From Moniliella sp. 'wahieum' (lineage: Eukaryota), in assembly GCA_003971905.1 (NCBI GenBank), contig RSEE01000016.1, positions 806,001 through 870,000 on the forward strand: a stretch of DNA of 64,000 nucleotides, in the 5' to 3' direction. This document shows positions 1-64,000 of the stretch, piece after piece. A model generated the notes under the pieces. It was not told where the DNA came from and did no database searches. It worked only from the letters and a program-made list of their open reading frames with translations. Both the position numbers and the translations under genes were made by a program. Within the stretch, counting starts at the first letter, position 1; each line of letters begins with the position of its first letter.

Positions 1-45
1 TCACATGTCACAGTCACATGTCACAGTCACGCGTCACACAGCTGA
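1..45. repeat. 7-bp-register TCA-palindrome array
   Basis: TCA CATG TCA cag TCA CATG TCA cag TCA CGCG TCA. Confidence 0.85.
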
Positions 46-545
46 GAAAAGTGCGGACCCGCCGGCTTGGCAAAAGCTGAGGCATGTAGCACTACTAGAA
101 TACGTCCGAGCGATGGAGACACCGAGAATCTAAGAGTGGGGGTTTTGTCACTTATTCATGCTTACCGCTTAATCCTACCCGCATGGCATAGCACTTGATT
201 GAATACAGTACACATGTGATCTACTTCCAGTTGCCGAACGCGCCGCACGTACACACAAAAGCGAGTCTTTTGTTATAGTATGTCTGAGCTACCATTCACT
301 GAGTACTGATGTTTACTATGGTGATAATCGGTAACCTCTACCGACTCTTGTTCTATGTCGATCGCCAATGCCAAGGGGCCGGGAGGAGCGCTCTGGAGTG
401 GGGAGACGCAAAATTCATCATGGACTGAACCCTCTCCACACAACAGGCCCGGTTTTCTTATTTGCGAGCATACAAGACGCAGCGTTCCTTCTTCTTCTGG
501 CCCACCACCGCGTCTCTTCACTAATAACCGCAACCACTGTACTCC

Positions 546-2145
546 ATGCAACTATTCTCCAAGTTGCGAGGAACGTCTGAAAAGACCAGCGAAAAGACTG
601 AAAAGGCCAAAAAGCATGCCGATGATCCCATGGACGGTCCAGTGTCCAAAAGGGGGTATAAGAAGCTCGTGACGCCAGATGAGCTCAAAGCAATTACGCC
701 ATTTGCCTTTACTAACGATTCATCTAACGATCTCGGCCGTTCTTATTCTGATCGTCTGCCCTACATCGAGGGCTTCGAGGCCTTATTGCCTTCGAGGTTT
801 GCTTATGGTCCTTCTTCCGCATCCTCGCCCCGGGTATGCATTTCAGCCCCCCTCCCCCCCTTATTTTGGGGCCGTCACTGACTCGTGTTTCCAATAGCCA
901 TTGCCGCTGATACGGATGAGTTCAACGTCCGGCCAGCACCCTTTCTTGATCACACGCCTCAATGGCATAGCAGGGTACGCAAGGTTTTTCAGCCCTTGCT
1001 ATGGGACGGCAGCCTGCAGGCGACTTTTTTCTTTCTCATATCCGCTCGTGTCAACGTCCACACGTTCATTGAGCGCCGTAACAACACCTCCATTGCTGGT
1101 GCTGCCTTTCGCCGTCCTATTCGCATCTACTTCCCTCTTGTGATCGCCTTGGCTTGCGTGACCATCATGTCATCTCAGAATGCGTTTAGCACCGCGGAAT
1201 CTCTGGCTGGCGAAATGGAAAACACTTTTGGCGCCCCGGCGGCCAAATGGACAAGCGTACTCACCTTCTTGGACTCGTTCACCGCTTACGTCTTTGACAA
1301 TACGAACGCCATCCATACGGTTCCCATGGATTTCTTCCCGCCTCGCGGTGTACTCTGGACTGTTACTCGAAACTTTATTCAGACCTACTCGCTTTACCCA
1401 TTCGCCATTCTCCTTCCGTTCATTCGCGGATGGCCCAAGCTCTATTTTGGGTTATCCTTTGGCTTTGGTCCTGGTGGCTTGGGAACTTTTCTTACTACAC
1501 TCTGAGCGGGCTCTTTTTAGCTGAAGCGGTCGTAGTATACGATCTTGGTTCGCTCACTACCAAAAAGATGTTCAAAGTTGTGCCTGTTTGGACTATCCCG
1601 GTCTTTTGGCTATGTGTCGGAGTGACGCTCAAGTATGTGTTTGGTGATGCTTTCCCGGACCATCGAAACGAATGGGTCGCCCATGACGACTCGCAGACGG
1701 GGTTGCTCAAGACTGGTTTTAATCCCTCGGCAACTGGGTATCCTCGCATTGACGACTGGTTTGTTGCAGCAAATGCGATGGTCCTTTTGGAGATGTTCAG
1801 TTGGGCACGTTTTCTCTTCGGCAAGAACCCCGTTCTCCGTTTCCTAGGTCGGATATCATACTCTCTCTTCCTCGTCGAGGGTGCAATTTTCCAATCTCTT
1901 GGTCCCCTCATTTGGAAGCACATGGTGTCTTCTGGCCACCAGACCGGCTCAGCCGCAATTATTGCTGCTCAATTCTTTGCATGTGTCCCGCTCGCCATCG
2001 CTGTTGCCACGATCTTTCATATTTGGTCGAGATGCCCACCGACCGATTTGCCCGATGGGCCTACATTTGGTTACTAAGGACGATTGACGCATGCATATTA
2101 GGCCGTGCTTCTTTGCTTGCGCGGACCACTCGTACACGCACCTAA
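546..2145 (+). CDS. Acyltransferase family 3 (membrane O-acyltransferase-like), frameshifted in this assembly
   Basis: RLPYIEG(L)RG N-terminal motif (needs +1 base at ~772), FFFLISAR, and LRFLGRISYSLFLVEG motifs typical of Acyl_transf_3; multiple hydrophobic segments; GT..CTGAC..AG intron 834-897. The 3' end is uncertain (2087 or 2145). Confidence 0.75.
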
Positions 2146-2597
2146 TACACACACTCTTAACCGTAGAAATCCCTTAATACTACACGCACACATAGTCGTC
2201 ATCAATGGGCACACCTTCTGTTGGGTCCTGACCCTCGGTCCTGTGCTCCTAATGGTGAAGTAATGTTACTTTCTCCATTTTTCGTCTTCCATATCGGCAT
2301 ACATTCATTCCCAATGGACTTGTGCATATTACGGTTGTTAGTTTTCCTCTGAATGTGGCATCGACTTTTTCAGTATAATGTTGATGTCTCTACGAACCGG
2401 TTTTTGTCATCAATATAGCCAGTGCTCTTAGCTTGTGTCTCTCTCTCTTATTATGTGGACAGATTGGAAATGAGCGTCACATCCGGCGTATAGTGATGAC
2501 GGCTCTGTACGGAAAAAAGATTGGGAGCGAGAGTGAAGCTAGTGAGGGTCTGTTTCACACATAGTATCTTGGTTGGGGTTTGGCGGCATTATACGTA

Positions 2598-2685
2598 CCA
2601 AGTAACACACGCAAGATGAACGGGTCGGTTTAGGTGTAGCGTTTCCCTGTCCCATCCTTGATCTCTGTCAATGATATGGATGCAG
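2598..2685 (+). repeat. Dispersed repeat family, copy A
   Basis: ccaagtaac..gcaagatgaacgg.tcggtttag..gtagcgtt..cctgtccca.cctt...ctctgtcaatgatatg; roughly 10 differences over ~84 nt versus copy C, counted by eye. Confidence 0.9.
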
Positions 2686-2858
2686 TACAGGGGCCGTAGT
2701 GAAAATGCGGAGAGGGGAAGAGTTGAATTTTTTGATGTGGCCGCGGCGAGTGTGACGGTGCGGTGTGAGGCCTCACATGCCTCACACCTGAGGCGGGCTT
2801 AGAGATCTGACGGTAAATCACATATGCTATTAGATGCACAGCTATCCCATGAAGTGTT

Positions 2859-3420
2859 TGTCACATGTCAGTACTCAGTACGTACTCAGTGTTATCCGTC
2901 CTTTGAGCAAGAACAATGCATCATAGCCATTCTATATTCTACCACACGGTTACGGATGAGTTATATTCCGGTTACCCATTTATTAACCGATTTTTGCATG
3001 TTAAAAGTCAGGACTCTTCCACGGTCCTTAGTAACTACTAGTGACTAGTTACTCATGCTGCCTGCTATCTGTCACACACAAGACTTCCTACGCGTCAGAT
3101 TATGTTGGGTTCCCCTCCCTATTCCATAGCCACAAAACAGCAAACAACACATTAAGCCGTTCCGCGGGCCCGAGGGGGGACAAAGAGCCCATTCTTCAGT
3201 TGGCTCACCGGTCGCCCCCCTTGACCAAAACCATGGCCCGCCGTGAAGCAATTGAAGGGAGCTTCGCCCGAGTACGTCTGTGTATCCAACACATTCTGTG
3301 AGTTGTGAGTTGTGAGTACAGTAAAGTGTACTTAGTATACTGAGTACTGACAATTGGTGACTATGTGTCTCCAGGCCCCAGGTCAGAGCTTCCAAGCTTC
3401 AAGCTTCAAGCTTCACGCGT
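2859..3420. repeat. Cluster of 7-bp-register T[CG]A-palindrome arrays
   Basis: TCA CATG TCA GTAC TCA at 2861; TGA CTAG TTA at 3042; TGA GTAC TGA at ~3341; (CAAGCTT)x3 then CACGCGT at 3393-3420. Confidence 0.85.
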
Positions 3421-5312
3421 CGCTGCACTAGTGACTATTTAGCGTCTACTAGCTAGTGCTACAAGTAATGCCCACCAAGTACTAATCAAAAGTCAAACGC
3501 ACCGGCTTCATAGATCATATCACAAATATATGTCCCAGAGGTCAGGGTCTGGGTTCCGCGATTTTCGCCGCAGACAGGCAACGGAGGTGGAACAACGAAC
3601 TGATGGAAAGGAATGGCTCGAATGGGAATCAGACGCAGGATTTGTTGAGGAGGACGACAAGAAGTCTTTCTAAGGTCTATCCGACAGACAATGAAACAGA
3701 GAGTACCGATCGTCAGCGCCCTACACGTTTGTTTAGATGGACAACATCAAACTAAGTAGAGGGTGAGCTGCATGTGAGCAGTAGCCAAAAATGTAGCGAG
3801 GAAGATGCTGTCGAGGCATTGTCACGGGCCGATACCGCCAGGGGGATCACCCGGGTTCTTGGGGTACAATCTCTTAGGAGACGGAAGATCGACTCACGGT
3901 AGTTTCCGGCTTGTGGTAGTTGGTGAATCCGAGCGGAGCTATAGGGGAGGAGGAGAAGCCTTTGGGAGGGCGACTGCACGTGTGGCAAGGCTGCGTCTAC
4001 ACCGGCTTGGGCCGTAGTAGTAAGGTGTCTGAAGCCTCCGGGGCTTAGGGACGGGAGGAGGCAGAGGTGGACATACACTGCCCCAACTGAGACAGGATAG
4101 AGACTAGAAATCGAGAGACGCGGCCGAAGGGGGCTCGCGCAACTGGACTGATGGAGTGCTGGAGGACGAGGTCGGAAGAAGAGTCGGGAGCTACCAAAAG
4201 AGGAGGCTGCCTGTACTGGATCAATCGTCTGGAAAACGGGCAGGAGTCGGACACGATAGGCAGGAAATGACGAGAATGTTGACTGTGATCCTCCGGCTCC
4301 CGGTCGGTAGACCAGGTTCGCCTCGGTTCCATCGGCTTCCACGCTGGGAGTGTCCCCGCCGTGTCACTGTCCCTGCGCCCTGCGTTCTCCCTGTGTGCCT
4401 CACTGGTCCTGTGTCTAGTCCGGCCTCCGATATAGATATGCCTCTGTACCCACATCCAACTCTGGCTCTAATCCACCACCTTCTCCTCATCCTTCTGCCC
4501 GTCCGGCTCCCTAGGTCCCCAAGAATGGAGGGTGGGGAAAAGATCCCCACCGACCAGGAGGGGTACAGAGGCTAAATCAAATGGGGAAATGGACACAAGA
4601 GGGGGCGTAGAAAAGAAGACACGTCAAAAGTGGGGTTGGTCACCGCGGGCGCGACCGAAAAAGGAAAGGGCGACGGACGTCGCAAAGATACTGAATACTT
4701 GATGGCCACATTTAGGCCAACCGACTTAGACTTGGGCGGGGGAGACTACTGTCGCGCGCACGCCTGGCTACTCGGGCCACGTACATGGTGCAACCAACCA
4801 TCGTCAACTTGGTTCTGCTTGGGGGCGCGCTTCACTGGGCATGTGCAGAGCTGAGGCGGGCCTTAGCTTGGGTCAGACCATCTTGGATCCGAAGCGGCCC
4901 GTAACACGCACTGTGCACAAAGTATGCGAGGAGATGTCTGAGGAAAACAACCTTCGTATGCGTTATTGAGTTCCCTTTTAGGGAGAGTGGACACTGAAGG
5001 CCCAGCAATGCCCTCGAGCAAACACTGAAGATGCCGAACCAACGCTATTAGACGAGTGCAATGATGCATATGGGAAAATCCTATAGCACACCCAACACAC
5101 GTATTAGCCAAAACCCACACAGAGAGCGAGATCACACAGCCTATGATCCCTCCGTTACCTCGGAGAATGCTAGACGTGTTGGGTAGTCTCTGACACCTCC
5201 ATTTGTCAAGGATATTCTCTCAACAATAGTGGATAGGAGCAGCTCATAGCCCAGGAGCAGCAAGTTCTGTCACCCAGTGGTGACCAACCCCTCCACGATT
5301 CCCGTTATCTTA

Positions 5313-5456
5313 TGATCTCCTGGCGATTCCCCTGGCTCCTTAAGTGGGATTAGCGCTACCAAAAGCAGCACAAGTAAGATGAAGGGGTCGATTTAGGGGT
5401 AGCGTTTCTCTGTCTCAGCTTAAACTCTGTCAATGATGGTATGGATGCAGAATAGA
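5313..5456 (+). repeat. Dispersed repeat family, copy B
   Basis: tgatctcctggcgattcccctggctcctt ... aagatgaagggg tcgatttagg gtagcgttt ... ctctgtcaatgat..atggatgcag; aligns to copy A (3' part) and copy C (full length). Confidence 0.85.
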
Positions 5457-5639
5457 GATGATAGAGGATTTTATCTAAAGAGATGGAGTTGGGGCGTCAC
5501 ATGTCACATGTCACATGCACAGCGTCACAAAATCATGTCACTGCATGACGCGGACGTCGGGAAAACCATCACATCAGCGCAATGTCACACACACTGCGAT
5601 GCCATGTATTGTAGTCCTTTTGGCAGAGACCGTTGGGCA

Positions 5640-5710
5640 TCTATTCTCTCCCATGTCATTGACAGAGCTTAAGGTTGTTGGGACACAGAAAAACGCTGCG
5701 GCTAATCCGC
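5640..5710 (-). repeat. Dispersed repeat family, copy D (inverted relative to B)
   Basis: Reverse complement reads ...cagcgtttttctgtgtccca..ccttaagctctgtcaatgacatgg..gagaataga, matching the 3' half of copies B and C. Confidence 0.75.
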
Positions 5711-6161
5711 ATCCAGCGTATGGGTGATAAAACGTCTCCAGCGTGGAATGGTGGAACGGTGGAACACGGTGTGGTTACGGTGGCGACACGGTGGCCCAGC
5801 ACCCAGTCTATCGACATCCGCGCGACAGGCTGGGGCGAAGCCCCGCAGACCGGGCCGTAGGCCCACAGTAGTCTCTAGTAATATGTAATGCATAACTGCA
5901 TAACTGCAGAACTGACCATAGAGGTCAATGCACAGAAGAGCAGCTGTAGAGGATCACAAAATACTTTAACATACGCATTTTAGGAAGGATGAGGGCACCA
6001 AAAACGGAACAGAAGTTGGGTATCAAGATGGAAGGAGCGCCAGTATAGCCTGTTAGACTATACTAGTGTCCGTCATCACTGAGGAAAATCTGGAGAGATG
6101 GTGGCACAGGATACGATCGGCTATTAAGAGAGGCGGCAGCTCCCTCCCCCTCCCAAGCTAC

Positions 6162-7494
6162 TTACGCTGGAAATAGAAACCTCAATGATGGGTGACGACG
6201 GCTCGCTGGGACGAGAAACCGGTATACTTCATCTTGGGTTTCCCGATCCTTATCACTGTACCGGGATGGCCGTTTGAACCCCAAATTACCCTTCTCGGTG
6301 TTTTAAGAGAGGCGGGACGAGTGATGGTCACCATGTGTTTGGTGTTTGTGCCACACAATCGTGCTAGGACGGGGACGGAGGGATTCGCCTTGTTGGCTTG
6401 CCGCGGGAGAGCTCTTTAACCGCCTGGGCCATTTTGATCGTGGCACACTGCTCTACTTCCTCAGCAGTAGTTGGGTGTTGGCCTGTATCTGGGTGAACCA
6501 GATCCTTGACAGCAATGGGGGGTAAGGAGATGGTGCGGAACTTCACCTCTACAAATGCACCAACAAAGACTTTGCCTTGGCCTCCGCAGGTGTCGCATTT
6601 GGTTGTGCCGCGAGCGTCGCACATCAAGCAAGCATGGATCCTGCGACCGTTACAATTGGCGCAGGTTGTACTATTACGGACGCCTGTGCCTTCGCACCAA
6701 AAGCACTCGTCCGGATCCCCCTTGACAGAGCAGACAGGTAGAGTAGCCTGTGGCGTGGCAGTGTGAGCACTCGACCATGACTTCGAATTCAGGCAGGGCG
6801 AACGGGTCTTCTTGACCTTGGCTTTTCAGTAGGGATGTGAGAGCTGGTGTCCAAAGGAAGGAGCCAAGCTGGGGCAATGTTGGCACTTGCTCCACTGTGT
6901 CGATCATCTGAGCTCGCTCGGATGGTAGTTCGGAAGCCAAGGGCTTCCACACGGATTCCCTATTTTCAAGCACCGCCACTCCACGAATCACGCTTTGCTC
7001 TGTTACATGCTCAATTTTTACCTTTAGTGAAGCCATGAGCTCCTCTTCTTCTTCGGGAGAATGGGCTTGAACCGTGCCGCACAGCCTTGACCACCGCAGG
7101 TGGATTTTCGTGAGGTTTGCGCACTTTTCCTTGCCAGGATCAGCACGATGGGTCAAAAAAGGGTATTGCTCACAATACGATCCCGAAGTTCATTCTTTGT
7201 TGGAGGTCGCACCTCGTGGTTCAAAAAGGCGAACTGCACATCCGATACGGATACGTTGGAAAACAGCTTGGCATCAGCAGCCCCTTCTTGAGAGTATAGC
7301 AAGGCTGCACTTGGGATTTCATTATCCTCCCTCTGTTTCCCTTTGACCCACTCTCGATTCGTTTTGATATCTTCGACCCTTTCTTGTTGGCTCGAGTCAT
7401 TCTCCTCGAGTGCGGGGGTAGACAGTGACCGATTTGGACTCAGCTCGTGGGAAGATACAGAACAGGGTACCTGGGTGTTTGCAACGCCGGCCAT
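6162..7494 (-). CDS. SSUH2-like protein with DnaJ-type CxxCxGxG zinc-finger repeats (frameshifted)
   Basis: CSHCHATG, CLLCQG, CFWCEGTG, CANCNG, CLMCDARG, CDTCGGQG repeats followed by FVEVKF; pieces spread over ORFs 7153-7530, 6674-7156 and 6364-6627. Confidence 0.65.
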
Positions 7495-8219
7495 ACCTTG
7501 GCGATGACGATGATAAGATATAATAACCACTAGCTAGGACTTTGCAAGAGACTCCATTTGTTAGCAAAACCAACCTGGATAGGGCGTGTGTTACTCAGCT
7601 TAAGAGGGCTTCATACCTTCAGGAGCGATGTTCGCCTGTAGCATGGAGCACAAGTCCTCAATTTCGGCTCAAGAGGTGGATCAATGGTAAAACTGGGGGG
7701 ACAGTCAGACCGATCATGGTGTAGGTTGGGCATGAGAAGGACGCTCATGAGGGACGTGCGGCAAAAGAGGGAAACTGTCGAGAGAGGTTTTGGCTGTGCC
7801 CTGCGTTAAAAACGGGCGCGAGGAACTGCAGGAGTTCACAGGCCCGGCAAGCAGATACAGCTAATATATTTTCTAGGAAAATCAGTAGTGCACTTTAATG
7901 TTAACAGTATGAAGCGAAAAGAGTCGGCTGGCACTTACTGTCGGCTGCATGGGGAAAACCACATATCATAATAATTCTGCCCCAACAGTTCGTAATTCAT
8001 CAGACACGATGCCCCTGGAGGGATTGTACTTTACCCAACTCGCGGAGTTGGGTGTTTATAGCTGTAGTGTTGGTCGTCAGCCAGGTTATTTCCCGATATA
8101 GCCTGCTGTTCATTATTCTCAGTGTCTCTTTTTGGTCTGTGCCGTTCCCGCGCATCATGCATAATCGACATAATCGATCGTCGATCTCATCACTTATAGG
8201 CGAAACATATGGGGAGACG

Positions 8220-8288
8220 CACGCGGGGGCGAATCACGCGGGGCGATCACGCGGGGCGAATCACGCGGGCACACACGTGGGGGCGAAA
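8220..8288 (+). repeat. Imperfect ~13-15 bp tandem repeat (cacgcggggcgaat)
   Basis: About 5 degenerate copies read directly. Confidence 0.8.
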
Positions 8289-8314
8289 CCAGGCAAAACT
8301 TAAGGTTTAATGTT

Positions 8315-8690
8315 CACTCATGCACCATGCATGAGCATGAGCGCTGTTGAACGTTGAGCCTGAGCCACAGGAGCCTTGTGACATGTGACATGTGAATGAA
8401 GTCGGAAAGCAAACCATCCAGGCGGCATAGTAGTCTGTTTCGGAGATTCCGAAGTCGATGATCAATGATCGATGATCTATCCTCCTTCCTCGGCTCCGGT
8501 TGCTAGTTACGCGTTACGCGTTAAGCTAGTTACTAGTTATGGCTTATTTACTCTCGTTCCACCCCCCCGCACTGTTTGTGACATGTGACATGTGACATGC
8601 GATTGGCGGGAGAGAGCGCTGCGGGTGCAGCAACAGTATCTTCGTGGTGAGCCAGTGAGACCACGTCTGAGGCCTGAGGGCCTGACCGGC
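8315..8690. repeat. Dense cluster of 7-bp-register palindrome arrays
   Basis: TGA ACGT TGA; (TGACATG)x2-3 at ~8379 and ~8579; TGA TCGA TGA at 8466; TTA CGCG TTA CGCG TTA AGCT..TTA CTAG TTA at 8507-8539; TGA GGCC TGA at ~8668. Confidence 0.9.
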
Positions 8691-9235
8691 GACCGCCATA
8701 ATAGCCTACTGAGCACATCCTGAGCCTGAAGAGTGTTGCGACGGTGACTGGCTTCACCGATCGCGGTGCACTTCCAGCTTCATAGCTCCGAGGCTCCGCG
8801 GGCTCCGAGTGCGCTGATGCGCGCGTACCAGCGTATTAAGCCAACGACTAGTAGCCTTCTCCTGTAGCCTTTTGTCCTGCTTCTCCTACCACCAACGCCT
8901 ATTATCTCTAGCCCGCAATGGATCGCCTACGCTACTGTCCTAATCGCTTCAGCATCCATTACGGTCTCTATAGCAGAGTGGCCAGGACGCGGCCAGGACG
9001 TCTTCGCTGCAAGAGGTCGAGGAGGTGAGTTCGACTAATTTGACCCCCCGCAGACACATCCCTTAAATTCGGCGCTCTCGGGGGGCATGGTTGTGACGTG
9101 TGCGTGATGTGTGATGCATGTACATTTTCACTTCTTAAAAGGATAGTATGGAGTCAGTACCTGTCAGTAGACTCATACTCCGTATTCATACTCGTATTAA
9201 TAGTTACCCCGAGAATATTTGTATAGTATTCATCA

Positions 9236-9400
9236 TCAATATTCAATGCTCAGGCCCTGAGGCCCTGAAGCTGAGCAGTCACAGACTGACTAGTAACATG
9301 TGACAGTCTGTAGCAACGTCCTGAGCCATCCCTGCTATGGAGACTGCAAGGAATGTGAATGGCTGAGCGCTGAGCTCAGCGCTGAGGCTCAGCGCTGAGA
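9236..9400. repeat. Cluster of 7-bp-register palindrome arrays
   Basis: TCA ATAT TCA at 9236; TGA CTAG TAA CATG TGA at 9287; T[GC]A GCGC TGA x3 at 9364-9398. Confidence 0.9.
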
Positions 9401-11063
9401 GGTGTTCCCAATGTTTTCATATATCTAGTACGAATCATCCCTCGCGCGCAGAGCCTACTGTAAAATAACTTTTGTTTTCTGGTCCTCTCTTCTTTTTTAA
9501 TTCATGGCATGAGAGGGCACACACCTTTTTTTGATAGAAACCGTCGTCACTTGTATCCGCAACAGCTCTTCGAGCTCGCCAGGGCTCACCTCCAACACAC
9601 CATGTAGTAATCACATATGTGTGGATATCGCACACACAGGTGGCTTGAACGTTTGGGTTTTGGTCGAATATCTGTAGGCTCGGTTCCCGACGGCTATTCT
9701 TATTCTTCATTCGAATACAAGCTACTTCGAGACTCTCTCATCTGCGCCTGCATTTCCTCTCTACCCCAAGTATAGATAGTACCTGTGTGGTCTTCTCTTT
9801 TTATCACTCTCTTCTGATCTTCGCGGTGGATGTTATATGCTCCTCTTCACTCTTTCTTCTTCGTCTCTTCCTTTTTTCTTTTGATACAATTCCGACATCG
9901 GTTTTTGAAGATATATGGAGCCACAGTGTCAAGAAACGGGGGAAATGGAGGAAAGAGGGGCAGATGAATTCTTGGATACATCTATGGACGGACTGGAGGC
10001 ATATATTATGTATACCTCCTAAGGAATGGGGCACAGTTTGTTGAGAGAGGTGGAGACATGATCTCCCAACCGATAAGAATCACGCATACGGGCCTAGTTT
10101 GGCCAAGGGCCCCCTTAGCACGGTGCGAGTCTGAAGCACACGGTCTTCTGACGATTGTATTACACTTTCGTATTTTATGGGTCCCAAAAAGAGATGCCAT
10201 ATAGCCATATTAGCTGTTGTAGAAGATGAGACCTTACCTCCCCGCCCCCCCCGTATCAACAGCGAAACATAGTTTTTGGTTCCCATCACATAACTGGGCT
10301 TACCACACCGTCGGCCATTCCTCCTTTTTACCGCTTTACGTTTGGATATATATATAGTATATATAGGTGAATTATCATTTCCCTCTGTTGAAGGAAGAGT
10401 ATGTATGACAACCACAACAAAAAAACACCTGAAGGTGTCACATAATATCGAGACAGTCGACCACGCGGATGACAGAATCCTCTAGTGGTGTCTCTTTTCA
10501 GGCGCGCGTGTCAACATGACCCAAACATGTGGCCGTTTTCGGATCGCTTCATGTCGATCGCGTATGTACCAGGAGAGGAATAAAGAAGAGATGTTAAAAA
10601 TGACTTCGCTCTGACTTGGACGGGTTGAATATCGATTGCTTAGTAGTAGGCGCGCTACACCAATGCTTTATAGGGGTAGTTGAAAACCAAAGACTATACA
10701 CCAACATATTACACACTCATACACGCGCTTGGCAAGCTGTTCTGAAAGGTTGCTACTTAGCCTTCTTTCTTGGACCTGACAGACACTTTTTAGGAGAAGA
10801 CAAATAGCATCAGGAAGCAGAACCAGTCTAGCACACGGTAAAGAATCACCCAGAACGTTGGTCAACATTGTGGTGTTCTCTTATGATTAAAAAGAAAAAA
10901 AAAAGAAGTAATAAGAATTGAGAATGGCTTTCCCATTTCTTGAAGATCAACGTCAACAGATTGTGTGCGTTGTTGAGATACTGAAGACGGGAAAGAGAGC
11001 TGCTCGGCCTCGAAAACCTCATGTGGTTGCCGAAATCTTTAGACGATCTGGCACGATAGTCGC

Positions 11064-11711
11064 TCAAGAGCAGTAAAGGTCAGAGGTGCTGGAATCAAAC
11101 TGGCAAGCTGTGCCGTAGTAATCCGTAGAAGGTTTGATGTAACCCCCATCGCTTTGACTGTTGAAGTGATTGTCAGGTCCCCACATGTAAAGCAGTCGTA
11201 GCTGAGAGCCAAAAAGTTAGTCATAGTTTATACACTTTTGTCAGGTATATGTTGCATGGGATGGGAAACGTTACTCTGTGTGGAGGGGGCCCTTGGAGAA
11301 CTTGACAGATGTCTTGTCGCTCATCTGATTGGTCCGGCTCACAACATAAGCCATGTTGTAGCACACGCCGCCGTCGCCTGCGACGGGCGGGAGTTCCAAT
11401 GTTTGCCGTCGTCTGCTTGGTAAAGTTCTCGCGTGCCTGAATACCAAAAGGGAATATCGGTCATCCATTCAACCAGTCAGTCACATGGACCAGCACAAAA
11501 GGCAGCCGGGGTGGGTGCATACCGATCCCACTCGGAATGTCACCAATAACGCTAACTGCCTCGTTGACCGCTTTCGTTACCAGCGTACTTGCCGCCGTGG
11601 TCAAAATGGCCACCGCATATGGGTTTTGGCGAGCTTTCAGTTCCAGTGCCGGAGCAGCTGTAGCCAGGACAGCAGCCGAGGCGAAAGCAGCAAAGATCAG
11701 GTGAACTTCAT
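11064..11711 (-). CDS. Small secreted cysteine-containing protein (effector-like), 3 exons, frameshifted
   Basis: Signal peptide MKFT(L)IFAAFASAAVLATA-AP; ELKARQ propeptide-like site; introns 11522-11437 and 11274-11202 (GT..AG, the second with CTAAC); mature motifs ARENFTKQTT, VCYNMAY, HTDYDC, SDGGYI, CQFDSSTSDLYCS*. Confidence 0.75.
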
Positions 11712-13251
11712 GTTGGCAGCGATAAAAATAAGCGGAAGGGAAAGAAGAGAGGCGAGTGAAGTGTGGTCCAAGACGAGTAGAAGGGGTGCTTTGAATAGAG
11801 GCGATGGCATATCCCTCACCCCCACTTTTTATACGCATCTCTCGTGGAGTAGGTCGGTGTGGTGGATTCAATCACTTGCAACCATGGATGGAAGTCGGCA
11901 TCGTATTTTCCCATTCGGGCAGTTGCAGGCCCACACGTAAGAAGAAATGGAAATATCCTCACGTACACACATCATGTTCTAAACATGATTGGGTTCTGAC
12001 TCATCTGCCAGCCTCCCTCTCAACATGTTTGATCATGATAGCCAAAACATTGTCGGTACCGCATTCCAAAGAAGGTGGTGCAAGCCCTTTCACCGCAGCA
12101 ATCCCCAGTTGGGCGTGGGAGCCATCGTTTGCTAACCACAAAAACAAGAGATATATGACGTCGAAGTTGCGTTGCTGGGACAACAAGTGAAGCAGGTGAA
12201 TTGTCGGAAGCGAACGTGCCCACCAACCCTGGCACCTGTGAATACTTGGGGACGGGGTGATGGCCAAAAATTCAACAGGGCTACGTGGGGCTGTGGTCTC
12301 TGATCGAATAGGAATATGAGGCTGAGGTAAAGTGGAGCGCAAAAGATAGAAAGAAAGACAATATAATGGACGGCTTTTTAGGCGCCTGTGTACCCTCTTC
12401 TCAGAATGCTATAATGCCTGTTCTCCGCAGAAGTGATGAGAGACACGCGGTCGCGGATCGGACCCAAACCATAAGGTACGATGGTTCCTAGTAGTACTTC
12501 AACTCGGTTCAACGTCTTCAACCTCCAGTCGTTCACCGTTCACACGTATCTCACAGACGTCCCCAGTATTATTTCAGTGTATTGTGGGACTGAGAGTACT
12601 CGCTGAGTACGGAACTGAGTATTACTGAGAGGGTACCCCATACAAAGAAGGTTAGATCTTAGACAGAGGCAATCTGTGATCCATTAGCACGCATGTTAGG
12701 AAGTGGTGTAAAGCTTGAAGCTTGAAGTGTGGTGGAACAAAGTGGAGCAGTGGAGCGTATGTTTTGCTTATAATAGCAAAAAGAGTGTGTCCCGTCTTGC
12801 CTCGGTCGTTGTTATCGATCATCGTTGCCTATCTCCGTGATCTGCCCACGTGAAATTGATGCGCATCCACTGCAGCGATCAAGCTTCAAGACAGCGGAAC
12901 CGACAAAAGGGAGTGGGGGCCGGGAGGCTAGTCGGACCGATGATTTTAACGATGAACATAACGCGATATCTACTACTCAAGCTCATTACATACTGCTTCG
13001 GCTGCTTGAACAAGCAGAATGCGACAAGAACGCCAAGTACCAGGGACGCACTCAAGAACCGTTTTTCCCCTGGTTTTGACGACGCGAGGATACTACGGCA
13101 CCAAGACGGCGGGCAAGTTGTTTGCGCATTGGAAGGAGTTGGCTACTAAGTCTCAGTGGAAATGGTTCCTCGCTCGTATGTCAACCACGTTCCTCCGTGT
13201 CCACACGCGCTTCCTAGGGTACGGGACCGGATGGCGTGAGCCGGAGGGTCC

Positions 13252-13378
13252 TGATATCCTGGCGATCCCCTGGTTCCTTGACCTTAGTGGCGCTTCCAAG
13301 TAACCCCCGCAAGATGAACGGTTCGGTTTAGACGTAGCGTTCCCCCTGTCCCAGCCTTAAGCTCTGTCAATGATATGA
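13252..13378 (+). repeat. Dispersed repeat family, copy C
   Basis: tgatatcctggcgatcccctggttcctt ... ccaagtaacccccgcaagatgaacggttcggtttagacgtagcgttccccctgtcccagccttaagctctgtcaatgatatg. Confidence 0.9.
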
Positions 13379-13496
13379 ATTCAAAGTGAAGGGCATAGCC
13401 CGCAATAATTTTGGCCCTGACACTGCCCCACTGCGACGAAATTGCCTGGTGAGAGCTTGCAACGCAGGTAGGGTTGAAACGTTGAAAGAGTCGGTC

Positions 13497-13503
13497 TATA
13501 TAA
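13497..13503 (+). promoter_or_regulatory. TATA box upstream of the U2 snRNA sequence
   Basis: TATATAA about 40 nt before the inferred U2 start. Confidence 0.55.
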
Positions 13504-13538
13504 GGAGTTGGCTGGGAGGCATCCCAATATCGTTTTCC

Positions 13539-13650
13539 CAACTCTTCTGGCCTTCTGGCTTAGATCAAGTGTAGTATCTGTTCTTAACAGTTTGACAATG
13601 TTACGCTGGGCACTGCCCGCTGTACTTGTCATTCCACTCTTTGTGATTTT
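13539..13650 (+). ncRNA. U2: U2 spliceosomal snRNA (5' ~110 nt; 3' stem-loops not recognisable, possibly a truncated copy)
   Basis: GGCCTTCTGGCTTAGATCAAGTGTAGTATCTGTTCTT matches U2 stem I and the branch-point recognition sequence GUAGUA; stem IIa TAACA/TGTTA with loop TGACA complementary to downstream TGTCA (stem IIc); Sm-like ACTCTTTG at 13636. Confidence 0.9.
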
Positions 13651-14182
13651 AATGATCCTGGTTACCCGCGACACGTGTCAGGACTCGCTTGATTAGGGCG
13701 AGATTTTCCTCTTCAAGGAATCTTCCTCGTCGAGGTGCTCTTCCTTTGACGCGAGAAGATCGGCTCTGGTGCTGCGAACCTCCATGGCGCACAGCTGGGG
13801 AAGATCGAGACCGGCGCCTGGCACTTCCTTTATGGTCATCAGCATCTCATGGATCTTGTTTGCGGATTCAAGTCGCGTCCGGTTTGGGATTTGCCCTCGG
13901 GTTGCGACCATGTTGTGGTTGTATACCGGGGGCGGGTTGTGGGTCTTTGGGGAAAGGGAAAATCGGGAGATTTGGTGATGGGGGGCGACCGGGAGGTGGC
14001 CTTGTGGGGTGGGGGACGGCAACCGGGAGGTGGCCTTGTGCGGTGGGGGACGGGCAACCGGGAGGTGGCCTTGGGGTGGAAGGGTGGGATAACTGTGGTG
14101 CTCAGGACTGGGGTTGGGGAGATCAGAGAGTCGTAGGCTCAGGGTGAGCTTCAGATTGTAACTCTAATGATCCTGGTTACCC
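13650..14182. mobile_element. 515-bp segment bracketed by an 18-bp direct repeat (possible insertion or TE remnant)
   Basis: TAATGATCCTGGTTACCC at 13650-13667 and 14165-14182; internal G-rich minisatellite; no recognisable transposase or reverse transcriptase motif. Confidence 0.4.
13989..14077 (+). repeat. 34-35 bp G-rich minisatellite, ~2.5 copies
   Basis: ccgggaggtggccttg starts at 13989, 14023 and 14058. Confidence 0.9.
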
Positions 14183-14598
14183 AGCGACGTCTTAAGTGCA
14201 GTTATGCAATGGCCGAGAGAAGACCGGAGCTGGTTGAACCCAGACTGTACAGGGTAACCCCTTCGTTGCCATCGTTGCTTGTGCATTGGCCTATTCTTCC
14301 GGCTGTTGAGGATCGTCCCTTATTCACCGAGTCCTTTGGCCCTCTTTATGGGCCTGTGCGTTCTATTAGCAACATGCTCACCTATAATATCAGCAGCCGT
14401 TATGCATTCTATTCCGAACCGTTAGGGAAATGGGCGCACCCGTCCTCCCTCTAACAGGCCCATATTAGGTGCATCAGGCTTGAGATGAAGGTGTAACAGT
14501 CAATGTTAAAATGGACGCTTTAACCGGCACAAAGAATGGTTTTCACAGTTGAAGAAGCTTTGTTGAGCGAAATGTACCAAGGTGGCGTCCTTCAAGCC

Positions 14599-15707
14599 TT
14601 ACAATGCGAGATCCACCACCACAGCCCGGTGATCCGAGTTGTACACTCCATCATCAAAACGGTTGGGAAGGACTGCATATCCCTCTACTTGCCACGGTCC
14701 AGCGAGCCGTCTTGAGAAGCAATGCCCTTTTCATCGTCCTTGGCCCCACCCGACATCAAACTGTGCGACGTTGCACGCGGGCCAGCGAGAACATAATCAT
14801 CCGACTATGCTCGTCCTGAGAGGAGAAGCCAGTAAAGGTATCCGTGTTGCCATACCGCTCGTGCGAAGGGACGAGGCCATACACATCCACTAGGGGCGAG
14901 TGTGGATTGGTGAGCGTCTGATATGCCTCTTGATGGGCTTGACTATTCAGATCTCCAGAAAGAACCACGGCATCAACTTGGCCCGAGTAAACCGGCTTGC
15001 TCAATGTAGGGATCACCTTTACCAGCTCAGGATCACGCACTTTGTCTTCCGGCAAGTATTTGGCGATTGTGGCCAAGATAATTTTGGCGCCCTTCTCCCG
15101 CGCAATAGAGCCACGGTCATCGAGATGGGTGTTCAGCGCCAATATCGTCTTGCCCGTCGCGCGATGATGCAGGACGGCTACAGTCAGGATGCGTACACTT
15201 CCGGCGTCCCACCCCTTACTCGGAATCTTGGGCGTCGGGCTGAGCCAAACCGTCTCGTACCCTTTGAGCTCGTACACAGAAGGGCGGTAAAAGATGGGCG
15301 AGTACTCGCCACGGCGGTGCCCATCGTCCCGGCCCACTCCTACATATGTCCATTCGGGCTCTGCATCCCCATGGGGAGAGAGTGGATTGAGGCCGGCCGA
15401 AAAGTCGACTAGTTGCATGTGCAGGACCTCTTGGAGGCAGATAAGAGCGGCAGAGCAGTCACGGGTATGATAGGGCCTCGGCAATGCTTCGTGGCGCCCG
15501 CACTGGCCATATCTCCTCGCCAGTAAAGGGCGCTGCGGTGGCGTAGCGGACATTGTGCGTATACACGCGCACCTTCAGCTGATTGGTGTGGCCGACAGTT
15601 GGTGCAGTGGACATTGCAGCCTTGATACGGAACCAGAGATTGAGCAAAAAGGAGATGTTCGCGAATACCAGACCAGACCAGCAGAGCACCAGCGAAACCG
15701 TTGGCAT
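14599..15707 (-). CDS. Endonuclease/exonuclease/phosphatase (EEP) family protein, frameshifted
   Basis: YTHNVRY, ICLQEV, GVGRDDG..GEYSPIFY, LNTHLD, SGDLNS and SDHRAVVVD* catalytic motifs; possible N-terminal TM segment (alternative start 15614). Confidence 0.9.
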
Positions 15708-16168
15708 TGCCAGGGCAGAGAGCAAGGGGTGGTGGTGGTGGTGGGAGGGCACGTGCGGGCCAACGCGGATCTAGCTTTGCCGCTGGCTATACATGGGGCC
15801 TAGCGAGTGCCCCGCGCCTCGTGCCTATCGATGCCGCCACACCGGGTAGGGACACGTAAGATGCGTTTTCGCTACGTAACTCGCTGTGACCCTGCAAGCT
15901 GCAACGACCAACATTCAATAGCAGCCACAGGCAACTGACGTCATCGATCGTCGGCCTGCATCATGTGTCGCTTGGTGCCTGGGCGCCCCAACAATGACCG
16001 ATTGCCTGCATCGTTCCACCTGCCCTGCGCCATTGGGTAAGGGGTACGAATATGAATATTTGAACAGGACCGCCGAGCGTGCTCCGTCAGATCATTACTC
16101 CAAGGCAATCTCCTCCGCCGGCGGACAGACCTCTGCCTGCTGCCCCATCTGTGCCTTGCCCGTGCGCC

Positions 16169-17654
16169 ATGCCACCAGACGCGCCCGACCCATCCTCCAA
16201 GTCTGCGCCGGCCCTGACGCAGGGTGAGCTCGAAGACGCGCTTTTGTCGCTGGCTGTCGAGGCACGTGCGCTGCTTGGCCTCGTTCCTTCCTCCTACACC
16301 CCACGCGGCAAGATTGACGGCATCGACACTTTCGATGTTGACCGACGCAAGGTTACAGCCCATGGCATTGAGGATGCTGGCCTAGGAGATAAAGAACGGG
16401 ACCACCCTGCTCACCGGTTTGCGGTATTGGGCACCGGTGTTCGCCTCTATCCTCCCTCGGCTCTCGAATTTGCTCGGGTGGTTGCCGCCCATGCTCCCGC
16501 CGTCTTTGCCGGCGTTCCTGAAGCACTTTTTCCCCGCGCATGGGCCAAATGGAACGACACTTCTTACCTCCTGTCCCGCATGGGTGACCGCAAGGTCAAG
16601 GTTGCTTTCACTCCCAATGGCCGCGCTGACGACATTGTCACCCTTCCTGCTGGCACCCAAGGGCCATCCACGGACAACAAGGTCTTCGCTCTGCCATACG
16701 AAGCCGAGCTGTCCGTATCCCATCCCTCCGTCCGCGTTGACCAAGGCATTTACTGACATTTCTTTTCCTACCCTCTTAGCACATTTACAGAGCTTTTTGA
16801 TGCTCTGCACCCTCCGGATGGCTCGGATGGCCCGGCTGCCTACTTGCAATCCCAAAACAACAATCTCTGCAGTCCCGACCACTCCGAGGGTGATTTTTCT
16901 CCTCTACTAGAGGACCTCCTGAGCACCTCTGTTGATCTCCCTTCTGGAACCCACCCAAGGGGGGATGAATCTGACGGGGCTAGTACCTCCTCTGGTACGC
17001 TTCCCGGCGCATGCTTCGCATTCTACCAATGGACCTCACTTGCTCGACGTGCCCTTTGCGTCGGCAGTGTATGGCGTCCCACCCGAGGCAGTCAACGTAT
17101 GGTTTGGTACGACAACGAGCGCCAGTTCGTTACACAAGGATCACTATGAAAACATCTTTGTCGTCATCAAAGGCATCAAAGTATTCACTCTTATTCCGCC
17201 TTGGGAAAACGCTTGGATCGAGGATGACAAGGTGTACCCCACCTACCGTTGGGCGCGCAAGGATGGCCAAACGACGCGGCCCCATTTCGCCTCCGACTTG
17301 CATCTGGTCCAGACTGATGGCTCGACCCCTTGGCTCACGGTGGATCCCACTCTTCCTCCTACCTCGGGTAGGAACCGAGGTGAAAAGAGATATGCACGTG
17401 GCCAACGCACCCACCTCATCCCTCCCATTAGGGTGGTGGTTCGAGCTGGAGAGACACTTTACCTCCCTGCTGGGTGGTACCACCACGTATCTCAAGCGGA
17501 AGATGTGTCGCCCAACCCAAAGGAGACGGCCGTGATCGGGCTCAACTTTTGGTACGATGTACCCCTCAATGATCGCTGGGCCTGGACCAACTTTGCTACT
17601 ACCTTGCGCCAGCAAGCCGATGGTACGCACAACCCGGACACGGACGAAGCCTGA
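16169..17654 (+). CDS. JmjC/cupin-like 2-oxoglutarate oxygenase, JMJD7-like
   Basis: VAFTPNGRAD, QSQNNNL, SLHKDHYENIFVV (HxD), VRAGETLYLPAGWYHHVSQ (distal His), NFWYD; intron 16715-16779. Confidence 0.88.
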
Positions 17655-18053
17655 GCCCATTACCATTTATTTCAGTCTCAGGATGATGGATATAACTTGC
17701 CGTCCTCTCGCTATGCAGATGAATTCGGTATTTAGATTGGCCATGACGGTCATGCCACGCCAGGTTCGTACATTATCTGCACCACCTGCCTGGCTGGAGA
17801 CAACTTAGCCCTTGATGGGAGGAGGAAAGGACAAAATGGGCGAATCCTCCGACGGACAAAAAGATGAAGAAGACACCGCCTCTCCTTGCCCGGGACAATG
17901 GCGGCCCAAAACGGACCTCGTTCCCGAGTCAAGGGCGAATTCATCGAATCAACGGAGAATGTAGTAGTATACTTGGGAAAATCGAATCTTGAGATGGGAT
18001 AGTATGCTACAAAGTTCGTGTCCACAAACACAATTCCAAATAAAGCCAATGCG

Positions 18054-19886
18054 TCACTCGGCCCAGCGGGCTCCCAAGGTGGCTAATCCTGCAAAAGTGG
18101 CCATCGCACCAAACAACCCACCGACAAGCCAATCCTGCACGCGCTCGGGAGCGAGACCCCGCTTTTTCTTGCGGGGCGGGAGTGACGAAACAGGCATTAT
18201 CGCATCCACAGACGTATCCTCTTCGCACTCATCTTCGAAGCTGCTTCTCTTGCGCTTGCCATGATCGCTGCTGCTGGGCATGACCAACGTACAGTCCCCG
18301 CCTCCGTTCTCGCCTCCATGCTCAACACTGTCGGCGAGCGCATCCGTCTCAGTTGTGTCCCCAAGATGGTCAGTAGACGCAGAAGCGTCGAGGACAAGGC
18401 CGCTCGGCCTGAGATGTATGCAGAGGTAACAGCGACGGCGGAGCGAGCAAGGATAGAGAAGCTGATTGAGGGGTGGGGGCGATATCGCTTTCTTGGCTGT
18501 CATTGGTGCTGCTGCTGTTGGGTGCAACTAGCGTTTCATCCCCATCGCCAGCTTCAACCTCATCCTCATCCCTTCCTCGTCCTCATGGCCATTTGCTGGT
18601 GGTCCAGGTTGGTTCGGATCAGGAGACACAAAGGGTACTTGGAGGGGCAAGTCCGAAGATGGCGAAGGCAACAAGGAGAAAACCATATTTTCTTCGGCAG
18701 CTGGAGCCGGGAGGGATAGAGGAAGCCGCGGTGTTAAATGCTCCCTGGTCACTCGTCGCGTCGACCCAGAAGACCTGTGAGCCAAAAGTTAGTACTTTGA
18801 TCCTTTGCGCGGCACAACAACAGGGGACGTACCGCTGCACTCATATTGCGGTGTAATGTGTTGATGCTGCGGCCTCTCTGGTGCCGGCCGAGTGAGATCA
18901 CCGTCGACTCTGGTTTACGCCAGTCAGATTTCTCATAGCGAGGCTTCTGGCAATGGAGTTGACGTCCCGCTGGCAGTCTCCGTGAATCGAATGGACCAAC
19001 GTCCCATGGGTCGAACCTAGGTCTTGGACTCTCATTCGTCCGTTGGGATCTAACGCGAGAAAGATGCTCGCATGGTCAGCTGATACAACGCGCGACGTTG
19101 CCGCAACAGAGTGGGCCGTCCATGAGAAATGAGCGAGAGTGGTCCAGCATTGATCGATACTGTCCCACATTTCCCTGCAAAGGAGTCTGAACCTGAGGCT
19201 TCCATAACCTCAAAGGTCGCCGTGGGCGAAGATTGCGTGACACCACGGCGGCACAAAAGGGTTAGGTGAACCGTGATCCCATTGCGTCCAACCTGGACAC
19301 GCGCCAGAGTTGTAGTGCGCACAAAGATCGAAGGGTCGAGTCCAGTGGCCGAGGGAAGTTGGAAGCGCAGCTCTTCGACTTGACTCGCCTTCTCCTTCCC
19401 CGGCCCGAGTCCGTCCGAAGGGGAAACGATTTGCCAGTGTGGATGCTTGACATGCATGACCGCATCCAAGCAAAAGGCAGGGTGGTACCACGCGTGCAAC
19501 AGGGTGGGGATGCCCCGTTGAAGCAGTGCCGGTCTGGAGCTTTGAGCCTGGACCACGTCCCCTTTCGTATCCAGTCCACCATCCCAGAAACGCAGGACCA
19601 GCTGGGGGCCGTTGGCCCACAACAGCCTCATCTTTGTGCCATTGACCAAGCCCACTGCAGAAGTCCGTCCATTCGTTCCAGATCCACTCGGGTCGGCACG
19701 GATGGGGAAGTCAAAGCCGCCCAAGGCCATCGGGGCCCAAAGAGGTGGAAAGGAGCGGTTCATGGCACTGTTTCCTTGAATAGGCGTCCAGTCCACATCC
19801 GGCTCATCGAGAAAACAATGAGAGAGTGCAGGCGGGATCTTCGATGACGCACCATCTTGGGGGAGGTGACGCATGGACGGGTACAT
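18054..19886 (-). CDS. FHA-domain protein with C-terminal transmembrane anchor (frameshifted)
   Basis: FHA-like VVSADHASI..VQDLGSTHGT at ~19090-19000; KRKR/RKKKR basic patches followed by hydrophobic tail WLVGGLFGAMATFAGLATLG; start approximate. Confidence 0.6.
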
Positions 19887-20643
19887 GGGATTGCTAGGAG
19901 GGGTGCGAGGACCGTGGGGGAGGCATCGGCGAGAACCGGGATGGCCACAGCGGGGAGGAGGGGAAAGGCATTGATCGGCGTTCAAGTATTGGGCTGCCGA
20001 GGAAGACGGTAGAGGTGGAGGGATTGGTGCTCAAGCTTATGTGCTGAAGGACGTAGGTGGTGGTGGGGAGCTGACAGTCCGCGGCAACGATAGCACCTCC
20101 CTCACCTTAAATAGGCCGGCCTCCTCCCAGGGCGCTGCGGTCTGCTGCTGCCGTGGCGGGCAGCACGCGGGCAGTGCGCAGCCTGGATGCGGATGGATGA
20201 GCACAGTGCGGGGGTGCTGCTGCGTGGTTAAATGACGGGCGGCCTGGGCAGCCTGGTGGCCCTAGCCCTAGCGCCCAGCGCAGCGCCAGACGACGGACAA
20301 CCGATGAGCAGTGACCGGTGATCCCCCCCCCGGTCGGTGTGCTGTGTCCACTGGGGCGCTGTGCCGGGGTGGCTTGACCGCCAGTGCAATCACAGCACGC
20401 TCACGCAGACCCCCATCGGCATATCAATGTCACCGCCACTATCGCCAACCGCCCCCCCTCGTGCCCCAACTGCCCCTGCCCCACACCCCCTTCTCTGTGC
20501 AAGCGGCTGCGTCAGATGCGTGCATATACATTCCGAGCGAGCTCCATCCAATAGCAGGCAACCTCTTCCTAGGTGCATCCACACATGAGCACCATCGCCC
20601 AGCTGGAGCCCCAGGCCGCAATTCATCCCCATCGCCCCCCACT

Positions 20644-23314
20644 CTATGCTTGAGCCGGGGGTAGCCAGTCCCCATCACGCCATTCCCTGTGCTCCTTCCA
20701 CGCCCTGCCTTGCCCCGGCCCCGGCTCCCACTGCCAGCAGGCGCATCCGCACGGGGCAGGGGAGGGACCGCAGCATACAGCGACGCCGCAGCAGGCTCGA
20801 CCCCAGCAACGTGCGGGGCGGCCATCGGGTGGCCTTGATCCCTAACGGCGGGGATGGCGGCCGCGACCTCTTCCTCTTCCTCTCTTCCTTCTCCCCTCTC
20901 CATCCTCCTCCAAGTTGGGCTTGCGGTGGAACTTGTACACGTGCTGGCTGAGCGCATGACGCGTCGGACCAGCGTAGTCGTTGCATATAGTGCACTCGTA
21001 CGGCCGCGGTCCCGCATGAATCCGCATGTGCCAGGCAAGGGCGGGAGGAGAGCGAACGACGCGGCCGCAAATGGAGCAAGTGATGCCTTCACCCTTCTTG
21101 CCCTTAGTACCAGGCTTCGATGAGGGGCGAGAGCTAGCAGTAGAGCGGGCCCGCTTCGCCTGTGCCCCCCCCAACCGAGCTGCCTGGGCGAGTTCTTCAT
21201 AGCCGCATGTGGGGCTGCAAAGCCAGTGGATGCCTTTCCCTTTGCAGAGGGAAGAGCGTCTGAGTCCGTGGCAGATTTGCGCCGCGCCTTGGAGTTCTCC
21301 TCGCGATGATGCTTGTAGATGTGTTGGTGAAGAGCATGACGGGTGGGGCCTGCATACTCTGAGCAGAGTACACTGGAACGGCCGAGGCCCTTCATGAGTG
21401 CGGATGTGCCAAGCTAAGGCTGGAGGTGAGCGAACACTTCGCCCACACATGGGGCATGTCAAGGCCGAGCTTCCCTGCGCATCGCCACCAACACGCTTCG
21501 CACTCGCGCCAGGCGGTTTTCCCTGGGCACCGGAACCATTGAGGCCAGTAGGAGGCTACCTACCCCGTTCCCAGCCACCGCTGCATACCCGTAGCGTGGG
21601 CAGACCCCGCGGTAGCCATAGGTGCAAAGGAGGACTCATCTTGCTCATCGGCACGAAGACGGGATCGCTTCTTTCCCCGGGCGGGCTGCTGAGCTCCCCG
21701 TTTGGACTTTGCACCTTGAGAATTGGTAGCTGGAGCGTTCGGATAAGCTGCATTCTCCATTGGGTGACGAACGTCAGGGGGCAAATGAGAGCCGGTTTGA
21801 GGGAAGCCAGGGTACTCCGGATTTTCCCAGGCGCAGTACCCTTGTATCGACCCGCATCTGATGGGCGAGGGGTTGCCTGGTTCAACCCCGAACGCTTGGA
21901 CCGCGACGCTTTCGATATAGATTTGGGGTTGACCGACATTACGCCGGGACTGATTGAAGTAACGGGGGCCGACGGGTCTGTTCCGCCGACGAGGCAGAAT
22001 GGTGGTGGGCCGAGTAATAGGGAGAAGACTGGACCGAAGACCCTGACTTTGACGCCGACGAGGCATGCTGAGCTTGCGCTGTAGCATGGACACGCCCGAT
22101 GGTAACCCCGACGCAGAGGACGAAGGCAGGATACCCGATCCCGCCAGCGTGGCCGCCGGAGGCAAGCTAGGAACCGTGACCGGCAGGGCTGGTTCCAGGA
22201 AAGGAGACACCTCATTGGATCCCACAGCAGACGCAACGCTGGCGCGGGCCTGGGTGCGCCTGCGCCCACTGGGCCGTGAGGGTCGCCGCGATGAAGCGGG
22301 AACAGTAGTAGGAGGAAGATTAGATTCCGGTTCCACGCCACTAAGACCCGAGGAGGCAGGGAGCCTTGGAGTCCAATATTGGCCGAAGCAGCCAGCCTAC
22401 AGGGGACATTGCCGCATGAGTTGGAGTCATGTTGGGGTGATGATGGGGCCCGGGTTGGAGAGCATGTGGGGGGATGGGGCGTACATATGTTGCCCGTATT
22501 GGCCAAACTGGGAAGAATACTGTGGCTGCACGACCTCGGTTTGGATCTGTGCCTGCATCTGTGCTTGCACCTGGGCCTGGGCTTGTGCCTGAGCTTGGGC
22601 TTGAGCTTGGGCCTCCGCCTGGGCTTGAGCTTGAGCTTGAGCTTGGGCCTGCGCATGCGCCTGGGCGTCAACTTGTGCTTGAGCTTGGTGCTGCGCGTAA
22701 TGTTGCTGGTACTGCATATGCGACGGGGTATACTGATCGTACGGTGAAGATTGCGTATACTGGGGTGACGGGCCTGGAGCAGGAGGCGGAGGTAGAGGAT
22801 GAGGCTGCGTTGTGATCCATGTATCTGGGGAGGAGGGAGAGCAGGGGATGCAGTCGGAGGGGGTGACCAGCCCCATGAACGTCGGGATAGAATCGCTTGG
22901 ATCTCGAGTCCTCCTCCAAGTTCTGGAAGGCCAGCATAGGATCCGGGAGGCCCATGTATCCCCCTGCGTACGAGACGAAGGATCGTTACGCACTACACGC
23001 CCGTCGTACCCGCGCATCTCACTCATGCCAGGATGGAAGCCGGAAGGATGAGAAGCGTGCTGAGAGGGATGCGATAGAGCGTGCTGAGCCAGTGACGAGG
23101 CACCGGGGCCGCCCGTCTGAGCTTGGGACAAAGCGGAATAGTTGTGCGGCACGGTAGACGCGCCGGCAGCGGTGGCAACACCGTGGGTGTAGCCGTGTGC
23201 AGCAGGCGGCACACCGCTGCTGCTGGCCATCGAGGGGGCGGGGGCGCGTGCATAGGGGGCGGTGGGGAAGACGCGGTCATCGGCCCCACGTGTCGGCCAG
23301 CGGTCGCGGGACAT
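20644..23314 (-). CDS. C2H2 zinc-finger transcription factor with poly-(QA) tract (frameshifted)
   Basis: Two finger pairs, CPMCGR..LAWHIRTHEGPRPFQC and CSICGR..LAWHMRIHAGPRPYECTIC..HVYKFH; QAQAQ tract ~22550-22690; both ends approximate. Confidence 0.75.
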
Positions 23315-23659
23315 GGATCCACGCGAGACAGAAGGGGGAGTGGGGGGGGGAAGGGCGGGGGGCGCTGCGGGAGGTGGTGGCGTGCGGGAGCGCGTCGGAG
23401 AGCCCGCGCGCCATAAGCCATGACGAACATCCACAGCACAGCACAGCTGGGCACAACCCACAAGCGGCACAACCGGGGCCAGGCTGCACATGCGACGCAT
23501 CACACAGGCGCCAGGCGGTGGCGGATTCGGAGCTCGAGAGCAGCCCAGTGCGCCGCACCAGCCCGCGTCGAGCAGTGTGCTTGCGTAAGAAACGAGGCTT
23601 GAAAGCGGTATCTTCCTGCGCTGCACGGGCGGCCTAGGGCTCGGGCGCGCGCTCAGGCC

Positions 23660-23851
23660 GGGCGCTGAGCCTCAGCCAGGCAGCGCGGGGGCGCTGAGGC
23701 CTCCTGAGGCCTGGGGCTCAGGTCGGCCTGAGAAAGGCGCTCGCTCAGCTCAGCGCTGAGCGGCTGTGGCTGAGGCTCAGCGCTTCACGCGCTAAGCCCT
23801 GGAATGCGAACGTTTCAAGTTGACACGAGGTGTTCGCGTTTTGAAATTTGA
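23660..23851. repeat. GCGC/GGCC-core palindrome array cluster between divergent genes
   Basis: Many ctgag/ctcag units; TCA GCGC TGA at ~23750; TGA AATT TGA at 23842. Confidence 0.8.
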
Positions 23852-24327
23852 CCCCGTCCCAACACCTGGCGGCAGAGCCGCGTCACGATCAATACGCCTG
23901 TTGATGACGTTGGGGTACTCGGAGCACACTTTGGATTGGCGACGACACAGGCAAGTGAGAAGTGCAACACGCCATCACCCCCGCCACCTCGAGGTTCGTC
24001 TGCAGCGCTGCCATCGCCTGACCCTTACTACTTCAATCGGCTGCGTGTGGTTTGCCCATACTGAATACTGGTCTCAGATCTCAGACTGATGAATGCTCCA
24101 CGTCCAGCGGGGCCAACTAGCAACTGAGCTTTTGAAACCAACTTGCCAACCAACTTGGCCGGCATCACCTGCATCACCGGCCGATCGTCCATCATCGATT
24201 ATCCCGCTCCACCGCAAGCCGCAGCAGGCTGTTGGCGTACCGCCACCATCATCCCTCCGCGCCGTTAACAGTCACCCTTTGCAGCCGTCCACCTTTTCCC
24301 ATCGCCAGCCAACAGCTAGGTCTGAGT

Positions 24328-25003
24328 ATGTCTGATCCGTATGACGACTATGCGGCCGATGTTGGTCAGCACTGGCCCATGCACGCCAACTGGCATCCGC
24401 GCGAGACCGCACGTCGCTCCAGTCGGCTCTCGACGCATTGAGGATGGACCTTGACGACCTCCGTGCTGCCGTTGAGGTGGCAGCTGCCCAATCGTCTCGA
24501 TTTGGATTGTCTCCGGAGGATGTGGAAGCGCGAAAACGGTTTGTAGACAAGGCGTACACCGAAATGGGCCTCTTGGCTCGCACACTCGACGTGGCAGAGG
24601 GTACCAGCGACCGGAAGGTGCAAGATCCAGAGGCCGACCCTGCTTTGGCGGACGAGGGAACAAGTTGGCGGATGACCAAGTTGATGACTTTGCTCAGTTC
24701 GAAATGGCGCACCAGGATACACTCTTTGATGCCCAAGAGGAGACACTGGGTTTGCTGGGAGGGACTCTAAGCTCACTCCAGCGCCAAGCAGGGCACTTTG
24801 GCGATGAACTCGCCACCCAGACTGAATTGTTTGAGACGTTGACATGGAGCTAGATCAAACCCAGTCCAAACTCCAGCGGGCAATGGCCGCATGGATACTT
24901 TTATCCGTCATACCGATGGCCGCCTTGGCGGTTGGTGCGTCTGGCTCTTGATTTTGGTGCGTTGAGTGTTCTCTTCATTGGCACATGCCGAGCTATGCGC
25001 TGA
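24328..25003 (+). CDS. TLG1: t-SNARE, syntaxin-6/Tlg1 family (frameshifted)
   Basis: MSDPY start; Syntaxin-6_N-like DLDDLRAAV...RFGLSPEDVEARKRFV; Qc-SNARE heptads QEETLGLLGGTLSSLQRQAGHFGDELATQ; C-terminal TM WCVWLLILV. Confidence 0.85.
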
Positions 25004-26013
25004 CTATGGAGGTCGTTACAGGCTCTGATGCTCTGCTGGTGGCTATCTTGATATGAATCTGATCTTGCCGCAATTGATGGTTTCTGTCTCCGACAGATCG
25101 CAGTGGGAGAGTGCGACGTATTGTGGTGCAGGTTGTTCAGACATGCACTCATGCGTGAGATGACGCCAACAGCCAATGCCCGTTTGATGCTAATTATGGG
25201 GCAACCAAAGTCGCCATCATTTCTTTGCCCCCTCTCTATTGCCCATTATCCAGTACCTACCCAATCTTCCTCGCCTGCAGCACAGCCAGTGCAATCCGCT
25301 TGCATGTCTGGTGTTGCCCCGCATCCCAAGCCCTGTTTTCAACGTTATACTTTGCTGTCCAGTGATGAGCTCACAACCAATACCAGTATCAACAGTACCA
25401 AACCGTATCACGACCACAGTATTCCTCATTCGACACAACCCGATTATGGATACGACACGTCTTACCTCCCTGTTAAACTTAACACCACCCATCTCCACTC
25501 CCAGATCGGAGGTGACGACCAGCACTCCCTCTACAATGTTGAACACCCGCACAATCACTCCACCATACTGATCTCTCTGATAGTCGCGAAGAAAATTGTT
25601 CTTCGGTCCTTCACAGCGTCCAATGGTTCGACAAATGGCCCCACTGCTCCAACAACCACTCATGCTCGTCGATGCCTCAGCCACATTAGGGACTAGAGAT
25701 ATAGGCGCACAATATATTCGTGCACGGCATACGGGTACGGGAGCTATTAAAGTAGTAGAGCCCCCCTCTTGGCTCCACTACTGCTACTTCCTGAGGAATG
25801 AACAGTGAACCCTTCGCGCCGCGAGTGGAACTTGCACTGGGAGTCTTCAGCCCAGCATACCCTCCAGGTGGTAACAACTATATGGCTATTCACCGCGACA
25901 ACACGGGGAGTTGTTAAAGTATGACACGCAAAACCCACACGCAGTTTACCACATTCCCAGTCTTCCATCTATCGTGGCGTATTCCTCAAACATCAATCAT
26001 CAATGAACATTAT

Positions 26014-27847
26014 TTACCCTTCGTATGGCACCGCCTTCAGCTCCGTCTGGGGCTTACTGTCACGGCTGCTGCTTGCCTTGTCGTCATCCCTTTTCTCGTC
26101 TGCCCCTGCCACGGAGTGTCCGTCACTCCATACCACCTCCTCGGTGCTGTCGCCACCCGAGTCTTGCGCCCGCTGTTTCAGGCGTTCGTCTCGCCGCTGC
26201 AGCCACATGACTGCCCCCGTCCACGTCAGCACCAACAACGTGAGGCCAATTGAATACACAGGCCCTTGATTGAGTGCGGGTAATCCGTCTGCTTCCATAC
26301 CGCATTCGGCATGCCCGCATGCACTGCGTATGCCACATCGTTCATCAGCCCCACACCAGCGTGCGCTTTTCGTTGTCCTCTGATGCCAGTTCGTTGCCCC
26401 AACCCATGATGAGCCCACTCATGCCGATACCAAATCCCGACATGGCAAAAAGATAGAAGCGCCCTCCCACATTTTTGGGGTAGAGCGGTGCGTAGAGCAA
26501 ACCTAGGCAATTGGCAATGTTGTACACACTCGTCAACACGATGGGCGGCCAGCCTCCCCCGGAAGATGGTGTCGGAGCTCCAGGCCCAGAAAAGCGCGCT
26601 CACAATCGCCACAGCATATGTGATACTAGGAATGTTGTTGATTTGGTTGATGGTCCACTTGCGATTGGGGTACTTGAGCCAAAAGGCCAAATGTTGGTAG
26701 CGTCGTTGCAGTTGTTCCAGAATACGTATAGCCAAGGCAGGAACCACTGTCACGCCCCCACAGCAAACATTTGGTCAGTCTCCGGATGTCTCTCCCGCTC
26801 TGTGCGCTAGAGTATCGTAGAGAGAGAGAGACGTACAACATGCCAACTTTTGATGATGCCAAGAAACCGTTTCTTGGTCCAGGGCCGGCTCTGCGCCGCC
26901 CTACACGAGCCATGCGAGTACTGATCAGGTCCAAGTCATTCTGGCTCAGCCACCATGTAGGCCCAGTGCCCCAGCCCTTCTGCCCGGGGAGCTGTGGGAG
27001 GAAAATCCAGCTCAGCAAGGCAACTGGAAAAGAGATTAGGCCCACAATGCAAAACAGCCAGCGCCATCCCGCGTAGCCAGAGACCCCATTCAATGAGTGG
27101 TAAATTGAGCTCTGTAGCGCGCCGGAGAAGATGCTTCCAAGTGTACCTGCAGTGTGGAAAATGACAGCGCGCTTGGCTAGCTCGTGCGGAAGGTAGAAAG
27201 AGCCAGTGATGTACTGCATGCCCGGATAGTATCCAGCCTCGGCGAGACCAACAAAAAAGCGCGCTGCGTAAAGCGTTTTGTACGACTGGCAGAACATGCT
27301 GAACACCGTCGCCAGGCCCCAGACACCTCGAGAGTTGGAATGACAACCCGCGGGGACACACGCGTAAGCAGCAAAGAGATGGGCAGTTGCATGATGCAGT
27401 ATACCCCACATAGAAGATGCTGTCAACCATTAGCTTTTGCGAGCGGAGAAATAAAGAAGTACTAGTGGGACGTACGAAATGGCAGTAGTGAGCTGGTTGC
27501 TCGTCATGCCCAAATCCTCACGCATGCCGCTAACGAAGGCATTATTGATGGCCGACTGGGAGATGTTTTTCGGCAGTATCCCATAGAGGCGGTGGTCAAG
27601 ATGGCCGCGTCCAGCTTGAATAAACAACTACGCTCACGCGGAGGTGCATCCACCGTATCCCACACCAGCCCGAGCCGGGTTGGACGCCGACGGGTGGAGC
27701 TTTGGTTAAACAGTCCAGTACCACAGGCAACAAGTCACGGTCGTGGTCCCCGACCGATATAAGCGGATGCGCGTGCGCTTGCGGACCCAACTCGGTGTCG
27801 GTCTTCCTCTCGAGTGAAGAGTCAGGAAACGAGGAGTGAGTGCCCAT
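26014..27847 (-). CDS. MFS transporter, allantoate/pantothenate (Dal5/Fen2/Liz1) family (frameshifted)
   Basis: AINNAFVSGMREDLGM, ARFFVGLAEAGYYPG, ELAKRAVIF, LNGVSGYAGWRWLF, WGNELASEDNEKR; intron near 27424-27474. Confidence 0.9.
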
Positions 27848-28449
27848 GGAAGGTCGTGGTTGGTACAAACGAGTTGGAAAAGGTGAGAGAGGAGAGCAAT
27901 ATCTTATACTCCTTGAAACACTTTCCAGGTATACTATAGGGGGGAGGCAGATCTTTTTGTGGTGCTGTTTTGAGAGTGCGTGCTTGATGCTGGGAAGTGG
28001 TGACCGGCTGTTGGCAATGAGAGGTAGGAACGACGGGGCAATTCAAGACGCCAACCGCGGGGCAGTGCGGGTAATACGATAATCTTTAGATACAACACTA
28101 CTTACTACTGCTGGAGCTAATAGGGGTGGGTTGAGTAACCGTATGATGAGCAGCATGATCCATGATGTCGAGAAAAGGTACATGCTATCAATGCTTGCCT
28201 TTGCAGTCCGCTCTCAGGGTTTCATAGAAATGTCCGTAATATGCGCGCTGCTGCACGCGGTAAAACGGGCAACACCGTGTCCGACAAGCCCTTCTCGAGC
28301 TCAGATTGGAGGAGATAGAAGAGTGGGGGGATGACGCGGCAATCAACACGTTCAATGATTAGGAAGAGAAGCTGAGGGACTCTGCGCCACTCGGCCCAGG
28401 TGAACGGAAGAGAAGACGCAAGACCTTGCTCCAACCATCAAGTCTCTCT

Positions 28450-29026
28450 CACCATCGACCATCAACGATCATCATCGATCATCATGCATCATGCTGGGGA
28501 GACATCTGTGACGCCCTGGAAGCTGGATTCAAGCTTCAAGGATGCATACCCCTCAGAGAGCTCGTGAGGCGATGCCGCGAAGAAAACGGTGCATTATGAG
28601 ACTGCCCGAAGTATCGGTTAAGCCAATAGGCGCGGCGATAAGAACACCGTGACGCCGTTTGACTTGGCAGGAGAATGATGCGAAGGATGACGTGCGGTGG
28701 AGCGTACTCGATGTGGAACACTGACGTTCTTGCATATCGAGACGATCTGAATGAAGCGTTGACGCGATTTTTTCAGGCGTCCTCGCGTCCTCTTGGATGA
28801 GCCTCATCGATCATCACCTGTGACATGTGACAGCGTGGGCGTCTTCAACACGTACATCCAACCCGAATGTTTATCGAGTTTATCAACGAGCCCTCGGGCG
28901 GAGGCCTGTGCCCGGCCTGGCTTTGGCCCTTCAAAAAGCTTCAAGCTTCAGTGAGCTTGCGGCTGTGGAGGATAGGATGCCCTCGTTACGCTGGGCCAAA
29001 CATCCGGTAAACGCGTAACGCGTAAA
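28450..29026. repeat. Cluster of 7-bp-register palindrome arrays
   Basis: TCA TCGA TCA then TCA TGCA TCA at 28472-28491; TCA AGCT TCA at ~28530 and ~28941; TGA CATG TGA at ~28821; TAA CGCG TAA at ~29016. Confidence 0.85.
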
Positions 29027-29739
29027 CCCTCTACCGCGTCTCCAGTCTTAAGACCGGACGAACGGCCGCCGGCGATGTTGTGACGTGAGGGTGATCTGGT
29101 ACCTTGGCTCATAAGCGCTAGGCCAGTTTATACCGTAGCTCGTGCTGCCCGCGAGAGCGGCCTTCTCTTCTGCCCTAGTTCTCTGCAGTTGGTATCTTGT
29201 CTCTCCACCACCGCTCCGCTCTTCGCTTTACTCGTACCTCCGTTCCGGTCTCTGTGACCGATCGACTCTCGGTAGTCTGCTCGTTGGAGAATGCCCTGTT
29301 CCCCGGAACAACATTGGTCCACTGTAGTCTCAATCGTCGGATGCATCGCCATACCAGTCACACTATGGTACGTCATACTAGCACACTACCCCCACTGCAG
29401 TCCAATGACCTTGTAAAAGCCACAAAACACGGATCCATTCTCAAGAGCGAGAAGAAAGGAGATAGTAGAGCAGAGAAGAGGGGACGCATCGCGAACAAAG
29501 CCACATCATGGGAACAAGGGAGGACAGTAAGGGTAGGAAGAGGGGGCATAGGGAGCAGGCCCAAACATATGCAAGCGGTCGCTTGAAACAGGCAGGCTCG
29601 GCTTGGAAGTTGAGCGGTGGGGATATCATGACTCGGCAATTCAGAGAGGTGAATCAAGCCAGGGGGGGTAGAAGGGGTACCAAAAAGAGAAACGAAAAAT
29701 GGGAGAGGTATTCTATGAGGCAAAGAGTGTTGAGAGCCA

Positions 29740-32700
29740 TCAGTCATGGGCTCCCGCATCGATGGCGCCTGCAAGCAAGGCAGATGTCAAGCGGGCCACG
29801 AGCACGCGCTGCGTCTCGTCCAATTCAGGAGCCGCGCTGAACGCGCCACATTCAAGGAACCAGGCAAATCCAGCCTCGTCCAGGTAGGCGCCCAGGCCAC
29901 CACGCCGCGCCGTCTCGGCCGCCTGAGCAGCCACCACGGGCTCGCACACCGCCACAGAAGTGATGGCCTGCACAGCGTCCAGCACCAGCCCGTTCGTCGA
30001 GGATTCAATCTCCGTTTGCATACCAGCTGCAACCCAGTCGTACCTGCACATTTTTTCGTCAGCAACGTGTACAGCAAGCAACAAGAAAAAAGGGGAGGAA
30101 CGCACATGATGGACAGGATAGCGGGCTTGGCCACAGCCATGTCGCGCAGGGAAGTGTAGAGCAGCACCTTCTCATCCTCATCCTGGGCGTAGTCGAGCAA
30201 GGCGGCCAAAAGCGGTAACAAGAAGAGCTTGTTTGTTGTCAACGGGCGCAGCAGCGGGGCAAGGGACCATTCCCCTTGCCTGCGCGCATTGACCATGGAC
30301 TCAGCCACTTCGCCCGCGATCCCGGCCGATGACAAGAGCGAAGCCAGCCCGCTCTCGGTCGTAGCTGAGGGAAGTAAAGCCACAAACAACCCAACTGCGG
30401 GGGCAGCAACGCTGGCCCGCCCGGCCTTTCCATTTTCCTGGTCGGCTCCAGACGACAGACGCAGCAGGCACAGTAGCACCTCCACCGTCGACGCCCGTGT
30501 TGTGCTCTCCCGCAGACCGCGCACCAGCAGTCCCGCTAGCGCAAAGCCAAAGTCAATCTCAAAGTCCACCCCGGCCTCATCGTCGAGGCGGCAAGAGCGT
30601 CGCGGAACTCGTTCCGAGCCTCGAGGAGGAATGTGAGTGGATCAAGCCCAGCCGCAAGCGGCAACTGCACTGCAGCCAGAGTGGACAGTGCCGCGTTGAG
30701 CAGCTGTGCCGCTGCACTGAAAATCTCGGGCACACTCGTTTCGAGCATGGCAATCGCCACCCAGGCCATCTGCGGAAGGTATTTGCTCTGCGGAGGTAGA
30801 GCACGGACGACCTTAGCGAGACAGGTAACGATCGAGGCCAGCGGACCGGGGTTACATTGGAGCCCCACTCGAGCGTGGCACCACGGAGAGAGACCAAGAT
30901 CTGGTACATCAGATCATCATCAATCTCACCCTGGCCAGGGAACCAAGAAGAACGAAAGCGCGAGACTGGGCATGAGGGTTGTACTGGAACGCAGTGCTGG
31001 TCACGAGGCTCACGAGACGTGCACGCCACGCGTTGGCCGCATCCATGTTGGGTGCGGCAAGATCCAGCAAGGGAGGACACGCGAAGCAAGCTGCTCAATC
31101 TGCTCATGGTCGGCTCCGACACATCAACCACCATGGTTCCGGTGAATGGGTCGGGGCAGTCGTCGCCGTCCTTATCCTTTGGAAGACCAAAGAGGGGCGA
31201 GGCGTCGTTGCTGGCGAAAAAGAGGAGAGCTACGGAGCTTACTCGCTGCCAGGGGAGCCGGTGCCCCCACCTGGTCTGTCGGCCCAACCCCAACCCAACT
31301 CTCGCCCCCACGTACATGACGCGAATCGTCAGTACACAGCGAGTGGGCCAGGTTGACCAAGCCGTGCGCGTACCACGGCGCATCACATCTGGCCCGATCC
31401 CCACCAGGAGGAGAAGGACATGGATCGAGTCCGGCAAAAACAACATCAACTCCGCCCTAGATGTAAGGAGAGCACGACATTGAACCGAACCAACGTGCAA
31501 GCTCGAGCCAGACTTGCGCATCGGCATGGGGGTTGACGCCCAGGGCCTTGCTCGTCTTGGCATGGTCCTCCGTAGGCGGGCGAGAGCTTTCCGCATATTG
31601 AAGGAGGCGAATGAGGCAAGGGTCTCGCCACCGCCTCAAACGCAGCCGTTTCGATTCCAGCATCAATCGCAGCCTCGACAAACACGTCCAACAAGATAGG
31701 CAGAAGCGAGTCCAGCTTGGTCACATGCGCCCAACCAGCGCTGCATCAACGAGTACACATCGGGCTCCTGCACTGTGATCTTGACCAGGTGAGAGAGGAT
31801 ACCTTGATGCGCTTGATGTACTCTGCCTGCTGGTTGCGATTGGAATGGGTGAACAGTGCAAGGTTGGCTAGCCAAGGGACCATGTACTGCAGAGCCGCGG
31901 CCTTCTGATCAGGGGTAGAGACATCAAAGCCTTCAAAGAAGGACACGAGGAACTCCAGTGTGACGGTGGTGCGGCAGTGGCAAAGTCACGGCTGATCTCG
32001 GCGGCGAAGCTTGTAGTGGTAGCGGCAACCCAAGGCCCCGGACGGAGAGCAAGCGACGACGCGCATGGGAGGCGGTAAAGCTAAAGAGGTTGACAAGGCG
32101 AAGAGCAGGTTGTATGCGCTGACCCGCAGCGCATAGTCGCCACTGCCAAGGTTGAGCAGCGCCATGTTGAGCAGCGTGCCCGGCACATCGCTCGGCATCA
32201 GCGTCCGCTCCGCGGTGGCAGCGCCAGGAGCAGGGGCAACACGGGTGATGCGAGCCTTTGCCTGGCGGAGTGCCTGTACAATGTTAGAGCGGTCCTGGGA
32301 GTGGAAGAGGAAGACAGTCTGGCCGGCCTTGCAGGTGATGAGGAACGTGGTTTCCTCCCCGCGGGCTGAGCAGGGCAATGTCGTCAATATCGGCGAAATG
32401 GATCACCTCGTTGGTCGCAGCCGCCATGTCGACCCACATCTCTTGGGGCTTGAGCGAAGTGATCTGCAGATACTCGCCACTCGTTTTGAAGGCAACAGGC
32501 ACGAGAGCACGGTAGTGAGCAATGAGGGTGGCCGTGGCAATGATGTCTCGACGGGCGAGTGGAGGATGGCACTTGTGGTCGGCGCGAGAGCAATGTCGCG
32601 CGGGGAATGAAGCGTTGGAGCTCCTCCAGAGTGTGAACAAGTGAATGCTCTTGCCGTTAAGGAAGGCAAAGATGCTGTCTGGAGGTGCCGGGCCAGCCTT

Positions 32701-35700
32701 CTCGGATTCGTGCTGGAAGTAGGGATAGATGCACTCCCGGGCAGCAATGTTGGCGTTGAGGACAATCACGGTACGCAAGTGCTCGCGGATGTCGGTAGGC
32801 ATGAGCGTGCCCCAGAAGAGCATCCATTGGTGCGGAATCCAGTTCTCAGCTGTCAGGTCATGTCGACCAGCAAGTCAAAGTCGCGGTTGAGGAAGTGTTG
32901 CAGCAGTTGCATCGCATACACGATCAGCGCCTCGAAGTCCACAGTAGCCGCCCGCACGGCAGCTACCGAGTAGTACAGCACCGGTCGTCCACTCGCTCCG
33001 GGCGGACCGACACGCAGGATGCTCGTGAACGCCGATGTGTCCACGTGGCGTCCAGCGTTGCGTCGCATAAACTCACGGTACGCCGCCCCGTCAGGGCGGC
33101 CGCCGGGGCCAGTGCCGAGGCCAAGAGCATTAATGTCCAATCGTAGTCACCCGTTCGGCAAGGAGAGTACGCATCCCATCGTACGCTCGCTTGGCGTCGT
33201 CTGCCACAGCAGTGTTCCCCTCGGCGCGGGCCGCGGCCGAGCGCGCCAACAGGTCCTTGCCCAGCTCGTCGGCATTGTCAAACAAGAACTTGTGCAGGGT
33301 GTGCTCATCTGACTCGGTCAGCTGGTACCCCACCGCAAAGATGGAGTTCTGTGCACCCGCCGCCGCCGCCGCGCCTGCTGCCGTGACAGCGCCGCTGGCC
33401 CCACGCCGTCGGGCATGGGGGCAGCGTCTGGTCCAGCGGCTTCACATCGCTCACTTGGTCCAGGAAACGTGACACTTCCACGAGTTGCGCTGAAGGAAGT
33501 CGTTCATACGCGCCATGAACCCTTCCTTGTGTGTGCGAGCACAGTGTTCGCGACCAACGTTTGCAATAGCTTGGATACGAGCAACAGCCCCCGACGCATT
33601 TCACGCGCCCCTGGCGTTAGATTGAGGTCGATGAGCTGTGGCGACAATCGCAGGCGAGATGAAGCGAAGGAACATAAAGCCGCCTACGCCCTGGTAGCGC
33701 GCACTGGGAACTTGCTGTCCATCAGGATACGAATCTGCCGACACAATTCGCCCAACACTGGTGGCAACTTGGGGCCGAAGAGCAGATGGCATCGATGAAT
33801 GCCTGGGCCATTTCCTCTAGACGTGCCTGATTCGCCGCCAAGATGGCATCGGTTGCCGCTTGCCCGCCCACCTCGGCAGGGTCAATCTTGGAGGGGTCAA
33901 TCTCAAACGACCCGCCCTGGACGCGTGCAGCGAAGTCAACGATCAAAGGGCCAATGGTAGCACGGAGATATTCGTAGCCATGCATGCGTGCGTACACGCT
34001 CAGCAGGCGCGTGCGGAACGAGCTGGAACGGAACAACATCTCCTCTGACGGGGTTCGCTCAATCTCCTCCCGTAGCGCCAATCCTAAGAAGCGTAGCACT
34101 TCCCCCTTTGCATCAAAGAGGGAAAGTAGGACGCACTCCATGCTGTCCGTCTCGAACCTGCGGAAGATCTGGCAGATAGACAGGGCCAGCTGCATACCCG
34201 GGTCGGTAATCAGTTCGGCGAGTTGGTTTTGCTGCCGGGCGGAGTTGAAACGCTCGAGATCGTCAAACTGAGCGCCCTGGCGGAGGACATTGGTCATGAT
34301 TTGCATGAACACCGTGCGGATCCGCAGATCGTCCTTGTAGGCGAGCGGGAGGGAGTGCTGCAACCCAGAGTCAATGTTGGCCGCCAGCAGGTTGCTCAGG
34401 GCCTGGATGGCCGATTCCTGCAGCACTTCGCTCTCGTTGACGAGTGTTGCACCTTGCGCCCGCCGCGCCTGGGCCACAGCCCCGTCACACCATTGACGGC
34501 GGTCGCGCGCGCCGTTGCGTTGGCCTCCGCATCTTTTGCGCGATTAAAGACCTTGAGGAAGTAATTGAAGTACATACTGAACTGGCGCGACTTGGCCCAC
34601 TCCACCTTGTCGTCCAGCACCAACGCATCGTCGGCCAAGATCAACGGCAGGTTCTCGAGCAACATTGACACGGTGCGCAAGCAGGCCACATCCAGCTCCC
34701 GCTGGACACTCCGGCTGGGAAGCTTGCCCGCGCCACCCTCGTCCGTCTAAACACCGTGGGTCAGTTTTCGTTTCCACACACACTTCAGACCGGAGCGAAA
34801 GAAGCCAAGACGCACCGATTCAGATGTCCAAGTGACCAGCGCCTGGAACAGGCGGTTGCGCACGGGCAGCTCGTTGCTGAACGCAAACGAGGCCTTGTGT
34901 TTGAGCAGAGTGGCACATAGGCGTGACACCGCCAACTTGATCCGCAGCGGCTGCTCTTTTTTACCCAACGCATTCGCATACTCGACATACAAGACCATTA
35001 GAGAACCAATGTCACCCGCAGCGGGCCTTCGCCCTCCTCAGCCTCCTCGCCTTCCTCCTGTGGCAACCCGCAGCGGCATCCGTGCCAGCATGGCCTCGAC
35101 CACGGCAATCGACTGCTCAATGAACACGGTAAACATATCCGAAGGCCGCGGGAGACCCGTGTGCTTGTCAAAGAACTCAGAGAGCACAATGTGCACCTGT
35201 TTCAGCAGGTGGGCCGCCAGTTTCACCCCCAAATCCTGGCCTAGGGTGGACTTGACCTTGTCCCGGACCCAGAGGGAGTCGCTGACAGCAAGTCCACCAT
35301 CTCCTGTACATAGGTGTCGACAAGCGTTGCCGTGTCGGACTCCTCACCAACCCCGGCAATTTGGGTGGAAACGAGCGGCAACGCCTTCTCCTCAGCATGC
35401 GGAAGGGACACTGAGCCACCCAAACTGGCCAGGAAGGCAGTCAGGTTGTGCCAGTAAGCTGCCTTGTCTTGCGCCGTGTCGCTCATGTCGGCCGCCATGG
35501 GCCGAGCGACGATTTGGGTGAGGGTGCCCCAGCGGCGATAAGCCTCGGTCCAGGCTCCCCTCACCCTGGGTTGGGCCCAGTCTGTCCATCTCCGAGATCT
35601 CGGCCAGGGCTTGACGGAGCGCACGTTGTTGGGCCACACGCCCGCAAAGGGCGAGGAAACTTTCTCTGCTTGCAAGTAGAACGACCGCCAAGCAGCTGGG

Positions 35701-38700
35701 AGGGGACTCCGTTTCGCATCATGAATGTCCACCATCAGCCGCGCCAGTTGTGCCGCGCCATGGGAAATGTCAGTTTCGGCCGAGCAAAGAGTGAGCAGGA
35801 CAGCCACCTCAGCTTCCACAGCTTCGGCCGCCTGGATCGCTTCCCATGAGCCTAGAGTGCCAGCAGCGACCGAGAGGCCATTCGATTTTCCATCAGCGAA
35901 TCGACAGTACTCTTCTGTAGGCGAGCCAAGCGGGCAAGCAAATATCATGTGTCAGGTGGAGGTAAAGACGCCGCGTATACGGCGAATCGGCCCACATGAT
36001 CCTCTCGTAGAAGGCCAGCAACAAATACGACGGCGCCACAATCTCCTGCGCCGCCAGCAGGTGCGGTTGCGGTTCTTTTGCCGGCCGCCAGATGGGGATC
36101 ATTAGTGCACCCAAAGCAGCGGGGGCAACCTTTTCCCAGCCATGGGCTTGGGCTGTGAATCCCACGGCCCAGGCCAGGCTGAGAGGGGTGTCCACGTTGC
36201 GCAGTTCGCCCCAGAAAGTGTCGTGGGCCCATGGTGCACGCACCTCAGGCGGGGGCCGGGGACGAAGGTCTTTGCCCATCCCGTGGTACAAAGAGCAAAG
36301 TCTGCTTGCCATAGGTGCAGAATATAGACCAACAGCTCCTTCCTCCGTGCTGGTGGATCTGTAGCATTGTTGACGGCCACCACGGCAGGTGTCAGTCCGG
36401 GCTGCCCCGATGCTGAACCACGCGTGAAAGAAAGTTTGCCCGAGGTGGATGGAGAAGCCGACTGCGAGGGGGATAAGGCCCCCGAAACGTTGCTTGCAGG
36501 AAGACCACTGGTCTGCAAGGTGATCCCATGCGCTGTTTCCTTGAACATATGCCGAAGAGGGAGGGCGATGATGGGATAGAGACTCGTCAGAGATGGGCGC
36601 CACGTGGCCCGCCCCGGGCCTGCAGACAAGCGCAGCGCCGCCTTGGCCAGCATGATCTTGGCGCTTGTTGTCGCCTTGTCAGCAAGACAGCCGGGGATGA
36701 TCTCAGAGGTGGTACGAGCGGGGTCGAGCGTGTAAAGTGCAGCGAGCAATTCCGACGCAAGCGCCACCTCGTCTGTGCGTGCCCCTCCTGCGCCTGCCAC
36801 AAGACGCAGTGGAGTAAACACCCGGTCTCGCAATTCGGGTTCAAGATCGGGCACAACCAGGCGCAACGCCGCATCCGACATACGGGTGTAGGATGCTGCC
36901 ACGACAAGATCCACCGCGGCATGAGCAGGAGCATCCGCGGGAAATCGGTTTCGAGCCTTGCCGAAGCTGCTTGCGCAACGCATCGTAGTAGAATGCATAC
37001 TTCTTGCCTGTTCCGGCAGCCACAAGCTTCCTACTCTCGCCTGCTGCGAGGCGAGCGACAAGATCGGGGCACAAAGCCAAAAGGGATGACATGAGTGGCC
37101 AAAAGACTGCGCGTCGTTTGCCCCCTACGTGAGACTCAGATACAGAGGCCACCTGGTCAAGAGCGCGTCGGGACCACCATCCAGCCGGCGGTTAGCCTGG
37201 TACAGTGCTGCAAACTCGTTCGGGTGGTAGAGGATGAAAGCCCAGATCATCCTCCGCAGAGCAATTGCCGTGGCCACTTGGGCCGGTCGACGGAAATGGA
37301 GGAAGACACTGTTGAGTTCGGCGAGAACGACACCGAGACGTGGTTTGGTCGCATTGATTGTCTCGAGGATTCGCAGATCGCCCAAGGCAACAGCCAAATC
37401 ATCCGGGTGGATGGCCGTGGCTGGGTTGCGACCTTGTGCAGCAAGGACGGTGAAACGCTGTCGCAGACGAGCGAAGACCACACCCCAATTGGACGAGGAG
37501 AGATAAAAGACTACCATGGCAGCATGCTTGCTCAGGTCGGCGACAATAGTAGGGAGCGTGTCGAGGTCACCGCGTGCCGCAGCCTCACTGGAGTATCGCC
37601 AAGAGAGGGCGACATCTCCATCCAAGCGCGATTAAACTGGGGGGGCGAGCTATTGTTGGGGAGGCGGGGAAGGTGGCCGCCAAAAGGTGTGAGCGAAGGC
37701 GGGAAGGCGGGAAGCAGCGAAAAGAGAGGTGCGCCGCCACTGTGGAGAAGGTGAGGGCCGTCCAAAAGACGATCCTCCTTCTCTGCCTCCTTGGCATCTG
37801 CATCCTCCTCCTTGCGCCCTCCGCGGCCTCCGAAACGCTGCAGGGCATCCCTTCCACGGGATGAAGCACCTTTTGCGGCGGCCTGGGGCTTGGGCGCGTC
37901 GAGCATAGCTGGATCAATGAACAGACCGGATTCTTCCCTGGCGGCAGCGTGGCGAAGGTAGGCAGCCATCAATGCCAAGCGCGGCGGGCCAGGGCATCAT
38001 CGATGGGAAGAGGATCGTCCCAAGCGTCACCGGTGTAGAGTCCGCCGTTCGGGGCAGACGAATCAAATGCTTCGTTGGGACGGAGAGAGTCGTTGGTATG
38101 GCGCCAGTGACTGAAGAGGCAGGCGACAAGGGCCTTGACGAGGAACAGCTGCGAAGCCAGAAGGTCGAGCCCAGCAATAGAGTCCTCGGCAACCATTTGA
38201 AGGGAGCGATTCAGGCCATCGAGCTGCTGTAGGAGTTCGTGAAGGATGAGAGGGAGGGCATTGGGCGCGAGTTCGACCAAGTTGGCTACTTGTTTGCGCA
38301 CCATGACGTCGCACTCGAGAGTGGTCAGACGCCAACCCGACTTGGCAGGAAGCTACGAAGAAAGAGTTAGTAACCTGCAGAGGTATGATGGTGAATTCGA
38401 CGTACCTGGTCGGCAATGCGGGCGAAGATGGCGCGCACCAAGGCGGCACCGGGTGCGGACGGATCGGTGGTGGACGAAGGCAGCGCATCGAGGGAGGGAA
38501 GGCGAGCGGGCTTGGAGGGAATGGTTTGTTTGGGAGGGAGGAAACATCATCAACACGGGTGGAGGAGGGGGCGTAGGATGCAGACAACTGGTCGGCCAAA
38601 CCGGGGGGGCGGTGGAGTTGGCGGTGGAGTTGGCGGTGGTGGAGGCAATGGAGGGCGGGGTGGGGCGGGCCATGGCGCCGGCGGAAGGCACGCCGAGGGC

Positions 38701-38766
38701 GCCGGCGGGCATGGCAGCAGCCAACTCGGCGGCCACGAGGGGAGAGTCAGACTCAGGCCGCTCCAT
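29740..38766 (-). CDS. IRA2: Neurofibromin/Ira-type Ras GTPase-activating protein (~9 kb, many frameshifts)
   Basis: YLSSSNWGVVF; WHNLTAFLASLGG; LSNLLAANIDSGLQHSL; RasGAP LFRSSS and GGFMFLRFISPAIV signature; Sec14-like segment (DFDLLVDMT); PSDVPGTLLNMALLNLGS; YMVPWLANL; introns near 38351-38404 and 34747-34816. Confidence 0.93.
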
Positions 38767-39094
38767 GGGGGTATGGGGGTGTGGGAGTGGGGGGTTCGGG
38801 TGGGGGTGGAGATGGGGGCGGGGGTCGAATGTGCCCGGGAGAAGGCGAAGCGGGGGCCAAGAAGAAGCGCTGATGCGCCACAGCAGCGCACCGGGGCGCA
38901 CTGCCCGCAGGTGGGACGGTACACCGCCGCCGTGCCTTCCTGCTCCGGAGTCGTCCCAGTTTTGGATGGCACCCAGTCGTCACACATCACCCCCACACAT
39001 CACCGGACATCTGTCACTCGTCCTGTCGCATGTCCAACGGCTGCCATGTCTCGCGCAGCAAGCCCTGATCCGATCGATCCGATCACTCAGCCAG

Positions 39095-39165
39095 TATCAT
39101 CGATCAGCCTTCAAGATCAAGCTTCAAGCTTCAAGCAGCTTCAGCCTTCAAGCTTCAGCTTCAAT
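39095..39165. repeat. AGCT-core heptamer array upstream of the RasGAP gene
   Basis: TCA TCGA TCA, then repeated TCA AGCT TCA / cagcttca units. Confidence 0.85.
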
Positions 39166-40373
39166 GGAGAATCCCCCGCCGGCACGGGTGCCGGAGGCCA
39201 GCAGCACCGCAGCAGACCCAGTGCACGGGCACTAATGCACCTTGCATAGTGCTCGCCACGTCGCCCCACCTTTTGTGTCATCTCCAAGATGCCAATGAAG
39301 CTCTTGCGACGTTTGCGTACGACGGCAACAGAAGAATGGCCGCCCCACTCGTCTCTGTTGGCGGAATCGACTCGACAGTCCCCTCCGCCCTTCGATGCAC
39401 ATCGCATGTCACATATCTTCCCTGCCGTCCTCCTGGTCTTCTCGGTCAACGGCATCGTCGAAATACAAACGGTCAGCATTTGGTAGGATCTGAATTCATT
39501 ATGGCATTTGCATAACTTACGAAAGGGACAAAGAAACGCTGCGCCTATCGAGCTCGGGCATCCGACCTGTGCTGTTTGCTCGTCCAAGCCCAACTCGAAA
39601 ACCACTAGAGTGGTCAGCGGAGGTGAGGACCTCTTGGCTCCCCTCCATTCGCTTACAAACCGGCTGTAGTGAGGGTGGATACGAGTGAGAATAGTAGGCA
39701 TGAAAGGGCGATGAACCATCTCCCAATGAGACTCTTCATCAGTAAATTCCTTCCACAGTCCTCAAAACTCTTGTTAGTCGTCTTGGTACCCAGAAAGTCC
39801 TTTTCCCTGTGTTCCACAACGGGCGTTGCGATTCGCTCGTGTACCACCTTCCGGTAGGTATCCCTATGGCCTCGTGTGTGCCTGAACCTGCCCACTCCCC
39901 ATGATATGCAACTCATCCATTGATCCTATATGTTTGTCTCTAATATCCATTTGGGTCATATAGTTGTGCATCGGGGAACCACAGATGATCTCTCCCAGAG
40001 CGTAAGGAAGCAGTAACCTATACTATGTCATCGCCACGCGATTCACAGAGTCGTTAGTATTGGGTGGACCTATTGACCCCCTCGTTCATTCCCAATCGTG
40101 ATTTGGTGCGTATTGGAACACATTCTTGGTTGTCTATTCCATACTTGTTGCAAGCAAATGAAAAAGCAAGAAGACGATGCTGAGGTGGCCTGTTGGCCTT
40201 CAACAATCGCTGGCTCACTCTCTAGCGTGCTTCTCCCTGTTCATCGTCCTCTTTATTCATTTTCGAGCACTACCATGGCCCTCAAAGGAGAAGCGCACGG
40301 GACTTGTAGGTGGAGCTACCAGTATCAATCATTTAAAAAGGGAAAGTATAGGAACCCAATAAGAGCTTAGAGA

Positions 40374-40974
40374 TTACTTGCTCTGCTCCTTAGCCTTGTG
40401 TTCGGTCCACTCCAGCCAGGAACCGCGGTAGTTACGAACGTTCTTGAACCCGTGCTGAAGTAGATAATCCAGCGCCTTCTGCGAGCGCTTGCCCGAACGG
40501 CAATACACAATCAGCTTGGCATCCCCGCGGGGGCATGAAGGAAAACTTATCCAAAAACCATTTGGTCTGGTTGTCATCCTCCGCCGCCTTGAGCGCCACC
40601 GTCAGCTCCGACAAGGGCAAGTTGACTGCCGAAGGGATCATACCTTCTTGCGTCTCGGCTGGCTCCCGCACATCAATCAGGGTCACCTCCTGCATCACAA
40701 CACGTGTTAGTTAAGATCCTAGCACAGGAAGGGAGAGAAGGTAGCGTACCCCGGTAGGGTGCTCCGTGAGCGGCTTGAGTTCGTCATAGCTCACGTCCTT
40801 GTGCTCGGTCCACGCGTCCAAACGAAGAGCCGAGGCGACCAGCGTGCGCGAGCTGATGCGCGGAGGAAGAGGGACAGCGACAGCCATGCGGGTGGTGGTA
40901 GGCAGGGGCCCACGCACCCCCCTCAGAAGGGCGGCAGAGCATGAGGGCACAGCACGACGCACGGAAGCCAGCAT
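40374..40974 (-). CDS. Single-domain rhodanese (thiosulfate sulfurtransferase, Rdl-like), probably mitochondrial
   Basis: Arg-rich presequence-like N-terminus; LIDVREP.E...GMIPSAVNLPL; active-site loop YCRSGKRS; NYRGSWLEW; intron 40749-40690 with CTAAC. Confidence 0.92.
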
Positions 40975-41380
40975 GGGGGAGGATATGGTGTTATTGGCTC
41001 GAGAAGCTCACAAGTCCGGCCCAAGCCTCCCCGTCCGGCTGCTTCAAGCCGAGGGTTAAGCGGGCTGAGCGCCTGAGCGCAGGCAACGGGCCTCCTCCAG
41101 ACGTCACGCTGCCAATATTCAATGTTCAATCCCTCAGCGCCTCAGCAACGATGGCGTCACAGGCGGACATGACAGGATGACGCAATCATCATTCCGCCCG
41201 GCGTGAAATTTGAAAGGGGATGCGCAAAGACGATGCATACGCATTGTTGGATCCAAAGACACTAGGATATAGTGCCTACTAGTTGATCATGATCGTGTGG
41301 GAGGCGAGCAAAGCAAGGGTCAGAATGGTGAGAGTGCAATCCGGGGGAAGGCAGCCGGAGGGGCAACAGGAAGGGGTGGG

Positions 41381-41426
41381 ACAGAGGCGGAACAGAGGCG
41401 GAACAGAGGCGGAACAGAGGCGGAAC
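41381..41426 (+). repeat. 11-bp tandem repeat (acagaggcgga)x4
   Basis: Read directly. Confidence 0.95.
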
Positions 41427-43614
41427 GGGGCCGCCTCGCACAGATCGTTACACTGGATTATACGCTGGCATCCTGACTGGGCGCCTTGGCCACATGAATA
41501 GTTGAGCGCGGGTCTTCGAAGCTTCCTATAGCACAACCAAGGCGAGGAGAAGTCGGAGACACAAAAAGAGAAATCTCTCTACCGACTGAATATAAATGCG
41601 GGTGTGTCAAGTAGTTCCGCCATGTAACACTATCGTGGTTTTGGCAGGGTTGTTGTTGTACACGAGGAAGAGAGCACCGCAATAAAACGCCCCTTTGGAA
41701 CTCTGAGAGAAGGTGCTGCCTTTCGACTGTTGGAACAAACTGAATGCGAAAGAACACCAAGTACCAGGGCATTCAAGAACCTTTCTCTCCTTTGGTTAAT
41801 ATGACGTTGCGAGAAAACACTTTATGCTGCCAAGACGAGACGAGCAATATGTTTGGGCACCGATATGGAGGACGAATTAACTACTACTGAGTCTCAATCA
41901 TGGAGAAACCGTTAACACGTTCACACCGCTCGGATGCCTACCACAATCATTTGTATCCAAGGGCACTACCTAGGGTTTGGAAACTGATGGTGGGCGCCAG
42001 AGGGTCCTCATATGCTGACGGTTCCCACGGTTTCCTATTAGACAGGTTTTTGGCGCCAACAAGCAACACACGCCATCAGATGAGCAAAACCGGTCGGTAT
42101 AGGCTCAGCATTTCTTTTTGTCCCAGTCTAAGCTTTGTCGATGATATCGTTACAGTGTAAAGAGGCTTAGGAATATCCAGAAACAGAGAGTGATTGTAAT
42201 GTCTTCTTCAGCGTAATGATAGCGTATCATCACTGGGTCGTTTTTGTTGCTGCATCTCTCTCTCCAATTCAAGTACAAAATGAACTGTGGTGCCATGAAC
42301 ACCATACTAGTACCAGACATTTTTCCTTGGTATATAAGCATCCTGCAAAGGAGTAGGAGATTTATAACCGATCCCTCCTGTGACTGTTTCGCCTCTCGCG
42401 GCAAATCTAACATGAACGAAACAGAAGGGGACGGTTTGATTGGATCGAATCCCTAGTACGGCTCTTCTGATCGGCAAGTATTGTCATGGGGGGGTAGATG
42501 GACCGACGTTTTGGGGAGTAATCCCTTGGACGAAGTGTAGGAGCGGAAGATGCCCTCTCAATTTGGGTTGCCTGAGTGAAAAGGCGGTGGTTGAGACCCT
42601 CCGAGCACGGAGCGGCGTATTATAGGTCGTTCAACCCCGGGTTGTAGAGACTTAGATGGTCTCGGGGGTAATGTATGTAGTACCTTCCGGTTACCAGGAT
42701 CAACGCTGGTAATAGGCGGACCGAGACGGGATGTCGGGATCAGGCGTACGCCTGGTTCTGCACATATAGTCACCAGATTGGCTGAACCCTTATGGGTTCT
42801 ACACCTGTTTTTCCCCTTTGTCTATGTTCTTCCAAGATTCATGTCCGGAGAGGCAACCTGACTGTCTCCATAACACTTGAAGTATATAGTATGAAGCATT
42901 GAGAGGGAGTTGTAATGTAACGTTCCCCATTTGGAGAGGGACTGCCCAGCTGTTGGTTTCTTCCACCCCCAACGGGCGGCATTTTTGAGCCAATTTTGCC
43001 GGCGTATTAAACGTGAACATGCAACAGCATAGGGCATGATCTGCGTGATCTGCTTGATCTGTCAGCATAATACACAAAAGAAAAAACACACAACCGTTAC
43101 CAAATGCCGCTTCAATATAATAGCTTGGGCATCAACTATATGTCGCTGAATGAAGGGGCAGTGATAGCGTGTATAAGAAAGTAGGACCAAACCAAGTTCA
43201 GACGCGTGCCTTTTTGGCTGATTTTAACTCACCCCGCCGACAGCTTTTTTCGCTTCAGTTCGCCTTCCCTTCGTGTACTACCGCTTCACTTGCTGTCAAC
43301 ATAAGTTCGCTTCGCCTACCCCCTCTCTCTCCCCTATAACTTTTTCCCCTGTCGCAGGCACCCGTGCGCAGGCTTCCTTTTTCTCAAGTCCAATCGAAAA
43401 GGTGATCTCATCTCATTAAGTCTTTCAGATATCATTGGAGATGGTTCATAGTTCACATCAGGTCTACCCCACACGCATTCTTTTCATCCATTCGCCACAT
43501 CCAGGTTGGAAGAGAATATGGCGGGATCCACACACAATCTCCTAAGCTCATCAGTGTTGGCGACACCTCATCGCCTTCCTAACTGGGCTAGCAGATCTAC
43601 CAGCGCATATGCCG

Positions 43615-46600
43615 GGTGAACGTGGTGAACGTTGAACGTTGAACGAAGAGCTCGGCAGATGATAGTGTTTCTTTGTCCTTCTCTCAGTCTTTTCAGTTGT
43701 TCAAGTGCTGCTATATATGAATGCAGCAGTATATATATCAGAGGGGCTATAATGGGGACTACATCATGTTAGACTGATGTTGTGGGCGGACGCTTCATCT
43801 CGTAGCAAAGAGTCTTTGATATGCAATGCACGCGGCGATCAAGTTACAGCAACTGGCAATGTAGTAGTCTTAATGGATGAGAAGGTTTTGAGAGAATAAC
43901 TGTATAATAACTCGTTTGCACGTGCTGTGGTGAAGGGTTTTTCACGAGTGCCACGGTTTTTGGCACAGCAGAGCACAACAGAGTACTGACTGAGAGAGTA
44001 GTATAGCCTTGCCAGTACGTTGTTTCAGACTAGTAGTCACGAAGCAAATACTAATGATTAATGAGCCTGCCGTGCGTGATCTACAGATCTTGGCTTAAGA
44101 GTAGGAAGCACAGTATTAGCACTCACATGTCACACCCCCTACTATTATTAGTACGGATACGCTATTGGCGTAGATAGGATGTGGTTGCTGGCAAGACGCC
44201 AATGGTCTACTATTAGGTGGGGAACCTCTGTTAGATGCGATTGAGACACATAATCATATGACGTCTTCATAAAACGATGTGCCACACTTGTCAAGCGGCC
44301 AGTGGACTTCCTTGAACTTGAAGTAAAACGTTCAACGTTCACCCATAAAACAAGCTGTGCACATCTCCAAAATGGTCTGGTAATCGCCTTAGAAGAGGCT
44401 GTTTGGCGCCGCTATTCTGATGTATATCCGACAAAATGTTTGGTGATATGCACTGCGTTTTGTGTATATCTCAAACGGTGTCTGTTGGCATCTCACAATG
44501 CCTTCAGGTTCCACAGCGAAGTTTGACGATAACCAATTCGATCATTGTCGGGTCAATCGACAATCCCGCATCCCATCCATCTCTCGGACTCTCATTTCTG
44601 CTGATGCACTGATGATCGATGACATGTGACCTGTAACACCTTATGGGAGCTCTACTCTTTTCGTTGTATGCGGGAAAAATGCCCGAGGCTGATAAAATGG
44701 TTTTCAGTATGCCGCCCGCAAGACAAGCACGGTACTGATGAGACCTGGAGTCCAGATGGTCCTCGAGGGTGATGCAATCGCACTAGTGGTGGTGGTGGTG
44801 GTGGTGGTGGTGGGTCTAAGCCAACCAGCAACGCCTACAGAGGAACATCAAGCAGCGCACCAGGGGCTAAGCTGCGGAACAAGGAAAAACAGGAGAGAAA
44901 AACAACGGAACTCCTAGGCCTGAAGAGGAACTGAAGGGACATTGACCAAAGCACGAGCCACCTGATGGCTCAACAGGTACAGCACTTGGATTTGAGAGAG
45001 AGGCTTGAATCTTGAAGCTTGACGGAGGAAAGGCTATGTACGAGAGCTTGAAGCTTGAAGCTTTTGACGCTTGAAGCTTGAACGTCTTGAACAAAAAGTG
45101 TATCTCCGACGACGAAGCTCAGCGCTCATGCACTCACATGGCGCTCATGATTATCATGTGCCTATTTTGTGAGTACCTGATGCCGTGGGTGTCCAGCCAT
45201 GATGCAAGGTCATGCATGAACATCAAATACAGGAAGAGACCCTGTGTTACGCCCTGATGAGCAAGGAAGCGCATCATGCACATCATACAACATTCTCAGA
45301 TCTCATAATGGACCCTCCATGAGAATTGTGGTAATGCGATGATTTTGAGATGTGACATGTGGGATCTAGCAATTGGATCTGAGATCTGAGATACTGAGTA
45401 CGTACGGGCGTAGCACTGGCGTAGCAGGGCGTAGTAGCACGTTGAGGCTGTTGTGTTTGTGTGTGTTGTGACATGTGATGTGAACATGTAAATATGCAAC
45501 CAATGCATCATGCGATGCATGTGATGGATGTGATGTTTAGATCTCAGATCTCACATCTTTCCGAATCTCGCACTCACATCATTAGCACAGGTCACTTCAT
45601 TGGCATGTAAAATGATTAATGACGAAGGTACTGAAGACAGAAGGTTGAATGTTGAGGGGAGTATCATGTACCGCGTATCTCATTCTCAGGGCGATTGGCA
45701 GCCAGGGGGCTGATCGAGAGGGTCCGACATACTGATGGGTATACAAACACTCCAGGTAGAGAACCCGAACAGCGCAACGGTCTGGAGTGTGGCGCTAGAG
45801 CGTGGTACCCGGTACCGTGGCGTCGGTGATACGTGGGATGGTGTGGGGGATGCAGGCGATAAAAACGCAAGCATCATGCACATGCGTTATAGGGGGAGAG
45901 GGTGCCATCATATTAATCCCAATTCAGAAAGAAGGATGGGAGGTCGGCGTGTGGTGAAGCTTGAAGGGAAAGCGTGCCCCATATGATGGTGTGGAATCGT
46001 GTGTATTGGGATGCTGTGGCCGGTAGTACTATAATAGGTGTGTGCGATTACTTGCTAGTTATACAACAGGGCACTTGGAGCACAGAGAGACAGAGATATT
46101 CAATGCCCCACCTGACATGCCACATACACAGTTGCCGCAACTTCGCATCATGCACATGTGTGCACATCATGTTTCATGCATCTTTTGCTTCATGATGCCA
46201 TCCGTAATACTTCTCAGTACCTAATAGTAAACACATATAAACACGCCCTCAGGCCTCAGGCCTCACATCCTATATCAAGATCAACACATAAGACAATGGC
46301 AGTGCATTAACTAGTAAGAAGTGCAACAAAACTTGATCTGGCATGCTGCACACGGAGAGTTCATCCCCCCGACGGGGCCCCTACCGGCCCTATCCCCTCA
46401 AAATTGCCTTCTTGTGGCCGGTTATAACATTCTGGCGAAGAGAGATCTCGATCAACGGCAGAGTGGTCGCAAGTCTCACTAGTCACTATAGTCACTTTCG
46501 TCACTAGTCACTATAGTCACCTTCTGGCCACCCTTGTCCGCTTCCTCCCAACCGTTCTTGTGACTGTAACAGCCTCGGTCCTGTTGGCGTCCGTTCCGGC

Positions 46601-46860
46601 GCACGCGACCATGCCAGCACTGCAACACCGTGGCTGGTACAGGGTAGTGCCCCCAGTGCAGCATGTAATACAACAGAGTTTAATCCCATACAGATTCCGG
46701 CCCCTTGTCTGGGACACGAGCCAAACTGTAACGTTCACGCGTTGCCGTTTAACGTTTAACGTTTAACGTTTAACGTGAATCTTGAATGTTGAATGTCGTG
46801 AACGCGTGACGCGTGAAGCTTGAAGTTAAGCAGCACTGAGCCTGAGCGCTGAGGCGCATA
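43615..46860. repeat. Gene-free tract rich in 7-bp-register palindrome arrays
   Basis: ACGT core at 43626 and 46749; TTAA at 44055 and 45613; TCGA then CATG at 44613; AGCT at 45000-45090; GATC at 45380 and ~45545; GGCC at 46249; CTAG at 46476 and 46501; CGCG then AGCT at 46807; GCGC at ~46843. Confidence 0.9.
44786..44812 (+). repeat. (GTG)9 microsatellite
   Basis: Read directly. Confidence 0.95.
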
Positions 46861-47164
46861 TAGTTTTGCCAGTTACAGCCTCAGGCCCAAAAAGCCCGAC
46901 GGAACTAAATGTACTAAACCCCAACTGTTGTGCTAATCATTTTATCAAGTTTTTTTTGCAGTGGGACCCAGTGGCCTTCAACTGAAGGTGTGAATCACAT
47001 ATTCACACAGAATGTACGCCATTACTAGGTCTTTTATATATCTTGTAAAGCCGCCCTCGCCCCTGGAATCGCCATTCACCTCCCTCCCACCGTCCTTACC
47101 CGTTTTCAACGTTGGTTTCGCCACAGCTCATCGTCCTTTCTTCCATTCATTACTTCTTACGATC

Positions 47165-47632
47165 ATGTCGAGCGCTTACTGCGGCAACGCGTTCAGCACC
47201 TTCTGCCTGCCCTTCTTGGGCCAATGTACGTCGAATCTTCTTGCCTTCACTTCTTTTTTGATGCCTACCCACGCACCTCCACCTAAGAAGCCGGTGATTG
47301 ACATTACCTTCCCTAGTCCGCATCTGCCAAGTGATTTGTACATGTGGCTGCTTGGACCATCGCTTGGCTGTGGCTGGGATGCTGGCGAGTTTGACCATGC
47401 GGACCAGGCAGAGGACGATGCTGCGGCCGAGGCGGCCAATCTGCGAAGGAAGCAGGCCCTCCTTGCCAAGAAGGGCCCTAGCATGGCCCCCTCGGCTAGC
47501 TATGCCTCCACGGAGGCAGAGAGGCAAGAGGAAAAACAAGTTCCGGAACAGACCGAAGCCGAAAACTACCAGCACCAACCTCACCCTCGCGACACAGCAA
47601 GTCGCGCCCGCGACTGCCCCCTAATAGTCTAG
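47165..47632 (+). CDS. Small hypothetical protein with a Cys-rich N-terminus and charged C-terminus
   Basis: ATG at 47165 (MSSAYCGNAFSTFCLPFLGQ); GTACGT..TAG intron 47226-47316; continues FRICQVICTCGC and, after a frameshift, EDDAAAEAANLRRKQ; no family recognised. Confidence 0.45.
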   Translation: MSSAYCGNAFSTFCLPFLGQCTSNLLAFTSFLMPTHAPPPKKPVIDITFPSPHLPSDLYMWLLGPSLGCGWDAGEFDHADQAEDDAAAEAANLRRKQALLAKKGPSMAPSASYASTEAERQEEKQVPEQTEAENYQHQPHPRDTASRARDCPLIV

Positions 47633-50600
47633 ACGCAAGATTTCCCCGTGTCAACCGCCGCAATGGAGGCGAGCGATGCATGCACCAATTTCGCCTTCCC
47701 CGACACACTCTTCGGGGTTTGCTTGTTTAATATCCCCACCCCGGTCCCTTATTCTTGTTACGGAAAGAACGGGTGTTTTTCCCTCATCCTCCGACACGCC
47801 GTTTTTGGTGTTCTGATTATATTCTGCATATGTTGCTCCCACCGATCTTCTATTTTTTCGCTCAGGTACTTTTCATATTTCTTTATTGTCCTCGTGCAAG
47901 CAACAACATGTACTGTGACCCTCTAAAACGGGCCCGAGTCATCATTGGGGGGAGAGACCATTATGTGATGATCGTCGAGCGCATGGTGTCTTGTAACTGA
48001 AGAAATCCAACAATGGCTCACAGATGTGTGGTTGAGGATAATTGTACGTTCAGCTATATTGCACTTCACGAACCATGTCCGGCTTAAAAGATCCCAAAGG
48101 GTCACCTCATATGGTGAACGCTCCAATGCCAATGGAGTCCACAGTAGTTACGCAACAGTTGATAGAGATCAGACTTCACGTATGATACGGGCTCACCTTT
48201 TTAGTGGAGCGCCTGATGCCTTTGACGATAAATCATGTCGTATTCATTATCATTTGAAAAGAAAAACTTAGCAGGGACACTCAAGAAACGCTGTGCCAAC
48301 CATACGAGCTTGCTCACCCGGCGTTTCTGACAGCTCACGCCATCCCAACCAGGAGACCATGGTGTTTTCCCACCAGATCGATGGAGTAGGGGGGCTTCCG
48401 CCCCATTCGTTGCTACACCGGATGCAGTGCCATTATTGGTAGATGTATACGAATGGCGTATCTCTCTTGAAACTCTTCTCTGCAAGTTCCTTCCAGCAGA
48501 GTTCAAACATCTTTTCATGACAGTATTGGTGGCGCATAGTTACCCACAGTGTGTTGTCATAGTCCAAGGTGGAAAACGGGCTTTGAGTGCGTCCGTGGAA
48601 CTTGGCGTTCTTGTCGCACATACGGCTCGCTCGAGCCCTAGATGCAGATCCTCTCCCCGCACTCCTCAGGCACTGATGAGACGATTCCTCGTGTATCAAC
48701 ACATTATTTGTAAGTAACGCACCCTTGCCCTCATTCGTCCCGAGTCTCACAAGATGTGTAACACTTCCATCCCTGATCCAATAAAAGCACCTTGGGGCCT
48801 CCCCCCTGAAGTCCTTTTACGCCTAGAGCTATTATCTCTCGTCGCGATTCCATACACTTCTTCCCCCACAACCGGTCCATTGAAATAGAACATGAAGGTA
48901 TCCCAAAGATGAAGCGCACAACTGAAAATGGGCTTCCCCATTGTCTCGTGCAGGGGAATGCTCCAAATCCTCTGGCGCCTACGCTACAGCCTTCCGATCT
49001 TAGAACGTTCGCTGAATCTCACTGTGATTAGTTAGCAACTCCCCCGTGTGGTCACGTACAATCTACCAGGCAAAAGAACACCCGGCGACCATCCCCACAA
49101 ATAGCCCACATCCTGCCCAACGTGCAGTGCTGATGGCCTGAACGGCCTGAACATTTCTTTCTCTCCTCTCCCTGTGCCGTCACGTGGTATGCCAGCCACT
49201 GGCCTCCACGCCCTTCACTTCTGACGTCTGACGTCTGAGAGAGATCTGACGCATGATGTTGCTCCCCAACCCCTCCACCTCACACCCACCTCACACCCCC
49301 ACCTCACACCGACTAGCACCCATTGGCCATTACACCAACAGGATGGCGACGATGGTCCCCTCCAATGCCGCTTCGTCTTCGCCGCCAATCCCTCTGCACC
49401 GGGAGGACCTCAGCGTCATCCTCCACAGTGCTAGCGCGCCTGATCCACTTCTGCGCCAATCGGCGTATGCCTGTCTTGCCTGGGCATCGGCCTCAGCCCG
49501 CATACCGACCCCTCTCGCCCTACCTGCCCCCTCCCTCTCCTCTAAATTTGGCCAGTCCTGAGAGTGCGGGTGCAGCTGCTGCAGCAGGCGCAGCAGGTGG
49601 CGCAAACGCTTCCCCTCTCACACTTCCCTCAGCCCCGGCGCACACCGTCTCCCTATCGTCAAGCCCGCCGATGACGCCTCCCAGAAGGAGATACCACCTC
49701 CACACCCAGCACGGACCGACCATCTCTTCTTGAGGCTTAAAAGCTTGAGCGCTGGACTCGGCACAGAGCGCTCGACGTGCTCAACGCTCACCTTTTTTGC
49801 CATGACTTCGGCTGTCCTCCGTTGAGGCACGCGCCTTTACCACACCTCACCACTTCGCATTTCACTAGTAACTCTTGATGGCTTCGAACTCCAAACTTCA
49901 ACCCATGATCCCTGTTACGCACTTCTCACTTGGGATTCCTCTGGTCATGGCGGCTTCCTTCAGGCCTTAACAGCGGCCGCATCTCAGAGTGAGGCTGCGC
50001 CAACGCGCGCAGCGCTGTGAATATCAGGCTCAATCAGCCTATCTGGGAACCCTTCTTTCCTTCCCATCGACTCGCAATGAACACTCTAAATTACCAATGT
50101 TTTCTTCTCCGACCGAGGATAGATGGGGCAGAAGGGCAGGTGTCGCACGCCGGCGCCATCGGCCATGGGCTATCGATTGGGCCAGGACACAGTGCATTAT
50201 CCGGCCACCGCAGTCACATTACGCACGCATCGACATCAACGTTCGATGAACAGGTTGAGCCTTGTTGGCTTTCCAACGTGTGCAACCTCCAATCTCCAAC
50301 ATCGTCCGATGGCTGATGGCCAGCAACTGCCGTTGCCGTCTGATGTTGGGCCGGACGAATAGGAAAGGTCACGTGCAAGCCCGGCGTGAGCGACCAGACG
50401 CGTTGAACATTTGACAATGCCATTTTTTCGATCCACAGGGGTTGCTGTGCGTCAGTGTCGCCATACGTCATGGTCACCGTGGGCACCTCAGGCAGGCCTC
50501 AGGCCTTAGGCTGGCCTCAGTGCCTCAGAGCATCCTCAGCGCTCCTCAGCGCCTCACTCTCAGTGCAGCCAGGTGTCACAATGTCAGCAGGTGTCAGCTC

Positions 50601-50686
50601 AACGTCATCGGGTGTTAAGGAGCTGTAGTGCAGGCGCCACTGGCCTCTCTCACCACCACCGTTGCGAACGTTGGCCAGAACAAGCA

Positions 50687-51522
50687 ATGGCCGAAACAGT
50701 TGCTCTCCTAACATCCCCCTCAGCTGGGGCGGCTTGCGTTCCCCGTTTTGGCCTGGGAGTGTACGCGATGCATGGCCGCGTGGCCAGCGAGGCGGTTGGC
50801 GAACGCGCTGCGTACCGGCTACCGCCGCTTGACACGGCTCAACTTTGGGTAACGAGCGGGAGGTGGGCGAGGGATTCGTGAATCGGGTGTGCCGAGAGAA
50901 GAAATTTTCCTCGTAACCAAGCTATATGGGTTCTCTTCGGGGGGGATCGGACGGCGGGCGGCACTACAGTCACTGGACCATGGGCACGTACATTGATCTA
51001 TGCTGCTGCATGAACCTTCGGGGGTCAGCGGGGCGGCTGGACAGTTGAAGGTGTTGAGGAGTTGGTCGATCCCCAGAAGGGTCGCATTCGTGCGCTGGGT
51101 GTGTCCAACTTTGGCGCTACCCAGCTTGCGGAGCTACTTGCTTCCGCAAGGCCCAGCGGGTGCGTCCGGTGGTCAACGAGATTGAGTGCCACGTGTTTTG
51201 CCAGCAGCGCGATCTCCGTTCCTGGCTCATTGACCACGATGTGGCATGGCTACTGCCCCCTTGGCCAAGCCTCCTTTTTGAACGATCCCACTCTCTGAAG
51301 GTGGCCAAGGAGGTCGGCGCGACCCCCGCCCAGGTCATGCTACGAGGGCTGTGCAGCAAGAAACGGGTGGTGCCCATCCCTAAATCCTCCAAGGCAGCCA
51401 GGCAGAAGGAGAACGCCGCTGCACTCCTCTCTCTCTTACCTCGGCGCAGATGGACACTCTGGCTAAGCTTGACCGTGGGTTCGCGGGGCGTGGTCGATGG
51501 CTGGGCATCATACCAGGAGTAG
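50687..51522 (+). CDS. Aldo-keto reductase (frameshifted)
   Basis: PRFGLG, LDTAQ..GNEREVG, REEIFLVTKL, LLHEP, GRIRALGVSNF, PVVNEIECH, TPAQVMLR and IPKSS motifs. Confidence 0.92.
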
Positions 51523-51755
51523 ACAGCGCTAATCAATTTTCAGCTGTGCTGATGTACTATTCCACAAGTACAGTACTCCTGCGTATATTAAACGACCATG
51601 CTGAAGGTGGTGCACACGAGCTGAACCAGAATATACACTGTGTAGACACGGAAAAGGATATGCAACGAGCTCTAAATATAAAGGAACGACAGGATGCTCA
51701 ACATCAGCAAAAGATGCAAGAATACGAGAAAGATGGTGCACAATGGCGATACGCG

Positions 51756-53490
51756 TTACGCCCAGGCTCTTTCGTCAAGCACGGGAGAAAACTGCGGTGG
51801 GGTGGGCGAGGCCAAGGGAAACTGGTGGGATGATGCGCGTGTTTTGACCAGCCCAGGACGCTCATATTTGCGGCCTGAGCGCGTCGAACGGCGTTGCGGT
51901 TCAGGTGGTGCGACAGGAACATACCCATCATCAGGATCCTCCAGCATTGGTGCATGACCCAAAGGATCAGAGTACCCCACGGACCAAGGGATCTCTCCAC
52001 CATGGTACGCGGTGTGGGTCGAACTAGGAATCTGGACCTGTACCGCCCTACTTACCCTTTCTTCTTGTAGGATGAAGGGTCGACGACCGTGGCCTCCCCG
52101 TTTCCATAACAACATTGAGGTAGCCCATCATGAAGGACGAGATGAGCACTTGGTCCCGCAGATTCCGTCGGGGATGAGCTAGCTTCAAGTGACTTAGACG
52201 GTAAATGGCGTGCTCGACATGCAGCGGAAACCGTGTAACCGTCACGTCCCTCAATTCCCCCCAACGCCCCTCCCCATTCAGCCGGAATGCCACCTGGCCT
52301 CGGTTCCATTGGCATTTGCAGTTTGGGTGTTTTTTTCTTGCCAAAGCGACCGAAGAACTTGCTTTCCTCAGCATGCCCTTGGTCGAGAGTAGATTTGCGG
52401 CGCTCCAACTCCCCCTTGGGCTCCGAGCGATCATCCGCGCGCCCGCCAGCCACCCAACCAGATTATTCCTTTTCTTCCGTCCCGATGGTGTGGGAGAGGG
52501 CGGTCCTGAAAAAGGATACTCGGCGGGGGAAGATGGATGTTGGCCCAGTGGAAGAACTTACAGGGAGTGAATACGACCGTGCTGGAGTCTTTTCCTCTTC
52601 CACAGGTCCGGAAAGATGCCAATGCTCCTGTGCAACCTCAAGCTCCATCATTGGTGCGGGGAGAGATGGAAAAGAATGCGGGGAGACGGAAGGAATCATG
52701 TCTACCCCGGCGGGCCATTGTTCGGCATCTTGAAATTGCTCGGAGGTAGGCGAGGTGGTGGGAGAAAGAGACGGTGTCAATCCCATCTGCTTCCTCCTCA
52801 GAAGACCGAGAAGAAGGGGGGCTCTCATTCCCGTCACTCTTTTCAGAAAAAAGGGAGGCGGCGAGCGACGGAGTCAGGGAATTGGATGAAGAAGGGCAGG
52901 AACTCGAACCGGAGGATGCAGTGGAGCAAGTGTCCTCCAACGCTGCCGAATTTAATCCGCCTTCTCCAGGGGACGGGTCTCCTTTCCGGGTACCGCCAAC
53001 GGACGAAAAGGATCAGCTTTACTCAAGTCTACCTCGTTGGCAAGTAAGACCAAGCCAGATGGACTGGCCGTGGGGCTGGCCATTCTCTCCATTGGGAGCG
53101 GTTCTGGATGTTGCCTCGATGCGTACCACAGGCGGGACGAGTGACGGGCGAAGGTAGGATGGGCATGCTGCTGATGATTTTCGCTCGCGTCCTCCGCTCC
53201 GGACAGGGGGGGCGGTGGGTTTCCCCGTCTGCCTTCTCTTTCTCAGTGAGGACAAGGGAAGGGGTGGCTTCGGAATGCGCCCGGGCGGGTACCCAGCCAT
53301 CTTTGGGTCGCGACGGTCCTCGTTTCTTCCGGATGGAAAGACGAGCAACGAGCGTAGGCTCCCATGAACTTGTCGCACTGCGTCCTCCCGAGGGCATGGT
53401 CTATGGGCCGAGGCGGTGGTCCAGGATCAAGAGGTCCAGATGGAGGAGAGAGGAGAGGTCTATTTCTAGCCTGGTCGATATCTATGCAGC
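51756..53490 (-). CDS. Zds1-like protein (Zds_C domain; PP2A-Cdc55 regulator family), frameshifted
   Basis: TRFPLHVEHAIYRLSHLKLAHPRRNLRDQVLISSFMMGYLNVV at ~52240-52110 is the Zds_C signature; Ser/Pro-rich upstream region; start uncertain. Confidence 0.75.
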
Positions 53491-54708
53491 ATAACGCAGG
53501 GCGTTGGCGCAGGGCCGCGTTGGCCCATGCACCCTCGCCGCTATCGGGGTACTACATAGGTGTGGACGCCCTCGTCACGCGTGTCATGTGATACGAGATG
53601 CGTGACATGTGACATGCGTGGTGCCTGCTGGCTGTACGAACGGGTGACCGGTGATTGGCTTGTCGCTGGTGTGATCTGTGACACTGTGATCTCGTGACAT
53701 GCGCCATCCTGCATCCTACTCCTGTGGCCGACGTGGCGCCCCCATCGACCATCCATCTCTCCCTTGGCTTGGCAGTCCTGGGCAGGGAGGGCAAACATGG
53801 TGATCGGACTAGAGCTGCCCTTCAGCAGGGCAGCGCCAGGTAGCGTGCGGGACGATCGCACTACCGTGCTGCTCTGACGCCCTTTTCCTTTGCGCACACG
53901 GGCTCAAGAACATCGTCTACATGTGATGAAGAAACACGGAGGGGATCGACTTTGCCTCTCTCACTCGGGGCGCCCAGGAGAGGTGCACTCGTTCATTCCT
54001 GAAGCGACGGCTGGCGTTGCGAGCACACGTGCACTCACGTACTCAGGACACTCCGATCGACTGGTCCGTCCGCAGAAGGCCTGAGTTAGGCCTAACTGCT
54101 GAGCTCCTGATTCAGTTAACCCTTCTCCTGCACCGCACACTGCCCTTCTCCTCCGCAATCGGTTCGGGATCGACGATCTTTTAAAGCGCACATCTGGCCT
54201 GTGGTTGTGCTCTGTTGTGCCCTCGATAACTTTTACCGTGAGAGCTTGTCTTGATCGCAATCGGGTCGATGAGGCCGACAGATGATCGATGGAGAGCGGC
54301 CGCTCATTAATCATTCCCGCAACCTGAGGACACCCTGGGGTCGGAAAGGCCCCTGGGGGGGGGGTGTAACTTTTGTTGGTCCACTGGGAGAAAGAGCCTG
54401 TCCGCGCGTAAGAGCTATCATGCATCGTGCCAGTGACTGCGATCACACATCATGCATCACCCATGTTTCAAGCTTCAACTTCACCGCCGTCCCATCCAAC
54501 TCTCTTCCCTCCTCTCGACGGGCACCTCTGGATAGGATGGAATACGAATATCATTGCCTCCTGTGACTTGCCTTTCATAAAACCAACACTGTTGAGTTGG
54601 GGATAACCACTGTTGAAGCAGGTCGGTGAGATGAATCTCCTGTGTTGCTCATTACGACGAGTTAGGGATCCTGGGGCCTTACAATGGATGCGTGACGGTA
54701 GCGAACTG

Positions 54709-54721
54709 AAAAAGTGAAAAA
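54709..54721 (-). terminator. Pol III oligo-T terminator of the tRNA-Gly gene
   Basis: TTTTT-CAC-TTTTT on the minus strand, 5 nt downstream of the tRNA 3' end. Confidence 0.7.
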
Positions 54722-54725
54722 GATG

Positions 54726-54831
54726 TGCACTCGCCGGGATTCGAACCCGGGCAACAACTTTTGCTAGCTCACCGTGATGGAACCCCAAATGGAATGGGAA
54801 AGTTGCATCTTAACCACTTGATCACGAGTGC
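54726..54831 (-). tRNA. tRNA-Gly(CCC) with a 34-nt intron (54794-54761) after position 37
   Basis: Acceptor GCACTCG/CGAGTGC+A; D arm ATC-AAGTGGTTAA-GAT; anticodon stem CAACT/AGTTG with loop TT-CCC-A|A; T arm CCGGG-TTCGAAT-CCCGG. Confidence 0.93.
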
Positions 54832-54982
54832 GCTGAGCCTTAGCCTCTCTGCCTACCTTTTGCGTGGGGCTTCCAATGGCAATTACGTAACTTGTTCTGT
54901 TGCCTTTCGGTTTCCTCTTTTCATTTGGTAGAACGCTGATTCCACTTCCGCCACCTACCCCCATCGCCCCTCCCAATTCGCC

Positions 54983-56518
54983 ATGGCGGACACATCTTTA
55001 CTGGAGGTTGCACGTGCGACGCACGAGGAGATTGAGCGATGCGAGCAGGCTATCGTCGACATCCTTCTCTCCGCCCCCTCCTCCTCCGTTGGGCCCGTCT
55101 CGCTCTTGGCTCACAAGCTTGCTCTTGAGCGCGATCACACCATCTCCCACTTGCTCGACCGTCTGGTCCAACGCAAAGCCCAATTGCGCGAATTCTATGC
55201 TGACGAGCCCGAGCGCGCACAGGAGTTGTCCCAGCTTCAGAGTGAGGACGAGTTCCACAAACGTCTGGCCAAGCTGCAAGAGTTCCACGCCAAGTACCCC
55301 CAAGCAGCGCCAGAGGCCATCCAGCTCGACCCCACTGCCCTGGAGGCCGGAGATGTGGACCGGCTCTTCTCGGGGGAAGAGATGGTGGGCAAGTATGTTG
55401 ACCTGGTACTGCAGCATGAACTTTTCACCAATTTGAAGGGGGTGCGCAAGGTGCCGTATGTGACGTATCTGGGACAGTTTGACCAGCTTGCCGAGCCGAC
55501 GGTACCGACGCAGACCAAGAAGACCGAGGCGTACCGGAAATACCTCACCAGTCTGCGGGACTACCTCAACTCTTTCCTGCGCAAAACGGGCCGCTCTCGG
55601 ATGTGGATGCAATTGAACGCGAGGTGGAAGCGCGCTTTGCTCCCCAGTGGGACGCAGGCCAGGTCGAAGGATGGAGCAAGTTTGGTCCTGTCTCCTCGTC
55701 CGGGCAGGCGGGGAGGGGATTTGGTGCGCTGCATGCCGCAAGATGTACGCCAAACAGACGGTGTACGATGCTCACCTCAACTCCCCCAAACACCACAAGG
55801 CGGTTGCCAGGTTAGCCCAGTCCGCCACAGACGATGCCAGCGTCCAGGAAGCAAAAGGCGGAGACAAATGGCGTCATGTGGCGTTGCTGGAGCAGTATGT
55901 GGGGGCCTATGCTCACGCCCTCGAAGATGTGCGGCAAGAGACCCGGTCAAACATTGAGCGTCGCGCGGCGCTCACCGAGCGGGAGCGTGAAGCTGAAGCA
56001 GAGGCGGCCGAGGCTGCGCTGCATGCTACGGGGGAGGAAGCAGAAGAGGCTGTGCGGGAGGATGATCCTGAGGAACGGCTGTACAATCCTCTGCGTCTCC
56101 CTTTGGCTTGGGACGGCAAACCGATCCCCTACTGGCTGTACAAGTTGCACGGACTCGGGGTCGAGTTCAAATGCCAGATCTGCTCAGATTATGTTTATCA
56201 AGGCCGACGGGCATTCGAGCGGCACTTTCAAGAGGCACGCCATGCGTTTGGCATGCGTGCGCTCGGCCTTCCAAACACCAAGCATTTCTTTGAGATCACC
56301 GAAATTGCGGACGCGCTAGCTCGTACGTCCCCGCTTCCCCTTGCTCACCAGATGATGATGATGAGGATACTAACATGAATGCAGTGTCTGAGAAACTGAA
56401 GAAGCAGGGTCGCGAGCTGGCCGAGGAACACAACGAAGCAGAAGAGGTGGAGGACGAGGAAGGCAACGCCTACTCCCGCAAAAACATGGAGATGATGAAG
56501 CGCCAAGGACTGGTCTAA
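54983..56518 (+). CDS. PRP9: Splicing factor SF3a60 / Prp9 (frameshifted)
   Basis: LLEVARATHEEIERCEQ; FSGEEMVGKYVDL; matrin-type finger WCAACRK..HLNSPKH; YNPLRLPLAWDGKPIPYWLYKLHGLGVEFKCQIC..HF.E.RH; EEVEDEEGN..MKRQGLV*; intron 56323-56383. Confidence 0.96.
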
Positions 56519-58732
56519 CGAATGCATTGCAAATTCAAGTGATCCCCCACATTGGGAGGTGATGGGCTGTACTATTGCAGAACGTTCAACGTATTCAAGG
56601 GAAGATGGGAAGGTCAGACGGTGAAGAGGCAATCACAGATACAAGCACCATGAGAGGAACACGAGACTAACGCGCCAAGTCGCAACAACACAACCCAGTA
56701 GTAGATTAGTCACTGCACTCCCCTCCTATTCATTCGTTGATCAACTCCGAGTCTGGAGGGGGACAAGGGGCCCGAGCCAGGCATGGCTACCAAGGTGGAA
56801 GCAGAGTCTGATGCGGCATTGGATGCCGGAATAGGCACAGTAGGGCCTGGAAGCGTGAATGAGAAAGTAACAAAAGGCTTGGACAAAAGGAACAGGAGCA
56901 CCAGAGACGCAGTGAAGCACGAAGCGTTGCGCCCGTTGTACCCAAACCATTCAAACCGGAGCGACAGGGCCCACACATGAAGAGCACCACATGGAGCTCG
57001 AACCAGTCCGCACGATGTAGGCGCACCCTCGCCAGCGATGCACGGGTTATGGTCAATAAATCAACATAGGGGGAAGTGTGCGCCTTTCCTTTGCGGGAAA
57101 AACGACAAGCGCAGGAGGGATATAGGTTCGGTGGTTGGACATGCACAGAAACAGCGTGCGCGCCATGCTGCCGTACTACTCTCAATTGGATGTGTTCTCA
57201 ATGAGCAGACTCATGTCGGGTCACAAGTAGAGAGTGGTATCGCAGAAAAACGGTCTTACAGCCCCCCTGGTCTGCACTCATCTACGCCGCTTTCTCTCTG
57301 TTCAGATCCCCTTCACTTTTCTCCGGCTTATACCTGCCGGCTTACCCCCACCACCCGACGCACCCCACCTGGGACTCTCCATCCGAAGAGTAAACAACTC
57401 ATTTGGGACGAGAGAAGGCTGAGGCCAGCGCATTTCCACATAGCAGGTGGTTGGGCATCGTCATTACTAGTCGCCCTCCTCCTTTTGGTCCCAAGTAATA
57501 GGCGCACGTCGTTGGATCGCCAAGACAGGCAGTGAGAAAACGTTGCGTTTGCTACTGAGCCTCTCATCAGTTCTTCAGCCCGCCCTGTAGATGCAAGATG
57601 AGTCTCATTCCTGTCCCCCTTTGATGCGAGGCCGCACGCAAGTTGCCGCATCGGTCGCGGGCCGCTGACGGCATCGGAGATGTGCGTGATGAGAGGTCCA
57701 AGAGTCCCGTTTCCATTCCCATTCCCTCTTCCTTCCTCAGGCTCAGCCTCACCTTCACCCACACGCGCTGAAACCTTCGACAGCGGGCCGTTTGCAGGAT
57801 GCCTAGACGGAGAGGGGGGGTGGAATTGGACTCGGGCCTCGGGTCAAAGGGTGGCTAGTATGCTTCTCTGATGGAAGGGTTTAGGAAGGCTTAGTACGCG
57901 GGACAGAATTTCAAACGCGGATGTGCGGCGCGTGAAGAGATTGACGAGAACGCAACCAAAGAGAAGTGGGAGTGGGAGCGCGAGAAGAAATGGCTGCCAG
58001 ATTGCGACGTCAGACCTTGGGGTGTCAGGATCTCAGGCTATCATGGTGCGGGTGTGTGGGCGAGGACAGGCGTCGCTCAGACAGACGCCGCCGGGGGGGA
58101 GATGGTGTGCATGTGACACTTTGGGCTGGAAGGATGCATGTCCCAGCTGTTGCATGGTGTCGAGCCGAGGCATTGTGCAATGGCATGCGACATGTGAATG
58201 TGAGCTGTTTATTCGATCCTCAGCGATGCATTGATCCGTGCCGGAGAGGGGATTGAACAGTTGGAACAAACAGGCGCGGGGGGGGCCTCGAGCGATGGAT
58301 TCGCGATTACGTACGGAGATGGTGATAGGGCGGGGTACACTGCATGCCGCCCAGGCCGGCCCGCACGTGCGTCTGGTTCGGCGGCACTGGCCCGCAGGGG
58401 CGGCGGGTGCGGTGGGCCGCGGTGGGTTGCCTGGGGGTGCGTGCCTCGGCGCGGGCATTGTGTCTGCAGCCGGGCGGTGGTGGGTTTGGCGTTTCGTTTG
58501 TTGTGCAGAGCAGTGCCTGCGCGTGCGTTCGTGCAGCGCGCTGGCGCCGGGGTCACATACCGGCCGCTTCGTTGGCGGGCGCCGAGCGCTAAGCAGCTGC
58601 GCTGACTTGCCTCGTGCGGCAGGCGGAGCTCCCTGGTGGGTGCTCCACACTGCCGCCCCATGCGTGTTTGAACCGCGGGGTGCAGCTGGCGCGGCGTGCG
58701 CACTGCTCGCTCCCCCCGATTGCAAACCACAG

Positions 58733-58782
58733 TGTGCTGCCCTGTGCTGCCCTGTGCTGCCCTGTGCTGCCCTGTGCCGCCC
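58733..58782 (+). repeat. 10-bp tandem repeat (tgtgctgccc)x~5
   Basis: Read directly. Confidence 0.9.
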
Positions 58783-59277
58783 CGGCTGCCTGGCCCTGCC
58801 CGGCACGGAAGGAGCGCTCTTGTGGCAGCGTGCCCGCACGGGGGCTGTGCAGCCGCCGTCGTTGGGGGCAGCCGACTGGGGCCAGGGCTGGTGAGTCTCG
58901 AGTAGCGACTTGCCCCACCGGGCCTCCAGGAAGGAGGAGACAAGGCAACGCCCGCTGGCCGTTTCCTTTTTTTTCTCCCCCCTCGCCACCACCCGTCGCC
59001 CACCCGTTCCCCCCACCTTTTCTTCTTCTTGTCTTCACCTCGTCGGATCCTTGATCAGTGTAGCTGGACTACACCTCGCCCGCACGTCTTTTCATCTCGT
59101 ATGTTCTGCCCTCTCGGCGCTCAGCCGGCTCAGTGCTCCCAAGTGTTCTGACGCCCCTCCCCCTCAGTCTTCGTATCCGCCCGCCCCCGTTGTCTCCTTT
59201 CCCCTTCGTCCAGCCGTCATTTCCCCATCATCTTTTACTGTGCTCACCTCCCTCTTCGCCACTCACGTCCATCCGTC

Positions 59278-60255
59278 ATGTCCCTCATCACGTCCCCCTC
59301 CGCGGCGCCGGCCGCGAGCCGCTCCGCGTCGCCTGCTTCCAGCATCTCCCCCAACTCCCCGACTGCCATCAAGCGCGAGCTCGATAACGACGTTACTTCC
59401 CAGGTCAACCTGACGCCGTCCAACAAGCGGACGAAGCCGATGAGCGCCGAGCGCATTGCCCGTCTCGAAGCGCGGCAGGCGCGCAACCGTGCTTCGGCCC
59501 AGGCCAGCCGGGACAAGAAGAAGGCCTTTTTCAACCGGATTGAGGTTGAACATCGCATGCTTTCCCAAGAGAAAATTGGCTGAAACAGCAGAATCAGCAC
59601 CTCTACTCGGCCGTGATGGACTTTGAGAAGCGCCTCCAGATGGCCGAGGGGGTGATTGATGTGCTGACGAACCAGACCAAAAAGACGCAAGGCATGACCT
59701 TGGCTCAGGCTCAGGATCTCGCCCGGTCGCATTTGCCTCCAGCCAGCCCGGAGGCCAATTCTCCCCCCGCGTCGAGCCTGGCCCACGCACCCGCTTCGTC
59801 CCGTGCCTTCCCTCCGTCATTGGGGTCGTTGCCGGCTCAGGGTCCACTTTCGGGTGCTGGCCCTCTCCTCACTCCGCCCTCGATCCCGGGAGTGAACCAG
59901 TACTCGGCGTTGGCTACTGGCTTCCCCTTCCCATCCGCTGTGCCCACCAGTGTAGCTCCCAAGGAACTTTCTACCCTCTCGCCTTCCAACCTGTCGCCCA
60001 CTCAGTCCATGTCCGCCGCGCCCGCTCAACTCGTCACCGGCTCCATCTCTCTCCTCCTCCATCTCTTCCTTGGGTGAGCAGACGGTCGTGGGCGACTGGG
60101 ACTTCCCCTCGTCGGAGAAGAAAGAAGGTGCCGAGAATCTGCTGGGGCAAGACACGGCGTCCCCTGCGTCGCTCGGCACGGGGTTTACCGTGTCGATGCG
60201 CAAGTTTCCCTTTGAGCCAGCCTTTGGTGCGCCTCTTGCGTCCGCCCTAGAGTAA
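59278..60255 (+). CDS. bZIP transcription factor, Hac1/Hxl1/Cib1-like basic region (frameshifted)
   Basis: RLEARQARNRASAQASRDKKKAFFNRIE basic region followed by a heptad segment; Ser/Pro-rich flanks; 3' end uncertain (60077 or 60255). Confidence 0.8.
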
Positions 60256-62159
60256 TGGGTGTGTACTTTTGTGGCACTCTTTCCCCCCACTTCCTGTGCG
60301 CCGGCCGCATGCCACCCTCCCCCCCCCCCCCCTGCTTGCCCCTGCGCACCCTCTATTTTTCCCTCTCTCCCTTTCTCTCCGCTGGCCGGATTAATGCGTT
60401 TGCCGTCATGTGGTTGTGTTCCTGCTGATTTGTTGCCTGGTTTTGGCCCTAATGCGTGGAGGATGTGTTGCCCAACCCTTGAGCTGCGATCGAGATGAAC
60501 GATGTTTTGTTGTATATACATGTTCATTTGGGCTATTGTGAATGAGGACGAGATCTACAGAGAGAGAGAAGATGATGGGTCGATTCCAAGAGAGAAGCCC
60601 GGTCGAGGCAGAATATAGGGAGATCGGACAGAACAGCACCAGGTGTGATGGAAGGTTGAAGGTTGAACGCACGTGGGAGGTAATAGCCTGATGGAGAAAT
60701 GGAGCAGTTCCGTATCCCAAATAGAGCCGCGAATCGGAGCTGCTACACTGAGCCTGGGGGCACTGGGCTGGGCCGTGGGGATTGGACCTACAAACATGGT
60801 CCGAACGGGGACGGGCCTCCCAGCCTGGCTTGCATCCACGCGGGTAGATGCATCTATGTGCCACGGGACACCGAACGCAAGCCAAGACCCATATGCGAAC
60901 GGACTCATAGCGAGCCCGCAAGAGGGGGAGAGCGATACCTTTTAAGCCCTGTTTTGCCCATGTGCTTATGGTTGAAAGAAGGGCTGGAGGGGGGACTGTA
61001 TCCGTCCGTACTCGACCCCGTATTATAGAGAGAGGTAGACAACCCACTCTGCCTCTCCTGCTTCGGATGTCCACTTGCGCCACGAAACGCGCCTGCAGGT
61101 CCACATGCGTAGACCGTCCGAATCCCGTTCTGGGATGTTGAGGCGAATGACGTGAATGACGGACCGGCAAGCGAGGTGGATTTCTGCGATATAGATGAGG
61201 ACGAGAGACGAGAACCAAACGCCGCCACTCACTCCCACGTGCGGACTTGGACGCACCAGCGGAATGCAGTGGGAAAGGGCTGCCAACAGCGTCTTTGGCC
61301 GTGCCGATGATGGCGACGATAGATGACCAATCTATGGCACGTGAGATGTGAGATGTGAGATGCCAATGATTAGTGAGCTCGATGAGCGTTCGCTCAGCCA
61401 CGCATCTCCGGCCACTGTGCAGGGACTTGAAAGCGTTGTGGGTTGCTCCTATTGTGTTGTCACTAGTCGCTACCATGGTCAACTGCCTTACGAGCAGGCC
61501 CCCAGGTGGCCAGGTAGGAGGGTATGGGGGGGGCAGTGCATGCAGTGATGGCCGCAATAGGGTGGCATCCGTTTTCTTTCTGGCCGCCGAGCCGGTGTGG
61601 ATGCGGGTGGGTGGCGACGTTGGCGACGCTGGAGATGGACATGTGGACAGGGCGGAGGGCTGCTGCTGCCTGGAGCAAACAGTGGGAGCAGGGTAGGGTT
61701 AGCGGATCGCCCATGGGATCTGGGCATTACCGTGACATGCATGACATGCATGCCGCCTTGAATGCTGGAAGGAGGTGCGACGTGGAAGGCTGCGCTGAAC
61801 GTGGCACGAGGCCAGGCAGGCCAGCGCGCTGAGCTTGGATCGTGACACGGCTGCCGTGCGTGGCCGTGCGGGGCGACGGCTGGTGCGATGGCCGGCGCAG
61901 CGGTGCAGCACACGTGGGCTGGCAGGTGGGCCTGTCACATGCACGTCACAGCGCACGGCGCCAGTTGCACGCTGCCGGAGTCGGCTGCTGGTGGGACTGG
62001 GTGCGGGATGCTCCGATCAGCGGTCGGCCCCACTGGCTGAGCTGTCTGCTGCGCGGCCTGCTCGCCTGCTATGCCTGGCCGGTGGGCTCGCGGTGCTGCG
62101 GGCCTTCGCCCCGCTGCGGTCCAGCGTCCCCACCATCCGCCTGCTCCTTCTCGCCTCAC

Positions 62160-64000
62160 ATGCCCCAGGCACTGCGGCCGAGCGGCGGATCCGTCTGCCT
62201 GCTGCGCCCTCCTCTGCTTCCGCCTCTGCCGCTGCTTCTGCTTCCGCCTCTGCCTCCTCCTCGCCCGCCTCCTCAGCCCTGGGCGGCTCCCTGGTTGCCC
62301 ACCTGCGCCGCTCCACCCGCCTCCACCCCAAACCCTCCGCCCCCTGTCTGCCTCGCCGCTGCGACTGCCTCGGGGCCTGCAGCCGCTCTGCACGCACTGC
62401 CCCCGCGGCCCCCGCCTCGCTCGCCCCGCCCTCGGCCCAGTTCGACTCCCTCTACACCCCGTCCCCCTCCATCTCCCACTGGCAGCTGCCTCCCTCAGCC
62501 CCGACGCGACCCGCCTCTCTTGTCCCACCCCGACCCCGGCGCCACCACCCTCACGCCGCCCCTCTTTCCGACCACGCGTCTCTCAACAGCAGCCACAGCC
62601 GCAGCCCTACCCCCAGCCCCCGCCTGCGCAGCAGCAAGCCTCGGCACCCTCCTCACCGCCACTTCCTCCGCTACCAACCTCGTCGGTGGCCCCGCCGCCT
62701 CCTCGCCTGCCTCCCCCAACCTCGCTGGATCTGTCTCCGCGACGGCGCCCTCGCCGACCGATCTGCTCCCCCTCTGACCGCCCATCACCACCAAAAGTCC
62801 CGCTCCACCTCCACCGGCCCAGCGGGGACGTGCGCTTCCCCATCTCCCTCTTGCGTTCTCCGCTGTCACCCCCCATTGGACGACAGGATGCCGGGTTCGC
62901 TCATGCATGCGCCCGCGACAGCGCCTTCTTCTCCCTCCGTTGCTCCTGCCCCGTCTTCGTCCCCAGCCGCGCCTCTTGCCGTTCCGCCCTCCACCTCGTC
63001 CGATCCATCGTCATCATCTCCTCGGCTACCCCCACTCCGGCTACCTCCCAAACTCCAAGTGTTGTTCTCTCCGATGAACCGCCCTGGGATCGGCACCCCT
63101 GCCCGCATCGGCACGACGCACTGCAGGCGGGAGCGTTCCGCCTTCCTCCTATTCACCCGCTTGCCACTCCTCTTGCAGGCTCGGTTTCCTCGGGAACACC
63201 CAGCTTCTACTCTGTCCCACCAGCAAGCGCTGTATCTCACACCACCCTCTTCTGACCTCTCTGAACCAACCGGGTCGATTGTGGCGCAGGCGCCACTGGC
63301 CGTATCTGGCATGGTGCCCCAGCCCAACTCGGACCCGGGTGAGACGGCTGGCTCAGTTGCCCGCCTCCCGGCAGCCCCGTTTTTTGCCTCTTACCCATAG
63401 CAGCCCGCGCCCACTCCACCATGCGCATTCAGCCTCAACTGTCTTGGCGCTTTCGCAAGACGATACAATTCTGACCACGACACGGTCCCCATCACCGGTT
63501 CCTCCACATCAGCTTTTGCTGGTCCGAACAGCGCTGCGCACATGCGCACCTCCTCCAATGCCACCTCCATCACTTCGTCCAGCACATCCAAGGGCGCTTC
63601 GCTTGTCGGCGCGCTGGTGCGGTTTAGTGTCGACTCGACCACCCTCTCTGCCCGCCTACGATCCGTTTCCGCTTCCGACGATCGGGCGGAACGTTTGGAC
63701 CGATTGGAGCGCCCCATTACTGCTGCTTCGGTTCGCCAACCTTATCCCAGCCCCAGCTCGGGCCCCAATTTGACCCTGGAAGAATCCAGGGCGGTCCCGC
63801 ATCTGTCCGAACCAGCCGACTTGTCAAGGCAATCCTTGGACGTACATGGACCGCGCTTCCATCCCCATGGCCGCGTAAGCGCAGAGACGTTTCAGCAATT
63901 GTGCGAGCTTGAGGTGCGTATTGTTTTTCCGTCTGATGTGATGGCGAACCTAACCCATTCTTTTGCCCCTTTTTTAGTTTGGCATTGCGCTGTTGGTGGA
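62160..64000 (+). CDS. 5' part of a large protein with a long Ser/Pro/Ala-rich N-terminus; possibly an Rgd1-type F-BAR RhoGAP (runs off the window)
   Basis: Low-complexity coding-like region; GT..CTAAC..AG intron ~63914-63978 joins TFQQLCELE|FGIALLV, which resembles the start of the fungal Rgd1 F-BAR domain as I recall it. The family call is tentative. Confidence 0.45.

Follow-up and report, generated by a model that had tools for sequence, protein, structure and literature searches.

The window analysed here is a 64,000-nt stretch of Moniliella sp. 'wahieum' DNA (GCA_003971905.1, contig RSEE01000016.1, positions 806,001 to 870,000, forward strand). It carries many copies of a 12-mer of the form X1X2-TNA-X2'X1'-X1X2-TNA, or its reverse complement; this is the minimal unit of the pattern and amounts to a 7-nt insertion in which five bases are repeated directly and two are inverted. 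Perfect 12-mers number 85, against 0.3 expected from 20 shuffles. These insertions may be scars left by a cut-and-paste transposon that repeatedly inserted and excised, or by a transposase-like nuclease of the same geometry, with a 7-bp TNA-centred target duplication and flush flank hairpins that are opened 2 nt away from their tips; we give this reading about an even chance. The literature search returned no description of the pattern.

A preliminary description of this DNA reported a recurring scaffold, T[C/G]A on either side of a variable 4-nt palindrome. The window has 138 T[CG]A-N4-T[CG]A sites, and in 70 the core is self-complementary. Those that combine identical flanks with a palindromic core (TSA-N4-TSA) number 65, against a mean of 2.23 and a maximum of 6 in 100 dinucleotide-preserving shuffles; the test of palindromic against non-palindromic cores thus favours the reported scaffold, and the pattern is real and very strong. 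Mixed flanks (TCA..TGA) at spacer 4 are not enriched for palindromic cores (5 vs 2.41 in shuffles). Palindromic cores at other spacers give 7 sites vs 8.6 (spacer 2), 3 vs 0.53 (spacer 6) and 1 vs 0.14 (spacer 8); by dinucleotide shuffles, strong enrichment is limited to identical flanks and to spacer 4, the spacer originally singled out. When triplet pairs flanking a 4-nt palindrome are ranked, TCA/TCA (33 of 55), TGA/TGA (32 of 60) and TTA/TTA (7 of 14) come out on top; the next pair reaches 7 of 22. A recount of cores in the window gives the same result as before (15 of the 16 possible palindromes, TATA missing). All of the earlier example coordinates were recovered; TTA flanks, a form already allowed for, occur in those at 46749 and 8507. 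The loci are listed below; no strand is assigned to them, and minus-strand readings are given for some variants.

1..25: two 12-mers TCACATGTCACA (5-nt repeat plus 2 inverted nt), in an array TCA-CATG / TCA-CAG / TCA-CGCG at the edge of the window
298..309: isolated 12-mer ACTGA-GT-ACTGA
2771..2786: 7-nt-repeat variant TGTGAGG-CA-TGTGAGG, TNA-centred (minus-strand reading)
2859..2892: compound array TCA-CATG-TCA-GTAC-TCA-GTACGTAC-TCA
3339..3350: 12-mer ACTGA-GT-ACTGA
3393..3415: array (TCA-AGCT) x3
5496..5517: array (TCA-CATG) x3
5891..5904: 6-nt-repeat variant CATAAC-TG-CATAAC, TAA centre
8160..8175: 7-nt-repeat variant GATTATG-TC-GATTATG, TTA-centred (minus-strand reading)
8346..8357: isolated 12-mer GTTGA-AC-GTTGA
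8377..8395: array (TGA-CATG) x2.7
8466..8477: 12-mer TGA-TCGA-TGA-TC
8507..8539: TTA-flanked array TTA-CGCG-TTA-CGCG-TTA ... TTA-CTAG-TTA
8577..8599: array (TGA-CATG) x3.3
8668..8679: 12-mer TGA-GGCC-TGA-GG
9236..9247: isolated 12-mer TCA-ATAT-TCA-AT
9362..9399: GC-TGA-GCGC-TGA-GC, then mixed-flank TCA-GCGC-TGA copies with a 13-nt period
12652..12663: isolated 12-mer TTA-GATC-TTA-GA
12711..12727: array AAGCT-TGA-AGCT-TGA-AG
12879..12890: isolated 12-mer TCA-AGCT-TCA-AG
13473..13486: 6-nt-repeat variant GTTGAA-AC-GTTGAA
20312..20321: TGA-CCGG-TGA, flank support 1 nt only; probably a decayed copy
23840..23851: isolated 12-mer TTTGA-AA-TTTGA
24072..24085: 14-mer TC-TCA-GATC-TCA-GA
24163..24178: 7-nt-repeat variant CATCACC-TG-CATCACC, TCA-centred
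28472..28493: compound TCA-TCGA-TCA-TCA-TGCA-TCA-TG
28529..28540: 12-mer TCA-AGCT-TCA-AG
28804..28832: TCA-TCGA-TCA-TC plus TG-TGA-CATG-TGA-CA
28869..28884: 7-nt-repeat variant GATAAAC-TC-GATAAAC, TAA-centred (minus-strand reading)
28936..28950: AAGCT-TCA-AGCT-TCA
29010..29025: TAA-flanked AACGCG-TAA-CGCG-TAA
39097..39157: TCA-TCGA-TCA, array (TCA-AGCT) x2.9 and CT-TCA-AGCT-TCA, in this order
41065..41078: 6-nt-repeat variant GCTCAG-GC-GCTCAG (minus-strand reading)
41133..41146: 6-nt-repeat variant GCTGAG-GC-GCTGAG (minus-strand reading)
41204..41215: isolated 12-mer TGA-AATT-TGA-AA
43615..43645: compound GGTGAAC-GT-GGTGAAC-GT-TGAAC-GT-TGAAC, one 7-nt-repeat then two 5-nt-repeat products; start of the hotspot
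44053..44064: 12-mer AATGA-TT-AATGA
44123..44134: isolated 12-mer TCA-CATG-TCA-CA
44327..44343: AACGT-TCA-ACGT-TCA-CC, inverted twin of the array at 43624-43640
44601..44629: compound CTGATG-CA-CTGATG, then GA-TGA-TCGA-TGA-CATG-TGA
45011..45092: three TGA-AGCT-TGA sites and one 7-nt-repeat variant CTTGAAC-GT-CTTGAAC
45117..45128: isolated 12-mer GCTCA-GC-GCTCA
45294..45305: isolated 12-mer TCTCA-GA-TCTCA
45376..45398: array GATC-TGA-GATC-TGA-GAT
45467..45478: isolated 12-mer TGTGA-CA-TGTGA
45539..45553: AGATC-TCA-GATC-TCA
45611..45622: isolated 12-mer AATGA-TT-AATGA
45955..45966: isolated 12-mer TGA-AGCT-TGA-AG
46247..46265: array CC-(TCA-GGCC) x2-TCA
46476..46520: TCA-CTAG-TCA-CT x2, within a 25-nt duplicated block also carrying TCA-CTATAG-TCA
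46746..46776: array (TTA-ACGT) x4.4, the longest of all
46802..46825: compound ACGCG-TGA-CGCG-TGA-AGCT-TGA-AG; two cores, each fitting its own flank
46843..46852: TGA-GCGC-TGA, flank support 1 nt per side
49137..49152: 7-nt-repeat variant CCTGAAC-GG-CCTGAAC, TGA-centred
53602..53616: G-TGA-CATG-TGA-CATG
53643..53654: isolated 12-mer GGTGA-CC-GGTGA
54304..54315: isolated 12-mer TCA-TTAA-TCA-TT
54448..54477: CA-TCA-TGCA-TCA, then TCA-AGCT-TCA-A

The T[C/G]A scaffold does recur, but it is incomplete as first described, since the true unit is the 12-mer with its 5-nt direct repeat and 2-nt inverted filler. The core varies but is not free: at 57 of 65 TNA-pal4-TNA loci it is derived from the two bases beside the triplet, with period-7 identity extending for 2 nt or more on one side (chance about 12%). 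Only a copying mechanism explains cores that are built from flanking bases; this agrees with the original view of a sequence-generating process rather than one microsatellite or one binding site. The modal flank-support classes are exactly (2,0) and (0,2), and these mirror forms are near-equal in frequency (13 vs 10 loci). A search for W5+rc(w1w2)+W5 gives 121 matches, 85 with TNA at positions 3-5; the other 15 centre classes have at most 8 each. The stated preference for C or G as the middle base holds (74 TSA among the 85), but any base can occupy it (11 TWA).

The inverted filler is exactly 2 nt long; 1-nt fillers (22 and 23 vs 22.8 expected) and 3- and 4-nt fillers are not enriched. Products with a 5-nt repeat dominate (84-85), followed by 7-nt (7) and 6-nt (5) repeats. 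These rarer variants are TNA-centred and have the same filler; for the 7-nt repeats, the TNA centre has 7 matches and each of the other 15 centre classes 0 to 2. The sole product with both overhangs kept is the end of the 2859..2892 array, where two 4-nt palindromes lie between TCA copies. The 4-nt-repeat class shows no excess (17 and 16 vs 16.1 expected), and trimming never exceeds 4 nt in any product. Among NNTNA-xx-NNTNA sites, fillers reverse-complementary to the first two bases number 85, and those reverse-complementary to the last two alone number 3. A 5-bp duplication with hairpins at both its ends is rejected by this bias, which a 7-bp duplication fits; the TNA-centred 7-nt-repeat products also support a 7-bp duplication. 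The insertion geometry is symmetric about the N of TNA. In mixed arrays, every new core matches its own outer flank.

As a stand-in for coding DNA we took stop-free frames of 110 codons or more; because the window carries no annotation, the compartment comparison is a proxy only. By this proxy, the 31% of the window lying outside such frames holds 46 of the 54 loci, and locus density is 2.30 per kb outside vs 0.18 per kb inside, in line with the reported rarity in coding DNA. The low density inside is expected if exon insertions are lethal. Loci are also clustered, with 20 of 63 within 43.6-46.8 kb. Excesses of 12-mers with 0, 1 and 2 mismatches are about 85, 59 and 112, which is the pattern of continuous production, then decay. 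We infer solely from the excess of perfect over decayed copies that the process is active, as previously suggested.

The sequence itself displays the product grammar and its counts; the element, hairpins and repair steps of the transposon-excision model are inferred. In this model, integration would proceed by a 7-nt staggered cut centred on T-N-A, yielding a 7-bp target-site duplication; the target would be NN-TNA-NN (middle C or G preferred), with open non-coding DNA favoured. Excision would leave a flush, covalently closed hairpin on each flank. The exact 2-nt filler suggests that the host cuts each hairpin open at a point 2 nt from the tip, giving a 4-nt palindromic 3' overhang of two flank bases and two 'P' nucleotides. 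The product spectrum points to end joining that would retain one overhang whole and trim the other to duplex. This would convert X1X2-TNA-Z1Z2 to X1X2-TNA-X2'X1'-X1X2-TNA-Z1Z2 or its mirror image, a gain of 7 nt. Lighter trimming would give the rarer 6- and 7-nt repeats, and keeping both overhangs would give TNA-pal4-pal4-TNA. Each scar would double the local TNA targets; new hits or slippage could then extend heptamer arrays, while a hit using the other flank would start a new core and hence a mixed array.

A transposon-independent mutation is a less probable origin, and we regard it as doubtful. In this case a nick 2 nt 5' of TNA during repair or lagging-strand synthesis would displace a 5' flap and permit a template switch. 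After copying ...X1X2-TNA, the 3' end would pair with the flap, TNA on TNA (T:A, N/N mismatch, A:T); the flap's last two bases (X2'X1') would be copied and the end joined to the flap, producing the same 7-nt insertion in one step. TNA would then have a direct role as a quasi-palindrome that permits fold-back pairing, and the dominant product would arise without any trimming. Such a route also suits the window, where no transposon fitting the excision model was seen. Of the 192 stop-free frames with 110 or more codons, none matches a transposase family (Pfam, E<=1e-5), and inverted terminal repeats adjoining 3-bp or 7-bp direct repeats in the window are only chance-level pairs or the arrays themselves. 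The best named protein matches of the window are in Ustilaginomycotina, and the available text of PMC5751038 describes genomes of this group as compact and repeat-poor, and the host lineage as mobile-element-poor. The missing element and the repeat-poor lineage both count against the excision model. However, the switch requires that either strand be nicked at a distance of exactly 2 nt from TNA, for which no enzyme is known; the 3' end must also be ligated to the strand with which it pairs, at that strand's 5' end, a reaction that ligases do not normally perform. It predicts neither the double-palindrome product nor the TNA-centred 7-nt repeats (7 vs 0 to 2). Other quasi-palindromic triplets (ANT, CNG, GNC) should also serve, but have 2, 3 and 1 matches vs 85.

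It is very unlikely that the loci are ordinary heptanucleotide microsatellites formed by replication slippage, with palindromic-core units favoured by hairpin folding. In the window, tandem repeats of period 7 are common, arrays of 3 to 4.4 units occur, and TGA heptamers form a few non-palindromic arrays (at 3297, 49220 and 61341). However, the modal product is just 1.7 units with fixed phase, and its match run is exactly 5 nt: either it begins 2 nt ahead of the TNA or it ends 2 nt past it. Slippage cannot make a first copy or a core from its flank. Length-5 runs number 99 at period 7 (38 with inverted filler) vs 51 to 56 at periods 5, 8 and 10, so the non-palindromic runs are at background; the best folders, perfect 10-bp palindromes (TCA..TGA), are not enriched (5 vs 2.4). 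The idea that the repeats originated by slippage is thus largely refuted, although slippage may still add units to existing arrays. We give equally little credence to selected cis-regulatory or protein-binding sites, such as TGA/TCA half-sites of a dimeric factor kept in promoters. Confinement to non-coding DNA (by the frame proxy) and clustering would suit such sites; the use of 15 different cores, set by neighbouring bases without a consensus, and the free decay of copies would not, and the flanks are direct repeats whereas bZIP-type sites are inverted. An assembly or sequencing artefact is the least credible explanation: the pattern differs between compartments, includes decayed copies with one or two mismatches, and obeys a flank-dependent rule at 63 separate unique loci. 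To our knowledge, no error mode inserts flank-templated 7-mers.

Parallels to the transposon-excision model are found in Ac/Ds excision in yeasts, where, in the available part of PMC5873905, hairpin resolution leaves P-nucleotide palindromes and two footprints account for 53 of 128 Candida clones. Ac/Ds palindromes are centred on a base complementary to the one adjoining the element; in contrast, the window's palindromes are even and the central base is the same in both copies. Transib would give flush hairpins as the model needs, but is reported to be missing from fungi in the source text available. The best-known hairpin formers do not match the proposed chemistry. The literature search did not confirm heptamer repeats in Ustilago maydis. 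Natural excision scars in rice are messy, being perfect in only 8 of 94 cases according to the accessible text of PMC4423477, which makes the uniformity of the window's insertions unusual; messy scars would escape notice in a single genome. Transposons with 7-bp duplications do occur in basidiomycetes, for example hAT7 in Puccinia and Kyakuja in Laccaria (PMC12730594, available portion).

Among NTNAN words in non-coding DNA, over-representation is strongest for the symmetric pentamers N-TSA-N', which occur 1.6 to 2.1 times as often as expected.

The preliminary description held that the intergenic DNA of the window repeatedly carries two T[C/G]A triplets, in a 7-bp register, around a variable but always palindromic 4-nt core. 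T[CG]A-N4-T[CG]A occurs at 138 sites in the window, 70 of which have a self-complementary core; every example cited in that description is recovered, and 15 of the 16 possible cores are present, with TATA missing. Spacer and flank counts were compared with 100 dinucleotide-preserving shuffles. Palindromic cores with a spacer of 4 and identical flanks number 65, against a shuffle mean of 2.23 (maximum 6); mixed flanks at the same spacer (TCA..TGA, a perfect 10-bp palindrome) are not enriched (5 versus 2.41). The spacer is specific: at 2, 6 and 8 nt, palindromic cores number 7, 3 and 1 versus 8.6, 0.53 and 0.14 in shuffles. Among triplet pairs around a 4-nt palindrome, the only outliers are TCA/TCA (33 of 55), TGA/TGA (32 of 60) and TTA/TTA (7 of 14). 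All three pair a triplet with itself; the flanks are therefore direct repeats of T-N-A.

The palindromic core between TNA copies thus stands, but the scaffold as first drawn is incomplete; the true unit is a tighter 12-mer with a flank-derived core. When the extent of period-7 identity past the first triplet is measured at the 65 TNA-pal4-TNA loci, the two commonest classes are one-sided, with exactly 2 nt on the left only (13 loci) or on the right only (10 loci). Just 8 of the 65 lack 2-nt support on either side, and the core is set by the flank in 57. The unit is X1X2-TNA-X2'X1'-X1X2-TNA (a prime marks the complementary base) or its reverse complement, TNA-Z1Z2-Z2'Z1'-TNA-Z1Z2. It consists of two 5-nt direct copies, with 2 nt between them that are inverse-complementary to the first 2 nt of the repeat. 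Since the 4-nt palindrome derives from the adjacent dinucleotide, almost any palindrome is possible.

Any 5-nt word repeated around the reverse complement of its own first two bases gives 121 matches versus 8.9 in shuffles, and TNA occupies positions 3-5 in 85 of these (TGA 42, TCA 32, TAA 6, TTA 5). Scored on nine constraints, perfect 12-mers number 85 versus 0.3 expected, one-mismatch 12-mers 68 versus 8.9 and two-mismatch 12-mers 232 versus 119.5. Match runs of length 5 are in excess at period 7 only (99, versus 56, 55 and 51 for periods 5, 8 and 10); the excess is due to runs with an inverted filler, i.e. inverted bases between the repeats (38 versus 12.4 expected). The filler is exactly 2 nt long: 1-nt fillers are at background (22 and 23 versus 22.8 expected), and 3- and 4-nt fillers are likewise unenriched.

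Of the 123 sites of the form NNTNA-xx-NNTNA, 85 have a filler that is reverse-complementary to the first two bases and 3 have one that matches the last two bases alone in this way; the other 35 fit neither. The TNA end of the 5-mer is thus never the source of the inverted bases. The mirror forms are about equally frequent, which makes the event symmetric around the N of TNA and extends it 2 nt past TNA on both sides. A general rule of '6-bp palindrome plus 1 nt' was rejected; enrichment is limited to A-NNNN-T palindromes whose spacer makes TNA.

Longer repeats are also found with the 2-nt filler, essentially only where TNA occupies positions 3-5; the 7-nt-repeat products have TNA at their centre (NN-TNA-NN).

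Longer-repeat variants of the 12-mer in the window
13473: example of the 6-nt-repeat variants (five loci), GTTGAA-AC-GTTGAA
24163: example of the 7-nt-repeat variants (seven loci), CATCACC-TG-CATCACC
49137: second example of the 7-nt-repeat variants, CCTGAAC-GG-CCTGAAC
2875: two adjoining palindromes, each fitting its own flank (one locus), TCA-GTAC-GTAC-TCA

Comparison with shuffles inflates the 6- and 7-nt-repeat classes because real DNA is richer in tandem repeats; the control for the variants is therefore the real sequence itself, in the 15 centre classes (aNb) other than TNA. For 5-, 6- and 7-nt repeats, TNA gives 85, 5 and 7 matches versus at most 8, 2 and 2 in any of these classes. Taken whole and conditioned on maximal runs, the 6- and 7-nt-repeat classes are near expectation. 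The idea that a hairpin signature is common to all short tandem duplications was also rejected, as non-TNA cases are near expectation after the same conditioning.

The preliminary description had the pattern nearly absent from long coding sequences, and this depletion is borne out with a crude stand-in for exons, namely stretches without a stop codon for 110 codons or more in any frame; together these frames make up 68.7% of the window. The density is 2.30 loci/kb outside these frames versus 0.18/kb inside. Of the 54 loci with 5-nt repeats, 46 lie outside long frames and the other eight in frames without a Pfam match. Among the 63 loci with 5-, 6- or 7-nt repeats, none falls in 29025-39097, the body of a long RasGAP gene, while 20 are concentrated in 3.2 kb at 43600-46900. 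The surroundings of this hotspot (39.8-47 kb) are a stretch of about 7 kb with a lower G+C content (47-48%), nearly without long frames. The 63 loci amount to 928 bp of perfect copies, equal to some 4.6% of the approximately 20 kb not taken up by long frames; this is a lower bound, as decayed copies are extra, and the census covers one 64-kb window.

Base composition is affected in the same compartment. TSA triplets (TCA or TGA) occupy 4.33% of positions outside frames versus 3.08% predicted from base composition; inside frames the figures are 2.71% and 2.56%. Four symmetric N-TSA-N' pentamers lead the over-represented NTNAN words outside frames, at 1.6-2.1 times expectation, with CTGAG/CTCAG at the top. 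If the 12-mers are scars of a process acting at TNA, that process creates N-TSA-N' pentamers, which would explain both surpluses.

The surplus over expectation is about 85, 59 and 112 for 12-mers with 0, 1 and 2 mismatches. Surpluses of such similar size suggest that copies are produced steadily and then decay, and not that they stem from a single old burst. From 54 perfect loci, about 20 kb, about 11 destroyable positions per locus and 1,285 TNA sites, the rate would be, very roughly, one event for every two TNA sites over the time in which neutral divergence reaches one substitution per site. On this rough estimate, insertion and base substitution may have rates per site of similar order.

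A direct repeat of target bases joined via flank-complementary bases is the mark of a break end that was covalently closed as a hairpin, opened off-centre and filled in. Bases filled in after off-centre hairpin opening are known as P nucleotides. To our knowledge, the sole established route that combines a target duplication with a hairpin-type break is the integration and later excision of a cut-and-paste transposon. This is the most likely origin of the scars, and we give it about an even chance of being right; the steps behind the product grammar are a reconstruction. Integration would duplicate 7 bp, NN-TNA-NN; the length is inferred from the symmetry and from the seven TNA-centred 7-nt-repeat products. 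Excision would turn both flanks into flush hairpins, and each hairpin would be nicked 2 nt off its tip to leave a 4-nt palindromic 3' overhang. In end joining, one overhang would be retained and the other trimmed. Trimming by 4 nt would give the 12-mer (84 matches), by 3 or 2 nt the 6- and 7-nt-repeat variants (5 and 7 matches), and by 0 nt the double palindrome (one locus). There is no sign of trimming past the overhang, as matches with a 4-nt repeat number 17 and 16 versus 16.1 expected.

Each scar would present two TNA targets. An event using the inner flank would repeat the core; an event using the outer flank would found a new core, obliged to fit that flank. Arrays and mixed arrays would follow from this, and such patterns are found at 46802-46825, 2859-2892, 44601-44629 and 43615-43645. 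Slippage may add units to arrays too.

Several related schemes were rejected. A footprint with fixed ends (3 bp, TSA, duplicated and 2 nt added by each inverted terminal repeat) is contradicted by a core that tracks the flank and by the use of 15 cores. A symmetric 5-bp duplication with hairpins at both ends predicts fillers from both repeat ends, which are seen in a ratio of 85 to 3. Hairpins with a 3-bp duplication and odd hairpins of the hAT type, both worked by hand, fail to give the observed string.

The leading rival is template switching in a single step: the growing strand would move to a displaced 5' flap, where TNA would pair with TNA. It would give TNA a structural role; it also requires an exactly placed nick and unusual joining, leaves the TNA-centred 7-nt-repeat products unpredicted, and should act at ANT, CNG and GNC too, where 2, 3 and 1 matches are found versus 85 at TNA. 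We consider it unlikely. A slippage microsatellite is contradicted by a modal product of 1.7 units and a fixed phase, and by non-templated period-7 runs at background. Three further readings, namely slippage by itself, binding sites under selection and an artefact, each conflict with the fixed phase, with cores derived from the flank, with flanks that are direct and not inverted, and with how copies decay and are distributed over compartments.

Against transposon excision stands the fact that the element is unseen in the window. Pfam detects no transposase domain in the 192 frames of the window, the hAT transposase and dimerisation domains included, and no pairs of inverted termini beside 3-bp or 7-bp direct repeats occur there beyond chance. 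The host group is described as compact and poor in repeats in the available portion of PMC5751038. Natural excision scars in rice are heterogeneous: the accessible part of PMC4423477 reports perfect scars in 8 of 94 cases, with deletions and filler DNA common. Messy scars are unrecognisable in a single genome, so the scars counted here are perhaps the tidy fraction only. A comparison of filled and empty sites within the window was abandoned, as the sole repeat available for it has copies 66-86% identical, too diverged to inform. It is rather unlikely, but possible, that ordinary transposition did not leave the scars and that templated 7-nt insertions are continually written at TNA by an enzyme, resident in the host or domesticated, or by a new pathway of repair or replication.

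Among the closest known systems are the footprints of Ac/Ds and other hAT elements, which also keep the target duplication and carry a short palindrome templated by the flank. According to the part of PMC5873905 available, which cites the hairpin excision model of Coen et al., every footprint of Ac/Ds excision in yeasts is a short deletion or a palindromic P-nucleotide insertion, and in Candida albicans two footprints account for 35 and 18 of 128 clones (53 of 128 together). This dominance means that a single host can yield a highly stereotyped product; the product here is similarly stereotyped, as expected of host-determined repair. The centre of the Ac/Ds palindrome is the complement of the element-adjacent base (same portion of PMC5873905). 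Unlike these odd-centred hAT palindromes, the palindromes here are even and 4 nt long, and the central base is the same in both TNA copies (65 same-flank versus 5 mixed); an even palindrome implies a flush hairpin. Also unlike Ac/Ds, the duplication would be 7 bp and TNA-centred, and the process is known from scars alone, with no element in the window. At about 2.3 per kb of non-coding DNA, scar density is far above that in the published footprint accounts compared.

Two basidiomycete cut-and-paste groups share the 7-bp duplication. The accessible portion of PMC12730594 describes hAT7, a clade with 7-bp duplications in rust fungi (Pucciniales), and Kyakuja of Laccaria (Agaricomycotina), also with 7-bp duplications; there they are known from Pucciniales and Agaricomycotina rather than Ustilaginomycotina. 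The text and supplement of PMC12730594, as far as available, give no target consensus or footprints for either. hAT duplications are 8 bp (7 bp in hAT7), against the 7 bp proposed here, and hAT chemistry predicts odd-centred palindromes, unlike the scars. Kyakuja (KDZ) has a 7-bp duplication, CA..TG termini and a KDZ transposase; it is compared here by the 7-bp length alone.

The chemistry would also resemble that of V(D)J coding joints and Transib-RAG, where flush flank hairpins opened off-centre give even P-nucleotide palindromes, typically of 1-2 nt per end. The Transib duplication is 5 bp, and unlike Transib the scars contradict a symmetric 5-bp duplication. Transib is listed as missing from fungi in the available portion of PMC5751038.

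In target, centred on T-N-A, the scars recall PIF/Harbinger. These elements have a target and duplication of the TNA type. The duplication is 3 bp in the accessible part of PMC12730594; the word duplicated here is TNA plus 2-4 more bases, and a 3-bp duplication cannot put the second X1X2 past the scar. Excision of mPing is mostly precise in the part of PMC4561436 available. Tc1/mariner footprints are also composed of duplication, few bases and duplication, and the middle can appear palindromic because the element ends are inverted repeats. The form is TA, element-end bases and TA, as reportedly described by Plasterk in 1991. Unlike here, where the middle is flank-set and varied, it is fixed by the element. 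For the mosquito Mutator-like element Muta1, the portion of PMC5225508 available describes mostly precise excision and does not mention hairpins. The combination of a 7-bp TNA-centred target, flush hairpins and exact 2-nt opening thus matches no family compared.

The literature search found no description of the pattern or of this combination of target, hairpin and opening; subscription papers lie largely outside its coverage, so an earlier description is possible. The words 'footprint' and 'palindrom' are absent from a repeat analysis of smut genomes (PMC4824034), in which tandem repeats make up 4.2-7.0% of five smut genomes, 11.2% in Pseudozyma flocculosa and 2.6% in Malassezia globosa. We class the scars as hairpin-type, a known kind, with target, duplication and chemistry unmatched, and so dense that they form a major component of the non-coding DNA.

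If excision is the source, the intergenic DNA of a lineage described as transposon-poor has been largely written by an element that leaves scars and few copies. If no element exists, the scars represent a new mutational process. An enzyme or pathway would mean continuous making and large-scale composing of the lineage's non-coding DNA, and a new endogenous mutational signature, akin to programmed hairpin breaks but genome-wide. The scars show how heptamer 'microsatellites' can originate, and likewise dozens of 6-bp palindromes (A-NNNN-T); their grammar is a simple regular expression, usable on any genome to date and map activity.

Heptamer repeats of TGA or TCA without a palindrome also occur; they could be plain 7-bp duplications without P nucleotides. 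The runs begin 2 nt ahead of the triplet in three of the four (3297, 49220 and 25991).

Non-palindromic heptamer repeats
3297-3317: TGTGAGT, 3 units
49220-49238: TCTGACG, 2.7 units
61341-61362: GTGAGAT, 3.1 units
25991-26004: CATCAAT, 2 units

Some arrays form facing pairs, in which two arrays that share a core make a perfect or near-perfect inverted repeat of 17-19 nt with 148 to 2861 nt between them. With 4 sites each in the window, the ACGT and GATC cores are uncommon, so the short-range pairing of their arrays looks non-random; the scar model does not account for it.

Facing array pairs from the inverted-repeat scan
43624-43640 and 44327-44343: same-core arrays, facing
45376-45392 and 45541-45557: same-core arrays, facing
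5497-5515 and 8377-8395: same-core arrays, facing

Mixed-flank palindromes such as GCTGAGGCTCAGC, together with CTGAGG/CCTCAG words, are seen in G+C-rich runs at 23660-23790, 50486-50552 and 9252-9268.

The window has a G+C content of 55.8% and genes with short exons. Pfam matches include pieces of a JmjC/cupin protein, a C2H2 zinc-finger protein, a syntaxin, an MFS transporter, a RasGAP, a Zds_C protein and the splicing factor SF3A3. The best named protein matches of the SF3A3 exon are from Thecaphora frezii (43%) and Jaminaea rosea (40%), with one further protein at 51%. These levels place the host as a fungus near or within Ustilaginomycotina that is distant from all entries of the protein collection searched. 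A metagenome scan with the same exon yields 3 loci at 32-33% identity, and the 12-mer is absent from their 17,014 bases, which is a weak negative control.

RNA genes and dispersed repeat
13540-13652, + strand: U2 spliceosomal RNA gene (Rfam RF00004, 70.8 bits)
54726-54831, - strand: tRNA gene (Rfam, 51.9 bits)
2598-2685, 5313-5450, 12997-13383 and 41722-42147, + strand, and 48567-48618, - strand: dispersed repeat of about 90-430 bp, copies 66-86% identical

The 106-nt span of the tRNA gene implies a putative intron; the gene is absent from ARAGORN output in bacterial mode. The dispersed repeat has no credible match in Rfam, where a SNORD38-like score at 5413-5483 is weak (E 0.46). The repeat may be an old mobile element; a shared promoter element or a shared small-RNA element would also fit. 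One copy ends about 160 nt upstream of the U2 gene. Three other tandem repeats are present.

Other tandem repeats
13974-14076: 34-nt unit, 2.6-3 copies
58733-58790: 10-nt unit TGTGCTGCCC, 5.9 copies
22572-22688: hexamer array, TGGGCT-like, 19 copies, within a long frame

Follow-up and report, generated by a model that had tools for sequence, protein, structure and literature searches.

Several described systems resemble, in part, the insertions reported here. The hairpin-forming DDE enzymes (hAT Ac/Ds, Hermes, Transib, the MULE Muta1, and RAG) leave a short inverted copy of break-adjacent bases beside a direct duplication: hairpins formed on the flanks are later opened, so that the repaired donor site carries palindromic P nucleotides (PMC5499845, PMC5873905). 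The palindromic arms described are short, measuring at most 3 nt in Candida (PMC5873905). Elements of the PIF/Harbinger family recognize a 3-bp TNA/TWA sequence as their target (TTA/TAA in PMC2836001), with a preference reported there to span 9–15 bp, and excision of mPing was precise in 109 of 110 events (PMC2836001). Replication offers two further precedents. The Ripley quasi-palindrome mechanism and the related four-point template-switch model make a break or end joining unnecessary (PMC5453318), and DUP-INV-DUP rearrangements have a direct-inverted-direct architecture with segments of approximately 148, 160 and 148 bp and 30-bp spacers (PMC13334657).

The locus described here, a 64-kb stretch of basidiomycete-like fungal DNA that was analysed as a whole and is called the window below, shares some features with each of these systems. 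As with the hairpin-forming enzymes, inverted bases lie beside a direct duplication, but the product is nearly uniform, carries no deletions, has its inverted bases at one end, and holds its T-N-A triplet off-centre. The triplet recalls the PIF/Harbinger target, whereas nothing beyond TNA is preferred, a middle C or G is favoured, and no PIF/Harbinger element was found in the window. Formation by a template switch would likewise dispense with breakage, although the inverted fragment measures just 2 nt, and the event is tied to the single triplet TNA and has recurred at a large share of the sites outside open reading frames. The likeness to DUP-INV-DUP is formal, with an inverted part of 2 bp and a sequence-specific site in the present case. 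We found no description in the literature of a flank-templated, self-repeating 7-base insertion of this kind.

Composition and flank dependence of the repeat units

At a period of 7, the window has 397 repeated 5-mers, compared with 109–181 at periods of 4, 5, 8, 10 and 11. Units in which two copies of the same triplet enclose a 4-nt palindromic core greatly exceed the counts expected from a third-order Markov model of the 64-kb window (50 simulations) for TCA (33 versus 0.94), TGA (32 versus 1.06), TTA (7 versus 0.3) and TAA (3 versus 0.06). For pairs of TSA triplets the excess is seen only at a palindromic gap of 4 (65 versus 1.9 expected), the corresponding values being 7 versus 6.4 at a gap of 2 and 3 versus 0.33 at a gap of 6, while directly adjoining TSA-TSA pairs are at chance level (51 versus 48.5). 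Intact and decayed copies are both present in excess (73 perfect copies versus 0.3 expected, and 99 with one mismatch versus 9.8), suggesting a long-running process.

Fifty-eight plus-strand 12-mers consist of a 5-mer W repeated after the reverse complement of its first two bases, or W+rc(W[:2])+W. TNA is present in 44 of these (TGA in 22, TCA in 16, TTA in 5 and TAA in 1), and the other self-complementary triplets GNC, CNG and ANT are essentially absent. The choice of site therefore cannot be put down to pairing strength alone, and is more likely to be made by a protein. Per site, C or G is about three times more frequent than A or T as the middle base. The 65 TSA units compare with 1087 free TSA sites, and of the non-coding TCA/TGA sites in the window approximately 1 in 18 has been hit. 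Flanks are diverse, with 15 of the 16 dinucleotides in use, and no context motif beyond TNA and the flank was found around the units in the window. Fifteen different cores are used, which argues against a single binding motif, and their usage is mildly skewed (AGCT 12 versus 4.3 expected, CATG 8 versus 3.5; chi-square 27.6, 15 df).

The core can be read from the DNA beside it. For 46 of 54 isolated units, the far half of the core is identical to the 2 nt flanking the unit on one side, compared with a chance rate of 12% (binomial p = 2.5e-34). When the cores are permuted among these units, 7.8 match on average and never more than 19 (5000 permutations), and comparison with the wrong halves yields 5/54 and 3/54. 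Scored by left and right extension, the units fall most often into the classes (2,0) and (0,2), which comprise 13 and 9 of them, and run lengths peak at exactly 12 nt (25 of the 54). An inverted spacer is carried by 38 of the 53 12-mers of the form XYTSA-nn-XYTSA and by 36 of the 51 of the form TSAPQ-nn-TSAPQ. The inverted bases occupy the TNA-distal end only, as the other-end type is at chance (5/53 and 3/51).

These relations can be written as a formal mutational rule in which F-TNA becomes F-TNA-rc(F)-F-TNA, where F is the 2-nt flank and rc(F) its reverse complement, with exactly 7 nt added in non-coding DNA. The pattern itself suggests the polarity of the events, namely a gain of 7 nt at TNA sites. 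Left or right events of this form reduce 52 of the 61 chains to one ancestral site F-TNA-R. Flank agreement, the permutation control and chain reduction together uphold the rule, which we consider very probably correct. The original prediction had proposed the conversion of XY-TSA to XY-TSA-Y'X'-XY-TSA, with regeneration of the target and growth of arrays, and had suggested examining flank-core agreement in single units; the spacer, flank and chain counts in the window bear this out. The nine sites that it cited, comprising seven isolated 12-mers, the chain beginning at 2859 and an exception, are all present as described (Table 1).

Eight isolated units, beginning at 27, 5886, 20312, 39097, 44620, 46308, 46843 and 54468, break the flank rule, and 15 of the 53 XYTSA-nn-XYTSA repeats have other spacers. 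The unit at 20312, already recognized as an exception, is a real one with a one-base flank mismatch. The direct repeat is 5 nt long in the main class. Rare variants are divided between two cases with a fixed 5-mer and three added bases (at 13475 and 46799) and three in which the repeat length depends on the flank, and there are rare forms of F-TNA-rc(F)-F-TNA in which F has 3 or 4 nt. A separate (5,0) class comprises four units with A plus a 4-nt palindrome already upstream, and lies outside the explanation preferred below.

Chains, arrays and genomic setting

Because the product ends again in F-TNA, events can recur and heptamer arrays can build, and a mixed-core chain would arise where both a left event and a right event have occurred at the same site. 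Nine of the 12 multi-core chains are homogeneous and three are heterogeneous, which is the 3:1 ratio predicted when all TNA triplets are targeted equally on both sides. Two of the three mixed-core chains fit exactly, each core being coded by its own flank. Chain sizes are split 49:11:1, with two-core chains commoner than independent events predict by our own estimate.

Table 1. Positions of representative units, chains and arrays in the window.
Feature	Positions	Strand	Remark
TCA-AT-AT-TCA-AT	9236..9247	.	single event, right flank
TT-TGA-AA-TT-TGA	23840..23851	.	single event, left flank
TGA-AA-TT-TGA-AA	41204..41215	.	single event, right flank
AA-TGA-TT-AA-TGA	44053..44064	.	single event, left flank
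AA-TGA-TT-AA-TGA	45611..45622	.	single event, left flank
GG-TGA-CC-GG-TGA	53643..53654	.	single event, left flank
TCA-TT-AA-TCA-TT	54304..54315	.	single event, right flank
AG-TGA-CCGG-TGA-TC	20310..20323	.	exception; TNA-adjacent flank base fits, distal base mismatched
TG-TCA-CATG-TCA-GTAC-TCA-GTACGTAC-TCA-GT	2859..2891	.	mixed-core chain; left core coded by left flank TG, right by GT; last core doubled (n=4 variant)
CG-TGA-CGCG-TGA-AGCT-TGA-AG	46805..46825	.	mixed-core chain; one left and one right event, ancestor CG-TGA-AG
GA-TGA-TCGA-TGA-CATG-TGA-CC	44611..44631	.	mixed-core chain; left core fits, right flank one base off (CC for CA)
TG-(TGA-CATG)2-TGA	8377..8395	.	19-nt array, 5 + 2x7; two left events
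(TGA-CATG)3	8577..8599	.	array; fit at both flanks
(AGCT-TCA)3	3393..3415	.	array
(TCA-CATG)3	5496..5517	.	array, right-flank type
(TCA-AGCT)2-TCA-AGC	39117..39136	.	array, right-flank type
(TGA-ACGT)2-TGA-ACG	43626..43645	.	array, right-flank type
CC-(TCA-GGCC)2-TCA	46247..46265	.	19-nt array; two left events
(TTA-ACGT)4	46746..46776	.	longest array; TNA W-centred
TAG-TCA-CTA-TAG-TCA	46480..46524	.	period-9 variant with 3-nt flank, twice within a 25-nt tandem repeat
Densest zone of units	43600..46860	.	ORF-poor, GC ~0.50

The process is restricted to non-coding DNA, with only 5 of 75 units inside the long open frames that cover 52% of the window, and this avoidance fits a mutational process. 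In a control set of 408 kb from unrelated metagenome loci seeded on the (TGACATG) heptamer, run length modulo 7 is flat and the other units mostly lack flank agreement, 29 of 71 being of class (0,0). Arrays of (TGACATG)n are present in many unrelated metagenome contigs. About four plain non-palindromic 7-nt TSA arrays exist in the window, indicating that ordinary slippage also acts.

Candidate mechanisms

The units are best explained as the product of a lineage-specific mutational process, and neither as a family of functional motifs nor as transposon scars. The target would be a T-N-A triplet in non-coding DNA, with either flank usable. A TNA-recognizing host protein would place a nick or break, rc(F) would be written by fold-back (hairpin-type, P-nucleotide-like) copying of the 2-nt flank, and F-TNA would then be re-synthesized. 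The insertion would thus consist of rc(F), F and TNA, and a resident transposon would presumably not be involved. Such protein-directed fold-back at TNA is favoured here only tentatively. For the complete proposal, which joins the rule to a protein-directed, TNA-specific, one-sided and P-nucleotide-like insertion independent of any resident transposon, we judge the chances to be about even. In a more specific version that we hold to be rather doubtful, the reverse complement of the flank, the flank and TNA may be written at any T-N-A by a host activity of this fungal lineage that has not been described before, possibly a TNA-targeting nuclease or transposase that was domesticated and acts with a hairpin-opening or fill-in enzyme. 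To our knowledge, no nuclease has been documented with the 5-nt overlap, off-centre TNA and one-end processing that the hairpin or P-nucleotide route needs. As the original prediction stated, the responsible enzyme is not encoded in the window: no candidate was found among the 278 ORFs scanned (144 of at least 122 aa and 134 of 70–121 aa), and none of these carries a transposase or RT domain.

Replication template switching that forms the same micro direct-inverted-direct structure in the absence of a site-specific protein seems unlikely. By this route, the nascent F-TNA end would pair its TNA with an identical same-sense TNA (T:A, N.N, A:T) or fold on itself, the two flank bases would be copied as their reverse complement, and synthesis would return to the start of F to copy F-TNA again. 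One-sidedness and precision are inherent in template switching, the 7-mer F-TNA-rc(F) that is inserted is a mini-hairpin in its own right, T and A at the outer positions of TNA are complementary to each other, and the rare variants with longer F keep the same form. However, so small a hairpin, with 2 bp in its stem and 3 nt in its loop, has very little stability, which counts against this route, and the triplets GNC, CNG and ANT would pair equally well or better, yet are unused. The modal (2,0) class offers no microhomology for the return, and the absence of the pattern from unrelated DNA is left unexplained. Inverted repeats are known to arise by template switching (PMC5453318), and replication errors do yield direct-inverted-direct triplications, but the small inverted triplications published are of approximately 150 bp rather than 2 bp (PMC13334657). 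The nearby reverse-complement fragment expected by the four-point model is present, since the spacer is rc(F) in the 46 of 54 units. In the event types observed under that model, point 4 (return) lies downstream of point 1 (departure), whereas under the rule synthesis must resume at the first base of F and hence upstream of where it left, and all types in which point 4 precedes point 1 are absent from the human-chimpanzee and human-human data reported in PMC5453318.

Excision of a hairpin-forming cut-and-paste transposon (hAT, Transib, MULE or RAG-like), leaving a 5-bp NNTNA duplication and two P nucleotides, is quite improbable, even though a 5-bp direct repeat with two inverted bases is the footprint formula and the variants at 13475 and 46799 fit a fixed 5-mer with three P bases. 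DDE transposases typically have a symmetric target preference, and the TNA here is off-centre in the 5-mer. The P bases are confined to the TNA-distal end, and the product with no P bases is at chance (6 observed versus about 4 by our own estimate). In addition to the lack of transposase and RT domains, self-BLAST of the 64 kb, in which 61 chains lie, revealed no TIR or MITE family with dispersed copies; the one dispersed family detected is promoter-like and not TIR-bounded. The near-uniform product differs from that of Ac/Ds, for which 28 footprint types, some with deletions, are reported among 128 events (PMC5873905). A PIF/Harbinger footprint, that is, a 3-bp TNA/TWA duplication, is not supported: TSA-TSA pairs in the window are at chance, and excision by this TNA/TWA-targeting family is precise. 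The original prediction had pointed to a hAT/RAG-type or PIF/Harbinger excision footprint and to DNA transposons or MITEs at TNA sites; with no element copies in the window, one-end inverted bases, an off-centre TNA and a uniform product, this part is not sustained.

Ordinary heptanucleotide microsatellites whose partial end copies mimic the flank rule, or arrays selected as protein-binding sites, are very improbable: non-palindromic period-7 arrays (for example at 3297, 49220 and 61341), the surplus of two-core chains and the widespread (TGACATG)n agree with them, but neither a first copy nor a palindromic core can come from slippage, the 12-nt peak in run length contrasts with the flat phase of control arrays, the cores of mixed chains follow from the flanks of the same chain, and 15 cores leave no single binding motif.

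Significance for the birth of tandem repeats

The origin of short tandem repeats in non-repetitive DNA is a long-standing problem; slippage accounts for their growth and not for the first copies. The lineage-specific process proposed here, read from the sequence alone, provides a deterministic birth rule, by which every base of the product can be predicted from an ancestral site of 7 nt. If it acts genome-wide, it would constitute a new mutational signature with readable polarity, supply homoplasy-poor phylogenetic markers, point to a searchable sequence-specific DNA-processing activity, and explain the intergenic wealth of restriction-site-like palindromes and hairpin-prone arrays. If a host activity is indeed responsible, microsatellite birth would be enzymatic and self-propagating, with a per-site frequency comparable to that of point mutation, and 4- and 6-nt palindromes would be created throughout non-coding DNA.

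Excess and spacing of the heptamer units

Five-base repeats at a period of 7 nt occur 397 times in the window, compared with 109-181 occurrences for periods 4, 5, 8, 10 and 11. Among the 172 maximal period-7 runs of at least 12 nt, 59 have as their unit TCA or TGA (together TSA) plus a 4-nt palindrome, a combination for which we estimate a chance share of about 1.4%. The 10-mers that consist of a 4-nt palindromic core (pal4) between two identical TNA triplets were then set against expectations from a third-order Markov model. TCA-pal4-TCA was observed 33 times (0.94 expected), TGA-pal4-TGA 32 times (1.06), TTA-pal4-TTA seven times (0.3) and TAA-pal4-TAA three times (0.06). These counts, like the rest of the evidence, describe a single 64-kb window, in which the units located in arrays and in a 25-nt repeat are mutually dependent. 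All 12-mers cited in the original prediction are present at their coordinates, and the exception that it noted at 20312 is real.

The spacing of same-triplet TSA pairs is exact, with a palindromic gap of 4 nt. This gap was observed 65 times against 1.9 expected, while palindromic gaps of 0, 2 and 6 nt gave 51, 7 and 3 cases against 48.5, 6.4 and 0.33, respectively. The triplets on both sides of the core must be identical: perfect 10-nt palindromes in which the triplets are inverted (TSA-pal4-TS'A) are not enriched (5 versus 2.4 expected). Likewise, no enrichment was found for a 1-nt flank (period 5), with five cases over both strands.

Flank coding and regeneration of the target

Formally, the units follow the rule F-TNA → F-TNA-rc(F)-F-TNA, where F is the 2-nt flank of the triplet and rc(F) is its reverse complement. 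The original prediction held that the flank should specify the core, and agreement of at least 2 nt on one side was indeed found in 46 of the 54 units outside longer arrays (chance 12%, p = 2.5e-34). Re-dealing the cores among units in 5000 trials gave a mean of 7.8 agreements and a maximum of 19, and a control in which the flanks were matched to the wrong core half yielded agreement in only 5/54 and 3/54. The commonest classes among the isolated units have 2 nt of agreement on one side and none on the other (13 left, 9 right), and the total run length is exactly 12 in 25 of the 54. The spacer is inverted in 38 of 53 XYTSA-nn-XYTSA repeats and in 36 of 51 TSAPQ-nn-TSAPQ repeats; spacers inverted from the TNA end are at chance level (5/53 and 3/51). 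Eight units, starting at 27, 5886, 20312, 39097, 44620, 46308, 46843 and 54468, break the rule. In the six of these that carry TCA or TGA, the flank base adjacent to the triplet still matches on at least one side.

The 39 events that could be oriented use 15 of the 16 flank dinucleotides, and no further context motif was recovered within 8 nt. The cores are used somewhat unevenly (AGCT 12 versus 4.3 expected, CATG 8 versus 3.5; chi-square 27.6, 15 df). Per free site outside ORFs, units are approximately three times as frequent at TCA/TGA (65 beside 1087 free sites) as at TTA/TAA (10 beside 529).

The count of perfect 12-mers of the rule is 73, where 0.3 would be expected, and that of one-mismatch forms is 99, where 9.8 would be; some of the one-mismatch forms are array edges. 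Young and decayed copies are therefore both present. Decayed units at 45646, 8459 and 46783 have a core CG changed to TG or CA (ACGT to ATGT, TCGA to TCAA), which hints at CpG-type decay of new palindromes. Rare variants have a 3-nt flank with period 9 (46483 and 46508, both in one 25-nt repeat), a 4-nt flank (2875), or three inverted bases added to a fixed 5-mer (13475 and 46799). When the number of inverted bases, p, was varied at a fixed 5-mer, the result for p=0 was at chance, the spacer for p=1 was X' in 12 of 30 cases against 7.5 expected, a comparison confounded by strand duplicates, and p=3 was found in 2 of 19. About four TSA heptamer arrays (3299, 25993, 49222 and 61349) are plain and non-palindromic, and thus ordinary duplication or slippage also acts. 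In units at 28941, 44332, 12716, 29016, 45544 and 46807, the first TNA is already preceded by an A and the identical palindrome, which gives a left extension of 5. The upstream triplet is frequently AAA or lies within GTAAA, and such units are commoner than chance, a feature that the rule does not explain.

Triplets 7 nt apart with palindromic cores can be modelled as chains derived from one ancestral site with flanks L and R. This model, in which left events (core rc(L)+L) come before right events (core R+rc(R)), fully accounts for 52 of 61 chains. Twelve chains contain more than one core, nine of them homogeneous and three mixed, which matches the 3:1 ratio expected if each triplet side in a one-core chain is targeted equally. 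Two mixed chains fit exactly, and the third deviates by a single flank base. Together, these observations support the earlier proposal that the product regenerates its target. A composite TCA-CATG / TCA-CGCG chain at 1-38 is cut by the window start.

As a control, rather than as a source of relatives, we used metagenome contigs scanned with a 17-nt (TGACATG) seed. At least 121 loci of very mixed GC content were recovered, 408 kb among the loci listed, and by a rough estimate this is approximately the chance number for the database size. Seed arrays among the loci listed have no phase preference (13 to 25 runs per class of run length mod 7, 136 runs). Among the other TNA-pal4-TNA units at these loci, 29 of 71 have no flank agreement on either side and 21 of 71 follow the rule, many being TATA-type low-complexity sequence. 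The control loci are plain microsatellites without a phase peak and mostly without flank agreement, and therefore the grammar belongs to this genome and not to heptamer repeats generally.

Genomic setting

The window is eukaryotic nuclear DNA with a GC content of 55.8%, and its Pfam matches represent ordinary, fragmented genes. Zds_C is a fungal domain. For the SF3A3 piece, the closest named relatives come from Ustilaginomycotina, led by Tilletiaria anomala at 60% with Meira and Violaceomyces next; Agaricomycotina are close behind, and assembled proteins that lack a species name reach 77%. Named relatives of the JmjC piece are all at or below 38%. On these grounds we take the DNA to come from a basidiomycete, probably one close to Ustilaginomycotina. 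ARAGORN reported zero tRNAs in the window. Stop-free frames of at least 150 codons cover 52% of the window yet contain only 5 of the 75 units, as expected if 7-nt insertions are purged from coding DNA.

Features of the window (window coordinates)
Feature	Position	Strand	Remark
U2 snRNA gene	13540-13652	+	
Intron-bearing tRNA	54726-54831	-	
JmjC/Cupin_8 gene piece	16064-17651		Pfam
C2H2 zinc finger	20845-21555		Pfam
Syntaxin-6 N-terminal domain	24345-24767		Pfam
MFS transporter	26629-27429		Pfam
RasGAP	33725-34543		Pfam
Rhodanese	40377-40710		Pfam
Zds_C	52051-52557		Pfam
SF3A3/Prp9	54932-56375		Pfam
Mixed chain TG-TCA-CATG-TCA-GTAC-TCA-GT	2859		exact fit
Mixed chain CG-TGA-CGCG-TGA-AGCT-TGA-AG	46805		exact fit
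Dispersed element, five copies	2598-2685, 5313-5450, 12997-13383, 41722-42147, 48567-48618		last copy inverted
Inverted array pair	43624-43640 / 44327-44343		686 nt apart
Inverted array pair	45376-45392 / 45541-45557		148 nt apart

A long imperfect TGGGCT-like array with periods of 6, 12, 18 and 36 nt (22545-22696) lies within overlapping long open frames and probably represents low-complexity coding sequence with no relation to the heptamers. An array of TCA-CGCG-GGGCGAA units with a 14/27-nt period (8220-8287) adjoins heptamer arrays and may be a derived higher-order repeat.

The dispersed element is conserved over approximately 90-400 nt. One copy immediately precedes the U2 snRNA gene, so the element may be an snRNA-type promoter. 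An Rfam search at relaxed threshold around the element returned U2 alone, with nothing downstream of the other four copies, which could mark unrecognised small RNA genes. No 7-nt indels were found among its paralogous copies.

Same-core arrays also occur as inverted pairs, and the pair at 43624/44327 is complementary at 17 of 17 positions, GG/CC flank included. As TIRs these pairs were rejected: similarity stops at the array end, and there is neither a target duplication nor internal similarity. They are probably a coincidence in a dense zone.

Possible origins of the insertions

We infer the polarity of the events, a gain of 7 nt, from the sequences. The shortcomings of three competing models described below lead us to favour, tentatively and from the products, a TNA-recognising host protein combined with one-sided fold-back copying. 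Such a protein would set a nick or break, the two flank bases would be copied by a one-sided, P-nucleotide-like fold-back, and F-TNA would then be re-synthesised, with no involvement of a resident transposon.

The main rival is a purely replicative template switch, from which one-sidedness and precision come free. However, the return point would have to lie upstream of the point of departure; according to PMC5453318, this class is absent from human data and is believed to require opening of the new duplex. In addition, the modal class offers no microhomology for the return, and other self-complementary triplets are unused.

The original prediction suggested that the units could be excision footprints of a hairpin-forming transposon. 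The units do match the corresponding formula, in which two P nucleotides accompany a 5-bp duplicate, and hairpin-forming transposases leave such bases, as PMC5499845 and PMC5873905 describe. However, this reading fails on several tests. No transposase or RT domain was found in 278 ORFs scanned, and no TIR-bounded repeat family is present in 64 kb bearing 61 chains. The inverted bases are confined to one defined end, and the triplet is off-centre within the duplicated 5-mer. The outcome is also near-uniform, whereas Ac/Ds in Candida gave 28 footprint types in 128 events (PMC5873905), and excision of PIF/Harbinger elements, which target TNA/TWA, was precise in 109 of 110 events (PMC2836001). We also rejected a model in which a template switch occurs while a symmetric 7-nt stagger is filled in. 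Under this model, products of a double switch, with core rc(L)+rc(R), should be numerous, yet zero were found, and plain 7-nt duplications number only about four.

P-nucleotide footprints, short template-switch mutations, the target choice of PIF/Harbinger elements and small inverted triplications are the nearest known systems; the triplications in PMC13334657 are approximately 150 bp. Each of these systems has one feature in common with the units but falls short on one or more of the defining tests. Neither TNA plus 4-nt-palindrome heptamers nor a flank-coded 7-nt insertion was found described in open-access papers or bioRxiv, which leaves absence from print unproven. The grammar is a kind of flank-templated micro-insertion, and the probability that the underlying activity is new is appreciable.

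Follow-up and report, generated by a model that had tools for sequence, protein, structure and literature searches.

Seven-nucleotide arrays around T(C/G)A in a fungal locus: candidate scars of hairpin-type excision

How does a short tandem array change its palindromic core from one unit to the next while keeping its register? The question is raised by a 64-kb stretch of DNA (the window), in which an initial annotation had reported the string CG-TGA-CGCG-TGA-AGCT-TGA-AG at positions 46805-46825 and a second one, TG-TCA-CATG-TCA-GTAC-TCA-GT, at 2859-2877. Both are present at exactly those coordinates. The annotation had proposed that such arrays follow a two-sided flank rule, by which the left core matches the left flank and the right core the right flank, and that they stem from ancestral 7-nt sites of the form NN-TSA-NN, where TSA stands for T(C/G)A.

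Genomic setting

Pfam domains on the open reading frames (ORFs) of the window (SF3A3/Prp9, RasGAP, JmjC/Cupin_8, MFS, syntaxin, C2H2, and Zds_C) indicated a eukaryotic source. In protein searches, the best named relatives of the SF3A3 ORF were those of Tilletiaria anomala (50%), Violaceomyces palustris (44%), and Malassezia (37%); the JmjC ORF had two close relatives (77% and 73%), and its remaining fungal matches reached at most 38%. On these sequence relationships, we read the source as a probable basidiomycete near Ustilaginomycotina. The control set comprised 200,860 nt of eukaryote-like contigs, metagenome loci that encode the JmjC neighbor gene, which matched the window at no more than 40% identity over long matches and at up to 64% over short segments.

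An Rfam scan of the window gave no match at any of the arrays. It placed a U2 spliceosomal RNA gene at 13540-13652 (+ strand, 70.8 bits), some 160 nt downstream of a member of a dispersed repeat family. Copies of this repeat, 66 to 86% identical, lie at 2598-2685, 5313-5450, 12997-13383, 41722-42147, and 48567-48618 (reverse); this old family was the only dispersed one found by self-BLAST of the window, and it overlapped none of the arrays. The repeat could represent either an upstream region of snRNA type or an old element, and Rfam detected no snRNA after its other copies in the window. Rfam also called a tRNA at 54726-54831 (- strand, 51.9 bits), whereas ARAGORN reported none in the window; since the call spans 106 nt, an intron is probably present.

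A palindromic period-7 pattern across the window

Among tandem repeats of the window, a period of 7 nt occurred most often, and almost all of the units contained TCA, TGA, TTA, or TAA. Sites at which a triplet recurs across a 4-nt palindrome (XYZ-pal4-XYZ) numbered 166 against a shuffle mean of 72.9, the entire excess coming from TCA (33) and TGA (32). Pairs of the same TSA triplet peaked at a spacer of 4 nt, with 114 to 115 pairs, compared to 26 to 70 at the other spacers within 0 to 12 nt. At that peak 64 to 65 of the spacers were palindromic, although 4-nt palindromes make up only 5.8% of all 4-mers; pairs of opposite TSA triplets had no peak there (23 pairs, 5 palindromic). Same-TSA pairs were also raised at spacers of 3, 5, and 6 nt (63, 59, and 70, versus 26 to 32 at spacers of 1, 2, and 7 nt); some of these are trimmed scar variants and some the product of codon periodicity.

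The flank rule fared well when tested on the arrays of the window: 53 of 61 TNA/palindrome arrays obeyed it on one side or both (23 at the left flank only, 19 at the right flank only, and 11 at both), leaving 8 that obeyed it at neither. By our own reading, 10 of 12 multi-core arrays had outer core halves that matched at least one flank and left-derived cores to the left of right-derived ones, the exceptions being 44613, which conforms on one side only, and 8507, which conforms on neither. Among same-TSA pairs, 114 in the window included 64 with palindromic spacers and 58 that obeyed the rule, versus 191, 8, and 3 in the control contigs. Because the controls are nearly free of flank-rule pairs, the pattern is a property of this genome. 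An unbiased scan recovered the same grammar as a motif in which a 5-mer, 2 nt of reverse complement, and the 5-mer again follow one another (63 + 58 cases, versus 5.8 + 5.2 in shuffled sequence), and in most cases a TSA begins or ends the 5-mer.

The choice of target was more specific than the choice of flanks. TSA triplets carried 49 arrays per 2058 sites and TWA triplets 4 per 765, a difference of about 4.5-fold per site; flanking bases were nearly free, their preference at the target being weak, and one-sided events used 15 different palindromic cores. This diversity of cores indicates that no single binding site is favored. The initial annotation had further proposed that events are bidirectional around the quasi-symmetric TSA, and the orientation classes agree with this (26 versus 17, p = 0.22), the central base setting no polarity. 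Events avoided GC-rich, ORF-dense bins; 23 of 66 flank-rule events fell in the main hot region at 44000..48000, with 12 in the bin 8001-10000 and 7 in the bin 28001-30000.

Matches to the 12-nt pattern numbered 85 with no mismatch (shuffle mean, 0.2), 87 with one (9.3), and 259 with two (124). Such decayed copies indicate that the process is long-running, and their spectrum of ages, like the avoidance of GC-rich coding bins, makes it hard to credit an assembly or sequencing artifact as the source of the pattern. We know of no artifact that yields so precise a sequence grammar, and we give that explanation next to no weight.

Anatomy of a single event

Could the units be ordinary copies of their neighbors? 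The initial annotation had argued that replication slippage cannot make them, since it copies an existing unit and creates no new core in phase. For every pair we measured how many positions of period-7 identity lie to the left of the triplets (l) and to their right (r); in a true 7-nt tandem copy, l + r is at least 4. This sum fell below 4 in 35 of the 64 palindromic-core TSA pairs, and the units therefore cannot be plain slippage copies. The commonest classes were l = 2, r = 0 (13 pairs) and l = 0, r = 2 (8 pairs, and 5 more with l = 1). A single event has the structure xy-TSA + rc(xy) + xy-TSA, or its mirror form, the new core half being the reverse complement of the flanking dinucleotide. 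Nor are these pairs explained as decayed perfect tandem copies, since the unmatched flank looks random: of 26 one-sided singles, 5 agreed at the first base beyond, a share near the 25% that chance predicts. Microsatellite slippage on existing palindromic 7-mers, or selection for protein-binding sites there, would account for 10 homogeneous triples and for arrays of up to 4 to 5 units, yet it leaves the missing period-7 matches, the random unmatched flanks, and the flank-rule agreement of the mixed arrays (5 of 6 flanks; see below) without a cause. We consider it very improbable as a general explanation. Slippage alone was thus rejected for the founding events and survives as a secondary route by which arrays lengthen.

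We described each junction by whether either copy of xy-TNA-ab is intact, trimmed, or extended by inverted bases. Seven sites (2771, 8160, 24163, 28869, 43615, 45077, and 49137) repeat a full NN-TNA-NN 7-mer around exactly 2 inverted bases, compared to 0.00 in 30 shuffles, from which it follows that the duplicated unit is 7 bp long and that the ancestral site was the 7-mer which the initial annotation had supposed. When all 7-mers that recur at a distance of 2 nt were scanned without bias, TNA occupied the central offset in 12 of 70, versus 2 to 7 at the other offsets. A model of a 5-bp duplication with 2 inverted bases was dropped in favor of 7 bp, since in the period-9 class the entire 7-mer recurs, TNA at its center, and a 3-bp duplication was ruled out, as bases beside the triplet are duplicated too.

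In the dominant class, one copy gains exactly 2 inverted bases and the other loses exactly 2, leaving as spacer a 4-nt palindrome derived from the left or the right flank; this +2/-2 balance keeps the total length at 14. Same-TNA pairs at period 7 comprised 25 of the left type only, 13 of the right type only plus 9 that are ambiguous with a 1-nt offset, 18 that fit every model, 7 plain direct duplications, and 1 + 1 unique to a 1-nt offset, each class having a shuffle mean of at most 0.23. The 2-nt offset was thus nearly invariant among them. Period-7 TNA pairs that fit no class numbered 63, versus 41 in shuffles, so part of the signal is left unexplained. Minor junction variants were +2/-1 (3 and 2 cases), retention of both palindromes (1), and plain duplication.

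A second way to place a short inverted copy beside a direct repeat is template switching during replication at a quasi-palindrome, in which the nascent strand copies 2 to 3 nt off the opposite strand at xy-TSA, realigns 5 nt back, and is later followed by slippage. Its product has the right form, and it is also in its favor that the palindrome grows to 6 nt once the T and A of the triplet are counted (k=4/m=3 class, 53 + 51 cases, versus 4.8 + 4.9). The realignment, however, would depend on 1 nt of homology, and template switching leaves unexplained the whole-7-mer repeats around 2 inverted bases, the TNA-centered plain 7-mer duplications, and the preference for S over W. We regard it as quite improbable.

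Arrays with mixed cores

A strict scan for mixed arrays, in which one TNA triplet occurs three times with a period of 7 and the palindromic cores are of two different kinds, found 3 in the window (2861, 44613, and 46807; Table 1) alongside 10 homogeneous triples. The mean in 200 block shuffles was 0.005, and the 200,860 nt of control loci contained none. At 5 of the 6 flanks of these three arrays, the flank dinucleotide equals the adjacent core half, the sole mismatch being the right flank of 44613 (cc in place of the expected ca). The array that begins at 2859 includes, at 2875, the only site that retains both 4-nt palindromes, with an 8-nt spacer.

Six in-register core switches had been claimed in the initial annotation, and these three are the ones that stand. 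At 9287 (CTAG to CATG), the middle triplet is TAA rather than TGA, and the left flank fails. At 3393-3420 (AGCT to CGCG), the AGCT units are real, but TCG and not TCA follows the "CGCG" at 3416. The switch proposed at 8507 (CGCG to AGCT) lies in a TTA array whose CGCG cores match neither flank, and there AGCT followed by AG-TTA makes a 6-nt spacer. The expectation that mixed arrays exceed chance likewise held only in part: it held against random sequence, as represented by the shuffles and controls, and failed against independent double hits in hot regions. With some 600 TNA sites in the hot bins, our own arithmetic from bin counts predicts a few double hits. By this estimate of ours, the three mixed arrays are unremarkable, and it is the homogeneous triples that exceed the independent-event null. 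This excess suggests either slippage or preferential hits on the symmetric sites that the scars themselves make.

Table 1. Positions of arrays and duplications discussed in the text
Positions	Feature	Remarks
2771..2786	CCTCACA + tg + CCTCACA	Whole NN-TCA-NN 7-mer; the 2 bases are the reverse complement of the last 2 of the left copy
2859..2890	TG-TCA-CATG-TCA-GTAC-TCA-GTACGTAC-TCA-GT	Second mixed array; left-type core and right-type core
3297..3317	(TGTGAGT)x3	Plain 7-mer duplication; core = right flank + left flank; no inverted bases
3387..3415	AGCT-TCA x4	Homogeneous array; left flank matches
8160..8175	CATAATC + ga + CATAATC	7-mer repeat with 2 inverted bases
8377..8395	TG-TGA-CATG-TGA-CATG-TGA	Left-type homogeneous array; twin at 8577-8599, both flanks matching
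24163..24178	CATCACC + tg + CATCACC	Inverted bases mirror the start of the right copy
28869..28884	GTTTATC + ga + GTTTATC	
43615..43645	GGTGAAC + gt + GGTGAAC, then two right-type TGA-ACGT units	Period-9 and period-7 scars, one ancestral site
44611..44629	GA-TGA-TCGA-TGA-CATG-TGA-cc	Third mixed array; left flank obeys the rule, right flank 1/2 nt
45077..45092	CTTGAAC + gt + CTTGAAC	Ends the AGCT-TGA array cluster 45003-45091
46746..46776	(CGTTTAA)x4.4	TTA-ACGT units on palindromic site GT-TTA-AC; both flanks match
46776..46796	TGA-ATCT/ATGT period-7 units	Non-palindromic cores; adjoins the next array
46797..46825	CG-TGA-A·CGCG-TGA-CGCG-TGA-AGCT-TGA-AG	Array that raised the question
46837..46852	TGA-GCC-TGA-GCGC-TGA	Irregular neighbor; neither flank rule obeyed
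49137..49152	CCTGAAC + gg + CCTGAAC	
49220..49238	(TCTGACG)x2.7	Plain 7-mer duplication

The array that prompted the question extends to the left of the string first reported, and it shows how several outcomes can combine. Its junctions comprise one in which the left copy is 1 nt short and followed by 2 inverted bases, one of the left type (CGCG), and one of the right type (AGCT). The first of these, at 46799, belongs to a class in which the spacer consists of one flank base and a left-derived palindrome. The four TGA copies are all derivable from a single putative ancestral 7-mer, CG-TGA-AG, and the array reads as three hits on that one presumed site. It lies in a crowded patch, with about ten events within 46746-46852.

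Nearby, a 25-nt unit, TCACTAGTCACTATAGTCACCTTCG, is present twice at 46476-46524, each copy with a TCA-CTAG-TCA scar and a TCA-CTATAG-TCA junction, the 6-nt palindrome of the latter being inconsistent with a 2-nt offset. As both copies already hold scars, this larger duplication is younger than the scars.

Other short repeats of the window stand apart from these arrays. A perfect 11-nt repeat, ACAGAGGCGGA (4.2 copies at 41381-41426), is non-coding and unrelated to the TSA grammar. A degenerate hexamer/12-mer repeat (TGGGCT/TGAGCT, about 19 units) at 22545-22696, within a GC-rich long ORF, yields TGA-GCT-TGA pairs of period 6 that are not scars. At 9361-9399, three copies of GGCTCAGCGCTGA alternate TGA-GCGC and TCA-GCGC with a period of 13 nt and form a longer near-palindrome, and a similar 13-nt alternation (TCACATG TCACAG) occupies positions 1-38.

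A candidate mechanism: hairpin-type excision

What could duplicate 7 bp, invert 2 nt of one flank, and do so again at the same place? We lean, at slightly better than even confidence, toward reading each unit as a scar left when a cut-and-paste DNA element inserted and was excised once, a transposon being the agent that we infer. Insertion would make a 7-bp target-site duplication, NN-T(C/G)A-NN, and excision would then cap the two flanks, which both terminate in a 7-mer copy, with hairpins. Each hairpin would be opened by a host nuclease 2 nt 3' of its tip, giving two 4-nt self-complementary 3' overhangs on duplexes that end at the two TSA triplets. End joining would set these overhangs opposite each other in the same 4-nt gap, and one alone would survive repair or replication, leaving a left- or right-type scar; where the site is palindromic, the overhangs would be cohesive and the product a perfect 7-nt tandem copy. 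The laying of overhangs opposite each other is a step that we only infer. The scheme as a whole would yield a constant period of 7 nt, both scar types in similar numbers, perfect tandems at palindromic sites, and left-derived cores to the left of right-derived cores. Every scar would moreover provide a perfectly symmetric xy-TSA-y'x' site and a second TSA, such that repeated hits on one ancestral site could build arrays, with opposite outcomes producing an in-register core switch and slippage perhaps adding length to homogeneous arrays.

The junction variants are those expected from hairpin opening and trimming. A "both overhangs kept" class had 1 consistent case and 1 inconsistent double palindrome. 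A predicted "both overhangs trimmed" class (TSATSA) had no support, its 51 pairs being no more than those at spacers of 8 to 12 nt (47 to 53) and common in coding DNA.

Several observations weigh against a transposon. One is that the 64-kb window holds no element or transposase: a search of the window for inverted termini that adjoin TSA duplications of 7, 5, or 3 bp gave 2, 1, and 0 weak hits, none of them credible and one an array artifact, and no transposase Pfam family was found in the 231 stop-to-stop ORFs of at least 100 amino acids in the window (227 scanned directly and four under near-identical coordinates). Another is that the 2-nt offset is far more uniform than published footprint spectra. 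Owing to the extreme clustering of events, a transposon would also need strong local re-insertion or a hot target. The period-7 TNA pairs outside every class (63, versus 41 in shuffles) likewise weigh against it. By way of argument rather than evidence, a conservative, low-copy element that leaves one scar per hop could have scars that far outnumber its copies. To our knowledge, and in the literature that we searched, no transposon family with a 7-bp NN-TSA-NN target has been described.

The same end chemistry could operate without a mobile element if a host or domesticated nuclease repeatedly made 7-nt staggered breaks centered on TSA in open chromatin. Fill-in would then give the 7-bp duplication, and the inverted bases would be due either to capping by hairpins or to synthesis that turns around at the filled ends. 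The absence of element and transposase from the 64 kb, the packing of events into a few non-coding patches, and the unusual uniformity of the offset are all in keeping with such a nuclease. Fill-in with turn-around would, however, favor 7+2+7 scars (7 cases) over the 14-nt class that was observed (about 66 pairs). We know of no nuclease that makes TSA-centered 7-nt staggered breaks of this sort. In the available text of the sources discussed below, moreover, a fixed-length duplication with P-type bases is established only for insertion followed by hairpin-type excision. We judge a nuclease acting alone to be unlikely.

Comparison with known systems

Two familiar families of cut-and-paste elements were ruled out. 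The target consensus of PIF/Harbinger is TWA, and an element of that type does not fit since the duplication here also takes in two bases on either side of the triplet. In a Tc1/mariner footprint, the junction bases derive from the transposon ends, independent of the flank; in 53 of 61 arrays here, core halves are the reverse complement of the flank dinucleotide, and 15 cores occur.

Hairpin-forming systems offer a closer match. As described in the accessible portion of one account, hAT, Transib, MULE, and RAG systems form hairpins on the flanking DNA that are opened by host enzymes, e.g., Artemis, and end joining then leaves footprints (PMC5499845). Footprints of Ac/Ds in a fungus consist of short deletions together with inserted palindromic P nucleotides; Pso2 is the Artemis-related hairpin nuclease of yeast, and Ds in Candida left 28 different footprints among 128 revertants, according to the available part of that study (PMC5873905). 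Such footprints arise independently of replication, as far as the same partial texts describe them (PMC5499845, PMC5873905). Fixed-length duplication, a flank-derived palindromic junction, and small deletions together are the signature of hairpin-type donor-site repair in the published text available to us, and the window has fixed-length direct duplications, junction bases that are reverse complements of the flank (P nucleotides), and small flank deletions. In keeping the target duplication, in P bases that mirror the flank, and in small deletions, the scars thus resemble the hairpin-type footprints of hAT Ac/Ds, MULE, and Transib elements as outlined in those texts (PMC5499845, PMC5873905). 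They differ from the Ac/Ds footprints portrayed there in that the even palindromes here are centered on the copy boundary, whereas those of Ac/Ds are centered on the complement of the bordering base (PMC5873905). They differ from hairpin-type footprints at large in the 7-bp T-S-A-centered duplication, the dominance of one outcome (+2/-2), the density of about 1 scar per kb, the stacking into arrays, and an element that was not found in the window.

In size and symmetry, the cores have a counterpart in V(D)J coding joints, made by RAG and Artemis:DNA-PKcs. Artemis:DNA-PKcs cuts hairpins open mainly at +2 and gives mostly 4-nt inverted-repeat 3' overhangs, according to the accessible text of PMC2175297, and such overhangs equal the cores here in both respects. 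V(D)J joining is nevertheless a vertebrate somatic process without target duplication, and fungi have Pso2, not Artemis:DNA-PKcs, in the account partly available as PMC5873905.

Duplications of 7 bp are known from DNA transposons of the same phylum, namely hAT7 (Pucciniales) and Kyakuja (Agaricomycotina), compared to 3 bp for canonical Harbinger, in the available text of PMC12730594. hAT7 belongs to a hairpin-forming superfamily, although TSA-centered targets and footprints are absent from that part of the description of either group (PMC12730594), and no homologue was found in the window. Assignment to the hAT superfamily specifically was not retained: that superfamily makes an 8-bp duplication (5 to 7 bp in named subgroups) with footprints centered on the complement of the base that borders the element, the 7 bp here fits only hAT7, and the palindromes here are even, with no central odd base.

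Heptanucleotide microsatellites generated by slippage share with the arrays their short, head-to-tail 7-nt units in non-coding DNA. They differ in that the founding events here create a new inverted dinucleotide, the units consist of TNA and a palindrome, and the cores switch in register according to the flank. The literature that we searched, mostly at the level of abstracts, gave no account of TSA-centered 7-nt palindromic scars or of heptamer arrays built from footprints.

Implications for the genome

The kind of event, a hairpin-type footprint, is known; its target, its uniform +2/-2 outcome, its density, and the way in which arrays are built appear to be new. More broadly, and only as a tentative proposal that we do not hold to be likely, a previously undescribed hairpin-forming cut-and-paste system with a 7-bp NN-T(C/G)A-NN target, or its host-tamed descendant, may be where small insertions mainly come from in this Ustilaginomycotina-like fungus, leaving about one scar per kb in promoter-like DNA, founding heptamer microsatellites de novo, and turning each scar into a better next target. 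If hairpin-type excision did make the scars, the window would preserve, like a fossil record, the traces of hundreds of transposition events whose element is itself absent from it, and a low-copy cut-and-paste element could still be the chief producer of insertions, heptamer repeats, and short palindromes in regulatory DNA. The scars would also serve as a read-out, from sequence only, of hairpin opening in this fungus, almost always 2 nt off the tip. Since the grammar is precise (NN-TSA-NN, a 4-nt palindrome from one flank, and a length of 14), it can be searched for genome-wide and across related fungi, and the origin of one class of microsatellites would become directly testable.
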